Assembly (NCBI GenBank): GCA_963807635.1
Contig: CAWEDJ010000016.1
Location: forward strand, 21,199-85,198
Length of the DNA stretch: 64,000 bases
Direction: 5' to 3'
From: an uncultured cyanobacterium
GTDB lineage: Bacteria > Cyanobacteriota > Cyanobacteriia > Cyanobacteriales > Microcystaceae
This document shows, piece by piece, positions 1-64,000 of the stretch (the first letter of the stretch is position 1; every line of letters begins with the position of its first letter). Made by a program: the position numbers and the translations under genes. A model generated the notes under the pieces. It made no database searches. It worked only from the letters and a program-made list of their open reading frames with translations, and had not been told where the DNA came from.

Positions 1-957
1 ATAGCGGTTTAATCGCTAAATTAATAATCCCGTCTCCCTGATTCACCAAGGGATTTTGAGTATGTCCAATGACAATTCCTGCTTGGGGCGATCGCACTTT
101 AACATTGGTATCCCCAAAGGTATCCGTAATAAAACCCAATAATCCTCGTTTTTCTACTGGGTGTCCGAGCTTAACCTGTAAATGAAAAATCCCACTAATC
201 GGTGCCCGAACCCATTTGGTTTCTCGGACTTCGATGGAGTTTGTTTGGGAAGAAAAGAAAGGGTTTTCATACATTTCTAGGGTCGCCATCACTCGAAAAA
301 TTCCCTCTACACCGATGCGAATAGACTCCGTATCAAATCTCAACGCTTCCCCCGCTTCGTAGAGCAAAACGGGAATACCTTTTTTACTGGCAGATTGACG
401 CAGAGAACCGTCTCTAGTGTTGGCATGGAGGAGCAGGGGCGCACTAAAGGCTTTCGCACAACGATAGGTTTCGGGATCATCTAAATTGGCGCGAATTTGC
501 GGCAAATTAGTGCGGGGCTGTCCTGCTGTGTGTAGATCGATGCCATGAGTGCTGTGATTGACGATTTCTGTCATGAATAAATGGGCTAACCGTGAGGCCA
601 GTGATCCCTGCGGTGAGCCAGGAAAGCAACGGTTGAGGTCGCGGCGATCGGGTAAATAACGGGATTGTTCAATAAAACCAAAGACATTCACCACAGGAAC
701 GGCTAACAGGGTTCCCTTAAGTTTTTTCGGTTTAATGATGCCCAATACTTGACGAATAATGTCAACGCCGTTAATTTCATCGCCATGAATGGCCGCACTC
801 AGCCACAATCTTGGGCAGGTTCTGAACCATGTATAACAACAACGGGTAAGGAAATGAGGGTTTGGGTCGGTAAACGGGAGACGGGAATTTCGATTCGCCT
901 TCTTTGTCCTGGCGCGATCGCTTCTCCGCCAATGGTGATCCATTTTCCTGTTACCAT
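1..957 (-). CDS. Succinylglutamate desuccinylase/aspartoacylase family protein (M14-like); 1-nt frameshift near 816; runs to the window edge
   Basis: Manual translation across the shift gives MVTGKWITIGG...GSEP(G)PRLWLSAAIHGDEING...VPVVNVFGF...RRDLNRCFPG...GIDLHT...LYEAGE. Lies directly downstream of rimK, a common pairing. Confidence 0.88.
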
Positions 958-971
958 TTTTTTTGAATAAA

Positions 972-1874
972 TTAATATTGAATGCGATCGCAACTGGCCC
1001 CTGCGTCGGCGTGTTTAGTGACAAAATCAATAATCTTACCCGCCACATTCACCCCCGTTGCCGTTTCAATCCCTTCCAAACCAGGGGAAGAATTCACTTC
1101 CATAATGACAGGGCCATGATTAGAACGAAGCAAATCAACTCCCGCTACACTTAATCCCATTGCTTTAGCCGCTCTCAGGGCTGTACTGCGTTCTTCTGGC
1201 GTAATTTTAATTTTTTCGATGCTTCCCCCCCGATGGAGATTAGACCGAAAATCTCCTTTTCCTTGACGCTTCATCGAGGCGATCACCTTTCCCCCGACCA
1301 CAAAACAACGGATATCCATTCCCGCCGCTTCTGCAATAAATTCCTGTACCAAAATATTGGCTTCCAATTGACGAAAAGCTTCAATTACCGAACGAGCCGC
1401 TTGATGGGTTTCGGCTAAAACCACTCCAATTCCCTGGGTTCCTTCTAAAAGTTTAATGACGACGGGCGCACCACCGACGGTTTCGATTAATCCATCAATG
1501 TCTTGGGTGGCATGGGCAAACCCTGTAACGGGCAGACCTACCCCTTCTTTGGCCAAAATTTGTAAACAACGCAGTTTATCCCGCGATCGCGAAATAGCTT
1601 GGGATTCATTGGCACTAAAAACCCCCATGACCTCAAATTGTCGGACAACGGCTGTACCGTAAAAGGTTCTAGAAGCTCCAATTCGGGGAATAATGGCATC
1701 AAAATTTTCTAAAGCTTGTCCATTATAAAAAATCTTCGGTTTATGGGAGGTGATATTCATATAACAGCGCAAATAATTAACGACCCTGACTTCGTGGCCC
1801 GCCGCTTCCCCCGCTTCCTTGAGGCGTTTTGTCGAATAAAGTGAGGGACTTTGGGACAAAATTGCAATTTTCAT
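972..1874 (-). CDS. rimK: RimK family ATP-grasp alpha-L-glutamate ligase
   Basis: MKIAILS...[39 protein letters not shown] and [12 protein letters not shown] motifs. Confidence 0.95.
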
Positions 1875-2025
1875 GGTTATTGTGAATTTTTAAAAATGAT
1901 TCGGGCATTTTATCTCGTTCAATATTAACAACAACCATCGGAAATCGTTGATTAAAAAAGAAGTTGTAATAAGCTGTTGCACATTAAAATAGGTTGCATA
2001 GTGATTTGTCTGAAAGCCCTGTAAC

Positions 2026-2045
2026 AAGAGGCTTAAGCCCCTTGC
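2026..2045. repeat. Short palindromic repeat CAAG(A/G)GGCTTAAGCCCCTTG, copy 1
   Basis: Near-perfect palindrome; a second copy lies at about 31800-31819. Confidence 0.7.
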
Positions 2046-2063
2046 CCGTATCCGTTTTAGAGA

Positions 2064-2663
2064 TTAAAGGGGAATTAATTCAGGAAAATTGAGTAACACT
2101 TGCTCATTGGTCAACTCATCGCCTAGTTGGGCGGGGGAAAAATGGACTTGAATCGCTTCGAGCTTGTGTTGATAGTGCAAATTAATCAGAGCCTTGAGAC
2201 TGTATTCCAAGGCTTCGCGATCCGCTAAATTCGCTTCTAAATCAGGGTTGTCCCCTGTAAAAGCAACGGTGAGCATAATCACAATATTGGAAGTGGTCGG
2301 TAAAGTTAGGGGAATTTCGGAATCAGGTAAGACTTCTCCACCCGTTTCTGCTAGATAACGCTGGGCCGAATCGGTGAACAATTCATTCACAAAATCCCCT
2401 GCTTCTCCTTCATCCCAGAAAATATCCCCTTCATTGGATGCCGATTCCCAATAAACATTCATTTGCAGTAAATTTTGGCAGATTTGGACTAAACCTTCCC
2501 CTGTGACTTCTAAATCACCCTCGGATTCAATGCTATCTCTTCCTGCTTGATTGAGAACTCCCAAAATCGGGGCAATTTCTTGACCGCGCAAATGAATAAA
2601 AATCCGAGAGACAACATAACGAGTTCGACCCGTCATTTGATTAAAGCGATCGCGTAATCCCAT
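2064..2663 (-). CDS. DUF1517-like conserved cyanobacterial protein
   Basis: 199 aa ORF; GRTRYVVSRIFIHL and L...E.L..FPELIPL C-terminus resemble DUF1517. Confidence 0.7.
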   Translation of the reverse strand: MGLRDRFNQMTGRTRYVVSRIFIHLRGQEIAPILGVLNQAGRDSIESEGDLEVTGEGLVQICQNLLQMNVYWESASNEGDIFWDEGEAGDFVNELFTDSAQRYLAETGGEVLPDSEIPLTLPTTSNIVIMLTVAFTGDNPDLEANLADREALEYSLKALINLHYQHKLEAIQVHFSPAQLGDELTNEQVLLNFPELIPL

Positions 2664-2692
2664 ATTTAGCTCCTATTATCAATAAAAACATC

Positions 2693-2813
2693 TAAGTAGA
2701 TGGGTTTTAAGACTTAATGGGATCCCCCCTGCCCCCCTTGATAAGGGGGGTGTCCGTAGGACGGGGGGATCAAGCGCAAAATTTATATTAGTTGAATTGT
2801 AACCAACTGCTTA
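2693..2813. mobile_element. MITE-like element with an internal GC-rich REP hairpin
   Basis: Terminal inverted repeats TAAGTAGATGG (2693) and CCAACTGCTTA (2813); nested hairpin GATCCCCCC..CCCCCCTTGATAAGGGGGG..GTCCGTAGGAC..GGGGGGATC at 2721-2771. Confidence 0.65.
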
Positions 2814-3395
2814 TTCTGAGACTAATTCACTATTAAATTCATTAAAAGTACGTTGTTTTAATTCAACGGATTCAGAACGGGGTAATAACTTAAATTCCTT
2901 TCTTAAAACATCATCAACTTCCTCAAATTTGACGACCCCTTTGCCATTAAAAAGAACTTTTTTATTGGCACTTAACACAACGGTCTGGGGAATAACCCCT
3001 TGATAATAATAACCAGGCTCATCGGGACGGTAGGAAGATTTTTGGGGAATAGAATCCACAATGATGGGAATAATGCTGGCGGCGCGGCCATAGAATTCTT
3101 GATAACGGGAAACAATAAAAGCGTATTCCTTGCAATCCCGACTATCATCCAGAAAATAGACGATAACGGCGGGAAGTTTGCGCTCAAAGGTTTCAGCGAT
3201 GGTTAAACGGGGCGGAACCAAGGAACCATTCCCTGCATAAACCACAAAAATATTGCCGTCTAAGCGGTCATCATCTACCCCCGCCTGGGCAGGTGTTGCG
3301 CTTAATAGCCAGAAACCCAGGCAAATCGCCACTAAAAAGGTGATAAAAGCTTTAAAAGAGAATAATCGAGCAAAATTTAGGCGATTCAAATTCAT
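2811..3395 (-). CDS. Thioredoxin-like thylakoid protein (Slr1796-like PSI accumulation factor)
   Basis: Signal/TM segment followed by DDDRLDGNIFVVYAGNGSLVPP; likely start MNLNRL at 3395. Confidence 0.75.
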   Translation of the reverse strand: MNLNRLNFARLFSFKAFITFLVAICLGFWLLSATPAQAGVDDDRLDGNIFVVYAGNGSLVPPRLTIAETFERKLPAVIVYFLDDSRDCKEYAFIVSRYQEFYGRAASIIPIIVDSIPQKSSYRPDEPGYYYQGVIPQTVVLSANKKVLFNGKGVVKFEEVDDVLRKEFKLLPRSESVELKQRTFNEFNSELVSE

Positions 3396-3470
3396 TGTCA
3401 ACTTCTGTAGGAATTTCGTTAAAATAATCAAAATTAAGGACGACTTAAGCACAAGGTTAATAAAAATTGG

Positions 3471-4019
3471 GTGACTCAAGAAAACGCAAACCAACAGTCA
3501 AAGACGCGATCAATTCCAACCCAAAGCCGATTGATCCATAGTCATTATGCTATTTTAGGGCTTCATCCGTCCGCTTCGGTCATCGAAATTCGACGGGCCT
3601 ATCGGGAATTGAGCAAAACCTATCACCCCGATACCACTACTTTACCTTCTGAGGTAGCGACTCGGAAGTTTCAGCGATTAAATGAAGCCTATGGCATTAT
3701 TAGTAATCCCGAACGGCGATCGCTGTATGATCTGCAAATTGGTTATTCACGCTGGAATGTGATCCAGATTCCGACGGATTTACAGCAGTCCAATCAAAAA
3801 ATTAATCAAGAAAACGAAAACTGGTCAAAATCAGCCTATTTAGATCCGAATGATCGCCCTCTGTCGGCAGGAGAGATTTTTTCCCTCTGTCTTTTGGCCC
3901 TGACCTTACTGGGTTGTTTAGGATTAGCCTTTTTAATCGCGTGGCTTAGAGGAGATTCAATGGCGATCGCCCCTAGTTTGGGTTTCTTGAAGATTGTGTT
4001 AATGCCCCAAATAGCTTAA
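3471..4019 (+). CDS. J-domain (DnaJ-like) membrane protein
   Basis: HYAILGL...IRRAYRELSKTYHPD J-domain plus a C-terminal TM helix. Confidence 0.9.
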   Translation: MTQENANQQSKTRSIPTQSRLIHSHYAILGLHPSASVIEIRRAYRELSKTYHPDTTTLPSEVATRKFQRLNEAYGIISNPERRSLYDLQIGYSRWNVIQIPTDLQQSNQKINQENENWSKSAYLDPNDRPLSAGEIFSLCLLALTLLGCLGLAFLIAWLRGDSMAIAPSLGFLKIVLMPQIA

Positions 4020-4063
4020 AATAACTTTCAAATAACCCTGCCTAGAGTTTTCGATTAGATGCT

Positions 4064-4336
4064 ATGGATTTTCCCCCTGATAATACTCCCCTCTACAATC
4101 ACCCCCTTTCAAGCATTGAAAACTGGCTTTTGGCGTTGGGCTGTCAACAGGATTTGCAAAATCGGCATTGTTGGTCGATTAAATACCCTGATTGGCAAGC
4201 AGAACTCAGTTTTGATATTGAAGAGTTGACGGTTCATTATTTACCGACGGAATCGGGGGAAAATGAGGTCAAGCGGACTTTTAAGTATTCCCTAAGTCGT
4301 CGGGATTTAGAAGATGCCATTTTTGCTGGCCCCTAA
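4064..4336 (+). CDS. DUF3143 family protein
   Basis: TPLYNHPL..IE.WL and FKYSLSR.D.E.AIFAGP; usual neighbour of this J-protein. Confidence 0.8.
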   Translation: MDFPPDNTPLYNHPLSSIENWLLALGCQQDLQNRHCWSIKYPDWQAELSFDIEELTVHYLPTESGENEVKRTFKYSLSRRDLEDAIFAGP

Positions 4337-4575
4337 GAGTTTTTTGGCATTATGAAGTTGAAATAAACTAAGTCCATCCTGTTAAGTTTATTAATGCTAG
4401 TTTAATCTCAGAATTCGTTGAGTTATATTAGACCTAGCCCTATGCGGTTAGGTTTTGTTTTAGTAAAAACTTTTGATGATTTATATAGAATAAATCAAAC
4501 AATTCAAACATTTATAGCAAATTATGTTGTGATGTTTGAATGAATTTTGCTGGATTTAGCAACTTATATCTTTAG

Positions 4576-4679
4576 AAGTTTGATCCCCCTGCCTACGGCA
4601 TCCCCCTTAAAAAGGGAGACTATTTTACTGATAGGAATTTAGTCTCCCTTATCAAGGGGGGTTGGGGGGATCAAAACTT
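4576..4679. repeat. REP-like compound hairpin, same family as 2721-2771
   Basis: AAGTTTGATCCCCC...GGGGGATCAAAACTT outer stem; inner AAGGGAGACTA/TAGTCTCCCTT and CCCTTATCAAGGG stems. Confidence 0.75.
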
Positions 4680-4777
4680 AAACACTTAGACAGAAGAACT
4701 TGTGTGTACACGTATTGTCAGTTCAATAGTAACCAGTTACTTAATAAATCCTTAGTTAATAATATTTTAATAAAACT

Positions 4778-7030
4778 ATGACAGAAATAATTGAATTTGA
4801 AGGCCGAAAATTTCTCTCTCTAGATTTCCTTCCCACTAGTACCTGGTTATGTCCCATTAATAATCAACATCCTATTCCTACTCTGACCTTAAAGAATGAT
4901 GATATTTTCTTTATCACAGATACTCTAGGGAATATAGAACACACAGACTGTTCTGATAATAGTGTGATGAAAAGTATGGGCTTATTTTGTCGAGATACCC
5001 GCTATCTTAATCATTTAACCTTACTGATTGATAAACAAGCGCCTGTTTTACTGAGTAGTACAGCCCAAAAAGGCTTTTTTCTGTCTATCCTAGCGACGAA
5101 TCCTAATTTAATAAATCTTGAATCAGGGGAAAAAATTGCGACGGAAACCATTAGTATTCAGCGTGAAATTGCCATTAAGGGAGGTTTATTTGAAGAAATA
5201 ACGCTTCATAATTACAATAGTTTTCCTGTGAGTTTCACCTTAAGTGTCAGCTTTGGAGCGGACTTTTTAGATATTTTTGATGTGCGGGGATTTGGCAGGG
5301 AAAGTCGAGGAAATCTTTTACAATTTTCGGGTTACTATATTAATGAATTAATTCACACTGAAAACCATCCCGAAATTATTCTTGCCTATCAGGGAAAAGA
5401 TGGCATTATTTTAGAGTCTAGAATCCAGTTTCATTCCCTATTACCCGATGCCATTGAAGATTATACAGCCATTTGGAATGTTCAGATAGAAGCCCGACAA
5501 CAAGTGACTTTAGGCTATAAAATTCAGTTTTATAATAATAATAAGCCTGCTTCTGTGGATAATATTCCGATTACGCTAATGCAGGCGAAAGGGGCGGAAA
5601 TCCTAGAATCTGAAGATTGGATCGATAAAATTACCAAAATAGAAACTGATAATAAAGCGATTAATCAGGTTATTCATCAGGCTGAACAGGATATTTATTT
5701 ACTCCGACAAACGATTGATGGTCGTAAGGTGATCGCGGCGGGGGTGCCTTGGTTTTCAACGTTATTTGGACGAGATTCCTTGATTGCATCTTCCCAAACC
5801 TTGTTATTAGACCCTTCTATTGCGCGGGATACTCTCTATGTCCTTGCCCACTATCAAGGAAAAAACGATAATGATTGGCGAGAGGAAGAGCCAGGCAAAA
5901 TCATGCACGAAATTCGCTTTGGTGAAATGGCCCGTTGTCAGGAAATTCCCCATACGCCCTATTACGGAACGGTTGATGCTACGCCCCTTTGGTTGATGCT
6001 TTATGCAGAGTATTATGCCTGGACAGGGGATGAAGATACCCTTAATGAGCTTTGGGATCATGCGTTGGCGGCGATGGACTGGTGCGATCGCAACCTCCAG
6101 GAAACAGGGTATTTGCGCTATTTTTCCCGTTCCTATCGGGGGCTAGGGAATCAGGGCTGGAAGGATTCAAGCAATTGTATTGTTAATGCCAAAGGTCAAA
6201 TTGCGGAAGGGGCGATCGCCTTAGTCGAGGTTCAGGGTTATGTCTATGCGGCCAAAATTCGGTTAGCAGAAATCGCTAATCACAAAAAATTGTATGAACT
6301 CGCCGCCATCTGGCAACAATCCGCCAGGGACTTAAAGGCCCGCTTTAATCGTGATTTTTGGTTAGCTGATCATGGATTTTGCGCCCTCGCCTTAGATGGT
6401 CAGGGAAAACCCGTTGATAGTATTACCTCAAATCCAGGCCATTGTCTCAGTTTGGGCATTTTAGACATCGAAAAAGCCTATAGTGTCGGCGATCGCCTCA
6501 AAGCTCCTGATATGTTTAGCGGTTGGGGAATTCGTACCCTCAGCAGTGATAATCCCGCCTATAATCCGATGGGTTATCATATCGGTTCGGTTTCGCCCCA
6601 CGACAACGGCATGATTGCCCAGGGTTTACGCAGTCTCGGTTTTGTCGATCAACCCCTAGAAATCGCCCAGGGTTTATTTGATATGACCATGACCCAACCC
6701 TATCAGCGTCCTCCCGAATTATTCTGTGGTCACGAACGAATTGGCGATAATTTACCCATTCAATATCCCGTTGCCTGTTCTCCCCAGGCCTGGGCTAGTG
6801 GGACAATTTTTCAATTGTTAACCATGATGCTGAATCTTGTTCCCGATGCCCAGGGAAATTACTTACGGGTGATTGATCCCGCTTTGTTACCATCAATTAA
6901 TCAGTTGTCTATTCAAAATTTACGGATTGGTAAAACCTATCTCAATCTAGAATTTGAACGTTCCAATGGAACAGTGGCTTGTCGAGTCACCAAAAAGCGC
7001 GGTAATTTACGGGTGGTAATCGAGGCTTAA
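4778..7030 (+). CDS. Amylo-alpha-1,6-glucosidase (glycogen debranching enzyme family)
   Basis: AGVPWFSTLFGRDSLI, EEPGKIMHE, YYGTVDATPLW, NQGWKDS and ACSPQAW motifs. Confidence 0.92.
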   Translation: MTEIIEFEGRKFLSLDFLPTSTWLCPINNQHPIPTLTLKNDDIFFITDTLGNIEHTDCSDNSVMKSMGLFCRDTRYLNHLTLLIDKQAPVLLSSTAQKGFFLSILATNPNLINLESGEKIATETISIQREIAIKGGLFEEITLHNYNSFPVSFTLSVSFGADFLDIFDVRGFGRESRGNLLQFSGYYINELIHTENHPEIILAYQGKDGIILESRIQFHSLLPDAIEDYTAIWNVQIEARQQVTLGYKIQFYNNNKPASVDNIPITLMQAKGAEILESEDWIDKITKIETDNKAINQVIHQAEQDIYLLRQTIDGRKVIAAGVPWFSTLFGRDSLIASSQTLLLDPSIARDTLYVLAHYQGKNDNDWREEEPGKIMHEIRFGEMARCQEIPHTPYYGTVDATPLWLMLYAEYYAWTGDEDTLNELWDHALAAMDWCDRNLQETGYLRYFSRSYRGLGNQGWKDSSNCIVNAKGQIAEGAIALVEVQGYVYAAKIRLAEIANHKKLYELAAIWQQSARDLKARFNRDFWLADHGFCALALDGQGKPVDSITSNPGHCLSLGILDIEKAYSVGDRLKAPDMFSGWGIRTLSSDNPAYNPMGYHIGSVSPHDNGMIAQGLRSLGFVDQPLEIAQGLFDMTMTQPYQRPPELFCGHERIGDNLPIQYPVACSPQAWASGTIFQLLTMMLNLVPDAQGNYLRVIDPALLPSINQLSIQNLRIGKTYLNLEFERSNGTVACRVTKKRGNLRVVIEA

Positions 7031-7184
7031 CGCTTGTGATATAAGCCTTAAAACTATTCGCGATCGCATGGAAAAATAGACAATAAAAAACAAACCTTAT
7101 TCAGGAAACTTTTTTAAGCTAAAATAGCTGTAGGTATTATCCAATGTCGCTAAATCTCACTTGAAACTTCAACTATATTCGTCA

Positions 7185-7385
7185 ATGAATCAAGAGAATC
7201 CCAAGAAAATTCAGATTCCTCGTAAAATTCTTTATGTAATTTTATTGATGATTTTTAGTTCTAGTAGCGTGGGATTAGTCGCCGACTTGGATAGTCTTTT
7301 TATTGTTGAATTTTCCACATTGATGCTGATTTTAGGCGGTGGATCTACCTTGATTTACCTTAGTTTTCATCGCCAGCGGCCTTGA
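7185..7385 (+). CDS. Small hypothetical two-TM membrane protein
   Basis: Two hydrophobic helices; ATG at 7185. Confidence 0.45.
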   Translation: MNQENPKKIQIPRKILYVILLMIFSSSSVGLVADLDSLFIVEFSTLMLILGGGSTLIYLSFHRQRP

Positions 7386-7439
7386 ATTAGATAATATTGA
7401 AAAATATCTAACTCAAGTATCTAGATATTTAGAAAAAAC

Positions 7440-7625
7440 CTAAACATCATCAATAGAAGAAAAAGCAACTTTAAAAAATAACCATAAATCACTCAGAAAG
7501 CTGCCCGATGATTTAGACTTTTTCACTGAGTTTTCCGACTCAGAAATGCTCGGTTCACCCGCGACAGGATTAACAAGAACAGAGTCGGTCATAGTAGAAC
7601 TGGGTAATGAATTTAGATTAAACAT
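7440..7625 (-). CDS. Small hypothetical protein
   Basis: 61 aa ORF with possible RBS (GAGGAAAG) upstream; no recognisable family. Confidence 0.4.
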   Translation of the reverse strand: MFNLNSLPSSTMTDSVLVNPVAGEPSISESENSVKKSKSSGSFLSDLWLFFKVAFSSIDDV

Positions 7626-8005
7626 TATTTTTATCTTTCCTCAAATCGTAAATTTAATTAATCAAATAGTAAAAAATGAGTTTGTCTTGAACTTTTCTTT
7701 TAATACTGCCATTTTCTCCAAGATACTCAACTTTTTCCTCCGTCAAAACACTGAATTAGACGGGTTCCAACAAAAACTTTTTACCGTAAAAACACTTAAG
7801 TATCGTCTGCCATCCCAGTATAACAATCTACGGATAGATCTACTGGCTTTAAAAGGAACAAAGTACAAAAAGCATACAGAGTGAAAAATAGACGAATGAA
7901 CAGAAATCTTAGCTAATTCGTTGATTTACCCCAATAATTAGTCTAATTACCAATAACAAGATCGCGATCGCATTTCAGAATTTCAAGCCACAAACAGCGA
8001 TCGCG

Positions 8006-8686
8006 CTATTTTAAAGCTGCAATTAGTAAATCAGCGACAGCCCCACCAGATGCTGGATTCTGCCCAGTAATAAGTCTCTGATCTTCAACAGCAAAAGCAG
8101 CCCAAGGCTCATCTGCTTTTTTGTAAATCGCCCCTCGTGCTACTAATTCGGTTTCTGTCAGGAAAGGAACAAATTGATCTAGTTCCGCTAGTTTCTCTTC
8201 CTCATTGGAAAAACCAGTAACTTCTTTATCTTTAACAAGCAACGATCCATTGGACAACTTGATATTCAACAAGCCTGCGGCACCATGACAGACCGAAGAG
8301 ACAAAACCACCCTTTTCATAAATTTTTTGACTGATGGATTGTAGTGTCTCATTTTCAGGAAAATCCCAGATCACCCCATGACCGCCAGTGTAATAGATCG
8401 CAACGTAGTCATCTGGATTCACTTCACTTGGTTTGAGTGTTGCACCAAGACGATTCATAAATTCTTTCTTCTGATACCATTCCCAATCAGTGGGATCTGC
8501 CATTTCAAGACTATGTGGATCAATGGGGGTATATCCACCTTCAGGGCTGACGTAATCAAGTTCATAACCAGCTTCTTCGACTTTCTTGACAAAGTGAACA
8601 GCCTCTCCAAGCCACAGACCAGTTGCTCGCTTCAGGTTTGGATACTTTTCAACACTGGTTAGAACGACAAGTATTTTCTTATTCAT
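8006..8686 (-). CDS. DJ-1/PfpI (Hsp31-like) class I glutamine amidotransferase-like protein
   Basis: KILVVLTS, TGLWLGE, GGHGVIWDF, VCHG nucleophile elbow and ITGQNPAS. Confidence 0.92.
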   Translation of the reverse strand: MNKKILVVLTSVEKYPNLKRATGLWLGEAVHFVKKVEEAGYELDYVSPEGGYTPIDPHSLEMADPTDWEWYQKKEFMNRLGATLKPSEVNPDDYVAIYYTGGHGVIWDFPENETLQSISQKIYEKGGFVSSVCHGAAGLLNIKLSNGSLLVKDKEVTGFSNEEEKLAELDQFVPFLTETELVARGAIYKKADEPWAAFAVEDQRLITGQNPASGGAVADLLIAALK

Positions 8687-8906
8687 GATGTCTTTTTCCT
8701 GCTTCACTTAGGCTTTATTAAGGTACTTAGATAGACAATAGCTCCAATATTTACCCAAGTAAAGTAGCTACCGTTTGGTAACTTGATGTCTATCAGGAAG
8801 CTACATTGATTGATGAGAGAGCTTGAATCTAGTCCCCTGGAAAAACTCCTATATCAAATCCCATAACAGTGGACGCTCTATATTTAACAAAGTATCTACG
8901 AGAGCA

Positions 8907-9035
8907 GCGATCGCACTCAATCATAAATCACAGGAAAGCGATCGCATTATTCAAAAACGATAAGACAGTGATCACAATTATCAATCACAAATAACAAAAC
9001 ATCGCATTTTCAAAAAAAACAAGATCGCGAGCGCA
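8907..9035. repeat. Array of five HIP1 or degenerate HIP1 units with about 30 bp period
   Basis: GCGATCGC 8907, GCGATCGC 8938, GTGATCAC 8968, AACATCGC 8998, GCGAGCGC 9027, separated by A-rich spacers. Confidence 0.7.
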
Positions 9036-9075
9036 CTCAGGGAGACTAGACGGCTTGTGAATGGCTTGGTATGAG

Positions 9076-9339
9076 CTATTTAGGGATTGTTTTTATCCGA
9101 GGTGGTAATGCGTCATTTTTCATCCATTCGCCATATTCTTCTTCTGACAATCCCATCCAATGTCTGATACTTACTCCCATCCCATCTAGACCCTGTTGAT
9201 AAGCAAGGAAAAAAGCACCTCTTGCCTCATCATCATTTTTAAAATGTCCGTTATTATACCAGTACCGTACTGGACTGACTTGGCCTATGTTTGAGCCTGT
9301 GTTAATTGATCGTTTTATTTCTGCTTGAGTAGCTTTCAT
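9076..9339 (-). CDS. Hypothetical protein
   Basis: 87 aa ORF with RBS GAGGG upstream; no family recognised. Confidence 0.55.
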   Translation of the reverse strand: MKATQAEIKRSINTGSNIGQVSPVRYWYNNGHFKNDDEARGAFFLAYQQGLDGMGVSIRHWMGLSEEEYGEWMKNDALPPRIKTIPK

Positions 9340-9687
9340 ATTTCCCTCACAAAGTTGATTTGATTATAAAGCTTACCACATTCATCGATTGATTCTTTAT
9401 AAGTCAAGCCGTATCATAGCAATTCTCAGTATGGCATTTGAGATACGCTTTATTAAGAAATTATGCAATCACGATCCCTGAAACTACTGAAGCTTCTTTG
9501 ACAGATTTTATTATTTCTAGGGTTATTGGTCAAAATGAGAATGGCTGGTAAGAGAAGCCAATTTTGTGAGTTAGGCTAACACATGATACCCCTAAGATAA
9601 TTTTAATACACTCATCTGCGAGATTCTTATTGGGGTCAGGAGTTGATCGCCCGTGTAGGGACTGAAGAGATGATCGCGAACAAATAG

Positions 9688-9942
9688 CTAACTCTCCTGA
9701 TTACCTCTAATTAAATAGCGAACTTCCTCAAGCAAAATATTAAACCTCTGATCATTTTCCGCCTGACGTTGTCTTACCAATTCTATCTCTTCGTCAAAAT
9801 GATCCATTCGGTTTTGGTTTTGAGCGGCAACCTGTAATAAAGCTTGAGCCGTTAACCTTAAACCATCCACACTATCTTTAATCTCAGTTACACTTGAAGC
9901 TAACTCATCAAGCATCTCGTCCGTCCAACGTTGTACTGTCAT
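9688..9942 (-). CDS. Small coiled-coil cyanobacterial hypothetical protein
   Basis: MTVQRWTDEMLDELA...RFNILLEEVRYL; RBS AGGTG upstream. Confidence 0.7.
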   Translation of the reverse strand: MTVQRWTDEMLDELASSVTEIKDSVDGLRLTAQALLQVAAQNQNRMDHFDEEIELVRQRQAENDQRFNILLEEVRYLIRGNQES

Positions 9943-10032
9943 AATTCTTCACCTATCACTCTAAACACTCCTTCCTTATTTTAAACCGTAAGCCTGCTAA
10001 ATAGAGAAAAATGACAAGAGGCGCAATCATCC

Positions 10033-10062
10033 TTGACAGGTTTTGGTAAAAAATACTATAAT
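10033..10062 (+). promoter_or_regulatory. Consensus sigma70 promoter overlapped by a putative NrtR operator
   Basis: TTGACA 10033-38, 18 nt spacer, TATAAT 10057-62; TTTTG-GT-N7-AC-TATAA (10041-10061) fits the NrtR GT-N7-AC palindrome upstream of NAD salvage genes. Confidence 0.75.
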
Positions 10063-10070
10063 TAAAATGA

Positions 10071-11126
<1,056 letters not shown>

Positions 11127-11147
11127 CTTTTTCGGAGATTTCTCACC

Positions 11148-12517
11148 ATGCGTTACAACCCAATTCTCGATGTCGATTCCTATAAAGCCAGCCATTGGTT
11201 GCAATATCCCCCGAATACCACCGCGATGTATTCCTACCTAGAGAGCCGAGGCGGAAAGTATCCCGCAACCGTCTTTTTTGGACTGCAATATATTTTAAAA
11301 GAATATCTAACCCGTCCCATTGAATCTTGGATGGTCGACGAAGCTGTTTCCTTCTTTGCCGCACATGGAGTTCCCTTTAATGAAGCAGGTTGGCGTTATA
11401 TTGCAGAGGATCTCAACGGTCGTTTATCCATTCGCATTTCTGCTGTCCCCGAAGGAACCGTTGTCCCTGTTCATAACGTATTAATGACCATTGAATCCAC
11501 TGATCCTCAGACTTTTTGGCTGGTTTCCTGGTTAGAAACCTTATTACTCAGGGTTTGGTATCCCACCACCGTCGCAACCCAAAGCTGGTATCTGAAAAAA
11601 TTGATTTATCAATCCTTAGTCAAAACTGCCGATGATCCCGATGGAGAAATTTCCTTTAAACTCCACGATTTTGGAGCGAGAGGCGTATCAAGTTGCGAAT
11701 CTTCGGGCATTGGCGGTATGGCCCATTTGGTTAATTTCAGTGGATCGGATACGGTGCAGGGCGTAGTTTATGCCAATCATTACTACAATCACCCGATGGC
11801 GGCTTTTTCCATTCCTGCGGCGGAACATTCCACTATTACGGCTTGGGGAAAGGAAGGGGAAGCATTAGCCTATCAAAATATGCTGGATCAATTTGCCAAA
11901 CCTGACAGTTTAGTGGCGGTTGTTTCCGATTCCTATGACCTCTGGAATGCGGTGGATCATCTCTGGGGCGATCGCCTCCGTCAAGCCGTGATTGATTCGG
12001 GCGCAACGATTATTATCCGTCCCGATTCGGGGAATCCTACGGAAATAGTCGGTAAACTTTTGCAACGATTGGATCATCATTTTGGTAGTGTGATTAATCA
12101 AAAAGGATATAAAGTGCTGAACCATGTGCGAGTAATTCAGGGAGATGGAGTCAACGAAGCGAGTATGTCCGAAATTTTGGCGAATATTGAAAATTTGGGC
12201 TTTAGTGCGTCTAATCTAGCCTTTGGGATGGGGGCGCGTTATTACAAAAATTGAATCGTGATACCCAAAAATTTGCCATCAAATGTAGTGAAGTTACGGT
12301 CAATGGTAAGGCGATCGCGGTTTATAAAGATCCCATCACTGACCCAGGTAAAACCAGTAAAAAAGGACGGTTAGCCCTGATCAAAACAGAAGTAGGTTAC
12401 GAAACGGTTGCTTCTTCTGGGGATGATCAACTGGTCTGTGTCTATGAAAATGGACATATTTTGCAAGAGCAATCCTTTGAGGAAATTCGCCAACGAGCCT
12501 GGTCGTTTGCAGTGTGA
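11148..12517 (+). CDS. nadV: Nicotinamide phosphoribosyltransferase; apparent 1-nt frameshift in a G run at about 12230-12234
   Basis: DSYKASH, LHDFGARG, PAAEHST, VSDSYD, IRPDSG and IQGDG motifs; AFGMG(G)ALLQKLNRDTQKFAIKC restored across the shift. Confidence 0.93.
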
Positions 12518-12537
12518 TCCCCAAATAAGCGAAACTA

Positions 12538-12666
12538 CTCTATAGAGTCCATTTGGTATCTTTCTCACAACCTTGGCCCAGTATGGATTAGAGAGAATTA
12601 GCCAAAATGCCTGTAATTCTTATCAGCTAAGCGTTACAAGAGAGATACCAAATAGGTTCTATAGAG
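12538..12666. mobile_element. MITE with about 27 bp imperfect terminal inverted repeats
   Basis: Left end CTCTATAGAGTCCATTTGGTATCTTTC; reverse complement of right end CTCTATAGAACCTATTTGGTATCTCTC. Confidence 0.75.
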
Positions 12667-12728
12667 ATTCATCAATGGTCTCAAACTCACTTACATTAAT
12701 AACATTTATGAAAAGAGGTTTCTAAGCT

Positions 12729-12914
12729 ATGGCTTTTAAAGATGATGATGGACGGTTAAATAATTTTGCCAGGGAACCGAAAGTCTATCAGACCCAACCC
12801 CTGACTGAAAAGGAAAAACGTAATTATATTATTCTGGCGTTGATTACTGTCTTCTTAGTAGGCGGATTGATTACCGTTGCCATTTTTGCTTCCAGTGTGA
12901 CGACGGTGAGCTAG
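12729..12914 (+). CDS. psb34: Photosystem II assembly factor Psb34 (Ssl1498 family)
   Basis: DDGRLNNFAREPKVY followed by a single TM helix. Confidence 0.85.
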   Translation: MAFKDDDGRLNNFAREPKVYQTQPLTEKEKRNYIILALITVFLVGGLITVAIFASSVTTVS

Positions 12915-13034
12915 AGATTGCAAACTCTGATCCTCTGCTGAACTAAACAATAAGACCGATTCAATTTACCCGTGCGATCGCGACGACTCAAAATTCCCAC
13001 GCACCTTGAATTATCTCAATGCGTGGGTTTAAGC

Positions 13035-13529
13035 TTAAAGTTGACCGCAATCTGCAATCACCACTTTTGCTTTGGGTTTTCCTGAATCGCTTCCCAGCTT
13101 TTCTATAGTTGTGACAAGCTCTAATCCCTTGGTTACTTTTCCAAAAACAACGTGCTTGCCGTCTAGCCAACCACAGGGAACCGTACAGATAAAGAACTGA
13201 GAACCATTGGTATTTGGCCCTGCATTAGCCATTGAAAGAACCCCAGGCCCCGTATGCTTGAGTTTAAAGTTTTCATCCGCAAACTTATTTCCGTAGATAG
13301 ATTTACCACCTGTGCCATTATGATTGGTAAAATCTCCCCCCTGTAGCATAAATTGGGGGATAATACGGTGAAAACCACTATTTTTGTAGCCAAAACCTGC
13401 CTCTCCCGTACATAATTGACGAAAATTTTCGGCGGTATCAGGGACAACATCAGCAAAAAGTTCAAACTCGATACGACCACTCTCTTTACCATCAATGGTG
13501 ATATCAAAAAATACGGTCGGATTTGCCAT
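13035..13529 (-). CDS. Cyclophilin-type peptidyl-prolyl isomerase
   Basis: [41 protein letters not shown] and [10 protein letters not shown]. Confidence 0.97.
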
Positions 13530-13695
13530 CTCGAAAACTCCATTCGGTGAAATTAGGAATCTAAACATTGGGTTCTGAGATAATTAAACCCTGATTAATG
13601 ATCTTACCATTACCGCCGCAGTGGGATATTAGAGCTTCTATCTACGTCAACGTTTTCTAGCTTAAACCGTGAATCTAAAATAATTCCGACAAATC

Positions 13696-14552
13696 ATGAC
13701 AAGCAAATATTTAATTATTAATGGGGATGATTTTGGGTTCTCCTCTAGCGTCAATCAGGCCATTATTGAGTCCCATGAGCAGGGCATTTTAACGAGTACC
13801 AGCCTCATGGTCTCAGGACAAGCCTGTACAGAAGCGGTTAATTTAGCGAAAAATCATCCTGATTTGGGAGTGGGTTTGCATTTGGTTTTGGTTTGTGGCC
13901 AATTAGTCCTACCCCCTGAAGAAATTCCCCATTTAGTCGATCACGACGGAAATTTTTTAGATGATCCCGTCAAAGCAGGGTTAACTTACCAGTTTAATCG
14001 TGAGGCTAGGAAAGAGTTAGCCCTGGAAATTCGCGCCCAATTAGAAAAATTTCAGGAAACAGGGTTGCCGATGTCTCACCTAGATGGACACTTACATCTT
14101 CATGCCCATCCTGTTGTTTTGGGGATTATTAAAGATTTAGCGGCAGAATTTGACCTAAAAGTGCTTCGGCTCCCCTCTGAGGAATTAAATTTTACCCTCG
14201 CGATTGACCGCTCTGATTTTTGGACAAAATTTGTCTGGTTCCAGGTTTTTGGGCAACTGCGTCGGCATGGTGAGCGTTTATTTGAAAATACAGGGATGAT
14301 CATTCCCGATAAAGTCTATGGATTACTCGCAACGGGTAAAATAAGTGAGGATTATTTACTGCAACTAATTCCCAAAATTCAGACGGAAATCGCTGAAATC
14401 TATGCCCACCCCGATTGTTCTTCTCTCAGCAATCCCTCTGCCCGATGGAATTACAGACTCTTTTAAATCATCAAGTTCGTGATCGCATTCAAGGTTGCGG
14501 TTTTGAATTAATTAATTTTCATACATTTAAAAAACTTACAGTCAACGATTAA
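13696..14552 (+). CDS. hpnK: Hopanoid-associated deacetylase HpnK (YdjC/ChbG family); frameshift at about 14440
   Basis: LIINGDDFG, GLHLVL, HLDGHLHLH and EIYAHP; corrected tail GPMELQTLLNHQVRDRI..LINF. Confidence 0.82.
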
Positions 14553-14555
14553 ATT

Positions 14556-15383
14556 GTGAAAAATTTCTTCCTACTAGCTCTTTTAATTAGCACGCAAGTT
14601 TTAGGCGACATTGGGCTAAGTCGGGGAATGAAAGGTTTTGGTGCGGTCAATCCCTTAGACTTTGATAGTTTCTTGCCCCTAGGCTTGTACTTAATCACCA
14701 ATATCTGGATTTGGATCGGGCTGAGTTTTTTGGTTGTTTCTTTAGTATTATATCTAACCGCAATTTCTCGCCTAGACCTCAGTTTCGTTTTACCCATTCA
14801 TTCTTTTAGTTATGTTGTTAATGCGATTTTTGCAAGATTTTTATTAGGTGAACATGTATCAGGAATGCGCTGGTTAAGTACCTTTATTATTTGTTTTGGA
14901 GTGCTATTTATTGGTCTTAGTCAACAATTTTCAGATAAATCACTTGAGGAAACAAAAACTGTCACAAAAATTAAATCCAGAAATATTCCTTTATTTCTTC
15001 TCCCATTGGGTCTCTCTCTTTCTAAAACCTGGTTAGCTGTCATTATTCTTTCTCTCGCGGATTCGGCGGGTGATTTATTACTGGCATCAGGAATGAAAAA
15101 AATTGGTAAAATAGAAAGAATGAGTATCAAAGAGTCTTTAAAACTAACCTATAAAATTATCACTAATTCATCTATTTTAAGTGGAATAGCTTGTCAAGGA
15201 ATTGCTTTTTTTATGTTTATCGCAGTCTTGAGTTGGGCTGATATTAGCTTTGTTCGTCCTGCCACTGCCTTGACCTATTTATTTAGTATGATAGGCGCGC
15301 GATTGATACTCAGAGAAACTTTTACTAAGGAAAAATTAATGGGTATTACTTTAATTGGCATGGGGATTGTACTGCATCAGTAA
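14556..15383 (+). CDS. EamA/DMT-like transporter with two repeats, hopanoid cluster
   Basis: Two 4-TM repeats (LSFVLPI...LLGEHVS; ISFVRPA...ILRETF). Confidence 0.8.
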   Translation: MKNFFLLALLISTQVLGDIGLSRGMKGFGAVNPLDFDSFLPLGLYLITNIWIWIGLSFLVVSLVLYLTAISRLDLSFVLPIHSFSYVVNAIFARFLLGEHVSGMRWLSTFIICFGVLFIGLSQQFSDKSLEETKTVTKIKSRNIPLFLLPLGLSLSKTWLAVIILSLADSAGDLLLASGMKKIGKIERMSIKESLKLTYKIITNSSILSGIACQGIAFFMFIAVLSWADISFVRPATALTYLFSMIGARLILRETFTKEKLMGITLIGMGIVLHQ

Positions 15384-15406
15384 ATGATTAATAATTTCAA
15401 AAATTT

Positions 15407-16603
15407 GTGTATTTATCACGACTTACAATGGAAAAAATAAACATCATAAATTTTTTAATTCTCATATTTTCTATTCTCAGCATAGGGTCTATTGTTTATT
15501 ATCTTTATTCTTTGTATGCTACGGTTGTTTTTTTTAAGCAAAAGCAGGAAATTGATCCAGACTTTTCTGCTCCTCTCACAATTCTAAAACCTCTTTGTGG
15601 ATTAGATTGGGAAAGTTACACGGCTCTAACTTCCTTTTGTCAGCAGGATTATCCCCTATATCAAATTATCTTTTCAGTTCAAGATTCCCAAGATCCCAGT
15701 ATTGACATTGTCCAAAAAATACAACAGGATTTTCGTGATTTAGACATAGAACTAGTTATTCGCGATCGCGAAACGGCACTGGGCGATCGCGTCCTGGGCA
15801 TTAATCCTAAAATTAATAACCTTGCCAATGGAGCGACAAAAGCAAAATATCCGATTCTAGTGCTTTCTGATAGTGATATTCAAGTCGAAAAAGACTATTT
15901 AAAAACGATTATTCAACCTTTTGCTGACCCTTTAGTAGGGGTTGTTACTTGCTTATATAATTCCCTCACGGAAGGATTTTTGGCAGGTTTTGAAGCTCTT
16001 GATATTGCCTCTCAATTTTGTCCCAAGGTATTAACTGCTCGCCAATTGGAAGGCGTTAAATTTGCCTTTGGTTCAACCATTGCTATCCGTCAAGAAACCC
16101 TAGATAAAATCGGGGGATTTGCCAGCATTGGAGACTATTTAGCCGATGATTATCAATTGGGTTATTTACCGAGTCAAAATGGATATAAAGTTATTTTATC
16201 GCCCTATTTAGTAGAACATCGATTAGCAAATGTGACCTTCAATACATTTATCTATCGTCAAATTCGTTGGTTCAAATGTATCAGAATAGAGAGATTTTGG
16301 GGTTATGTCGGACTTATTTTTACCTATGGAATCATTAATAGTTTTGTATTATTATTACTGACTCAAGGTTCTCTTTTTGGATGGAGTATTTTTGGTTTAG
16401 TTTGGAATATTCGTTTTTTGACAGCTTATTTAATTACGATTAAATATTTGAAGGATTCTAACGCGAAGGAATTCTTTTTGTTAATTCCCCTACGAGATTT
16501 TGTTAGTTTTGGGATTTGGTGTTATAGTTTTATCGGAAATCAAGTCATCTGGCGAGACAAAACTTATCAATTATTACCGAATGGTCAACTCAGTCAATTA
16601 TAA
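15407..16603 (+). CDS. hpnI: Hopanoid glycosyltransferase HpnI (ceramide glucosyltransferase-like GT2/21)
   Basis: ILKPLCG, NPKINNL, SDSD, LADDY and RQIRW motifs. Confidence 0.88.
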   Translation: MYLSRLTMEKINIINFLILIFSILSIGSIVYYLYSLYATVVFFKQKQEIDPDFSAPLTILKPLCGLDWESYTALTSFCQQDYPLYQIIFSVQDSQDPSIDIVQKIQQDFRDLDIELVIRDRETALGDRVLGINPKINNLANGATKAKYPILVLSDSDIQVEKDYLKTIIQPFADPLVGVVTCLYNSLTEGFLAGFEALDIASQFCPKVLTARQLEGVKFAFGSTIAIRQETLDKIGGFASIGDYLADDYQLGYLPSQNGYKVILSPYLVEHRLANVTFNTFIYRQIRWFKCIRIERFWGYVGLIFTYGIINSFVLLLLTQGSLFGWSIFGLVWNIRFLTAYLITIKYLKDSNAKEFFLLIPLRDFVSFGIWCYSFIGNQVIWRDKTYQLLPNGQLSQL

Positions 16604-16634
16604 TTACTGATATTAACGACATTCTTTAGCCTTA

Positions 16635-17273
16635 ATGAAGGAGTTATTGAAAATGGTTCAAGTCTTACAAGCGAAAGAAGTCACCCTAAGAGATTTAATT
16701 AATCGCTTTGAACTACAATTTGTTGAAAGTGAGCAATTTTTCAGAGAATGGCAAGAAGATTTGGGGACAATTTCTAATCAAGAACAAGAATTATTAGATA
16801 AAATAAAAATGGGTTATTTTAACTTATTAAATTATCCTCCTTTTTTAGAAACATCGGTGAGGATGACGGTTTTAGATCCGTTATTATTTATTGGTAATTT
16901 CTATCTATCTCCTTTTCACATTAAAGCGGAAGAGTCGGTCGAAATTATTACGAACGATCAAGATTTGATCCTTAAAGGAAGGTTAGACACTTTAATTTTA
17001 AAAGATCAATTATGGGTAATGATTATTGAATCAAAACGAGTTATTTATTCCGTTGAAGCAGGGTTACCCCAATTATTAACTTATTTAATGGCTAATCCCC
17101 GTCAAAACCGAGCTAACTACGGAATGGTGACCAATGGCTCTGATTTTTTATTTGTTAAATTATTATGGGAAAGTAAGCCTTTATACGGAACATCTCGTTT
17201 ATTTTCGATGAGAAATCCAGGAGATTTATATGAAGTTCTCAAAATCCTTAAACATCTCTGTCAACTAATTTAA
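16635..17273 (+). CDS. Restriction endonuclease-like protein (type I R N-terminal-like PD-(D/E)XK)
   Basis: GRLDTLIL...IIESKR...PQLLTYL...GMVTNGSDF. Confidence 0.8.
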   Translation: MKELLKMVQVLQAKEVTLRDLINRFELQFVESEQFFREWQEDLGTISNQEQELLDKIKMGYFNLLNYPPFLETSVRMTVLDPLLFIGNFYLSPFHIKAEESVEIITNDQDLILKGRLDTLILKDQLWVMIIESKRVIYSVEAGLPQLLTYLMANPRQNRANYGMVTNGSDFLFVKLLWESKPLYGTSRLFSMRNPGDLYEVLKILKHLCQLI

Positions 17274-17392
17274 CTATGAAGATAGCAATATCTAGTATTA
17301 AGACTGTCCATCGTTCTGTCTGAAGTGTTAAGTTTCTATTTCTTTTTATGTTATAGTTTGCTCTGATAAGGATCGCATCAATTATTAACCCT

Positions 17393-18499
17393 ATGGCGAC
17401 AACAACTCCGACAAAACGACGTTCAATTTGGCAATTAGCCTGGGAAAGTTTACAAACAGGCGGCCCTTCCATGTGTCAATTTGCGATTACCAGTGCTTGC
17501 AATGCCCGTTGCGGTTTTTGTAATTTTGCAGTGGATAAAATGCCGAAGGAACAACAACGATTTGTTACCCTAGAGGAAGCGAAATCCGCCGCCGAAAATC
17601 TCTATCGCAATGGCATTTATTTTATGATTTATGTCGGGGGAGAACCGTTATTGCATCCTGATCTCAATGAAATGATTGCCCATGCGTCTAGTATCGGTAT
17701 GGCTCCCATGATTGTCACTAATGCGGGGCTTTTGACTCCCGATCGCATTAAACAATTAGCCGAAGCAGGTTTGGTCAGTGTGATTATTTCTATTGACGCG
17801 TCAGAGGTCGGTAAACATGAAGAAAATCGTGGTTTAAGGGGAGTCTGCGATCGCATTAAAATTGCCAATCAAGAATTTAAGAAATATAAAATCGGGACGA
17901 CCGCTTCTGTCACCATGAGCCGATTAATTGATGACTATCAAGCGTTACCACCTTTTTTAACAGAATTGGGTTTTGATAGTGTGACATTTTCCTACCCTTT
18001 AACAACTCTGGCTTCTTCCTATTTAGGATACGCTGAGTCCAATTTAGTTGACTATACACCCGAAGAATTGAACGAAAGATTTGAAGCAATTAAAGCCTTA
18101 AAACAGGAATTTCATGTCGTCAATCCAACTTCTTCCATTGAAGATATGCAACGACATTTGAGAAAAGAACCTGAACAATTTGGCTGTTTAGGCGGCTGGA
18201 AATTTTTCTATTTAGATTGGGAATTAAATTTATTTCGTTGTCATAATTGGGCAAAACCCCTATGTCATGTCAGTGAATTTGATGGTTCCCAACGAGTGCG
18301 AGATGGTTGTACGGCTTGCATGATGGATTGTTATCGGGATTCAAGTGTTATGCAACATATTGCGGTATCGGTCAGTGATGGTTTAAAATCCCTAGCCGCA
18401 GGAAATATTAATCAAGCTTTTCAAGATTGGTTTAATCAAAAAAATTGGCTTTCTTTAAAGTCAGTGATCGAAGAAGCCAAGTGGTTGCCTCGTTTATAA
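17393..18499 (+). CDS. Radical SAM protein with Cys-rich C-terminal (SPASM/twitch-like) domain
   Basis: CNARCGFC, GGEPLLH, TNAG and ISID; C-terminal CLGG...RCH...CTACMMDC. Confidence 0.88.
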   Translation: MATTTPTKRRSIWQLAWESLQTGGPSMCQFAITSACNARCGFCNFAVDKMPKEQQRFVTLEEAKSAAENLYRNGIYFMIYVGGEPLLHPDLNEMIAHASSIGMAPMIVTNAGLLTPDRIKQLAEAGLVSVIISIDASEVGKHEENRGLRGVCDRIKIANQEFKKYKIGTTASVTMSRLIDDYQALPPFLTELGFDSVTFSYPLTTLASSYLGYAESNLVDYTPEELNERFEAIKALKQEFHVVNPTSSIEDMQRHLRKEPEQFGCLGGWKFFYLDWELNLFRCHNWAKPLCHVSEFDGSQRVRDGCTACMMDCYRDSSVMQHIAVSVSDGLKSLAAGNINQAFQDWFNQKNWLSLKSVIEEAKWLPRL

Positions 18500-18534
18500 T
18501 GAATATCGAAGCAATGATTAATGCAGACCTGAAT

Positions 18535-19236
18535 TTAAACTGCCAAGAATTTTTGAATGACCTCCTGACTCAATTCACGGGTCGGGCCAGAAGCCACAAT
18601 TCCTCCTTTTTGCATTGCGTAATATTTATCCGCTTGACGAACAAAATGTAAATGTTGCTCAACTAATAAAACCGAAATTCCTGTTGCTTGAATAATTCGT
18701 TTGACTGCGGCTTCAATTTCTAAAATAATGGAGGGTTGAATGCCTTCTGTGGGTTCATCTAAGAGCAAAAGCTTGGGTTTTCCCATCAAGGCACGGGCGA
18801 TCGCCAATTGTTGTTGTTGACCGCCGCTCAAATCCCCACCCATACGGGATAACATGGTTTTAAGAACAGGAAATAGTTCAAAAATTTCATCGGGAATTGT
18901 GGCATTTTTTGGTCTGCCTGTAGGTCTGGCTTCTAATCCTAATAGTAGATTTTCCTTAACGGTTAATCGGGGGATTACATCTCGTCCTTGGGGAACATAA
19001 CCAATGCCTAATCTTGCTCGCTTATCTGTTGTCGTTGCGTTAATATTTTCCGCGCCGTAAACAATATTACCTGTGCGGGATTTGAGCAGTCCCATAATCG
19101 TTTTTAATAGGGTTGTTTTTCCTACTCCATTACGACCAATTAAACAGACCATTTCCCCTTCAGGAATAGTCATATCCACATTGCGCAGGATGTGGCTTTC
19201 TCCGTAATAGACATTGAGATTTGATAGTTGCAACAT
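18535..19236 (-). CDS. urtE: Urea ABC transporter ATPase UrtE
   Basis: GRNGVGKTT, LSGGQQQQLAIARAL and DEPTEGIQPSII. Confidence 0.95.
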   Translation of the reverse strand: MLQLSNLNVYYGESHILRNVDMTIPEGEMVCLIGRNGVGKTTLLKTIMGLLKSRTGNIVYGAENINATTTDKRARLGIGYVPQGRDVIPRLTVKENLLLGLEARPTGRPKNATIPDEIFELFPVLKTMLSRMGGDLSGGQQQQLAIARALMGKPKLLLLDEPTEGIQPSIILEIEAAVKRIIQATGISVLLVEQHLHFVRQADKYYAMQKGGIVASGPTRELSQEVIQKFLAV

Positions 19237-19292
19237 ATTTTTATTCAGGAATTTTTAGAATGATTGGGATTGCTTAAATTCAAAAAAGTTTG

Positions 19293-20417
19293 TTAATCAA
19301 CTTCGTTTTGAATCGTTTCGACAGTTTCAGGAGGCAATTCTAATAATTGAATTAAACGTTCATAGGTACTTAATTTCGTTGAAGTTTCTGAAGAGATATC
19401 CTTTTTAAAAATAGCTTGATAACTTACTTTTAAAATTAGTTTACGGTCTTCTAAATTATCAATTTCCGCGATCGCCGTTTGGAGATCAAGCTCTACTTCC
19501 TGTAGAAGATAATCCTTCAATTCCTGTTCTAATTTTGATCGATCTTCTGTCTTTTCGGCAAAAATTAGGCTTAATTGGTGAGCAATACTATCCATTTCTT
19601 CGGGTGATAATTCACCGTCTTCCAAGGCGATCGCTTGAATAATGCGTAAAATTTTCAACTGATGACCCGAAAGCGAACTTTCCTGCCCCAGATAAACCTC
19701 AATCACGCGGGGATCGCTCTGTACTTCATCCATTGTTCCTTCACAGAGAACGGAACCCTGGTGTAATACGGTGACTTTTCGCGCAATTTGCCTAACAAAT
19801 TCCATATCATGTTCAATCACGATAATCGAGTGACTTTCCGCCAAAGCCAGCAGTAATGCGCCCACATTTTCTGTTTCTTCATCGGTTAAACCCGCGACAG
19901 GTTCATCTACCAACAGCAAATCAGGTGATTGGGCGACTAACATCCCGATTTCTAGGCGTTGTTTTTCGCCATGAGAGAGGAGAGCGGCGGGAAAATTGGC
20001 TTTGGCAGTTAGACCAACGGTTTCTAATAATCCTGCGACGCTACGATTTTCAGCAGAGGATGCTTTACCAAAGAGGGTTGACCAGACATTTTTCTTGCCA
20101 TTAACGGCCAAATCTAAGTTTTCACTAACACTTAAGTTGAGATAAACACGGGGCGTTTGAAATTTTCGACCGATACCCAGACAAGAAATTTTATATTCAG
20201 GAATATTGCGGAGATTTTTGCCTTTAAATAGGACTCTTCCCTCGGTGGGCTGGACTTTTCCTGTAATAATATCCAGAAAGGTGGTTTTTCCCGCACCGTT
20301 AGGGCCAATAATGACCCGCAATTCCCCCGCATCCATACTAAAGTTCAGTTGATTTAGGGCTTTGAAGCCATCAAAACTGACGGTTAGATTTTCTATCTCT
20401 AGGATTTTTCCAGTCAT
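19293..20417 (-). CDS. urtD: Urea ABC transporter ATPase UrtD with a C-terminal TerB-like extension
   Basis: GPNGAGKTT, RKFQTP, LSHGEKQRLEIG, DEPVAG and VIEVYLG, then about 130 extra aa including AIALEDGELSPEE. Confidence 0.92.
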   Translation of the reverse strand: MTGKILEIENLTVSFDGFKALNQLNFSMDAGELRVIIGPNGAGKTTFLDIITGKVQPTEGRVLFKGKNLRNIPEYKISCLGIGRKFQTPRVYLNLSVSENLDLAVNGKKNVWSTLFGKASSAENRSVAGLLETVGLTAKANFPAALLSHGEKQRLEIGMLVAQSPDLLLVDEPVAGLTDEETENVGALLLALAESHSIIVIEHDMEFVRQIARKVTVLHQGSVLCEGTMDEVQSDPRVIEVYLGQESSLSGHQLKILRIIQAIALEDGELSPEEMDSIAHQLSLIFAEKTEDRSKLEQELKDYLLQEVELDLQTAIAEIDNLEDRKLILKVSYQAIFKKDISSETSTKLSTYERLIQLLELPPETVETIQNEVD

Positions 20418-20611
20418 TAGTTTTTTGTTAAGGCGGTTTTATTGAAAGAAAATATTTGTTTAATCTTACTGTATCTAGATTTATCGAATCGTTAATTCGG
20501 CTACAGAAGCTCTTTCTTGGAGGGGTAAACTGAAATTCTGCATTTCTATGACGCGATCACAATTTTTTCTGAGGTAAAGACAATAGAATCTTATAGCAAA
20601 AATCTGTACAA

Positions 20612-22042
20612 TCAATTTTGAGAAATAAAATTAATCATTCCATCTTCGGAAATTACAACTATTAATAACTCATGTTTTCCTTTCATAGATTCAGAATAAC
20701 GAATTGCAGAGTTATATCTAGATCCTCTCGAACTATCGCCTCCTTTTGCGGCTTGACCGTCTAAAATAACGCCAATAGCATGGCAATTGCCATCTGATGA
20801 TAATAATAACGAACCATCAATACTAGTTAATTCTTTGATGAGTTCAGCATTTAATTTTTTAGGAGTAATCTTAAAACATTGTCCTCCTAATCTATCTGCT
20901 TCGTCCTTGGCAGTATTAGTATCCAATATAACCAACATTGTTCCATGTTTCTGTTCGATAGCTTGTTCTAGAACTTCCCACAAATCATCCATATCTGATT
21001 GCTGAATATTGGTAAAAATATCTTCACAATAATTCTTAAATTCTAGTTTATCAATTCGTTTTTGTGGTAGTGAGGGTTGACCATTTTTAACTACTATGAT
21101 GGGTTTAGTATTTTTACATGGGTCAGAAGTCTTAATAGAATATCCAAGTTCCCACAGAAAATGTCCTTGAAAATTAATAACACACCAATTCTCTTGGGAA
21201 GATAAATTATCTTCTTCGGAACATGAATTAGAATCTTTTAATTTTCCAATTCCAATTCCATAAATATCAGAATCATCAGGTTTATTTTTTAAAGGCAGAT
21301 CTTGTAAAACCAAAAAATTATTTTTATTTGATAAATTCAAGAGTTTTCTTATTTTTCTATGTTCCGACAAAATTACTGGTGTCTCGAAATTAATAATCAT
21401 TTCAATATTTTCATTCCCCTGTTTTTTGGAAACATATACTATTTGACCAAAACATTCTTCACCTTCATGTGGCAATGTAGAAATAATATTAAAATCATCA
21501 AATAAACTACGTGGTATTGCTGTTTTACGCCAAATAATCTCTCTGGCTGTAGAGACAAGTGTTTCCTCAACGGGGAATAAAGATTTAATGCCTTCATTAC
21601 TGAAATCATTGTTGAGATAAGATAAAAAATATAAACTACTAATTCTTAAAAATCTACTAATTAATTCAGTTAAAAAATATTCATTATTGTCCAATTTATC
21701 ATCTTCGGCAAATTTCACAAAAATATAAAAAGAACAATTTTTTACATGAAGTGAAAATTTTTGAGTTGATGAGTATATTCTAAAATTAAATTCAGGGAAT
21801 TCATTTAGAAACTCTTGAGTCAGATTATTTTTTTTCTGCTTAAATACCGTCTCTATCTTCTCATTATTAGTAGAAGATTTAGTAACATTTTCAAAAATAA
21901 AATGTCCTTGTTCAATATCATATATAAAAACTTGAGGATTTAATACTGGAATTAATTTTTTATCTATTTTTTCAAACAATTCTTCTAAATAACATTGAAT
22001 TTCATCACAAAACGTTTTTAAATTTAATTGATCTATATTCAT
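20612..22042 (-). CDS. DisA_N/diadenylate-cyclase-like domain protein with a long N-terminal putative sensor region; low GC
   Basis: HGTMLVI, LTSIDGSLLL (DGA-like), GVILDG, SRGSRYNSA (RHR-like) and VVISEDG. Confidence 0.85.
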   Translation of the reverse strand: MNIDQLNLKTFCDEIQCYLEELFEKIDKKLIPVLNPQVFIYDIEQGHFIFENVTKSSTNNEKIETVFKQKKNNLTQEFLNEFPEFNFRIYSSTQKFSLHVKNCSFYIFVKFAEDDKLDNNEYFLTELISRFLRISSLYFLSYLNNDFSNEGIKSLFPVEETLVSTAREIIWRKTAIPRSLFDDFNIISTLPHEGEECFGQIVYVSKKQGNENIEMIINFETPVILSEHRKIRKLLNLSNKNNFLVLQDLPLKNKPDDSDIYGIGIGKLKDSNSCSEEDNLSSQENWCVINFQGHFLWELGYSIKTSDPCKNTKPIIVVKNGQPSLPQKRIDKLEFKNYCEDIFTNIQQSDMDDLWEVLEQAIEQKHGTMLVILDTNTAKDEADRLGGQCFKITPKKLNAELIKELTSIDGSLLLSSDGNCHAIGVILDGQAAKGGDSSRGSRYNSAIRYSESMKGKHELLIVVISEDGMINFISQN

Positions 22043-22329
22043 ATATATTTTTTATACTTAAGTAGTTGAGAATGATTTATTTTGTTGAATTAGCTACAGA
22101 TAAATTTTAGAGATGCTGATCTGAGAAAAAGAATTGATTTTTCTCTATCGTAAGTGGCAAGTTCTAAGATTTATCTCAATGATTATGAGCTTTTAGATTT
22201 TCTTTCAAAATTGTAGTCGATCTGAATCCATATTTTATTAAGTAGCCTTGTTAGAGATAGAACACGATCGCCGTTTTGCATTACTGAGAGATCAAACGCG
22301 ATCTATTCCTGATGGAGAGAAAACAAAAA

Positions 22330-22917
22330 TTACCGCATTGGCCCTAAATACTTGCGTAAATAAGGAGAAAAAACCTCATAAATCAGCGTTAAAGGTTTGC
22401 GGTCATGCCAAAAAAGATAATGCCTGCCCCAAAAAGGCCCTTTTTCCTGAAAAGCCGTTTCTAATGCCGCAGAATGACCATAATAAAGTCCCTGAATATC
22501 CCGATAAAGTTCCGTATGCAGATGGGAAAGACTATCCCAAATCGGTAAATTACGATTTTCTAGATATTCATCCACATGATTCGCATCCCACCAGGAAACC
22601 GCATAGGCTAATCGTTGCCCTGAGCTTGTCCGTAACCAAACCTGTCGTCGCAACCAGGGCTGGGGAACGGCGGCAATCTGTAAGGGCGCACCATCATCCA
22701 CTGTGCCGATTAAAGACATATCAATCACATCAACACAGGTTTTTTCACTGGTTAAGAGTTGCAAATGGCGAGTCGGGGAACCATCTCCTAGTATTAATAT
22801 TTGCCAAGCGGGAGCAAGTTGAGAGTGGGGCAATCCTTGTTTGACGGCGATTTCGTCTCCTTGCCAAAGAAGATCGAGGGAATACCAGGGTTGAACGATA
22901 GGAGGAGAAAGTTGCAA
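22330..22917 (-). CDS. Chorismate pyruvate-lyase family protein (DUF98, UbiC-like)
   Basis: LGDGSPTRHL, RRQVWL...LAYAVSWW, WGRHYLF and IYEVFSP. Confidence 0.85.
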   Translation of the reverse strand: MQLSPPIVQPWYSLDLLWQGDEIAVKQGLPHSQLAPAWQILILGDGSPTRHLQLLTSEKTCVDVIDMSLIGTVDDGAPLQIAAVPQPWLRRQVWLRTSSGQRLAYAVSWWDANHVDEYLENRNLPIWDSLSHLHTELYRDIQGLYYGHSAALETAFQEKGPFWGRHYLFWHDRKPLTLIYEVFSPYLRKYLGPMR

Positions 22918-23173
22918 ATGAGTTAGAAAAGAAGATTTACAAAACTTAATCTATTATCGCTTATGATCAGGGATCTTCGTTATCTAGGGAGAAATTTATC
23001 TTTTAAAAAAGTGGGAATCTTCAAAACAAGCTAAAATCCTGTAGGTATTTCCATCGATAAAAAAATATGGGTTAAAAATTGGTAAAATTAATCAAAACTA
23101 ACCATAATTTAGATCTTGACACCTTAGCTCCAATATTTGACGAATAATATTCAATTTTAGATAAAAATGTAGT

Positions 23174-23587
23174 ATGCTAACCATCACCAAAACAACCTCT
23201 ATTCCCCTCAACGAAATTGAAATGAGTGCCGTTCGTTCCCAGGGAACAGGGGGACAAAACGTTAACAAAGTCGCCACCGCCATTCACTTACGGTTTGATA
23301 TTGCAGCATCCTCCCTCCCCGAAACCTATAAAACCAGACTCTACAAACTCAACGATCAGCGCATTACCAAAGACGGAGTAGTTATCATCAAAGCCCAATC
23401 CCATCGGACTCAGGAACAAAATCGAGAAGAAGCTCTCCAACGACTCCAACAATTGCTATTGAGTGTGGCAAGCTTACCCCGAAAGCGGAAACCGACCAAA
23501 CCGACCCGTAGTTCCCAACGAAAACGCCTCGATCGCAAAACAAAACATAGCGCACTCAAATCTTCTCGAAAAAGTATTACGGATTAA
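23174..23587 (+). CDS. arfB: Alternative ribosome rescue peptidyl-tRNA hydrolase ArfB
   Basis: RSQGTGGQNVNKV (GGQ) and basic tail RKPTKPTRSS..KRL. Confidence 0.93.
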   Translation: MLTITKTTSIPLNEIEMSAVRSQGTGGQNVNKVATAIHLRFDIAASSLPETYKTRLYKLNDQRITKDGVVIIKAQSHRTQEQNREEALQRLQQLLLSVASLPRKRKPTKPTRSSQRKRLDRKTKHSALKSSRKSITD

Positions 23588-24088
23588 TTCTAATTAAACT
23601 CAAGAGATTGATTAGTTGATGAGTAAATTTATTTGCGATCGCTTGTTGTAAAAACACTTTTCAATAATCTCAAGGCTTTATCTAGCTTTTTAACCGTAAA
23701 AAATAGATCTTTTTGTGAGAGAAATTATACATTTCAAGCATCTTAGATATTAATTGAGACTAGATTTCAAACGCTGTCATGGGAAAATGGTATCAATTCC
23801 TGATTAATTTAACTTAATTTATCCTAAATTTTTGTCTCATACTAAATCCCGTTCTCATATTCTTTTTGAGTGAGGGTAGGGGCTTAGTTCCTCAGTCTTA
23901 TTCTCTATAAATTTAGCAACTCAATCCTTATCAAATTTAAAGGATTTTTTGTCAATAATATTTCGTATTGTACTAATGTTTTATAGTAATTTCTATAAAA
24001 ATGTATAGACACGGAAGAAATGAATATTTCATTTTAGTAGGGTACAAGATTTAGATAATTTAACAATATAAAAAACAAGAGGTATAAC

Positions 24089-25162
24089 ATGAAAATCGCT
24101 CAAATTGCGCCATTATGGGAAAGAGTTCCCCCTCCCGCCTATGGTGGAACGGAGTTAGTAGTTGGTTTATTAACCGATGGATTAGTGAAAAGAGGTCATG
24201 AAGTCACCCTATTTGCCTCTGGAGATTCGACAACCTTGGCTGAATTAGTGTCTGTTCATCCACGAGCATTACGACTAGATGATCAGGTTAAAGAATATGG
24301 TATTTACGATATGCTCAACCTCTCTGCGGTTTATGAAAGAGCAAGCGAATTTGATATTATTCATTCCCATGTCGGTTGTGTGGCCTTAACCTATGCTTCT
24401 TTAGTGAAAACGCCTACCGTTCATACTTTGCACGGTATTTTTACCCCCGACAATGAAAAGTTATTTAAACATAGTCGCAAACAACCTTTTATCAGTATTT
24501 CCCAGTCTCAACGGGAACCGCGATTAAATCTTAACTATGCGGCAACGGTTTATAACGGAATTGATCCCAGCCATTATACGTTTCATCCTGAACCTGATAA
24601 TCCACCCTATTTAGCTTTTTTAGGTAGAATATCCCCTGAAAAAGGCCCCCAATTAGCGATTGAAATTGCCAAGCGGAGTGGTTGGAAACTCAAAATGGCG
24701 GGAAAGGTTGATCCCATTGATCGAGAATTTTTTGAAACTCAGATTAAACCCCTTTGTGATGGTCAGCAAATTGAATATTTAGGAGAGGCTAAACATGAAG
24801 ATAAAAGCGTTCTTTTGGGGGGAGCTTTTGCCACACTGTTTCCCATAACTTGGCGCGAACCCTTTGGGTTGGTCATGGTGGAATCAATGGTCGTGGGAAC
24901 GCCTGTCATTGCGATAAATTTGGGGTCGGTTTCAGAGGTAATCGCTCACGGTAAAACGGGCTATATCTGCAATACGGTTGATGAGTGTGTTGCCGCCCTC
25001 GATCAAATTCCGAACCTGAGTCGCGATGTGTGTCATCAGTATGTTGTGGATAAGTTTAGTGCGGAACGGATGACTGCTAGTTATGAGGAAGTTTATAAGC
25101 AAGTGATGGCGGAGAAATATGCTCAAAATGGCCATGCTCATCAAATAGCGGGAGTACTCTAA
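24089..25162 (+). CDS. Glycosyltransferase family 4
   Basis: MKIAQIAP...PPPAYGGTE, GRISPEKG and EPFGLVMVE. Confidence 0.93.
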   Translation: MKIAQIAPLWERVPPPAYGGTELVVGLLTDGLVKRGHEVTLFASGDSTTLAELVSVHPRALRLDDQVKEYGIYDMLNLSAVYERASEFDIIHSHVGCVALTYASLVKTPTVHTLHGIFTPDNEKLFKHSRKQPFISISQSQREPRLNLNYAATVYNGIDPSHYTFHPEPDNPPYLAFLGRISPEKGPQLAIEIAKRSGWKLKMAGKVDPIDREFFETQIKPLCDGQQIEYLGEAKHEDKSVLLGGAFATLFPITWREPFGLVMVESMVVGTPVIAINLGSVSEVIAHGKTGYICNTVDECVAALDQIPNLSRDVCHQYVVDKFSAERMTASYEEVYKQVMAEKYAQNGHAHQIAGVL

Positions 25163-25207
25163 ACTTGTCTGCATAAAAACTGAATTCAAAGGCTCTAGTC
25201 GCTTTTT

Positions 25208-25344
25208 TAGAACGGGTTTGAAAGAAGGGGTTTGAAAATTTTTGCCGAACTCCTGAGCCACTAAAGACTTTAGGTTGTTTTTAGTGAAATCCTCAAAAAA
25301 ATTGCCCGATAAAGCTTAGAGCCTTCTTTTCAAACCTATTTTTA
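25208..25344. repeat. Long imperfect inverted repeat (possible MITE remnant)
   Basis: GGTTTGAAAGAAGG (25215) versus CCTTCTTTTCAAACC (25322). Confidence 0.45.
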
Positions 25345-25775
25345 GGGTTGGGTGATTGTAATTGTATCCGTCTCGGTAATTTTTCCAGAGATTTCTAATC
25401 GTTTAGATTTCCAATTTTTCCTGGATGCCTCTATTAATTGTCCTCGAATTCCTGGGAGGATGATACGTTAGATTTGGAACTTTTAAATTGCCCAGAAGTC
25501 ATAAAAGAGTTAGTATTTTCTGATAAAACTCAAGATGAATCATTGGCAGGAACCCAATATGTTTTTTTGGGAAGTGCATCTTTTTCGGCGATCGCCGTCA
25601 GGGAACTCAGAGGGAATCGACGCTCTCAGGGTGTCTGGGAGTCGCAGCCCAGGCTTAATTTGCGAGAGATTGTTTTCCATTCTCTACTGAATAAGGTAAG
25701 TTATTTAACGAGAGAAGTCTTAATTCATAAGTTCTGGTTAAGAGATGACTTCTTTTTGACTGGACAAACAACCCC

Positions 25776-27726
25776 ATGAAATCAAACAGCCCCCTACTAT
25801 CCATGCTGATGTCTCGTTCTCTAAAGATCCTTGGTACGAGTGTCATTTTTGCCCTTACCTCTGGCATCGTCACCACCGCTCAGACTTCTCCTTCTCGCCC
25901 TCCTGCTCCCTGGGCTAGGACTTCTATGAAAGCCGAGCCTGTTGCTGACCCCCAAAATTTATCCTCCCATTCTAGCCAGTCGAACCACAGTATTGAAACT
26001 GAATCTTTCCAAAAGCCCTCGGAAACGCCTGCGATCGCCTTTCCCAGTCAAATTTCTCAATCGATAGAATCCCCAGAGTCCCAACCCTCTTCGTTTCCTA
26101 ATAGACGGGAAAATCTCCTCAAGCCTCTTGATGATAATGGCGATAATCCTTCCAGATCCCAGGCAAATCCGTCTCAACAGCAATCTAATCCGAATTCCCT
26201 CAAGGCTGAAGTTGCCCAAGCGACCAATAATTTAGCGAATCAACCGATCGCAAACCCTTCTTTCCAAACGCCTAATCCCCTGGCTCAATCGGCTCAGAAT
26301 CCTGTTTTTCCAGCTAATCCTGCCAATGATGGGACGGGAAATGTTACCCCTGCCAATCCTGCTCCGAATGAATTGAATTCTAGCGGTAATCCTTTAATTT
26401 TCCCCACGAATCCCCAGGAAGTAGATACCACAACCCGTCAGTCCCTTACCCTGAATCAGGCGATCGAATTAGCCCTGCGCAACAATAAAGATTTTCAAGC
26501 GGCTCGTATTGCCCTAGAAAAAAGTGAGGCGAATTTAATATCGGCTCGTGCGGCCCTATTTCCCAGTCTGACGACGGAATTTGAGTTAAGTAGAGATAAT
26601 AGTGCCATTACTGAGATACAAAATGCTCTTGCTATTCAAAATGCTGCAAATTCTCCCATTCCCACCGATCCGATCCTCCAAGGCGAATCGACAACCAATG
26701 CGACGGGGAATGTGCAATTGACCTACAATATTTTCAGTGGAGGCGAACGGTCAGCCCAAATTGAAAAAGCGGAAAAACAAGTCCGTAGTAGTCGGTTGCA
26801 GGTAGAAGTGACGGCTGAACAAACTCGTTTTAGTGCAACGGATAGTTACTATGCTCTCCAGGGAACCGATGCCAGGTCGCGATCGCCCAGGCTTCCGTCG
26901 AAGATGCGTCCCAAAGTTTGAGAGATGCCCGATTATTAGAGCAAGCAGGACTGGGAACTCGCTTTGATGTACTACGAGCCGAGGGAGACTTAGCCACTGC
27001 CAACGAAGCTCTAACGCGGGCTATTTCTGATCAAAGAACCGCCAGACGGAGGTTAGTCCAGATTTTGGGGGTGGGACAAAAGGTTGAACTCACCGCCGCC
27101 GATCCCATCACCGAAGCGGGAGATTGGACAATGCCCCTGGAGACCAGCATTGTTCAAGCCTATAAAAACCGCGCCGAACTCGAACAACAATTATTGCAAA
27201 TCGATATTTACGAGCAAGATCGTTTTATTGCTCTCTCCTCCATTCAGCCCAAGATTGACTTTTTAGCGAATTACAATTACCAAAATAACTTCGACAACTC
27301 CGTTGGGATAGTTGATGGTTATTCCTTTGCCGCTAGGGTTCGCTGGACGTTTTTTGATGGGGGCAGAGCCTTTGCTGAAGCACGGAAAGCCGATCGCGAC
27401 ATCGACTCAGCCAAACCCAATTTGCCAAACAACGGGATCAAATTCGCTTTGATGTGGAAGAATCCTATTACACCCTCACTTCAACCAAGGAAAATATTAG
27501 TAGCACTCGCACCAATGTTACCCGTTTTGAAGAAGCCCTCAGACTGGCGCGGTTACGGTTCCAGGCAGGGGTGGGAACCCAGACGGATGTGATTAACGCC
27601 CAACGGGATTTGGCCAATGCACGGGGACGCTATCTCCAGGCGATTATTGGTTATAACCAGGCTTTGAATAAAATACAACGGGCGGTTAGTAATTTACCCG
27701 ATAATAATTTGTTCCAAATTCGTTAG
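25776..27726 (+). CDS. tolC: TolC family outer membrane efflux protein; two frameshifts at about 26872 and 27413
   Basis: LTLNQAIELALRNN, AGLGTRFDVLRA and ARLRFQAGVGTQTDV; long low-complexity N-terminus typical of cyanobacterial TolC. Confidence 0.88.
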
Positions 27727-27750
27727 GTTAAGGGAAAAGTTAGGCAAATT

Positions 27751-28948
27751 CTAAATAATACTGCTTCTTTTGCGGGCTTCTTTGTAGGATATTCCTATTT
27801 TTTGGAGTCCACTCCGTAGCATTTGTTGTTCTAATAGGGCAAAAAATCGAGCGCGATCGCCACCTCTGACGACGGCCTGGTTGTGGGCTTCCGCGATCGC
27901 CACAGGATACCCGTAACCCTTACTGACCTGGGCTAACATAATTCCCAGCGATCGGTCTAACAGGTCTGGATTTTGGACGACCCAGGCGGGAAACTCCACG
28001 CGGGCAATCTCAGTTCCCACATTGACATAACAAAAATAAACACGTTGAGCTTCGGGATATAAATCCAAAATACGGGAAGAACTCTGCCAGAGGGGACTGC
28101 GTTGACCAGGTTCTAGAAAATAACTCCAAAAAGTCGCATCTCGGAGCGGATCAAACACTTGACAGGGCGTTTTTTCATCCACTAGGGTCGCACAATGAAC
28201 GGGGCAATTGGGTTGATCATAACTGCACGCCTGTAATCGCAAAAAATTCATCGCTTCCGTACTCCGAGCCGCACTGATATAGCCCATCAGAGGAATGTTA
28301 TGTTCCCGTAAAATCTTCCCAGGCTTCGAGGATCGGCGGCAAAATACGCTCTCTGGCTTCGGTGGGTAAACTTTCGAGAAACCAATAGATCAAAGAGCCA
28401 TCTACCATCGCTAAATTCGGTTCTTTATGGGGGCCAGGGGGACTCACCCAGCGACAGCCCATTTCCGCTAAACCCTGGGCTTCTAGCACCGTTCTGCGGT
28501 AACCCATCCATTCTTCGGTACGAATACCCCAATGTTTAGAAATATGCAAATCTTCGCCACGATAATAGATTTCAGGAATACTATCCAGTAAGGGATGGCG
28601 ATTTTGCCCATAGTGGAGCATAATTCGACCAATATTAATCAAATAACAATAGGCAATTTCGTGGTTAGAAGGGGCGATCTGGGAACCATCGGTGGAAAAA
28701 ACACTGTGGGGATCAAGATACAAAGAGAGGTTTTTGCGGGTTTCCAGGGGTTCTACAGGGAGCGCAACGGAAAAAAAGAGGCGATCGCGCCAGGTCTGAT
28801 ATTTTTTGATAAGTTCTTGCTGTTGGTGTTGGGCTTGGATCAATAATTTTTCGGCTTTTTCGAGACGTTGACGACTCGCGGCGACTTCTTTGGTGAAGTG
28901 TTGACCAATTCCTGGCATTTGTCCTGCAAGTTTGGTGAGGTCTAACAT
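27751..28948 (-). CDS. NurA-family nuclease; frameshift at about 28310
   Basis: TDGSQI, AMVDGSLI, EIARVEFP and GYGYP..IAEAHNQAVV. Confidence 0.85.
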
Positions 28949-29047
28949 GGTAAATGATCCTGTTTAGGGTTTAAATATTTCTAGTAGCAAACGAGTTCTA
29001 CCTGTCCATTATTCCTGAATAGATTATCCTGGGTCGCGGTACGAAAA

Positions 29048-30136
29048 ATGAATAATTTGCTTCAAGATTTAACGCCCGATCTCCCCAATCCAGTTAAGCC
29101 CCGCCTGAGTCCCAGCCTCAAACAAAAATTATCTATTCCCTTAAAAATTGGCGACCTTACCCTGAATAGTCGTGTATTCCAATCGCCCTTGTCGGGAGTC
29201 ACCGACCTAGTTTTTCGGCGGTTAGTACGACGCTATGCCCCAGATTCCATGCTCTATACCGAAATGGTGAACGCAACAGAAATTCATCATCTCAGTCAGT
29301 TACCCCAGGTGATGGAAATCGATCCCCAGGAACAACCCATTAGTATCCAGTTATTCGATTGTCGTCCCGATTTTATGGCAGAAGCCGCTCAAAAAGCCGT
29401 CGCCGAAGGAGCAAAAACAATTGATATTAATATGGGCTGTCCCGTTAATAAAATCACAAAAAAAGGCGGTGGATCTTCCCTTTTACGTCAACCGAAAGTG
29501 CAGGCGATCGTGGAAACCGTCGTTAATGCCGTGCAAGTGCCTGTCACCGTTAAAACGCGCTTGGGTTGGGATGAAAACGAAATTTCTATTCTCGAATTCG
29601 CCCAGGGTTTACAGGATGCAGGGGCAGCCATGCTCACCTTACACGGAAGAACGCGATCGCAGGGATATACGGGGACAGCGAATTGGGATTGGATTCGGCG
29701 AGTCAAAGAAGTTTTGTCGATTCCTGTCATTGCCAATGGAGATATTTTTTCCCTCCAAGATGCAATTAATTGTTTAGAAATAACGGGAGCCGATGGGGTC
29801 ATGTGTTCACGGGGAACGTTGGGTTATCCTGCGTTGGTGGGAGAGATTGATCACTTTTTAAAAACAGGAAGTGTTTTACCCTCCATGACTCCTGAGCAAT
29901 CTTTGGAATGTGCAAAGGAACATTTGCGGCAATTGTGGGAATATAAGGGACAACGGGGAATTTATCAGTCTCGTAAACATTTAGCCTGGTATTGCAAAGG
30001 TTTTGTTGGAGCTTCTACCCTACGGGATCAAGTTTCTCAAATTTCGACAGTGACAGAAGGTATAGAATTACTCGATCGCGCGATCGCGGATCAGCAAGTT
30101 AACCAAGTAGAGAAGCGAGAAAAAGTTAGTGTTTAA
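29048..30136 (+). CDS. dusB: tRNA dihydrouridine synthase DusB
   Basis: SPLSGVTD, DINMGCPV, VTVKTR, HGRTR and IANGDI. Confidence 0.93.
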   Translation: MNNLLQDLTPDLPNPVKPRLSPSLKQKLSIPLKIGDLTLNSRVFQSPLSGVTDLVFRRLVRRYAPDSMLYTEMVNATEIHHLSQLPQVMEIDPQEQPISIQLFDCRPDFMAEAAQKAVAEGAKTIDINMGCPVNKITKKGGGSSLLRQPKVQAIVETVVNAVQVPVTVKTRLGWDENEISILEFAQGLQDAGAAMLTLHGRTRSQGYTGTANWDWIRRVKEVLSIPVIANGDIFSLQDAINCLEITGADGVMCSRGTLGYPALVGEIDHFLKTGSVLPSMTPEQSLECAKEHLRQLWEYKGQRGIYQSRKHLAWYCKGFVGASTLRDQVSQISTVTEGIELLDRAIADQQVNQVEKREKVSV

Positions 30137-30202
30137 AAAATATTTTGATCTTCATTTTTATTGATTTTTTTAGTTAGCTAATTAAAAGTAGATAAAATCT
30201 TT

Positions 30203-30290
30203 GTAGGGATATAATATATTATGTCCATTAACTTCTCGCTTTTAGTTAAAAATGTTCATTAACTTCTCGCCTTTACTCAAAAATGTCATT
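30203..30290. repeat. Truncated REP hairpin followed by a 31 bp tandem duplication
   Basis: GTAGGGATATAATATATTATGTCC, then CATTAACTTCTCGC(T/C)TTTA..(T/C)AAAAATGT at 30226 and 30257. Confidence 0.75.
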
Positions 30291-30339
30291 TCAGGATAAA
30301 ATAATCTTAAGAGACATGAATTAACCTATAAGAAAACCT

Positions 30340-31730
30340 ATGAAAAATCGACGCATTATTGATATTTTACGCAATGGTCAACCTGAAGAAGTCGTCATCG
30401 TCCAAGCCTGGGTGCGTACCAAACGGGAATTAAAGGAGTTTAGTTTTGTCGAAGTTAATGACGGTTCTTCCCTGGCGAATTTACAGGTTATTCTCGATGC
30501 CAACCTTCCCGATTATCAATCGTTGATTTCAAAACTCAATACAGGGGCTTCCCTAGAAGTTTCAGGTAATTTGGTTCCCTCACCTGCCAAGGGTCAACGC
30601 ATTGAACTCAAAGCCGATGCTGTCACAGTTTTCGGGGAAGCCAATCCCGAAACCTATCCCCTACAAAAGAAACGTCATAGTTTTGAATTTCTTCGTACTA
30701 TCGGTCATCTGCGATCGCGTACCAATAGCCTGGGAGCCGTGATGCGGGTTCGGAATGCCTGTGCCACAGCGATCCATCAATTCTTTCAAGAAAAAGGCTT
30801 TTTGTGGGTACATACTCCCATTATTACCGCCAGTGATTGTGAAGGTGCAGGGGAATTATTTACCGTCACGAATTTGAATTTGAATCAATTACCCTTAACC
30901 GAAAAAAAGACCGTTGATTTTGAACAAGATTTTTTTGGAAAACAAGCTTATCTAACAGTTAGCGGTCAATTGGAAGCGGAAATCATGGCTATGACCTTTC
31001 AAAATGTTTATACTTTTGGCCTACTTTTCGCGCAGAAAACTCGAATACTTCCCGCCATTTAGCAGAGTTTTGGATGGTGGAACCCGAAATGGCTTTTTGT
31101 GATTTGGAAGGCGACCAAAACTTAGCAGAAGAGTTTCTCAAATATATTTTTAAATACGTGATGGAAACCTGTCCTGAAGACATGGAATTTTTTAATCAAC
31201 GCATTGATAATACGGTCTTAGAAACGGCAAATAATATCATTAACAATGATTTTGCTCGGATTACCTATACCGAAGCAATTAAATTATTAGAAAACTGCGA
31301 TCGCTCCTTTCAATATCCTGTTGAATGGGGAATTGATTTACAATCAGAACACGAACGCTATTTAGCCGAAGAAGTGTTTAAAAAGCCGATGATTGTCACC
31401 GATTATCCCGCCCAAATTAAAGCGTTTTATATGCGTTTAAATGAAGATGGAAAAACCGTTGCGGCAATGGATATTTTAGCTCCAAAAATTGGTGAAATTA
31501 TCGGTGGTTCCCAACGAGAAGAACGGTTAGATGTGCTAGAGCAACGGATTAAAGCCCAGGACATGAATCCCGATGATCTCTGGTGGTATCTCGATCTACG
31601 TCGTTTTGGAACCGTCCCCCATGCAGGTTTTGGGTTAGGATTTGAGCGCATTGTTCAATTCATGACAGGAATGGCTAATATTCGAGATGTGATTCCTTTC
31701 CCTCGGACTCCTTTAAATGCAGAGTTTTAG
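30340..31730 (+). CDS. asnS: Asparagine--tRNA ligase; frameshift at about 31020
   Basis: [19 protein letters not shown](P)[22 protein letters not shown] restored, GGSQRE and GFGLGFER. Confidence 0.96.
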
Positions 31731-31799
31731 ATGGTGGTAATGCCAAATTCAATGAAGTTTAGGGCTGTTAAGCTGTTAATTATCTAAAACGCATACAGG

Positions 31800-31819
31800 C
31801 AAGGGGCTTAAGCCCCTTG
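31800..31819. repeat. Palindromic repeat CAAGGGGCTTAAGCCCCTTG, copy 2
   Basis: Perfect 20 bp palindrome downstream of asnS. Confidence 0.75.
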
Positions 31820-31884
31820 TTATAAAACTTTGAACAAAGTCATTATGCAATCTAAATTTTTAGAAACAAATTTAGCATAAATAA

Positions 31885-32435
31885 ATGAAGACTTTACGAG
31901 TTTATAGATTTTTTTTGAGTAATCTTTTAATGAGTTTCTTTGTCTTTTTACTTCCAGTCCAAGCAGGACAATTGAGTAACGGCCAAACTTTTTTTGATCA
32001 TCCCCCCTTACTACTAGAAGCTTCAACAACCTATAAAGAAGTGTGGGTTTGGGCGGCTACATATTATTTCACCATTTTTCTGCCACATAATGCGGGAGAA
32101 CCCCTAAAACAGATTGTGTTTCAACAAAAACCAAGCCCTGAAATGATTGATTTTTATCCTGAAAAAACGATCGCTTTTATGGGAACTCGTGATGAGCGGG
32201 GAAAGGGATTAAATATTCAGCAGAGCCAATGGAATCCAGAAACCAATAGTATGACGGTTACTTTTGATCCTCCGATTCCTCCTGGGGCGACTATCACGGT
32301 CGGCTTGAAACCACTCCAGAATCCTAGCGTTGCTGGAACCTATTTATTTGGTGTGACGGTTTTTCCCGAAGGGGCGATCGCCCAATCGATGTATTTAGGT
32401 GTTGCCGCCTACATTTTTATAAAAATTATTGGTAA
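31885..32435 (+). CDS. DUF2808 family exported protein; frameshift at about 32404
   Basis: ATYYFTI.LP..AGEPL, FDPPIPPG, NPSVAGTYLFGV; corrected end LGVGRLHFY. Confidence 0.8.
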
Positions 32436-32447
32436 TTTCCTGAATTT

Positions 32448-33161
32448 CTATCCTGTAAATTGCCAAATTAAAATTGCGTACAGGTAGGCGATCGCTTCCG
32501 AAGTAATTGTCCGAAAACCTGCACTAGAAGCCCACCATTTAGTAGGTTCATAAAAAGGAGAAGGATAGGCAAGAATTCCAACAGAAATTTCGGGATATAA
32601 AATTCGCGAAAAAATAAACCAACTTCTTCTACTATGAGCATCGTAGGAATATACATTAATTGCCTTAATTGGTAATGAAGATGCTAAAATCCAATTTTTA
32701 ATTCCTAAAGCGGATGCGGCTGTTCGGTCTTTTTTGAGTCTAGGGGTAGGGATCACAACAATTTTATCGGGATCAACACCTAAATTAATTAACATCGCTT
32801 CTGCAAGTCCCGCATAACTTTTATAACTAGCTAAAACAGAGCCTTCTCCTAATTCTTCCCCTGTGGTCAAAATTAAATCATATTTACCTTGTTGAAATTC
32901 CATTTTTGCTGCTTTCATTCCATACTCATCGATCCATCCTTCAACGACTAATATTTGGGATGGAATGGGTTGAGAAATTACTAAAAAAGGTTGGACTGTT
33001 CTGAGAATTAAAATCAAAAGTATGATTAAGGAAATAGTCAATATTCCCCAACCTTGGGGGCTTAATGTCCACTGTGGTTTATATTCTAAGAGTCCCCAAA
33101 GTTTTGTTATTTTAGGATAGGGCATTTTGGATAATAATATTTTTTCGCGAAACAAACCCAA
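32448..33161 (-). CDS. YdcF/DUF218 family membrane protein
   Basis: LVVEGW, LILTTG, DRTAASA and HSRRS; start codon uncertain. Confidence 0.78.
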   Translation of the reverse strand: MGLFREKILLSKMPYPKITKLWGLLEYKPQWTLSPQGWGILTISLIILLILILRTVQPFLVISQPIPSQILVVEGWIDEYGMKAAKMEFQQGKYDLILTTGEELGEGSVLASYKSYAGLAEAMLINLGVDPDKIVVIPTPRLKKDRTAASALGIKNWILASSLPIKAINVYSYDAHSRRSWFIFSRILYPEISVGILAYPSPFYEPTKWWASSAGFRTITSEAIAYLYAILIWQFTG

Positions 33162-33245
33162 TTCTGTTATTATCAGACAGGGTTTATTTTTACCTAATTT
33201 TAAGATAAATCTCTCTAAAATATTTTTTATTTTAAACGATTAATA

Positions 33246-33721
33246 ATGAATCAAACCCTTGAGTCTGTGACAATTTACACCGATGGTGCTTGTATCGGCA
33301 ACCCTGGCCCTGGTGGCTATGGTGTGGTTTTACTTCATCAGGGCGATCGCCAGGAATTGTCGGCAGGATACCGCCTAACGACGAATAATCGGATGGAAAT
33401 GATGGCGGCGATCGCGGCTCTAGAAGCGTTGAGTAACCCTTCTGTCGTCACACTCTATAGTGATTCTCAGTATTTAATTAATGCGATAGAGAAAGGTTGG
33501 GCTAAAAAATGGCAGGCGAATGGTTGGAAGCGAAACGCGAAGGAAATGGCAAAAAATCCCGACCTTTGGGAACGGTTATTAAAACTCTGTAAAGAACATA
33601 AGGTGAAATTTATTTGGGTCAGGGGTCATTCGGGTAATGCGGAAAATGAAAAATGCGATCGCCTAGCGGTGGCCGCGCCAGACAATCCAACTTATTATCA
33701 GATGACGGTTATACGCCTTAA
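33246..33721 (+). CDS. rnhA: Ribonuclease HI; frameshift at about 33676
   Basis: IYTDGACIGNPGPGG, TTNNRME, SDSQY and WVRGHSGNAENEKCDRLA; corrected tail ..SDDGYTP. Confidence 0.95.
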
Positions 33722-33730
33722 TGTTGAGTA

Positions 33731-34409
33731 TTGAGTTCTACTTTAGTCGAAGAACGCTATAATTTACGCGTATATCCTGTGTTAATTAACATATTACCGA
33801 TTTCGACTAAACAAATGATTCCTAATCGCTATTATTCAGAAATTTTAGGAATCACTGCTCATCAAGATTATCAAGTCATCAATCTTTGGGAAGTCGATGT
33901 TAATTTAATTTTTCGAGATAATCTCTCTACTTTATTACCGTTTGTTCCCATTTTGAAAGGAGGAAATAGTGAAAATAACCTACGTCAAGCCGTGAGAGAA
34001 TTACGGGCAGACGAACAGTTAAAAGACTTAGAACCCTTATTATCATTTTTCGCTAGTTTTGTGTTAGATATTCCTTTAGTACAACAAATTATGAGGTGGG
34101 ATATGACCGTATTACGAGAATCGCCTTGGTATCAAGAAATTCTGAAAAAAGGATTGGAAAGAGGCGAGAAACAAGGATTAGAGCAGGGATTGGAACGTGG
34201 TTTGCAACAAGGTTTGCAACAGGGTTTACGGCAGGGAGAAGCCATTTTAATTTTACGTCAATTAGATCGACATTTTAGTACCATTGAGTTTTCTCTAAAA
34301 CAAAAAATTCAAAATCTATCCACTGCTCAACTAGAATTATTGGGAGAAAGTTTACTTGATTTTTCTGAATTGTAAGATTTATTGAATTGGTTAGAAAAAA
34401 TTAATTGAG
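33731..34409 (+). pseudogene. N-terminally truncated Rpn-like/DUF4351 protein with a premature stop at 34373
   Basis: LRESPWYQEI, G.EQG repeats and QLELLGESLLDF; L*DLLNWLE continues after the TAA; no proper N-terminus. Confidence 0.75.
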
Positions 34410-34476
34410 TTGATTTGAAAGGCGATCGCTTAAATTATTGTTGTGATTATTTAAGTAAGGGGAATGTATTCCGAAA

Positions 34477-34791
34477 ATGTTAACTGCGGATTTATTGACT
34501 CAAATTGTGCAGAGATTGGTGGAAAGCTTGCATCCTGAACAGATTATTTTGTTTGGTTCTCATGCCTATGGTGAACCCAATGAGGACAGTGATGTTGATT
34601 TATTTGTGATTGTCTCTGAGTCTGATCAACCTCGTTATCGGCGATCGCGTGAAGCGTATAAGTCTCTAAGCGGAATCGGTATATCGAAAGACATTATTGT
34701 GATGACTCGTGCAGAGGTTGAGCGTAAAGCGAATGTTACCAGTTCATTTGTTCATCAAGTGCTTCACCAAGGGAAGGTTTTATATGGATGA
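34477..34791 (+). CDS. Minimal nucleotidyltransferase (MNT/MntA antitoxin-like)
   Basis: IILFGSHAYG...SDVDL motif. Confidence 0.9.
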   Translation: MLTADLLTQIVQRLVESLHPEQIILFGSHAYGEPNEDSDVDLFVIVSESDQPRYRRSREAYKSLSGIGISKDIIVMTRAEVERKANVTSSFVHQVLHQGKVLYG

Positions 34792-34879
34792 CGTAAAATC
34801 TGAAGCGGAAGAAGCTTTGGCAATGGCTGACTTGATTCTGAGTTTTGTTGTTCTATTGTTACCCGATGATTTTCAATAA
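34784..34879 (+). pseudogene. Internally deleted HEPN toxin remnant
   Basis: Start overlaps the MNT stop; MDDVKSEAEEALAMADLILSFV...* looks like the first residues fused to the last helix of a HEPN protein. Confidence 0.55.
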
Positions 34880-35240
34880 ATTCACTCAAGTAGCAACAAA
34901 CGTAAAGAAAATAGCTGATCCAAGACAAAAAAACAATATTGCGGCTTGTGTTGAATTGTTGGCTGGTATTAATTATTCGGAGGATTTAATCAAAATGTAT
35001 TTACATGATGATATTTTAAAGGAGTCTGTTACTTATCAACGAATCCTTAATGATGGCGGAAAACAAGAGGCAATTGCTATTGTTACTAGACTTCTGAAAA
35101 AACGCTTTGGTGAGATTTCTGAAACTTTAAAACCTCAACTTAATGTCTTATCCATTGAACAACTAAAATCTTTAGGAGAAAGTTTACTAGATTTTACTGA
35201 GTTACAAGATTTGATGAATTGGTTAGAGAATAATACTTGA
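34880..35240 (+). pseudogene. C-terminal fragment of an Rpn-like/DUF4351 protein
   Basis: ILKESVTYQRI, RLLKKRFG and LSIEQLKSLGESLLDF..LQDLMNWL; no credible start. Confidence 0.7.
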
Positions 35241-35320
35241 TTTTTTATGAATAGGCGATCGCTTTTTGTTTAATCTAGGGTATTTTAAGATAGTGGTTAA
35301 CCCATCGTTTTTTAAATGTT

Positions 35321-35518
35321 ATGTCTGATACGGTGATCGAGGTCGAGAATCTCAGTAAGAAATATATTATTGGTCATCAGAAGCAGGAGCGTTACAGGTT
35401 GTTGCGGGATGTGATTGCGGATGGGGCTAAGGCTTTTTGGCGATCGCTTTCTGGTGGGGCTGGGATTCCTGAGAATAGGAGGCGTTTTAGCCATCGAAGA
35501 ATGTTTTGTTTGAAGTAA
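35321..35518 (+). pseudogene. Truncated duplicate of the wzt 5' end
   Basis: About 160 nt nearly identical to 36169-36330 ([25 protein letters not shown]...), then decays. Confidence 0.85.
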
Positions 35519-35588
35519 AATAAGGAAACTATATGGCGATTATGGAGCGGAAAATCAATTTTATTGGGAACTTAATATTTTATGAGGT

Positions 35589-36056
35589 ATGACAATGCTC
35601 ACTCAAACAAACTTTAAAAAGTTGTACGAACTCGACTCCTATTTATGGATAGAAAAAACGATTGAAGTTTTAAAAACTCACAGTTTAAAGGATTTGGACA
35701 TTGAAAATTTAATTGAGGAGTTAGAGAGTTTGGGGAAAAGAGATTTTAATAAGGTCAGAAGTCTTTTACGGCAGATTATGATTCATCTATTATTGTTAGA
35801 ATATTGGTCAGAAGAGTATGACAGAAATTATCGTCATTGGGAAGCAGAAATATTAGCTTTTAGATCTGATTTGAAAGATAATTTGACAACTACTCTAGAA
35901 AATAAATTATATGAGGGATTGGATGATTTATATGATGATGCTTCCAAATATATGTTGAAAAAGACAGGGTTAGCGAATAGCATTATCCCAATGAATTGTC
36001 CTTATTCTTTTCAGCAATTGTCGGATAAAAATTGGTATCCTCACCCTAAAGTTTAA
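35589..36056 (+). CDS. DUF29 family protein
   Basis: LYELDSYLW, LDIENLIEELESLG, HLLLLEYW and P..CPY. Confidence 0.88.
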   Translation: MTMLTQTNFKKLYELDSYLWIEKTIEVLKTHSLKDLDIENLIEELESLGKRDFNKVRSLLRQIMIHLLLLEYWSEEYDRNYRHWEAEILAFRSDLKDNLTTTLENKLYEGLDDLYDDASKYMLKKTGLANSIIPMNCPYSFQQLSDKNWYPHPKV

Positions 36057-36168
36057 TCAATCATTGAATGACCAGTTATCTTTTTGTGAAGATGATGAGT
36101 ATTTTTGTGAGTGTTTTGGGTATCTTAAGAATAGGACTAAATTAAGTCGTTAATTTATTTTGTGTTTT

Positions 36169-37459
36169 ATGTCTGATACGGTGATCGAGGTCGAGAATCT
36201 CAGCAAAAAATATATTATTGGTCATCAGAAGCAGGAGCGTTACACAGCGTTGCGGGATGTGATTGCGGATGGGGCGAAGTCTTTTTGGCGATCGCTGTCT
36301 GGTGGGGGGTCTGGGATTCCTGAGAATAAGGAGGAGTTTTGGGCGTTGAAGGATGTTTCCTTTGAGGTGAAGCAGGGGGAATGTATTGGGATTATTGGGC
36401 GCAATGGGGCGGGTAAGTCAACGTTATTAAAGATTTTGAGTCGGATTACGGAGCCTACGACGGGACGGATCAAGATTGGGTCGGGTGGCGAGTTTGTTGG
36501 AGGTGGGGACGGGTTTTCATCCTGAGTTGACGGGCGCGAGAATATTTTTCTCAATGGTTCGATTTTGGGGATGAGTCGGGCTGAGATTAAGGCTAAGTTT
36601 GATGAGATTGTGGATTTTGCGGAGGTGGAGAAGTTTCTGGATACGCCTGTTAAGCGTTATTCTTCGGGGATGTATGTGCGGTTGGCGTTTGCGGTGGCGG
36701 CGCATTTGGAGCCTGAGATTTTGATTGTGGATGAGGTGTTGGCGGTGGGGGATGCGGCAGTTTCAGAAGAAGTGTTTGGGGAAGATGGAGGATGTGGGAA
36801 AAGAGGGAAGAACGGTTTTATTTGTGAGCCATAATATGAAGGCTATTGAATTTTTATGTAAAAAAGTAATCATATTAAATCAAGGTAAACTTCAAGCCTA
36901 TGGAGATACTAATTTAATGACAAAAGATTATTTATCTCTTAATACAGAAACTTTATATAGATTAGATAAAATTTGGAATCGTGACGATATGCCAGGAAAT
37001 GATTTAATAAGAATACATAGTATAAAAGTAGTTCCAGATAACGATCCTCACAAAACTGATATAACTTATACTTCGCCTATAAAAATAGAGATTATGTATA
37101 AAATTTTATGCCAAGAAACTCTTTTTATACTAGCTCTGCACCTTAAAACTCTTTTAGGAGACATTGTCTTTGCTACTGCTTCAAAATTAACCACGCTTAA
37201 GGCTGGTATGTATGTAACAAAGTGTTTTATTCCTTGTAAATTCTTAAATAGTTGTGCCTATTCAATATCTTTATATTTTGATAGGGGCTACGGAAATCAT
37301 CTGTATATAATCGAAAATAATCATGAGTTAACATTCAAAGTTTATGAAGATATTCCTAGAGATATCGGTATTCCTGTTCAAGATGAGTATCCAGGGGCAG
37401 TACGTCCCGAATTTAAGATGGGAAACACAATTGTTAACTTAAACTTCGCAACAAAATAG
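36169..37459 (+). CDS. wzt: Polysaccharide ABC exporter ATPase Wzt with C-terminal carbohydrate-binding domain; frameshifts at about 36478 and 36757
   Basis: [38 protein letters not shown] and FVSHN; AT-rich Wzt_C-like tail. Confidence 0.9.
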
Positions 37460-37492
37460 TAATTCATAATTTATATAAGCGGAACTAAAAGT

Positions 37493-38494
37493 ATGTTATT
37501 TCATTCTCTTTTTAAGAAAATTTTTCCTGATTCACTAAGAAAATATATAAGAAAAGTTGACAAAGGTTTTCAGTCTATTGTTAAAGAAAATTATGAATTA
37601 AAACAAAAACTAACTAATTCAGAAAGATATGAAAAGAATTATGAACCCATTTTGCAAACCTGCGAAACTGTCATACGATTTTATATCGAAGATATATTTT
37701 TAAATAATGAAGAATCTTTCCGCACAGATTCTAAATTAGATTATAAAAATATAAAAAATATTTTGCCTAATAGTGGAGGTATTAAAATTAATCAAAACTA
37801 TTTGTCTGCTAAAGAGATAATCATGCAATTTGGTGATAGCGAAAATAGACAACAAGCCATCAATGGTTTTGAAGGATTTGCACCAGATGATGCTATTTTT
37901 GATTCAGAAAATCAATCTTACGAAATGTGGAGTTACTTAAATTTAGCTGGCGTGTTGGCCTACTTATCCTTAAAAAAAAGTACCAATCCTACATTTTTAG
38001 AACTAGGATGTGGAGCGTCACATCTCTTCTATTTTTTGCGCTCGTATCGAATAAATAACTATATAGGAATTGATGGACATTCAGATTTTATAAATTTTAA
38101 TCCTTATTTGAAAGGCTATGAAGAACACCTCATGATACAAAATCTACAAGAAGAAATTAAATTACAATCGTTAGATGGACGGAATATATTATTCGATGTG
38201 ATATTGTCTTTTGAAGTTATGGAGCATATTAGAGAAGATAAGATTGATAATCTTCTTAAAACCATACTTAATCATATGCATCAAAAATCAATATTAATTT
38301 GTACAGCTTCATTACAAGAGTTAGATGTTCATATTTTAGTAAGAGAAAGAAAGTGGTGGTTAAAACGTTTTGAAAATTTTGGATTATTTCCTATTCAAAA
38401 TGATAGCGTACTTATTGAAATAATTGGAAAATGTCACCCATTTAACTGGAAGCCAACTGATACGAATATTTTCATTATGGAATTAAAAAATTGA
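37493..38494 (+). CDS. Class I SAM-dependent methyltransferase (low GC)
   Basis: FLELGCGA, YIGIDG and FDVILSFEVMEHI. Confidence 0.85.
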   Translation: MLFHSLFKKIFPDSLRKYIRKVDKGFQSIVKENYELKQKLTNSERYEKNYEPILQTCETVIRFYIEDIFLNNEESFRTDSKLDYKNIKNILPNSGGIKINQNYLSAKEIIMQFGDSENRQQAINGFEGFAPDDAIFDSENQSYEMWSYLNLAGVLAYLSLKKSTNPTFLELGCGASHLFYFLRSYRINNYIGIDGHSDFINFNPYLKGYEEHLMIQNLQEEIKLQSLDGRNILFDVILSFEVMEHIREDKIDNLLKTILNHMHQKSILICTASLQELDVHILVRERKWWLKRFENFGLFPIQNDSVLIEIIGKCHPFNWKPTDTNIFIMELKN

Positions 38495-38565
38495 TAAAAA
38501 TTGATAAAAATTGACTTTGCCTAGAAATTAATACTTTTATTTTTGTTTGTTTACTTAATACAATT

Positions 38566-39807
38566 ATGATAAATGATAATTTATTATCTGATAATATTTT
38601 TATTATCGAGCCACGATTGTGGACAATGGAAGGACATGAATTTGAACACGTTATGGAATTTGCAAAAGGAATAAAACACTTTTATCCAGATCGTAAAGTG
38701 ATCGTTTTATCAGGAAAACAGGACGATAATTTGCGAAATGAACTTAAGAAGGTAGGTTTTATTGATTTAGCGTTTGAATGTTTTCCCCGTCGAATAATTT
38801 CAGATAGTAGTTCCATCTTTTATCTTTTAAAATCATCCTTTCAAGATGCACTTTCATTACGTTCTATATTAAAAAAATGTGCTGGTTATAAAAATGTTAA
38901 TTTACTCTTTAGCTCGTTAGCATTATATCAATTTTTATTGTTAGCTTTTTCACGTCTTGTGATGCCCTTTTGGAAAATCAAAGCAATAGGCATATTTCGC
39001 TATGATCCAATTAGTACAAGAGGAAAATTAAGAAAAAAATATTATTTTATTTTAAAAATTTTTCCTGCTAATCTGTTGTGGAAATTGGCAATTAGAGACA
39101 CAAAAATTGGGGTAGATAGCCATATTTTACAAGATATTTTATGTCATGAATTTAAAATTAAATCATCTCTAGCTCCTATTCCTATTCCAGGTGTCTGGAA
39201 AATCGAAAAAGATAATCCTAACTTACTGAATTTTAAGACTGAAAAATTACCGCTAACCGTTGGCTATATTGGACAACCAAGATCATCGCGTGGATTTGAG
39301 TTATTTGTTAACGTAGCAAGTGCAATGGAAAAGGAACGTTTAGCAAATTTAATAAAATTTAAAATAGTCATTTCTCCCGATGAAGATAATTTTTGGAATA
39401 CAAGCAATTCTGTTGATATTTTCCGATTTAATCTGATTGGTACTTTCTTTGAAGAGCGTCTTATGGATAGTGAAGATTTTGCTTATCAAATGAGTCAAGT
39501 TGATATTATCTGGGCTTTGGGAGATCCTAGTATATATAAAAGACAAACTAGCGGGGTTGTCACTCATGCAATATGTTTGGGAAAGAAGCTAATCACAAAT
39601 AAAGGAGGTTGGGCAGAAGAACTTCTCAAAAATTCTCAAGATATCCGTTTTTTAGAGCCAAATTTAGAAGAGGTAATCATTGCCTTACATTCATTCTTAT
39701 CTAATTATACGGAACAAAAAAATGAAGACAAGAGTATTCCCGATACATGGAGAAAAACAAATTCTCAATCTGCATTTTATCAATGGATATTTGAAAACTT
39801 AAGCTAA
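38566..39807 (+). CDS. Divergent GT-B glycosyltransferase
   Basis: GHEFEH, VGYIGQPRSSRGF and YKRQTSGVVTHAI. Confidence 0.7.
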   Translation: MINDNLLSDNIFIIEPRLWTMEGHEFEHVMEFAKGIKHFYPDRKVIVLSGKQDDNLRNELKKVGFIDLAFECFPRRIISDSSSIFYLLKSSFQDALSLRSILKKCAGYKNVNLLFSSLALYQFLLLAFSRLVMPFWKIKAIGIFRYDPISTRGKLRKKYYFILKIFPANLLWKLAIRDTKIGVDSHILQDILCHEFKIKSSLAPIPIPGVWKIEKDNPNLLNFKTEKLPLTVGYIGQPRSSRGFELFVNVASAMEKERLANLIKFKIVISPDEDNFWNTSNSVDIFRFNLIGTFFEERLMDSEDFAYQMSQVDIIWALGDPSIYKRQTSGVVTHAICLGKKLITNKGGWAEELLKNSQDIRFLEPNLEEVIIALHSFLSNYTEQKNEDKSIPDTWRKTNSQSAFYQWIFENLS

Positions 39808-39816
39808 TACAATTCT

Positions 39817-41157
39817 ATGAAAAATAACTTTAACAAAAAAACAGAAGTGAATATTTTATTTGTTGCCGATTTTATACCAGGTGTTGGATATGGCGCAAGT
39901 ACATATACCTTATCTATTCTTGAATACCTATTAAAAGAGAATTGTAATATTACCTATATTTCAACTAAGATAAATATGAAAAGCTTGATAGAGTTATCGA
40001 GTTTTTCTCCCAGCATAAAAAAAATTTTATTGAAAAGTTTATTTCGTTATTTTAAGTTTTTATTAACTAACCCAATTCTATGGAAGGAATATTTTATAAG
40101 TTTTATTTTTTTTCTCTATTCATCTTTACCGATACCAGTAAAAAAGCAATATCGTTCTCTTAAAAGATTGTTATTAAAACCTTTAGGCATACAATTTAAA
40201 GATGATAGTGATTTTAATCCGAATCTAATTAAGAATAATCAAAATTTAGATAGCATCACAAAAAAAGAAACCATTCCACTTATTCAAAAAGAGGCTCTAA
40301 AGTTTCGCCCTCAAATTATTATTAGTAATTATGTTTGGATGGCTTATGCTTTTGATTTTGTTGACTCAAATACATTAAAAGTCATTATTACTCATGACAT
40401 TATGCATGAACGATTCAAAACTTTTGAAAAATGTAAGCTTACCAATGCAGAATCTCATTTATTAGATTGGGATAAACAAACTGAAATTAAAGCTTTAAGT
40501 AAAGCAGATTTATTATTAGCTATTCAAGAGGATGAAGCGAGAAGCTTAAATAATTTAGACATGAGTAATGAGATTTTTACAGTCCCAATGGCGATTAATT
40601 TTCATCCTTCTATTTCTGATCAAATAACAGGAAGATGCTTATTTATCGGTAGTCAATCAAAACATAATTTTTATAGTTTATGTTGGTTTTTAGATGAAGT
40701 ATGGCAAGAATTATTGGGAGCGTCACCATCTGTTGAATTACACGTATGTGGCGGTGTTGGTAATTGGTTTAAAAATGATTATAAAAATGTTTACTTCAAA
40801 GGAATCGTGCCAGATTTATCTCTTGAATATTCTCAAGCTCAGGTATGTATTATCCCAAATATTGTAGGTAGTGGACTAAAAATTAAATTAATAGAAGCAC
40901 TATCCTATGGAAAAGCCTGTGTTTCTACTTCTATTGGCTTACAAGGATTAACAGAGCTTTCTAATGAAGTCGTTTTATTAGCCGACGATCCAGATGCTTT
41001 TCGTCTAGCGGTATTAGAATTATTAACAAATAATGAAAAACGAGAAAAAATAGAATCTTTAGCCAAAGATTACGTTATCAATAATTTATCACCAGATATT
41101 GTTTACGCTCCTCTTGTTGACAGATTTTATCAGCATATAAATAAATTAAAAATTTAA
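39817..41157 (+). CDS. Glycosyltransferase family 4
   Basis: LFIGS...HN and GSGLKIKLIEALSYGKACVST. Confidence 0.88.
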   Translation: MKNNFNKKTEVNILFVADFIPGVGYGASTYTLSILEYLLKENCNITYISTKINMKSLIELSSFSPSIKKILLKSLFRYFKFLLTNPILWKEYFISFIFFLYSSLPIPVKKQYRSLKRLLLKPLGIQFKDDSDFNPNLIKNNQNLDSITKKETIPLIQKEALKFRPQIIISNYVWMAYAFDFVDSNTLKVIITHDIMHERFKTFEKCKLTNAESHLLDWDKQTEIKALSKADLLLAIQEDEARSLNNLDMSNEIFTVPMAINFHPSISDQITGRCLFIGSQSKHNFYSLCWFLDEVWQELLGASPSVELHVCGGVGNWFKNDYKNVYFKGIVPDLSLEYSQAQVCIIPNIVGSGLKIKLIEALSYGKACVSTSIGLQGLTELSNEVVLLADDPDAFRLAVLELLTNNEKREKIESLAKDYVINNLSPDIVYAPLVDRFYQHINKLKI

Positions 41158-41161
41158 GGTA

Positions 41162-42352
41162 TTGATGAATAAAAATAAAATTGTACTTATTTCTCTAGTT
41201 CTATTTGATTGTGGAGGAATTGGCCATAACTATGAATATGTCAATGCCGTTTATAATGCCACAAAAACAATAGGATGGACACATTATGCCGCCCTTCCTG
41301 CTAACTTTCTAACTATTAACTTAAAAAAAACATGGATAGCTTGCTTAAGCAATTGTAGAAGATTGAGTGACAAAAAAGAAAATCTACTCATTAAATTATT
41401 TCGATTAACACTAAACTCACTTAAATTATCAAAATCAATTTATCAATATTTAGATAATACCCTATCAACCATCGATCAAGAATCATTACCGATAATTTTT
41501 ATTGATAGCTTTAAACCCCCAGAAATCTTAGCTTTTACCATAGCCTTATTTTTTCTCCCCCATAAAAAACTTACCGTATGGTTATTTTATCGCCACGATG
41601 ACTATCAAAAAAAACTCATAGGAAAATTTTATAAAATCATCAACATTGTCATAAAAAATAAAATTACAGAAAATAAATTTATACTTTTAACAGATAGTAA
41701 AAAATTACAAAAATCCTTAAACTCTTATTTCAAACAACAAATTCACCTTTTGCCAATTCCACACACACACAATCTTAAAAATATCATTGAAGACGAGATT
41801 ATTAAAAACACTACCGATATATCAATTTCAGCTTGGTGGTGTGGCAACCCAAACTTAGAAAAAGGACTAAAAACCATTCAAGAATTAGTAATGCTATCAG
41901 ATCCATTTGCAAAATACATACATTTATTCACATCTAAAAATGCCTATTTGCCCAACGTCAATAACAACATTAAAATCACTTATTTACCAGCTTATTTAAC
42001 TCGTCAAGAATATTTACAACAATTAAATAATGTAGATATTTTATTATTACCCTATGACTCAGAAATATATCGAGAAAGAACTTCAGGCATATTTGTAGAA
42101 GCCATCTGTGCAGGCAAAATTCCCTTTGTGACTCAAGGAACCTGGATGGCAACAGAATTGATTCCCTATGATCTAAACGAATTAATTATTGACTGGACAA
42201 AAAATAACGTATTTGAATCCATATTTACAATCGCAAATAATACAATTACTCGAAAAAAAATCATGATAATGCGTGACGATTACTTAAAATTCCACTCAGT
42301 CGAATCTTACGCTAGACAGATGCAACAAATCTTTGACTTATCAGCCGACTAA
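41162..42352 (+). CDS. Divergent GT-B glycosyltransferase
   Basis: GHNYEY, EKGL and LLPYD..YRERTSGIFVEAICAGK. Confidence 0.8.
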   Translation: MMNKNKIVLISLVLFDCGGIGHNYEYVNAVYNATKTIGWTHYAALPANFLTINLKKTWIACLSNCRRLSDKKENLLIKLFRLTLNSLKLSKSIYQYLDNTLSTIDQESLPIIFIDSFKPPEILAFTIALFFLPHKKLTVWLFYRHDDYQKKLIGKFYKIINIVIKNKITENKFILLTDSKKLQKSLNSYFKQQIHLLPIPHTHNLKNIIEDEIIKNTTDISISAWWCGNPNLEKGLKTIQELVMLSDPFAKYIHLFTSKNAYLPNVNNNIKITYLPAYLTRQEYLQQLNNVDILLLPYDSEIYRERTSGIFVEAICAGKIPFVTQGTWMATELIPYDLNELIIDWTKNNVFESIFTIANNTITRKKIMIMRDDYLKFHSVESYARQMQQIFDLSAD

Positions 42353-42383
42353 ATCCCAGAAAAACTTAATTTAATATAAAAAA

Positions 42384-42457
42384 GCGATCGCGCCCAACAA
42401 TTTAGTTAGTCAAAATGTGCCAAAGAAACCGTAGAAATTTACAAAACAATCACATAA
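42384..42457 (+). pseudogene. 3' remnant of a GT4 gene starting at a HIP1 site
   Basis: GCGATCGC at 42384 reads DRAQQFS*SKCAKETVEIYKTIT*, a typical GT4 'RA..FSW..A..T..Y' tail with W mutated to stop. Confidence 0.7.
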
Positions 42458-42497
42458 TTTTTACATTTCAAATCTGGAGTCTCTTTAATCAATAAAA

Positions 42498-43670
42498 ATG
42501 CAACTTCTCTATACCCTAACGACCTATCCCCCCGCGATCGGTGGCGCACAACTCCATCAACACCTCATCGCCCAACAACTCAAACAAAAACACCCAATTC
42601 AAGTGATTAGCCATTGGAATCAAAACCGCACCGACTGGCTACTCGGAACAACCATTAACGCCCCAAAAGATCCCCTAAACTACACCATTGATGACATTCC
42701 CGTTCACCGCTTCGGACTCAACCTTAACGATAAAATCCGACTACTTCCCTATCTTCCCCTCTACTATCCCGTGATGGATTTTGCCCTTCCCGCGATCGCC
42801 AATTGCATCAGCCAATACCTAGATCCCTACGCCCAACAAGCTGACCTCATCCACAACGTTCGTATCGGTCGAGAAGGACTCAGTTATGCCTCCTACCAAA
42901 TCGCTCAGAAATATAACATTCCCTTCGTTTTCACCCCCGTTCATCACCCGCGTTGGATTGGTTGGCGTTATCGTGCCTACCTCAAACTCTATCAACTCGC
43001 CGATGCCGTCATTGCTCTGACCCAAACTGAAAAACAAACCTTAATAGAACTAGGGGTAAAGCCAGAACGAATTACCGTTACAGGAATAGGGCCAATAGTG
43101 GCTGAAACTGTTAACATAAAAGCCTTTAAAGCAACCTATAAAATTACTGATCCCATCATTCTTTTTTTAGCTCAACATTATCCCTACAAAGGCTATCAAC
43201 AACTTCTTCAAGCAGCTCCCTTAGTTTGGAAAAAATTTCCCGAAGCCCAATTTGTTTTTGCTGGGCCAACGGTTGCCAACTCTGAACAATACTTTAAAAA
43301 TCAAGATCCCAGAATTCATCGCTTAGGAGCCTTAAATCTTGAAGATAAAACCAATGCCTTGGCCGCTTGCACCATGCTTTGTGTACCCTCTAGCCAAGAA
43401 AGCTTTGGCGGAGTTTATACTGAAGCTTGGAATTTTGCTAAACCCGTTATTGGTTGTAATATTCCTGCTGTTTCCGAAGTCATTGATCAGGGCATTAACG
43501 GCTACTTAGTCAATCAAACACCTGAGTCAATTGCCGATGCCATCTGTCAAATATTACAAAACCCCAGCGCATCACAAAAAATGGGACAAGCAGGGAAAGA
43601 AAAACTTCAAAAAAACTTTACTTGGTCAATTATTGCAAAAAAAACAGAGTCAATCTATCTAAACTTATAG
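42498..43670 (+). CDS. Glycosyltransferase family 4
   Basis: YPPAIGGAQ, YKGY and ESFGGVYTEAW..KPVI. Confidence 0.9.
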   Translation: MQLLYTLTTYPPAIGGAQLHQHLIAQQLKQKHPIQVISHWNQNRTDWLLGTTINAPKDPLNYTIDDIPVHRFGLNLNDKIRLLPYLPLYYPVMDFALPAIANCISQYLDPYAQQADLIHNVRIGREGLSYASYQIAQKYNIPFVFTPVHHPRWIGWRYRAYLKLYQLADAVIALTQTEKQTLIELGVKPERITVTGIGPIVAETVNIKAFKATYKITDPIILFLAQHYPYKGYQQLLQAAPLVWKKFPEAQFVFAGPTVANSEQYFKNQDPRIHRLGALNLEDKTNALAACTMLCVPSSQESFGGVYTEAWNFAKPVIGCNIPAVSEVIDQGINGYLVNQTPESIADAICQILQNPSASQKMGQAGKEKLQKNFTWSIIAKKTESIYLNL

Positions 43671-43805
43671 ATATTTTACTGATTTTGTATGGTAAATTCT
43701 TAAGTCCTTAAATCGTAGTTTAACAACAAAATAAAGATAAGCCCCTTCATTAACCCGATCAGCGATCGCCTACAATAAAACTAAGCAGAGTACAGGAAAC
43801 CAACA

Positions 43806-44411
43806 ATGGCAACAACAGCAGATGAAGTTTGGAAACTATTAGGAGAACTCATTCAAGCCCAAAAACAGACAGAACGTCTCCTCCAAGAACAGTCTCAGGA
43901 AAGCGATCGCCGTTTTCGGGAAACAGACCGTCGTTTTCGGGAAACAGAACGAGTGATGAAAGAACAAAACCAACGAGTTGATGAACAGTTAGGTAAATTA
44001 GGCAACCGTTTAGGAGAATTTGTGGAATGGCAAGTCAGACCTGCGGCAGTTCGTTTATTCCAAGAGCGAGGCATTGATGTTAACGAATTATCCACCGATC
44101 TTTCTGTACAAAAAGGAGATGATGGCCTCGAAATTGATCTTTTAGTCGTCAATGGGTCAGAGGCGATCGCGATCGAAGTTAAAAGTAAACTAACTCAAGC
44201 CGATGTAGATGAACATTTAGAAAGATTAGATAAGTTCAAAAAACTTTTACCTCGTTATCAGAGTTTAAAGATTTTGGGAGCAGTCGCGGCAATGGTAACC
44301 CCCTCAGAAGTAGCTCGTTATGCCTACCGTCAAGGCTTATTTGTCATTGCTCAATCGGGAGATAATTTAGTCATTCTTAACGACCAAAAATTTCAACCAA
44401 AAGCTTGGTAG
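43806..44411 (+). CDS. DUF3782-type coiled-coil PD-(D/E)XK nuclease-like protein
   Basis: ETDRRFR repeats, LGNRLGEFVE and EIDLL...IEVKS. Confidence 0.82.
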   Translation: MATTADEVWKLLGELIQAQKQTERLLQEQSQESDRRFRETDRRFRETERVMKEQNQRVDEQLGKLGNRLGEFVEWQVRPAAVRLFQERGIDVNELSTDLSVQKGDDGLEIDLLVVNGSEAIAIEVKSKLTQADVDEHLERLDKFKKLLPRYQSLKILGAVAAMVTPSEVARYAYRQGLFVIAQSGDNLVILNDQKFQPKAW

Positions 44412-44635
44412 GGACGATTCCGCGATTGCCTCTGGCTACCTCATTAACCTCAAGGCCATCATTGAAAGTAATACTCAAGAAATTAATCTTTGCTAAGAAA
44501 AGTCTCGTCCTTTTAGACTCAAAATTTTAAATCCACCCTACCAGTTATTTTTCTGCCATAAAGCCAACTAGAATAGTCGCTAATAAAATCAGAAACAAAC
44601 CTAACTCAATCAATCAAGTTTCATCATAAAAAATA

Positions 44636-45076
44636 ATGAATCAACTATCATCACTGTATGAATCCGACTTTAACCTGTGGCTCGAAACCAACACCAATCT
44701 TCTTAAACAAAGAAAATTTACTCAAGTGGATATAGAACAACTCATCGAAGAAATAGAAGACATGGGCAACAACCGTAAAGATGCCTTAGAAAGTAACTTA
44801 ATGAGAGTCTTTCAGCACCTACTCAAATGGAAATATCAACCTAAAAACCGAAGCAATAGCTGGCGAGCCTCCATCACCGAACACTCATTACGCCTAAACA
44901 AAGCCCTAAAAAAAAGCCCTAGTCTTAAACCCTATTTAAAAAATGTTTATGAAGAATGTTATCAAGATGCCCGCTTAGTCGCTTCCCGTGAAACAGGACT
45001 AGACATTAACACCTTTCCCGTCAGTTGTCCTTTTACCTCTGAACAAGTCTTGAACCCAGATTACCTGCCCGAATAA
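44636..45076 (+). CDS. DUF29 family protein
   Basis: LYESDFNLW, LIEEIEDMG, HLLKWKYQP, SW..SI and FP..CPF. Confidence 0.92.
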   Translation: MNQLSSLYESDFNLWLETNTNLLKQRKFTQVDIEQLIEEIEDMGNNRKDALESNLMRVFQHLLKWKYQPKNRSNSWRASITEHSLRLNKALKKSPSLKPYLKNVYEECYQDARLVASRETGLDINTFPVSCPFTSEQVLNPDYLPE

Positions 45077-45188
45077 AGGCAGTAAACATCAACCGCAAAA
45101 ACCACCATCGAACAGGATAAGGTAAAGACCGAAGCTCAGCAGATAATGGACTCGAAATTAATTTTTGAATCGTCAAGGGGCCTTTCAA

Positions 45189-45683
45189 TCAAACTAATCG
45201 TTCAGCCGCCTGGGCTAACTCCGAAGCTACCCGATCAGAATAGGGCTTAATCCACCACCAAATAAAAGGAGACAACCAACCCCGCAACGTCACCGAATAG
45301 GAAATATAGCTGCCACAAACCGCCGACTCAATTTGATAGGTAATCTTCTGTTCCATCCCAGGAATCGCCAAAACCCTGAGACTTAATAACTCCCCAGGTC
45401 GTACATTCTCCACAAATAGACGAATGGGAATCGGAGTAAGCCGTGTTACTGCTTGATAAATCAAACCAGGTTTTGCCAGCAATCCCAAAGGAACATTGGT
45501 TTTAGAAAAGAGAGGATGCCAGGAAACATCCGCTAAATTAACGATTTTTCGCCAAAGAACATCAACAGGAGCCGTACTGATCACTCGATAGGTCTTATTG
45601 CAAGAAAAACTACAAAACAATTTTCCCTGGGCTGTCCCTAACTTTAATGAAAAATGTAGAATCACCTTAACTCTCCTCAGCAC
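45189..45683 (-). CDS. SRPBCC/polyketide cyclase-like protein
   Basis: APVDVLW..IVNLADVSWHP and SYSVTLRGWLSP. Confidence 0.7.
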   Translation of the reverse strand: MLRRVKVILHFSLKLGTAQGKLFCSFSCNKTYRVISTAPVDVLWRKIVNLADVSWHPLFSKTNVPLGLLAKPGLIYQAVTRLTPIPIRLFVENVRPGELLSLRVLAIPGMEQKITYQIESAVCGSYISYSVTLRGWLSPFIWWWIKPYSDRVASELAQAAERLV

Positions 45684-45882
45684 CTACCCCAAACCAGGGA
45701 ATAGTCACAATGGTTTATCTGCCTATTTCATCATTATATTAAGATTACCGTCCCAATGTTTACGGAAAGGTTCAAGCGGTCGTAAAGTTAATAAAGGTGA
45801 CAATGCGTGTTTATCTGAACAATTTTTAATTAGATAAATACTAACCTTAAAATATTACGATTAACGACAAAATATTGACATT

Positions 45883-46914
<1,032 letters not shown>

Positions 46915-46966
46915 AAATCAAAAAGAGCGATCGCGTTTTTTCTTTTTTCGGGAAAGGCGATCGCCG

Positions 46967-47716
46967 TTAGCCAATTTCTTCAGGATTTATTCCCAAAGAA
47001 AGCAAATGGGCCGCTAAAGCATCTGCTCGATGTTTTTCCTGTTCTGCACGAAATTGTTCCTGATCAGCACGATGTTTTTCTTGGTCTGCGCGGAGAGTTT
47101 CCTGTTCTGCGATCGCCATTTCCTGCAAAGCCACTTCCTGAGGAGTGGGAACTAATTCTCCCGTTGGCGTAAAATAGCGGAGTTTTCCTTCTTCAACCCC
47201 CAAATAAAGCTCTAATTCCTCGCTCCAACGTTTATTAGTATCTGTCAGGGGAATTTCTTGATAGTTATGACCCACTAAACGATAACCCATAAACTCCAGA
47301 CTATCGGGAGCAAACCAAAAATATTCAGGCGTTCTAAAACGGTCTTGATAGAGTTGTTTTTTGATGCCGCGATCGACATTTTCCGTACTTTCTGATAGCA
47401 ATTCGATAATTAAATTGGGATACTGTCCATCTTCTTCCCAAACCACCCAAGAAGCACGGGGATGACCGCTCACACCGTTAACGAGGAAAAAATCTGGCCC
47501 ACGAAAATCTCGATTTTTAAGTTGTTGACGACTAAAGTAGATCGTTAAATTGGCCCCAATAAAATAATCATTTTTTTCTCGCCAATACCACTCTAAAGAG
47601 GTGACGAGCAGGAGAAGTTGGAAATAATGTAGAGAGCTTGACCTTTCGGGTTCATCACTCATCAAAACACGGGCATCGGGCATTTTTTCGGAGAATTGTA
47701 GAGCCGTTTGATACAT
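46967..47716 (-). CDS. Uma2 family endonuclease-like protein
   Basis: RGPDFF, W..WEE...P.LIIELLS.ST, K..LY and TPEYFWF; C-terminal RADQE repeats. Confidence 0.92.
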   Translation of the reverse strand: MYQTALQFSEKMPDARVLMSDEPERSSSLHYFQLLLLVTSLEWYWREKNDYFIGANLTIYFSRQQLKNRDFRGPDFFLVNGVSGHPRASWVVWEEDGQYPNLIIELLSESTENVDRGIKKQLYQDRFRTPEYFWFAPDSLEFMGYRLVGHNYQEIPLTDTNKRWSEELELYLGVEEGKLRYFTPTGELVPTPQEVALQEMAIAEQETLRADQEKHRADQEQFRAEQEKHRADALAAHLLSLGINPEEIG

Positions 47717-47879
47717 GGGACTCCTCAAGCGCGGGGAAATGACTTAATCATAGCAATTTAAAAAGTCTTATTGTTAATTGGCTAAATACCTCAACTTGGA
47801 GAGTTTTATCCATAACCGAGCGATCGCGTTTGAAAATCAGATTCAGTCAGCGATCGCTTATAAATGTTAGGAATTGAAT

Positions 47880-49751
47880 TTAAAGTTTCGTTCCACACTC
47901 AGGACAGAAACTATTGGTCGCAGGATTTTGAGCGCCGCAACCATTGCAAGAAACTAATTCCATTTCATGGGAATTTTTCCGTTCGGGTAAACCGACCATT
48001 TGGGAGTTGCTCTTGCCTGGAGCCACCATCGGATAACAGTTTTCATCCTTTTTAACGTGAACTTCCATCACAACGGGGCCATCATGGGCAAACATCTCCG
48101 CGATCGCGCTTTCTAATTGGCTATAATCTCGAACGCAAATTCCCTTCATGCCATAGGCTTTACCCAAAAGCTCAATATCAGGCATCCCCGTCTGCATATT
48201 AGAAGACGAATACCGCTCCTCATAAAAAGCTTCTTGCCATTGTCTCACCATTCCCTGCCAACCATTATTGAGAATCACGGTTTTGACATTAATGCCGTAC
48301 TGCACTAGGGTTCCCAATTCCTGCAAATTCATCTGGAAACTAGCATCCCCACTGATACAGATTACCTGGTCATCGGGTAACGCGACTTTTGCCCCCATTG
48401 CGGCGGGAACCCCAAAACCCATTGTTCCTAGACCCGCACTAGAAATCCAACGACGGGGGCCATTTTTCAGAAATTGGGCGGCCCACATTTGATGTTGACC
48501 CACATCGGTAGTGTAGTAGGCATGAGGAGCCTGACGACCGACTTCCACAATCACTTCCTGGGGAGAAATACTGCCTTCGTAATGGGGAGCAGTGAGAGGA
48601 AAATCTTTCTGCCAACGGTCAATGCGGTCTAACCAGGCTTCAGTCTGACTAGAATGGGTTGGAAAATCCAATTCCCTGGTGCGTTGTAGCATTTGCTCCA
48701 GCACATGGCGCACATCTCCCACAATGGGAACTTCGGGGGTTCGATTTTTGCCCACTTCGGCGGGATCAATGTCAATATGGATTACCTTGGCATGGGAAGC
48801 AAATTCATCTAATTTACCCGTCACACGGTCATCAAAACGCGCTCCTACGGCAATCAGAAGATCACACTCACTCACGGCGTAATTAGCGTAGGCAGAACCG
48901 TGCATTCCTAACATTCCGACGGACAGGGGATGATGTTCATCAAAGGCCCCGATTCCCATCAAAGTGGTGGTGACGGGGATTTGGAAGCGTTCCGCTAATT
49001 CTTGGATTTGGGCGTGGGCATTGGCCGCGATCGCTCCCCCACCCACATAGAGCAGGGGCTTTTGAGCCGCGTCAATGAGATGTAGGGCCGCGTTAATCTG
49101 GCGAGGATTCCCCTTCACCGTCGGACGATAACCCGATATATGAACATCTCCTGGCTCAATGGGAACGTAATCACATTCCTCTAAACCCACATCCTTGGGG
49201 ACATCAATTAAAACAGGGCCAGGTCGTCCTGTACTCGCAATATGAAAAGCTTCAGCCACAATGCGGGCCATATCACTAGCATTGCGAACCACATAGGAAT
49301 GTTTCACAATCGGTAGAGTAATGCCAAAAATATCAATTTCCTGAAAAGCATCTGTCCCAATTACGGGTCGTCCGACTTGACCTGTTACAATTACCATCGG
49401 AATGGAATCTAAATGGGCAGTGGCGATGCCTGTGACCAAATTGGTGGCTCCTGGCCCTGAAGTCCCAAAACAAACTCCAACTTTTCCCGTCGCCCTAGCA
49501 TAACCATCGGCGGCGTGGGATGCGCCCTGTTCGTGTCTGACCAAAATATGTTGGAGATCGCCCCGTGCTTCAGCTCGATACAGTTCATCATAAATCGGTA
49601 AAATCGCGCCGCCAGGATATCCAAAAATATGTTTAACGCCGTGACGCTGGAGGCTATCAATCAGGGCAAATGCGCCACTACGACGAATAGAGGGGAGGGT
49701 GATAGGAAAAGTTGTTTTGGGAATTGAAGAAACCACAGGGCAAACCGTCAA
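47880..49751 (-). CDS. ilvB: Biosynthetic acetolactate synthase large subunit
   Basis: [38 protein letters not shown]...NNG and a C-terminal zinc ribbon. Confidence 0.96.
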
Positions 49752-49823
49752 CTTTGAGTGAGTATTGAGTGAATATTTTTATGGCTTAATTCTAATTATG
49801 TTGCTGAGAATTTAACGCTGAAA

Positions 49824-49865
49824 AGCCTAAAAGTTTTAACTTTATCTAATGTAACAGATTTTACA
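49824..49865 (-). promoter_or_regulatory. Putative NtcA-activated promoter for ilvB
   Basis: TGTA-ACAGATTT-TACA (GTA-N8-TAC at 49851-49864); on the minus strand TAGGCT (TAN3T) follows 21 nt downstream. Confidence 0.55.
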
Positions 49866-50028
49866 TTATAAAGGATTTCATCCTTTTTGTCGAGTATTGG
49901 AATCTGAATTGTCTAATACTATTATATTATCTGGTTTCATCTACAGTCTTTGGGGAAATGATGACAAAAGAACGATGAGGGATTGTCTCAGGATTTCTTG
50001 ACAAAAAGAAATGATTTTTAATAATTTG

Positions 50029-50580
50029 TTACAAATTTTCGAGATGAGCCGAGTTTTTAATCCGTTTGAGTAACCAGTCAAAACGCGCTCTCGCCAGGGG
50101 TAAGTTTTCCAAAAGAACGGGGGATAGTTCTTCGTCAGGATGAACAAAATCTTTGCCAAAATCTAGCTCGGTTAGGGCAATCCGCAAACGACTGGATAAA
50201 AAGAGCGCGATCGCCCGATTAAAACGAGCGGCAAAACCCACATCTTGGGAAAGTCGGGACGCTAACAGCGATCGCGGTAGGGAGAGAACGAGAGAACTTT
50301 GACTGGTTTCCACCGTTGCGGAGGGGGGACGACCATCAATAAAAGACATTTCACCAAAAACTTCTCCTGTGCCGAGGGTTGCGACTTCTTTGGCATTTTC
50401 TAAAACGTTGACCGAGACCACTACCTCACCTTCCAAAAGAAGATAGAGATAATCGGAGGGATTCCCCTCTTTAATGAGAACCGTTTCCGCCGCAATGTTT
50501 TCAATCATCCCAGAGGCAATAATCCAGTCGATGTCGTCATCATTAAGTTCGCCAAAGAGGAAAAGTATTTTTTGCATCAT
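50029..50580 (-). CDS. Cyclic nucleotide-binding domain protein
   Basis: LIKEG...LYLLLEG...GEVFGEMSFIDGRPPSATV. Confidence 0.9.
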   Translation of the reverse strand: MMQKILFLFGELNDDDIDWIIASGMIENIAAETVLIKEGNPSDYLYLLLEGEVVVSVNVLENAKEVATLGTGEVFGEMSFIDGRPPSATVETSQSSLVLSLPRSLLASRLSQDVGFAARFNRAIALFLSSRLRIALTELDFGKDFVHPDEELSPVLLENLPLARARFDWLLKRIKNSAHLENL

Positions 50581-50735
50581 GATCGATAGGGGCGAGACGA
50601 TACCAGAATTATAGGATTATTTCTATTTTTTGCCATTAAAGTCCAAGCCTCTTTTTAAGAAAGTTCGCGATCGCTTTTTTGAAGTGTTAGACAGCAATCC
50701 CAGAAAACTGACGAAATAAAACCCGACAAAAACGC

Positions 50736-50762
50736 AAAAAGAGGTCACAAAGACCCCCTTTT
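50736..50762 (-). terminator. Putative intrinsic terminator after apcC
   Basis: AAAAAGAGGTC-ACAAA-GACCCCCTTTT hairpin followed by a U tract on the minus strand. Confidence 0.6.
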
Positions 50763-50783
50763 ATCCAATTGAAGACAAAAAAA

Positions 50784-50987
50784 CTAAGCCAAACCCGTGT
50801 TAGCTCCAGGCTTTCCAGTAGCCAATTGAACCTTAATGATTTTTCCACCCATTTTCATAATCCGTTGCTGTTCACTGAACCAGTTATCATAGGGAACTAA
50901 TTTAGTGAAATAAGTATTTTGTAATTCGCGTTGTGTCCGAATACGAGTTTGGCTAGGAACACAAGCGGTAACTTTAAACATCCGCAT
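50784..50987 (-). CDS. apcC: Phycobilisome core linker ApcC
   Basis: MRMFKVTACVPSQTRIRTQRELQNTYFTKLVPY. Confidence 0.98.
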   Translation of the reverse strand: MRMFKVTACVPSQTRIRTQRELQNTYFTKLVPYDNWFSEQQRIMKMGGKIIKVQLATGKPGANTGLA

Positions 50988-51187
50988 GGGGTTAAGTTCT
51001 CCTTAAAAAAGTTGGGGGTCAAAAAATAGTCTAAATACGGCAAGGGTCGGGAGTCAGGGGGCAATACTAAACAGTCAAAACTCATCTCTTTTTAAATAGA
51101 TTTAAGCTTTCAACCGACTAGCACTCACTCTCTTACTCCCGAACCTGAATTATCAACAACGTTTAAGGGTTGCTAATAAGGAGTGTC

Positions 51188-51673
51188 CTAGCTTAAACCA
51201 GAGCTAATATAGTCTAAGTAAACACCCATTTCTTTACCTGCATCCGCACCGACTAAGCTAGCGGCAACTTCTTTGATTGCTTGGATAGCTTGAACAGTAG
51301 AGGAAATAGGAACACCTAAAGAATTGTAGGTTTCTTTCAATCCATTGAGAACACGCTCATCAAGGATAGAAGGATCGCCTGCCAACATTGCATAGGTTGC
51401 ATAGCGGAGATAGTAGTCGAGGTCACGGATACAAGCCGCATAACGACGGGTGGTGTACATATTGCCACCAGGACGAGTTACGTCAGAATACAGTAGGGAT
51501 TTGGCAACTGCTTCTTTAACGATGGTTGCTGCGTTAGCACTGATAACACCAGCCGCACGAACACGGAGTTCTCCAGTGGTGAAGTAGGCTTTTAATTTAT
51601 CTAATGCAGAACTATCCAGGTATTTGCCCTGAACGTCAGCAGAGTTGATTACGGAGGTAATTGCGTCTTGCAT
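51188..51673 (-). CDS. apcB: Allophycocyanin beta subunit
   Basis: [20 protein letters not shown] and [14 protein letters not shown]. Confidence 0.99.
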
Positions 51674-51754
51674 AGTTTTTTTGCTTCCTTAGAATGTTTC
51701 TTTGGGTAAAATTTGCTAAATAGAGAAGAATTTGAGCGTTGATAGCCAAAAGAC

Positions 51755-52240
51755 CTAGCTCATTCTTCCGATAACATAGTCGAAATAGCCAGCAGCTTCA
51801 GCCGCATCTTCAGCAGACATTAAACCAGAAGAAACTTCTTTCAATTCGCGGATACCTTGAGCAACCGCACCTACGTCAGTTCCCAAAGATTTGTACATTT
51901 CCCGTACACCGACTAAACCAATTTCTTCAATGGGGGTAACGTCACCAGCGACAACACCGTAGGAAACTAAACGAAGATAGTAGTCCAAGTCGCGCAGGCA
52001 GGTAGCCGCCATTTCTTCGCCGTAAGCATTTCCACCAGGAGAAACGATGTCAGGGCGTTTTTGGAACATGCGATCGCCAGCTTGTTTAACAATGGTTTCG
52101 CGAGCACCTGTGAGGGTTTCAGCGATCCGTAAGCGAGCGGCTCCAGAGGAGACAAAAGACTTGATTCTATCTAATTCGCCAGGGCTGAGGTAGCGGGCTT
52201 CCGCATCAGCATTCACGATTGATTTCGTGACGATACTCAT
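51755..52240 (-). CDS. apcA: Allophycocyanin alpha subunit
   Basis: [27 protein letters not shown] and [10 protein letters not shown]. Confidence 0.99.
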
Positions 52241-52495
52241 TGATGGATTCCTCTCAAAAAGTAAAAGTTATAGTTGGTCTTAAGTTAGACTTATTAACCG
52301 CGATCAGTTACCGACAAAGGTTAAAACTTAACATTTGTATTCAAGCAACCTGCCAAATTATTTTCGGGCATTGCGATCCCCTTCGTCGCGACTTCGTAAC
52401 AGTTTTTAACATTTCTTTTCAGAATTCCTCTTCTATCCACAACTCACTCTTGGAATGATCATGTGGGCTAATCGACAAAATTGACCTAAGTTGAC

Positions 52496-52849
52496 CTAAA
52501 TTAACTCAAAAAAGTGACACCCCCGACAAGGGCCAGTGGGATTCACCGCACACCGTAAAATTTCGGAATGGGCATTAAACCGACAGTGGGGATCACCGAT
52601 TATCCAGTGACTTTCCCATAAATTGAGTTCCGTAGGAGAAGAAGCAGATTGGACATGGAGCGAAATTTTACTAAGACGATAGCCACTCACCTTGTATTGG
52701 TAATGATGATGACGTTCCAAGACGGTGTAGGTTTGACCTTGAATTTCTAAATAATGACCTGGCTGCGGCATCCAATCAAGATGAATTTTAGCCAAGGTCT
52801 CTCGATTTGGGGCTAGGATTACCTCGGTCGGCAATAGCTCTGCTTCCAT
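52496..52849 (-). CDS. Conserved cyanobacterial protein with C-terminal Cys motif (DUF6464-like)
   Basis: VLERHHHY and IGDPHCRFNAHSEILRCAVNPTGPC..C. Confidence 0.75.
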   Translation of the reverse strand: MEAELLPTEVILAPNRETLAKIHLDWMPQPGHYLEIQGQTYTVLERHHHYQYKVSGYRLSKISLHVQSASSPTELNLWESHWIIGDPHCRFNAHSEILRCAVNPTGPCRGCHFFELI

Positions 52850-52967
52850 GTGTTGCGTTTTAGTAGAACTGGTTGGATTTCGGTTAGAATCTGAGTCTAT
52901 CTTAAACTAAGGTCTAATTTACACAAGAATCACTGTTACAGCAGTTTGTGGTTAAATCCCTTACAAG

Positions 52968-52996
52968 GTAAGGACATAATAGTATTATGTCCCTAC
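52968..52996. repeat. REP-like palindrome
   Basis: GTAAGGACATAATAGTATTATGTCCCTAC; relatives at 30203 and 63387. Confidence 0.8.
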
Positions 52997-53180
52997 AAAA
53001 ATTTGTCCGTGATCACAAGGAATTTGCTCTATTTATCGAAAAAGCAGATAAAATCAACGGTCTGGCTAGGCATTAAGCCGCCGAACGAGCATTGTCAGGG
53101 ATTTCTCGCTTTGACGATAATTGTAGAAAGAAAATAAAAAACAAGAAACTTGATGGAGATATTGTTCAATTTTCTGTCTT

Positions 53181-53951
53181 ATGAGAACTTCTGTTGCCCT
53201 TTTGTTGACGTTAGGGGGATTATTCCTGCCCAATTCTATTTTCTTGAATCAGGACAGTAAACCGATTCAGATTGCTTTGATTGGGGATTCTATCACCCAA
53301 GGACGCAGGGGTAATCCCGAACAAAATTTGCCTGCAACTATCAGTTGGCGTTACCCTTTTTGGCAAAAATTGGTCGATCAAAACATCAACGTTAATTTAG
53401 TGGGATCGAATCAATCAGGGTTTGAAGGCGATCCTCCTTGGCCAAATTACAAGGGAAAAGTATTTGATCGAGATCACGAAGCGCGTTGGGGGGCTTCCAC
53501 GGAAGAGATCATTGCCCAGTTATCGACTGGATTAACACGGTATACGCCCGATCTGGCCTTGATTTTACTAGGAACCAATGATGTTCGGATTGATCAAGCT
53601 TTGGGTAAAGAGACCGTTCAGGAAACCAAGGCGGATTTGATCAAGATGATTAATTTGTTGCGGCAAGATAATCCTGATGTGGTGATTGTTATTGGGGAAC
53701 CCTTTCAGGAGTGGGAACCTTTTCCAGCGATCGCCCTAGCATATCAACAAGTTGCCGCCCAACTGAGTACAGATCGCTCCCCGATTACGACGGTGAAAAC
53801 CCAGACAGATTGGATTAGTAATCCCGACCAAAAAGGGACTTGCACGGTGGATTGGGTTCACCCGAATATAAAAGGGGATGAAATGATTGCTGAAGCTTTT
53901 TATCAAGGGATTAAGCCTTATTTAAAACGTTTTAGCCATTCTTCGGACTAA
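53181..53951 (+). CDS. SGNH/GDSL hydrolase, exported
   Basis: IGDSITQG, LGTND and DWVHPN blocks. Confidence 0.9.
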   Translation: MRTSVALLLTLGGLFLPNSIFLNQDSKPIQIALIGDSITQGRRGNPEQNLPATISWRYPFWQKLVDQNINVNLVGSNQSGFEGDPPWPNYKGKVFDRDHEARWGASTEEIIAQLSTGLTRYTPDLALILLGTNDVRIDQALGKETVQETKADLIKMINLLRQDNPDVVIVIGEPFQEWEPFPAIALAYQQVAAQLSTDRSPITTVKTQTDWISNPDQKGTCTVDWVHPNIKGDEMIAEAFYQGIKPYLKRFSHSSD

Positions 53952-53964
53952 GGCAATCGCCCTA

Positions 53965-54162
53965 TTAAGCAGCAATTCCTTCCATTGTGAGTTGATTAAT
54001 ATCAGCCCTTTGGCTGGCGTGTTCCATCGTAATTGCACAAATTGCACCGTCTTCATCGAACTCTAGCAAGGTGTTTTCATCAAGGTCTTGGGCTTCAACA
54101 ATAGCCGCTTTTTTAAACTCAATATATAAGGTATCGGTATCTTTAAAATATTGGAGTTTCAT
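53965..54162 (-). CDS. DUF2283 family putative antitoxin
   Basis: MKLQYFKDTDTLYIEF...LLEFDEDG.I.AITME. Confidence 0.85.
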   Translation of the reverse strand: MKLQYFKDTDTLYIEFKKAAIVEAQDLDENTLLEFDEDGAICAITMEHASQRADINQLTMEGIAA

Positions 54163-54395
54163 GGTTTAAATCTTCTATCAAAAAATGCGTTGTGAATGGT
54201 TTCATTGCCAGGAAGAAGAACAACTCGAAGATACCGCCCCTCAGCTTCCATGATTTTTGCCCATATCCGAATTCTACCATCTGCCTGAATCTGGATTCGT
54301 TCGGGATTTTTTATCGCATAAGTGATCCATTCTTCTTTGATGGATAAACGATCTGGACGATTTCTCGTAGAGTCAAAATAGGCAGTTGTTTTCAA
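54159..54395 (-). CDS. Putative RelE-like/DUF4258-like toxin, translationally coupled to DUF2283
   Basis: Q.DGRIR.W..I....RYLRVVLL...TIHNAFFDR; ATGA-type overlap with the downstream gene. Confidence 0.7.
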   Translation of the reverse strand: MKTTAYFDSTRNRPDRLSIKEEWITYAIKNPERIQIQADGRIRIWAKIMEAEGRYLRVVLLPGNETIHNAFFDRRFKP

Positions 54396-54520
54396 GTTTC
54401 AATACGGAACAATATTTCAATATAGTTTAATAGAATCTTTGCCTATCTGATCGCCCCTTTAACCCTCAATTCTAAAAAAGTCTAAAAAAGCGATCGCAAG
54501 GCATTATTGACGGCTAAAAC

Positions 54521-55871
54521 CTAGCGTGCTACCAAGGATTTATCAGGTGAATTAGGGATTTCAGCCATCCGAGACGATTTTATTTCTCCTTCTCCCGTAA
54601 TCAGCCGCGCTCCCCGTCCCCTCGTAAAATAATTCCAGCCCCATTGCAACATGACAATCAGTTTATTGTCGAATTCAATCAGGTAGTAAACATGGGCCCA
54701 GACCCAAATCATCCAGGCGAGTAAGCCCGTAAATTTAGCAAATCCCAGGTCAACAACGGCTTTATTTTGACCAATGACCGCTAAACTGCCATAATCTACA
54801 TATTGAAAAGGACGAATGGTTTTTCCCGCCAGACGAGCAGGAATTAATTTGGCCAGATAGGTCGCTTCTTGCATCGCCACAGGGGCAACCCCAGGCAGGG
54901 GTTTATCTCCTTGATGGGAATAATTGGCTAAATCCCCTAAAACAAAAATATTGGAATAATTCGGCAGACTTAAATCGGGTTCCACCATCACTCGACCCAC
55001 TCGATCCAAGGTCGCTCCCGTACGTTCTGCCAGAATTTCTCCCATGCCCGACGCTTTTACCCCCGGCCCACAATACCGTATGGGAGGCAATTTGTTTGAT
55101 TTCTTCTCCTTGACGAACGGTAACGCAATCTTCGGTGATATTGGTGACAATACTTTTGGTTTGCACTGTTACACCCAGTTTAATGAGATCTTTCTCCGCT
55201 TTAGCCGATAAATCGGGAGTATAGGGGGGTAAAACTCGGTCTAATCCTTCGATCAATAATATTTTGGCTTCTGTGGTGTCGATATTCCGAAAGTTTCCCT
55301 TGAGCGAACTATGGGCAATTTCCGCGATCGCGCCTGCCAGTTCTACCCCCGTTGGGCCACCGCCGACAATGACAAAGGTTAACCAGGCTTGACGTTGAAC
55401 GGGATCGGTTTCCTTTTCTGCCGATTCAAAAGCGAGGAAAATTCGACGACGCATTTCGATCGCATCCTCAATGGTTTTCAAGCCAGGAGCCACCGTCCGC
55501 CATTGGTCATTGCCAAAATAGTGATGACTCACCCCCGTTGCCACAATCAACATATCGTAGGGAATTGGTTCATGATCTTTGAGAATTACCTGTTGGCGAT
55601 CGGGGTCAATATCCACCGCTTCGTCTAATAAAACTTGGGCATTGTGATGATCTCGCAGAACCACCCGCAGAGGGGAAGAAATATCAGCAGGGGAAAGGCT
55701 ACCAGTGGCGACTTGGTACAATAAGGGCTGAAAGAGATGAAAATTGCGTTTATCAATTAATTTAACGTCAACAGGACTATTTTTTAAGCCCTGGGCAGTA
55801 TAAAGTCCCCCAAATCCCCCGCCAATGATAACCACCTGGGGCTTTGTTGTTGAATCCTGATTTCTATCCAT
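54521..55871 (-). CDS. Type II NAD(P)H dehydrogenase (NDH-2); frameshift at about 55064
   Basis: GGGFGG, HLFQPLLYQVATG, GGGPTGVELAG, VLWA(A)GV, GDLA and PGVAPVAMQ. Confidence 0.93.
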
Positions 55872-56038
55872 AAAAGTGTTCCTCTGGCAAGGGGATAATC
55901 CTAACGATTTGTTACCAGCAACTATCCTACCAAGATTAGGATTCCAGGGGGTAACAATCACTACGAGTTAAGACGCGATCGCCAATTCCTATGACAAAAT
56001 AGCCCCAAGCATTATCAATAAATTAACTAATTAACTGT

Positions 56039-57319
56039 TTATAAAACAGGTTCGGGTGGAAAATTATCTTGGAAAGGGTTGGGCGAAGTAGGAGAGACAG
56101 CAGGAATCGGTAGGGCGTTTGGAGCCGTAACGGGGGCGGGAGGAATAAATTTTTGAGCTAAACTGCGGGGGGCTGGAACATCAAAAATTCCTCGAAAATC
56201 AGCTTTTCGTTGGGCAGTCGATTCAGGTGCAACATCCCACAATGTTTTGTAATAAAAAAACGAAACCCCCAGCCCACTAGCCTCTGCCGCCCGAACCTTT
56301 GATTGGATCAAGTTCATGGGAATCAGTTTTGTTTTCAATCCCGTAAGAATACCAACGGCGGTGGGGACTTTGGTTTTCGCTTCTTGGAATTCAGGACGAC
56401 CGAGGGGTTCTAAAAAACTCGATAAATCAGAACGATAGACTTGTACTACAAGTTCATCCACAATACCTTTTCGCACCCAATCGAGCCAATCTTGTAAATA
56501 GGTATATAACGCCAGCTTATAGGTTGCAGGGGAAACGGAAAAAAGGATATTGGGCTTGGTTTCCTTGATTTTTTTATTCAACTCAGTCATAAAAGCCGTA
56601 ATTTTATTAGCCCGCCACCGTAGCCAGGCTCCATCATTGGGATCACTGGGGGGATCTTTTTTGGTTTCTTGTTTATAAAGGGAAATGGTATAGGGATCAT
56701 AGCCAAATTCCTTGGGCAGACTCATGTGATCGTCAAACTGCACGCCATCTAGGTCGTATTGGTTAACGAGTTCCATGATTAGCTCGGTAATAAATTGTTG
56801 AACTTGGGGATGAAAGGGATTGAGCCAAACCACTTCTCCGACTCCGCCCACCCAGGTTTGACTGCCATCCTGGCGTTGAGTGACCCATTTGGGATGACGT
56901 GTCACCAGTTCCGAGAAGGACGGAGCCATGAAGCCAAATTCAAACCAGGGAATCACCAATAAGCCCCGACGATGGGATTGGTTAATCAGATCGGCTAACA
57001 CATCCTGACCCTGTAACCCCTTGGTGCTAAAGGGTTGAATGCCTTCTCGTTTAGCGACTTCACTTTCATAGAGGACATAACCCGAATTCCACACAACGGG
57101 ATAAAGGGTGTTTAAGTTAAATTGAGCCAGCAGATCGACGGATTCCTCTAGTTTGCGATGATCCATAAATCGGGTGGTATCGTTATTGGTAATCCAAACG
57201 CCGCGAATTTCTGGGTAAGTTTGCTGGGATTTCACGGCAGGAATCTGACTCATTAAGAAAATGACGATTAATGACAGACAAAATAGATGGAAGGGAAATT
57301 TCTGGAGTAATGTCTTCAT
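56039..57319 (-). CDS. Glycoside hydrolase-like family 10 (YddW/DigH-like)
   Basis: EIRGVW, IPWFEFG, LNPFHPQV, DGVQFDDH and QDWLDW. Confidence 0.88.
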   Translation of the reverse strand: MKTLLQKFPFHLFCLSLIVIFLMSQIPAVKSQQTYPEIRGVWITNNDTTRFMDHRKLEESVDLLAQFNLNTLYPVVWNSGYVLYESEVAKREGIQPFSTKGLQGQDVLADLINQSHRRGLLVIPWFEFGFMAPSFSELVTRHPKWVTQRQDGSQTWVGGVGEVVWLNPFHPQVQQFITELIMELVNQYDLDGVQFDDHMSLPKEFGYDPYTISLYKQETKKDPPSDPNDGAWLRWRANKITAFMTELNKKIKETKPNILFSVSPATYKLALYTYLQDWLDWVRKGIVDELVVQVYRSDLSSFLEPLGRPEFQEAKTKVPTAVGILTGLKTKLIPMNLIQSKVRAAEASGLGVSFFYYKTLWDVAPESTAQRKADFRGIFDVPAPRSLAQKFIPPAPVTAPNALPIPAVSPTSPNPFQDNFPPEPVL

Positions 57320-57517
57320 TAAAGTTTTTTATTCCGCTCAACTTAACGATCCCTAACTTATCGCATTGATTAGTAAACGTCAAAAGAGGGCTAGTCTTCC
57401 AATGAAAGGCGATCGCGCTTTGAGTCTCCCTGAAAAACTTAAAGGAATCAGCTAATCCACAACCTTACCATTAATCAACTATATTAAGAATAATTAAGAA
57501 TATTATTTTTTTAGCCT

Positions 57518-58781
57518 GTGAAAGCCCTCAAAGCCATTAAAGACCTAGACCCAAAGACCAAAAGAAATTTCCTAGCCCTATTTTCAACCGCTTTATTTTT
57601 TTGGATCGGTCTAACCACCCTACTGCCCACCTTACCGACCTATGCAGAAGATCTGGGAGGAACTCGCCAACAGGTGGGTTTTGTGATGGGGCCTTTGCCA
57701 TTGGACTGTTGGGGTCTAGGGTCTGGTTGGGACAAGTGGCTGATGAAAAAGGTCGCAAAATTGTCATCCTCATCGGTGCTTTTGTTGGTGCGATCGCGCC
57801 CTTGGGTTACCTAGCTGTCCACAATATTCCTGCTTTGATGGCGATTAGGGCATTTCATGGCATTAGTGTTGCGGCTTTCACGACGGGTTATAGTGCCTTA
57901 GTCGTTGATCTGGCTCCGATTAAACAACGGGGCGAACTGATTGGTTATATGAGTCTGGCTGTCCCTGTGGGGATGGCTCTCGGCCCTGCTCTCGGCGGTT
58001 ATTTAGCAGAATCGGCGGGCTATGTTCCTCTTTTTTTGACGGCGGGCGGGTTAGGATTAATGGCTTGCCTCATTGCTAATCAAGTTCAGGAGACCGTTCC
58101 TGCTCAGGGATTCTCAAGCAAAACAAAAGTTCATACCGCAGAAAATCGAAGTTCCTGGGAACTATTAAGTACGCCTTCTTTGTTGATTCCTTCCCTAGTT
58201 TTATTACTAATCGGACTGGTTTTTGGGAACTTAGCCACTTTTTTACCGCTTTTTATCCGAGAAATTCATCTCAATCTCAATGCAGGATTATTTTATAGTT
58301 TTGCCGCGATCGCGAGTTTTATTTCCCGTGTCTGGACGGGGCGAGCATCGGATCTCTATGGGCGTGGCGTTTTCATTAGTGGTAGTATTCTTTGCTATGT
58401 TTTAGCGATGATGATTCTGGCTTGGCCAATAGCCCGCAAATGTTTCTGATTGCCGCAACTTTAGAGGGCATTGGCGGCGGGGTTCTGATTCCTATGATTA
58501 TCGCCCTGATTTCTGATCGGTCTTCCAGCCATGAACGGGGGCGAGTGTTCGCGCTCTGTGTCAGTGGTTTTGATGTGGGAATCGCGATCGCGGGGCCAAT
58601 CTTTGGACTCTTGGGAGAAAGCCTGGGCTACCGAGGACTATTTGTTCTAGCCAGTGGACTTGCCCTACTCGCCTTTCTGCTATTTGGCAGTCAATCTAAT
58701 CCCAGTCTGACAACCTCCCTACGATTTGCCACAGGTAGGGGAAAAGACCGCTATGCAAAAGAGCAGACATCCCCTTTATAA
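57518..58781 (+). CDS. MFS transporter; frameshifts at about 57690 and 58425
   Basis: G.VADEKGRK and GRASDLYGR motif A; RAFHG; 12 TM helices spread over three frames. Confidence 0.88.
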
Positions 58782-58817
58782 AAAGGAAAATATCTGCTCA
58801 ATGGTCTTCTGCTCTAA

Positions 58818-58891
58818 CGGGCTTGGAGGGATTCGAACCCCCGACCTTCTGGTTCGTAGCCAGACGCTCTAATCCACTGAACTACAAGCCC
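58818..58891 (-). tRNA. tRNA-Arg (anticodon ACG)
   Basis: GGGCTTGTAGTTCAGTGGATTAGAGCGTCTGGCT-ACG-AACCAGAAGGTCGGGGGTTCGAATCCCTCCAAGCCCG cloverleaf. Confidence 0.97.
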
Positions 58892-59109
58892 CTATCGGTT
58901 TTCTTGACCGTAATCCAACTTACCATACTCCTGAAGTTTAAAGCAAGCAATTTTTTCAAACTTCCCAAGATTCCCACGATCACAACTTAAATTTATCGGT
59001 CAAATTATCGGTCAAAGGGCGATCGCGCTTTTCAATCAATTCAGCTAAAATCCTTATCAGGGAAGGAAAGCCGTATAATTAGGTTCGATTGATTGGGGAC
59101 TAGGACTAA

Positions 59110-59200
59110 TAGACATCTCCAAAAATTGAGTAAGGACAATTCATGAATTGCCCCTACCAGAGGTTTCAATCGATGCACTCCTGATTTCTGGAAATATCTA
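59110..59200. mobile_element. 91 bp MITE with an internal REP palindrome
   Basis: Ends TAGACATCTCCAAAAATT and reverse complement TAGATATTTCCAGAAATC; core GTAAGGACAATTCATGAATTGCCCCTAC. Confidence 0.75.
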
Positions 59201-60499
59201 ATGCGGACAGTCAAAAAAATCAAACAACTCGCCCTCTGGGGACTTTTCGGTTTATTGCTCAGTTGGCTTGTTAGTTGTCAGTCAACGCCCTCTAACCCAA
59301 CGGCATCAGGGGATAAGGGGGGAATTCAGTTCTGGACGATGCAACTCCAGCCCCAATTTACGCCCTATTTTACGGAACTGATTGGCAATTTTAAAACGGC
59401 AAATCCCGATATAACGGTGAAATGGGAAGATGTGCCTTGGGATGCCATGCAGAGTAAGATTTTAACCTCTATTTCTGCGAAAACGGCTCCCGATGTCGTT
59501 AATCTGAATCCCAATTTTGCTTCTCAGTTAGCAGGAAAAAATGCTTGGTTAGACCTGAGTAGTAAAGTTTCTCCAGACATTCAAAAACAATATTTACCCA
59601 AAATTTGGCAGGCCAATACCCTCAATAATCTGAGTTTTGGCATTCCCTGGTATCTGACCACCAGGGTCACGATTTATAATCAGGATTTATTAAAAAAAGC
59701 AGGCATCACCGCGCCGCCTGCGACCTACGAAGAATTAGCGAAAGTTGCGAAAACCGTTAAGGAGAAAACAGGTAAATACGCCTTTTTTATTACCTTTTCC
59801 CCAGGAGATTCGGGGGAAATATTGGAATCCTTGGTGCAAATGGGAGTCAAATTAGTAGATGAGCAGGGGAAAGCCGCTTTTGACACGCCCGAAGGTTTGG
59901 CCGCTTTTAAATACTGGGTTGATCTCTATCAACAGGGATTATTACCCCCCGAAGTCCTGACCCAGGGTCATCGTCATGGAGTGGAACTCTATCAGTCTGG
60001 TTCGACGGCGTTACTCTCATCTGGTGCGGAATTCTTGAAAACCATTGAGAAAAATGCGCCAACGATCGCCAAAGCCTCTGCCGCCGCCCCCCAAATTACG
60101 GGTAAAACAGGGAAGAAAAATGTAGCTGTCATGAATCTGGTAATTCCCCGCGACAGTAAACAAGCCGATGAAGCCCTAAAATTTGCTCTATTTGTGACTA
60201 ATGCCGATAATCAATTAGCTTTTACCCAGCAGGGCGGCACGTTGCCCTCCAATATCGAGGCAATTGAACGCTATATCGCAAAGTTAGAGAAAGAAAGTAG
60301 CGGTTCCTCGGTAGAACAAGCCCGAAAAGTCAGCGCAAGTCAACTCAAGGACGCTGAAGTTTTAATTCCACCGATGAAAAATTTTAATCAATTACAAAAG
60401 TTGATCTATGAAAATCTTCAGGCCGCCATGCTTAAACAAAAAACCGTAGAGCAGGCCGTTAAAGAATCTGCTGAAGCTTGGAATGCTTTGCAGTCTTAG
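59201..60499 (+). CDS. Sugar ABC transporter substrate-binding lipoprotein
   Basis: Lipobox LVSC, FWTMQL, APDVVNLN and IPWYLTT. Confidence 0.9.
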   Translation: MRTVKKIKQLALWGLFGLLLSWLVSCQSTPSNPTASGDKGGIQFWTMQLQPQFTPYFTELIGNFKTANPDITVKWEDVPWDAMQSKILTSISAKTAPDVVNLNPNFASQLAGKNAWLDLSSKVSPDIQKQYLPKIWQANTLNNLSFGIPWYLTTRVTIYNQDLLKKAGITAPPATYEELAKVAKTVKEKTGKYAFFITFSPGDSGEILESLVQMGVKLVDEQGKAAFDTPEGLAAFKYWVDLYQQGLLPPEVLTQGHRHGVELYQSGSTALLSSGAEFLKTIEKNAPTIAKASAAAPQITGKTGKKNVAVMNLVIPRDSKQADEALKFALFVTNADNQLAFTQQGGTLPSNIEAIERYIAKLEKESSGSSVEQARKVSASQLKDAEVLIPPMKNFNQLQKLIYENLQAAMLKQKTVEQAVKESAEAWNALQS

Positions 60500-60507
60500 A
60501 GGCTGAT

Positions 60508-63303
60508 TTAGGAAATTTTAATCACTTTCATCACTTCGTCCCCTAAATGGTTAATCACTTTGACGGCAATGCGGCCTGTTTCGGGTTTGGGGAAGGGACG
60601 AGAAAGATCGCTATGCAAAGTTTCCCAGGCTTCTTGGTTAATTTCGGTTTTCAGGGTGGTTTTCAGGGATTTATAGGGATCATTGGCTCCGAGGAAATAG
60701 GCATGGCGGACAAAGAAGCTTTCTTCGTTGTAATTGCTATCAATGAACCAACAGGCAATACCATCAGCCCCACTGGATTGGACTTCTCCTGATTTGGGAT
60801 GGAAGACATCTACGCCATGAATTTTAATTTGTAGCCGATCGCCGTCGAGTTTAATCATTTCTATATCAGGTTCCCCAAAGACAACAAAGAGATTGCCTTT
60901 ACCTGTATTTTTGAGGTCATCGGCCATGTGTAGATCGGCATTCATGCGAGCTTTGAGGATGGGAATACGGCCAAATCGGTCAAATTCGGCGGAGTAGGCA
61001 TCGTAGTTAAAGGCACAGGCGATCGCCACATCACATTGCTTTTCAGCCGCTTCATTGGCAACGGCCACCAGATCGGCACGGGATACGGTTCCAAATTCGG
61101 GGCCGATAAAGATTCCCGCTTTTTTCTCTTGATTGCTATCTTCTTCGAGGTAGCGACCTTCGGCACAAATATATTTACCTGCCCAAGGTTCGAGGCTAAG
61201 AAAGTTAATTTTGTTTTCTTTGTGGGCCTGTTGAACGCCTGCTGTTTTCAGGTTTTCGAGGATGATTTGATCGAATTGGGCATTGTCGGGATAGGGTTTG
61301 ACTTTTTTCAGTTGATTTGGGTCAATCAGGTTATCGTTTTCATCTACGATGAGGGTGCGATGGGGTGACAGGCTTTCGACGGTGAAGGGGCCAGCGACTC
61401 GCACAATATTTTTATCTTCGTAGGGTTTATCGTACAAATATTCTTGATCGGCTTTAGCAGAAATAGAGGCATCAATTTCTTTTTGTCGGGCGATGCGTTG
61501 TTGCCACCATTGTTGATGGAGTTTTTGGATTTTCTCTGTCCAATTGGTTTCGGGTTCGCGGGGGATTTCCCATTCTTCCCACTTTTTACCCGTTGCGGTA
61601 TTGAGGGCGACACGGAGCGGTTCTAGTTTGGTTTGATATTTCTCCCAAATGGTGTCAATGTCGGTATTATTAGCGATCGCTTTGAGGGTGATGTGGGGAA
61701 CTCGCTCATAGACGAATCCTTGACGTATATCGCCATAGGTAGGGCTTTGGCTAGGCAGGTTTTGACTGATTTGGGCTTCTTTTTGTTGACCTGCGGCAGA
61801 ATCGAGCAATAAATAGTAGGGATATTTGGCTCCCATGATTCTGGCACGGGCAAGAGCGAGGGCAACACGGGAGGTATCAATCGTGATCCAGCGTCTTCCC
61901 CATTGTTCGGCAACGTAGGCAGTTGTACCCGATCCGCAAGTTGGATCTAGGACTAAATCACCTGGATCGGTTGTCATTAAAATACAGCGTTGTACTAGCT
62001 TGAATGAAGATTGAACAACATATAGCTTTTCTTCCGAGCGACTACTTAAAGCAACATCATCCCAAATATTTCGGATTGGAATAACAGGATAATCATCATG
62101 GTAACGAATTATTGCTAAAGCCTTATCTCGTCCCACTATACGATCTGTCAAAGTTAATCTTTTCAAACCTTCAAAAGAAGTAGACCATCCTCTTGAACCA
62201 GCAGGCTTAAATCTCTTCCTTTGGAATTCAAATTCAAATCTCGAATTATCGCTTCCTGATTGTGATGTAACTTGATCAAATCGAAATAGACGACCTTTTC
62301 CTGACTTATATATTTCAACAGCTTCATTAATAGGAAAACTTTGTTTTCTCCCATCAGGAAAAAAAATCATTCTATAATCAATATCTGAACCAAGTTCTTT
62401 TATTTTAAAAAGTTGTCTATATTTTATGGAATCTCTATCTTTACAAAACCAAATTATATAGTCTGAAACAGTTGTCAATAATTCTGTTGTTTGTGAACTA
62501 GTTTTTTGAGCAGTAACCATGCAAACAAAATTTTCCTCTCCAAAAACCTCATCCATCAAAGCCCTAACTCGATGAACATTTTCATCCCCAATTTGCACAA
62601 AAATCGAACCGCTTTCTGTTAACAATTCCTTTGCTACCGTCAAGCGATCTCTGAGATAGGTCAAATAAGAATGAATCCCATCCCGCCAAGTATCCCGAAA
62701 CGCCTTAACCTGCTCAGGTTCACGGGTAATATGCTCAACATTACCATCCTTCACATCACGGCTCGTCGTTGACCATTGAAAATTAGAATTAAACTTAATC
62801 CCGTAGGGCGGATCAAGATAGATACATTGCACCTTTCCCCGTAACCCTTCCCGTTCGGACAAAGAAGCCATCACCTGCAAACTATCGCCCAAAATCATGC
62901 GATTAGTCCAATTCCCTTGATGCTGATAAAAATCCGTCGCCCGTGCATCCTTTGGAAAACCATTAAAATCCGCAAATAAGCCTAATTGTTGCGTTTCAAT
63001 CTTCTCCGCTTTCCGTTCCGAACTTTCCCGAATTAAATTTTCTAACAATACCTTCGGATGAATTTTTTCTTGAATATAAAGGGGAGGAGCCGACACCACC
63101 AAATCGGTATAATTATACGCATCTTTCCCCCGCCAAACTAACTGCGGATCTTTATTTTGACTACGGCGATCGTAAGCCACTTGAATGGGGGTTTTATCTT
63201 CCATTTTCATCACCGACTGATGCTCTGCTGTGGGAATATTTGTCCGTTTTGCCTCGTCATGGGTAAAGGTTTCAATAGACTTTTTTGATTCAGATTTAGC
63301 CAT
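60508..63303 (-). CDS. Type III-like restriction-modification Mod DNA methyltransferase (amino-MTase, beta class)
   Basis: NRMILGDSL, IYLDPPYG, VLDPTCGSGTT and RIAVKVIN; variable target-recognition region between the motifs. Confidence 0.9.
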   Translation of the reverse strand: MAKSESKKSIETFTHDEAKRTNIPTAEHQSVMKMEDKTPIQVAYDRRSQNKDPQLVWRGKDAYNYTDLVVSAPPLYIQEKIHPKVLLENLIRESSERKAEKIETQQLGLFADFNGFPKDARATDFYQHQGNWTNRMILGDSLQVMASLSEREGLRGKVQCIYLDPPYGIKFNSNFQWSTTSRDVKDGNVEHITREPEQVKAFRDTWRDGIHSYLTYLRDRLTVAKELLTESGSIFVQIGDENVHRVRALMDEVFGEENFVCMVTAQKTSSQTTELLTTVSDYIIWFCKDRDSIKYRQLFKIKELGSDIDYRMIFFPDGRKQSFPINEAVEIYKSGKGRLFRFDQVTSQSGSDNSRFEFEFQRKRFKPAGSRGWSTSFEGLKRLTLTDRIVGRDKALAIIRYHDDYPVIPIRNIWDDVALSSRSEEKLYVVQSSFKLVQRCILMTTDPGDLVLDPTCGSGTTAYVAEQWGRRWITIDTSRVALALARARIMGAKYPYYLLLDSAAGQQKEAQISQNLPSQSPTYGDIRQGFVYERVPHITLKAIANNTDIDTIWEKYQTKLEPLRVALNTATGKKWEEWEIPREPETNWTEKIQKLHQQWWQQRIARQKEIDASISAKADQEYLYDKPYEDKNIVRVAGPFTVESLSPHRTLIVDENDNLIDPNQLKKVKPYPDNAQFDQIILENLKTAGVQQAHKENKINFLSLEPWAGKYICAEGRYLEEDSNQEKKAGIFIGPEFGTVSRADLVAVANEAAEKQCDVAIACAFNYDAYSAEFDRFGRIPILKARMNADLHMADDLKNTGKGNLFVVFGEPDIEMIKLDGDRLQIKIHGVDVFHPKSGEVQSSGADGIACWFIDSNYNEESFFVRHAYFLGANDPYKSLKTTLKTEINQEAWETLHSDLSRPFPKPETGRIAVKVINHLGDEVMKVIKIS

Positions 63304-63342
63304 AATTGATAATTAATAAGTAGAAAAAACGAATAAAACATA

Positions 63343-63414
63343 ATGAGGATTTAACAGTGTTAAATCCCTACGAAGAAAAGATTTGTGTAGGGACATAATA
63401 CCATTATGTCCTTA
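63343..63414. repeat. Two adjacent REP-like palindromes
   Basis: GAGGATTTAACAGTGTTAAATCCCTAC and GTAGGGACATAATACCATTATGTCCTTA. Confidence 0.7.
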
Positions 63415-63430
63415 GCCCACAGAAGTTGAT

Positions 63431-63787
63431 TAGGTTCTAACATTAAGGCGATCGCTATTTCAGACATTCCCAATCCTCTTCATCAACAATAGGATTAACA
63501 ATATCTCCGAAAATCTCAAGCTCTCCTGCTTCTGGTATAGGAAAAGTGCGGTATTGAGTCGGTTTTTCCTGTGGCTCATTAAGGACTGTCACAATCAAAC
63601 GAGCATGATTAAATTCTGGCTTTTCTCCAAGCCATTGAACTTGACCATTTTCATAAATCGCTTCATAACTTTTTAACATTTTTTTACTCCTATAAATTTT
63701 AGATTTAGAATGGATGGAGATCAAGAAAATTTGATGTTAACTTGCTTATAGATGATCAGGAATAGGTTCTAACATTAAGGCGATCGC
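63431..63787. repeat. Perfect 25 bp direct repeats ending in HIP1
   Basis: TAGGTTCTAACATTAAGGCGATCGC at 63431-63455 and 63763-63787. Confidence 0.92.
63455..63679 (-). CDS. Small antitoxin-like protein (AF2212/DUF104-like)
   Basis: MLKSYEAIYENGQVQWL..KP and GDIVNPI..EDWE; RBS AGGAG. Confidence 0.7.
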   Translation of the reverse strand: MLKSYEAIYENGQVQWLGEKPEFNHARLIVTVLNEPQEKPTQYRTFPIPEAGELEIFGDIVNPIVDEEDWECLK

Positions 63788-63913
63788 ATCTTTTAAATTC
63801 TCTACGGCTGTTTCCTTTGTTTCTCCAAAAGAAGATACAAAATTAAGTTCAGGGCAAGTAGCAGAAAAAGATTCTGCCTCATCATCCCATTCTAAAATAA
63901 CTCTAACATTCAT
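63746..63913 (-). CDS. HicB-like antitoxin (55 aa, possibly truncated)
   Basis: Not in the ORF track; manual translation MNVRVILEWDDEAESFSATCPEL..VSSFGETKETAVENLKDAIALMLEP; RBS AGGAG. Confidence 0.8.
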   Translation of the reverse strand: MNVRVILEWDDEAESFSATCPELNFVSSFGETKETAVENLKDAIALMLEPIPDHL

Positions 63914-64000
63914 CAAATCTTACTCCTATCAATTAAGTTTTTGGGTGCAATTCTTACGACAATTAAATCTAGTTCTAAAAATCCTCCGCTAATAATTAAT

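Follow-up and report, generated by a model that had tools for sequence, protein, structure and literature searches.

The 64,000-nucleotide stretch analysed here (the window), from an uncultured freshwater cyanobacterium of the family Microcystaceae, raises the following question: is HIP1, the 8-base palindrome GCGATCGC, a point at which genes are joined to and lost from the genome? A sequence-only reading of the window had noted HIP1 at the borders of four accessory segments, three of them within longer direct repeats, and had proposed that HIP1, often in doublets about 30 bp apart, serves as an att-like core for the integration of small cassettes. There are 78 HIP1 sites in the window and 4,758 in the source genome (G000; 4.03 Mb scanned, 94% complete), i.e., 1.18 per kb, with a mean gap of ~850 bp between neighbouring sites. 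At this density, every gene has a HIP1 nearby, so closeness by itself is no proof.

Alignment breakpoints were scored against one close relative of the same genus, G004 (alignment identity 94-96%), of which 2.18 of 4.6 Mb was covered, the longest contigs being chosen; the breakpoint and indel tests rest on this single, about half-covered comparator, and the events are unpolarised, each being either a gain or a loss. The 455 alignments yielded 817 usable ends, of which a sharpness filter kept 697 and removed 120. Seventeen of the 697 sharp ends were flush with the outer edge of a HIP1 common to both genomes, while simulated random breaks, scored in the same manner with a simple ungapped scorer rather than BLAST, predicted 1.1, an approximately 15-fold enrichment (simulated rate 0.0015-0.0016 per end; Poisson p 6e-15). 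The unfiltered set gave 21/817 flush ends. In total, 24 of the 697 ends fell within 0-3 nt of the outer HIP1 edge, and at 17 of these 24 the outer sides had no sequence in common beyond HIP1, which was also the most frequent terminal 8-mer at sharp breakpoints. These data support HIP1 as a true junction site for rearrangements. The same pattern could in principle arise if selection kept HIP1 in fast-changing intergenic DNA and alignments merely stopped there: of 1,951 single HIP1 sites compared in the two genomes, 1,800 are conserved, and 72% of the alignment ends are non-coding. However, random simulated breaks, scored alike, show only ~1.5-fold snapping to HIP1, and neither the filled/empty pairs nor the HIP1-to-HIP1 joint described below can come from alignment ends. 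Such an artefact is largely refuted, and we give it very little credence.

Another important issue is how much of the natural gain, loss and replacement of DNA passes through HIP1. Eight of the 145 pure indels between G000 and G004 were HIP1-bounded, or nine with one case found by hand. Five were micro indels of 21, 21, 21, 29 and 35 bp and three were gene-sized; all eight have two HIP1 around the insert, one copy often being a base off, and one HIP1 at the empty site. Each of the three gene-sized indels has one copy a base off: a 719-bp indel with two small ORFs read as an antitoxin and a PIN toxin, a 1,839-bp indel with a small antitoxin-like ORF and a transposase, and a 4,975-bp indel of mixed cargo with transposases, bearing a 37-bp repeat that begins at HIP1. 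The case found by hand is a 649-bp indel inside a doublet that carries a BrnT/BrnA-like pair. All four gene-sized indels (649-4,975 bp) are thus bounded on both sides by HIP1 or a near copy of it, and three of the four carry small toxin-antitoxin-type genes, these cargo names being a reading of the ORFs rather than scan results. Some inserts are flanked by repeats of 28-37 bp that end at HIP1. Among replacements, 24 of 193 had HIP1 at one end and none had it at both ends under a strict test; two showed a decayed HIP1 slightly inside the second end. The remaining indels mostly resemble insertion sequences and MITEs, elements that have ends of their own. The share of events due to HIP1 is thus genuine but a minority one, and in most of them HIP1 marks a single end. 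The proposal of HIP1-bounded cassettes stands in so far as filled/empty pairs exist elsewhere in the genome, often with toxin-antitoxin cargo, but as a description of pure indels in general it covers only the small fraction given above.

These counts bear on a passive explanation, according to which HIP1 is simply the commonest GC-rich 8-mer and is used in illegitimate recombination or slippage with no HIP1-specific protein. HIP1 supplies 4-5% of chance 8-bp matches and 24-43% of GC-rich 8-mer pairs, and one-sided junctions dominate, as in homology-facilitated illegitimate recombination. Unweighted, however, passive microhomology predicts ~0.5% HIP1 events, because only 11 of 106 indels of at least 60 bp carry any repeat of at least 8 bp, whereas ~4% of indels and 12% of replacements were observed. 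There is also little additional outer homology at HIP1 ends, and transformation depends on methylation in a laboratory strain, as stated in bioRxiv 10.1101/2024.09.10.611283. We consider the passive explanation the main rival of the reading preferred below, though the less probable of the two.

Longer repeats at HIP1 are a related matter. Nine of 900 non-coding HIP1 pairs lying 300-3,000 bp apart have at least 18 bp in common (0.08 expected); several flank toxin-antitoxin-like genes, as judged by ORF reading, and several are duplicated gene ends containing HIP1, which passive microhomology would accommodate. At two loci of G000 (C98:48922-50521 and C93:65924-66461), gene 3' ends that contain or end at HIP1 are repeated two to three times around toxin-antitoxin-like pairs, and it looks as if insertion restores the target end. 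A further observation concerns units of 21 bp with HIP1 on one side and a decayed copy on the other, found in G000 at C36:61120-61150, C39:65523-65536 and C71:70158 and in the window at 15762-15790. Some of these units are tandem; they form a sequence family, are present or absent between close genomes, and a 24-bp case occurs as well.

Are HIP1 junctions also seen at the segments of the window itself? The features read from the sequence were all recovered there: direct repeats at 7955/9018, 46925/47818 and 63431/63763, HIP1 at 42384, gene stops at offsets of 1, 2 and -1 bp relative to HIP1, and doublets at 7964/7997, 8907/8938, 46927/46957 and 47820/47850. Relatives compared at these loci were G001-G005, all of the same genus, and for some loci G014. 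The accessory DJ-1/PfpI gene (8006..8707, minus strand; Pfam PF01965) lies between HIP1 sites at 7997 and 8907, with none inside, and has no DNA match in G001-G005 or G014. On its left is a doublet of two HIP1 sites 33 bp apart (7964..8004), the outer of which, at 7997-8004, is the recombination junction; on its right, an array of five HIP1 or decayed HIP1 sites in ~30-bp steps (8905..9037) contains the repeat copy at 9018. The 18-bp direct repeats at 7955 and 9018 differ by one mismatch, so the claimed repeat stands, but the claimed HIP1 at this border does not: the 9018 copy reads GCGAGCGC, and its counterpart in G004 is an intact HIP1. The latter genome retains the left doublet and diverges 3 nt outside it, being joined at the outer HIP1 to DNA that in G000 adjoins another HIP1 (C16:20506). 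The two sites of this HIP1-to-HIP1 joint have 11-12 bp in common, more than HIP1, a point in favour of passive microhomology. A homologue of the right-hand array, with four exact HIP1 and one decayed, is located at a different G004 locus (C54:1191-1324), and the match begins 2 nt before HIP1 8907. The junction at 7997 and the start of this match make 7997 and 8907 the working borders of the DJ-1 segment, and both of them fall between the 18-bp repeats. In three close metagenome loci, the match is lost near 7800, ahead of the doublet.

The glycosyltransferase remnant (42384..42457, plus strand), the last 74 bases of a gene that we take to be of the GT4 type from a sequence motif rather than a domain scan, starts exactly at HIP1. 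G004 has an intact 427-aa glycosyltransferase gene with the same HIP1, and the match starts flush at 42384. The adjoining polysaccharide cluster (36867-42383; 5.5 kb, 29% GC), with methyltransferase and glycosyltransferase genes, has no HIP1, and in G004 its place is taken by a different, longer cluster. The other end of the replaced cluster lies in an ABC-transporter gene near 36866, not at HIP1; the GT4 case is a one-sided replacement. Elsewhere in the window, nested duplications of 127 and 150 bp surround DUF4351, nucleotidyltransferase and DUF29 genes (34293-36328) and end at HIP1 34422/35255 and 35440/36288. A HIP1-poor stretch (20612-22042) holds a gene with DACNH and a DisA-type diadenylate cyclase, a possible nucleotide-signalling or defence gene.

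The Uma2-family nuclease-like gene (46967..47728, minus strand; Pfam PF05685) is placed between two 30-bp doublets, one between hemF and Uma2 (46927..46964), whose outer HIP1 is a junction, and one between Uma2 and ilvB (47820..47857), identified by its sequence. The 14-bp direct repeats at 46925/47818 are weak evidence, as 5% of doublet first-arm pairs have at least 14 bp in common. Uma2 occupies the same place in G004 and, as its 3' end, in G003, the two closest relatives, which disagrees with its supposed accessory nature at this site; G001, G002 and G005 have other DNA after hemF. G003 also has another Uma2 copy (C332), which adjoins a different gene, matches exactly up to HIP1 46927 and stops matching at 47788, short of the doublet beside ilvB.

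The fourth segment carries an orphan antitoxin-like gene, previously called AF2212-like (63455..63724, minus strand), which has homologues in 15 of 41 genomes and matched no Pfam family. The 25-bp direct repeats at 63431 and 63763 are exact and far beyond chance (null 2.5e-5 per pair). The right copy (63760-63787) lies in a hicB-like remnant (63749..63913, minus strand; PF15919, E 3.9e-5, below the cut-off), while the left one (63428..63455), by its translation, is a partial hicB copy joined at HIP1 to what were the first four codons (MSEI) of a PIN-type toxin, now lost. Homologues of the antitoxin elsewhere are followed by PIN-type genes, one of them starting with MSEI, and G005 has a full hicB-hicA pair at the position of the remnant, with only the right copy of the repeat and not the left. 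The repeats are hicB coding DNA, a duplicated piece, and not an att pair; the left one, as we read it, is a HIP1 joint made by duplication. Next to this gene, the window encodes a 931-aa DNA methylase (60508-63303) without a partner gene, and in G005 an ORF resembling a restriction subunit lies close to this antitoxin gene.

A fifth cassette was found at 53953..54497 (minus strand), where a DUF2283 gene and a 78-aa ORF of no assigned family form a toxin-antitoxin-like pair, with decayed HIP1 at 53953 and 54447 and HIP1 at 54490; an 84-87% identical gene pair occurs at another G004 locus (C173:4045-4535) with exact HIP1 at both ends. Two further HIP1 sites behave as junctions. At 55975..55982, a patch of ~100-150 bp is replaced in relatives, flush in G004 and with the joint at 55982 in all four metagenome runs, and at 57409..57416 homology with relatives stops, flush in G004 and with the listed contig pieces ending at 57416 in three of the four runs. 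The metagenome contigs with these junctions come from lake and runoff samples, and they probably record the same events as G004 rather than independent ones. Over 44001-64000, among the 15 of 66 joints listed for contigs of the four runs (likeness 85), none skips Uma2, the gene pair near 54 kb or the AF2212-like gene. Likewise, neither G001-G005 nor an exact-pattern scan of the metagenome contigs yielded an empty site for the window cassettes. HIP1 junctions thus hold at all four segments first described (DJ-1, Uma2, GT4 and the AF2212-like gene) and at the fifth pair, but the reading of the four as clean integrations is not supported: no empty site was found for any of them, GT4 is one-sided and the AF2212-like case is a hicB duplication. 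Nor do the data support the view of the longer repeats as att sites. Abutting stops are likewise no signature: genome-wide, 25 of 3,891 ORFs end at -1 to +2 of HIP1, against ~8 per position further out.

Other variation in the window includes MITE-like families with many copies in relatives (~4563-4712, 12540-12664, 59105-59205 and 63313-63416), which insert independently of HIP1. Several core genes are apparently split by single-base frameshifts (11148-12517, 25776-27726, 30340-31730, 45883-46914 and 54521-55961); since one-base indels are seen at the corresponding places in contigs of relatives (46343 and 46776), the window frameshifts are probably assembly errors.

Is there, then, a dedicated site-specific recombinase that acts at the doublets? 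Those of ~30 bp form a family scattered through intergenic DNA, close to gene 3' ends: 55 such ends lie within 60 bp of the 86 doublets, and 195 of 1,115 non-coding HIP1 (17%) sit in doublets. Their AT-rich spacers vary from 17 to 29 bp and resemble one sequence family, and the arms carry HIP1-NTTT facing inward (T frequencies 0.68, 0.89 and 0.84). Doublets as tandem duplications were rejected as the main source, with only 10/90 resembling the flank (null 5%), and so were strand-specific terminators or RNA hairpins, the sense strand being unbiased (29 vs 26). Spacer capture of the Cas1 type was considered as a possible source too; the spacers, as said, resemble a single family. As proposed earlier, doublets are special at junctions: one stands on the conserved side at 8 of the 24 near-flush breakpoints, above their share of non-coding HIP1, with the break at the outer HIP1 (p ~0.02 at a 15% rate). 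Together with the inward arms, the preferred length, the family-like spacers and the 28-37 bp repeats that end at HIP1 on either side of some inserts, this enrichment would fit att-like sites served by a trans-acting recombinase, in effect an integron without an array. Yet the att sites of tyrosine and serine recombinases have a fixed spacer with the crossover inside, whereas here the spacer varies and the junctions are at the outer HIP1; moreover, 16 of the 24 junctions use a lone HIP1, some within genes, and inner pairing of the doublet halves is no better than that of mixed halves (3.2 vs 3.3), i.e., there is no attC-like co-varying hairpin. Six tyrosine-recombinase (PF00589) hits were obtained in the genome, none on the window's contig and none linked to HIP1, and their neighbourhoods contain no cassette array. 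Integron cassettes, moved by IntI at attC, resemble the present ones in their small, promoter-poor cargo, often toxin-antitoxin pairs, and in the imperfect inverted repeats at their bounds, but here there is no integrase beside the sites, no single-locus array and no conserved attC fold, and the possible junction sites number in the thousands. A dedicated recombinase acting at doublets is, in our judgement, improbable. Four of the six PF00589 hits lie with transposases at the end of one contig (C28:104000-114000) and encode proteins that look unlike those of the host; this stretch may be foreign or mis-binned.

The spacing of HIP1 sites provides a different kind of evidence. Taking the expectation per bin from the 150-180 bp baseline (56 pairs), G000 has 2 HIP1 pairs at 9-19 bp, 107 at 26-36 bp and 11 at 42-52 bp; the suspected ~30-bp peak is real, and control palindromes in G000 show neither the gaps nor the peak. 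By ORFs that a crude script predicted, most pairs of the peak lie in non-coding DNA, and coding DNA has the gaps too. The gaps were seen in all five same-genus genomes and in G014, and the peak exceeds the baseline in G001, G003, G004 and G014 (421 pairs, 115 expected) and is absent in G002 and G005. Other families show mild depletion at 9-19 bp and are mostly flat at 42-52 bp. Among 201 genomes across the phylum, 8 of the 54 with a baseline of at least 59 have less than 0.3 of the expected 42-52 bp count, the ratios being calculated by hand. Three genomes of the genus g18 (G137, G161 and G198) have no pairs at 9-19 and 42-52 bp and one to three at 26-36 bp, where ~21-28 are expected per bin, so that nearly no pairs occur at any distance examined up to 52 bp; two of them have 1 and 5 pairs at 58-68 bp (26 and 28 expected). 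In the g52 genomes (G149, G188 and G206), short-range pairs are reduced to 0.05-0.4 of expectation, and G215 is grouped with the g18 and g52 genomes as a case of short-range depletion. The g18/g52 pattern is a short-range HIP1 exclusion zone without doublets. On the simplest reading, this zone is clade-restricted and has been partly refilled in the source lineage by the doublet family. Under passive microhomology, the gaps need a separate cause, e.g., a mismatch-repair ratchet. No short-range HIP1 spacing gap was described in the literature searched, which took in few journals behind subscription and main texts only; the supplementary files of PMC5861425 may be relevant here.

What is directly seen, then, is flush junctions, filled/empty pairs, one HIP1-to-HIP1 joint, genes relocated between HIP1 ends and spacing gaps. 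The reading we prefer, with somewhat better than even confidence, is that HIP1 rather than the longer repeats is the joining point, and that a host factor cuts or nicks the methylated palindrome, after which the ends rejoin. Any two HIP1 ends could be rejoined, in either orientation. Resolution of both ends at HIP1 would lead to the gain or loss of a small cassette; more often, HIP1 would serve a single end, ordinary homology or a different break would settle the other, and a replacement would result. The incoming DNA probably arrives by natural transformation, and the ~30-bp doublets near gene 3' ends would offer safe, reusable joints. That small toxin-antitoxin genes persist as cargo is probably due to their size, which suits the distance between adjacent HIP1 sites, and to their resistance to loss. 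The gaps at 9-19 and 42-52 bp likely reflect a protein that acts at HIP1, through either its footprint or its repair tract. Two C5-methylase loci make a CGATCG-type methylase plausible in the source genome; their neighbourhoods contain no candidate joining enzyme. Enzymes of the MspJI type cut at a distance from a methylated site; cuts of this kind were rejected because the junctions are flush. More tentatively, the clade might possess a HIP1-directed cut-and-join machine with a ~30-bp footprint that uses several thousand methylated palindromes as cassette joints, builds the doublets and arrays, inserts toxin-antitoxin genes with HIP1-anchored duplications of 28-37 bp and makes pairs at 9-19 and 42-52 bp intolerable.

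Recombination at HIP1 itself is already known from laboratory cases: a HIP1-bounded smtB deletion (Gupta 1993, as cited in PMC13756078), excision between HIP1 sites (Robinson 1997) and plasmid recombination in Synechococcus PCC 7002 (Akiyama 1998), the last two as related in PMC13756078, PMC4390886 and PMC9239245. Those cases have in common with ours the 8-bp core, the crossover between two HIP1, the single HIP1 left at the empty site and the lack of a known catalyst; they are single events, whereas here natural cassette gain or loss, relocation and one-sided replacement are seen genome-wide. Within the same body of literature, no genome-scale study of HIP1 at natural breakpoints was encountered. 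The natural HIP1 indels contrast with a statement in PMC13756078 that HIP1 does not introduce indels in alignments. The same article relates, second-hand, that gel-shift assays gave no HIP1-binding complex in one species, which counts against a HIP1-acting host factor. According to bioRxiv 10.1101/2024.09.10.611283, methylated HIP1 raises transformation more than 100-fold, independently of addAB.

In Nostocaceae, a repeat of 21 nt named SDR5 is found inserted within HIP1 (Elhai 2008, via PMC4390886 and PMC5861425), and PMC5861425 gives it as reported only in that family. The three 21-bp indels found here are similar in leaving a single HIP1 at the empty site and in having HIP1 and a decayed copy at the unit ends; they differ in occurring outside Nostocaceae, and the likeness described is one of unit length and position. 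The doublets of 26-36 bp exceed the SDR5 unit in length and are variable and rich in A and T. In homology-facilitated illegitimate recombination, as described in PMC6382021, one end is anchored by homology and the other is joined at a few common bases. This pattern of one anchor and one microhomology end would fit GT4 and the 24/193 replacements. The process is open to any short match, whereas the events described here favour a single methylatable palindrome of fixed sequence, which can be used at both ends. The mismatch-repair ratchet for HIP1 gain (Elhai 2015, PMC4390886) and the HIP1 periodicity of 18-94 kb, analysed in bins of at least 25 bp (Xu 2018, PMC5861425), likewise deal with non-random spacing and imply a protein acting at methylated HIP1. 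However, they concern scales of ~1 kb and tens of kb, while the gaps described here lie at 9-70 bp and are clade-restricted, with the ~30-bp peak in one sub-clade.

For 30 years it has been an open question what HIP1 does, and these data provide genome-scale natural evidence for HIP1 as a joint in gene gain, loss and replacement. Forbidden and preferred HIP1 spacings of tens of bases, in some clades only, represent a sharp new constraint, from which a direct assay and a phylogenetic search for the protein involved can be derived. Should the joint prove enzymatic, HIP1 would also be a natural landing site for engineering cyanobacteria.
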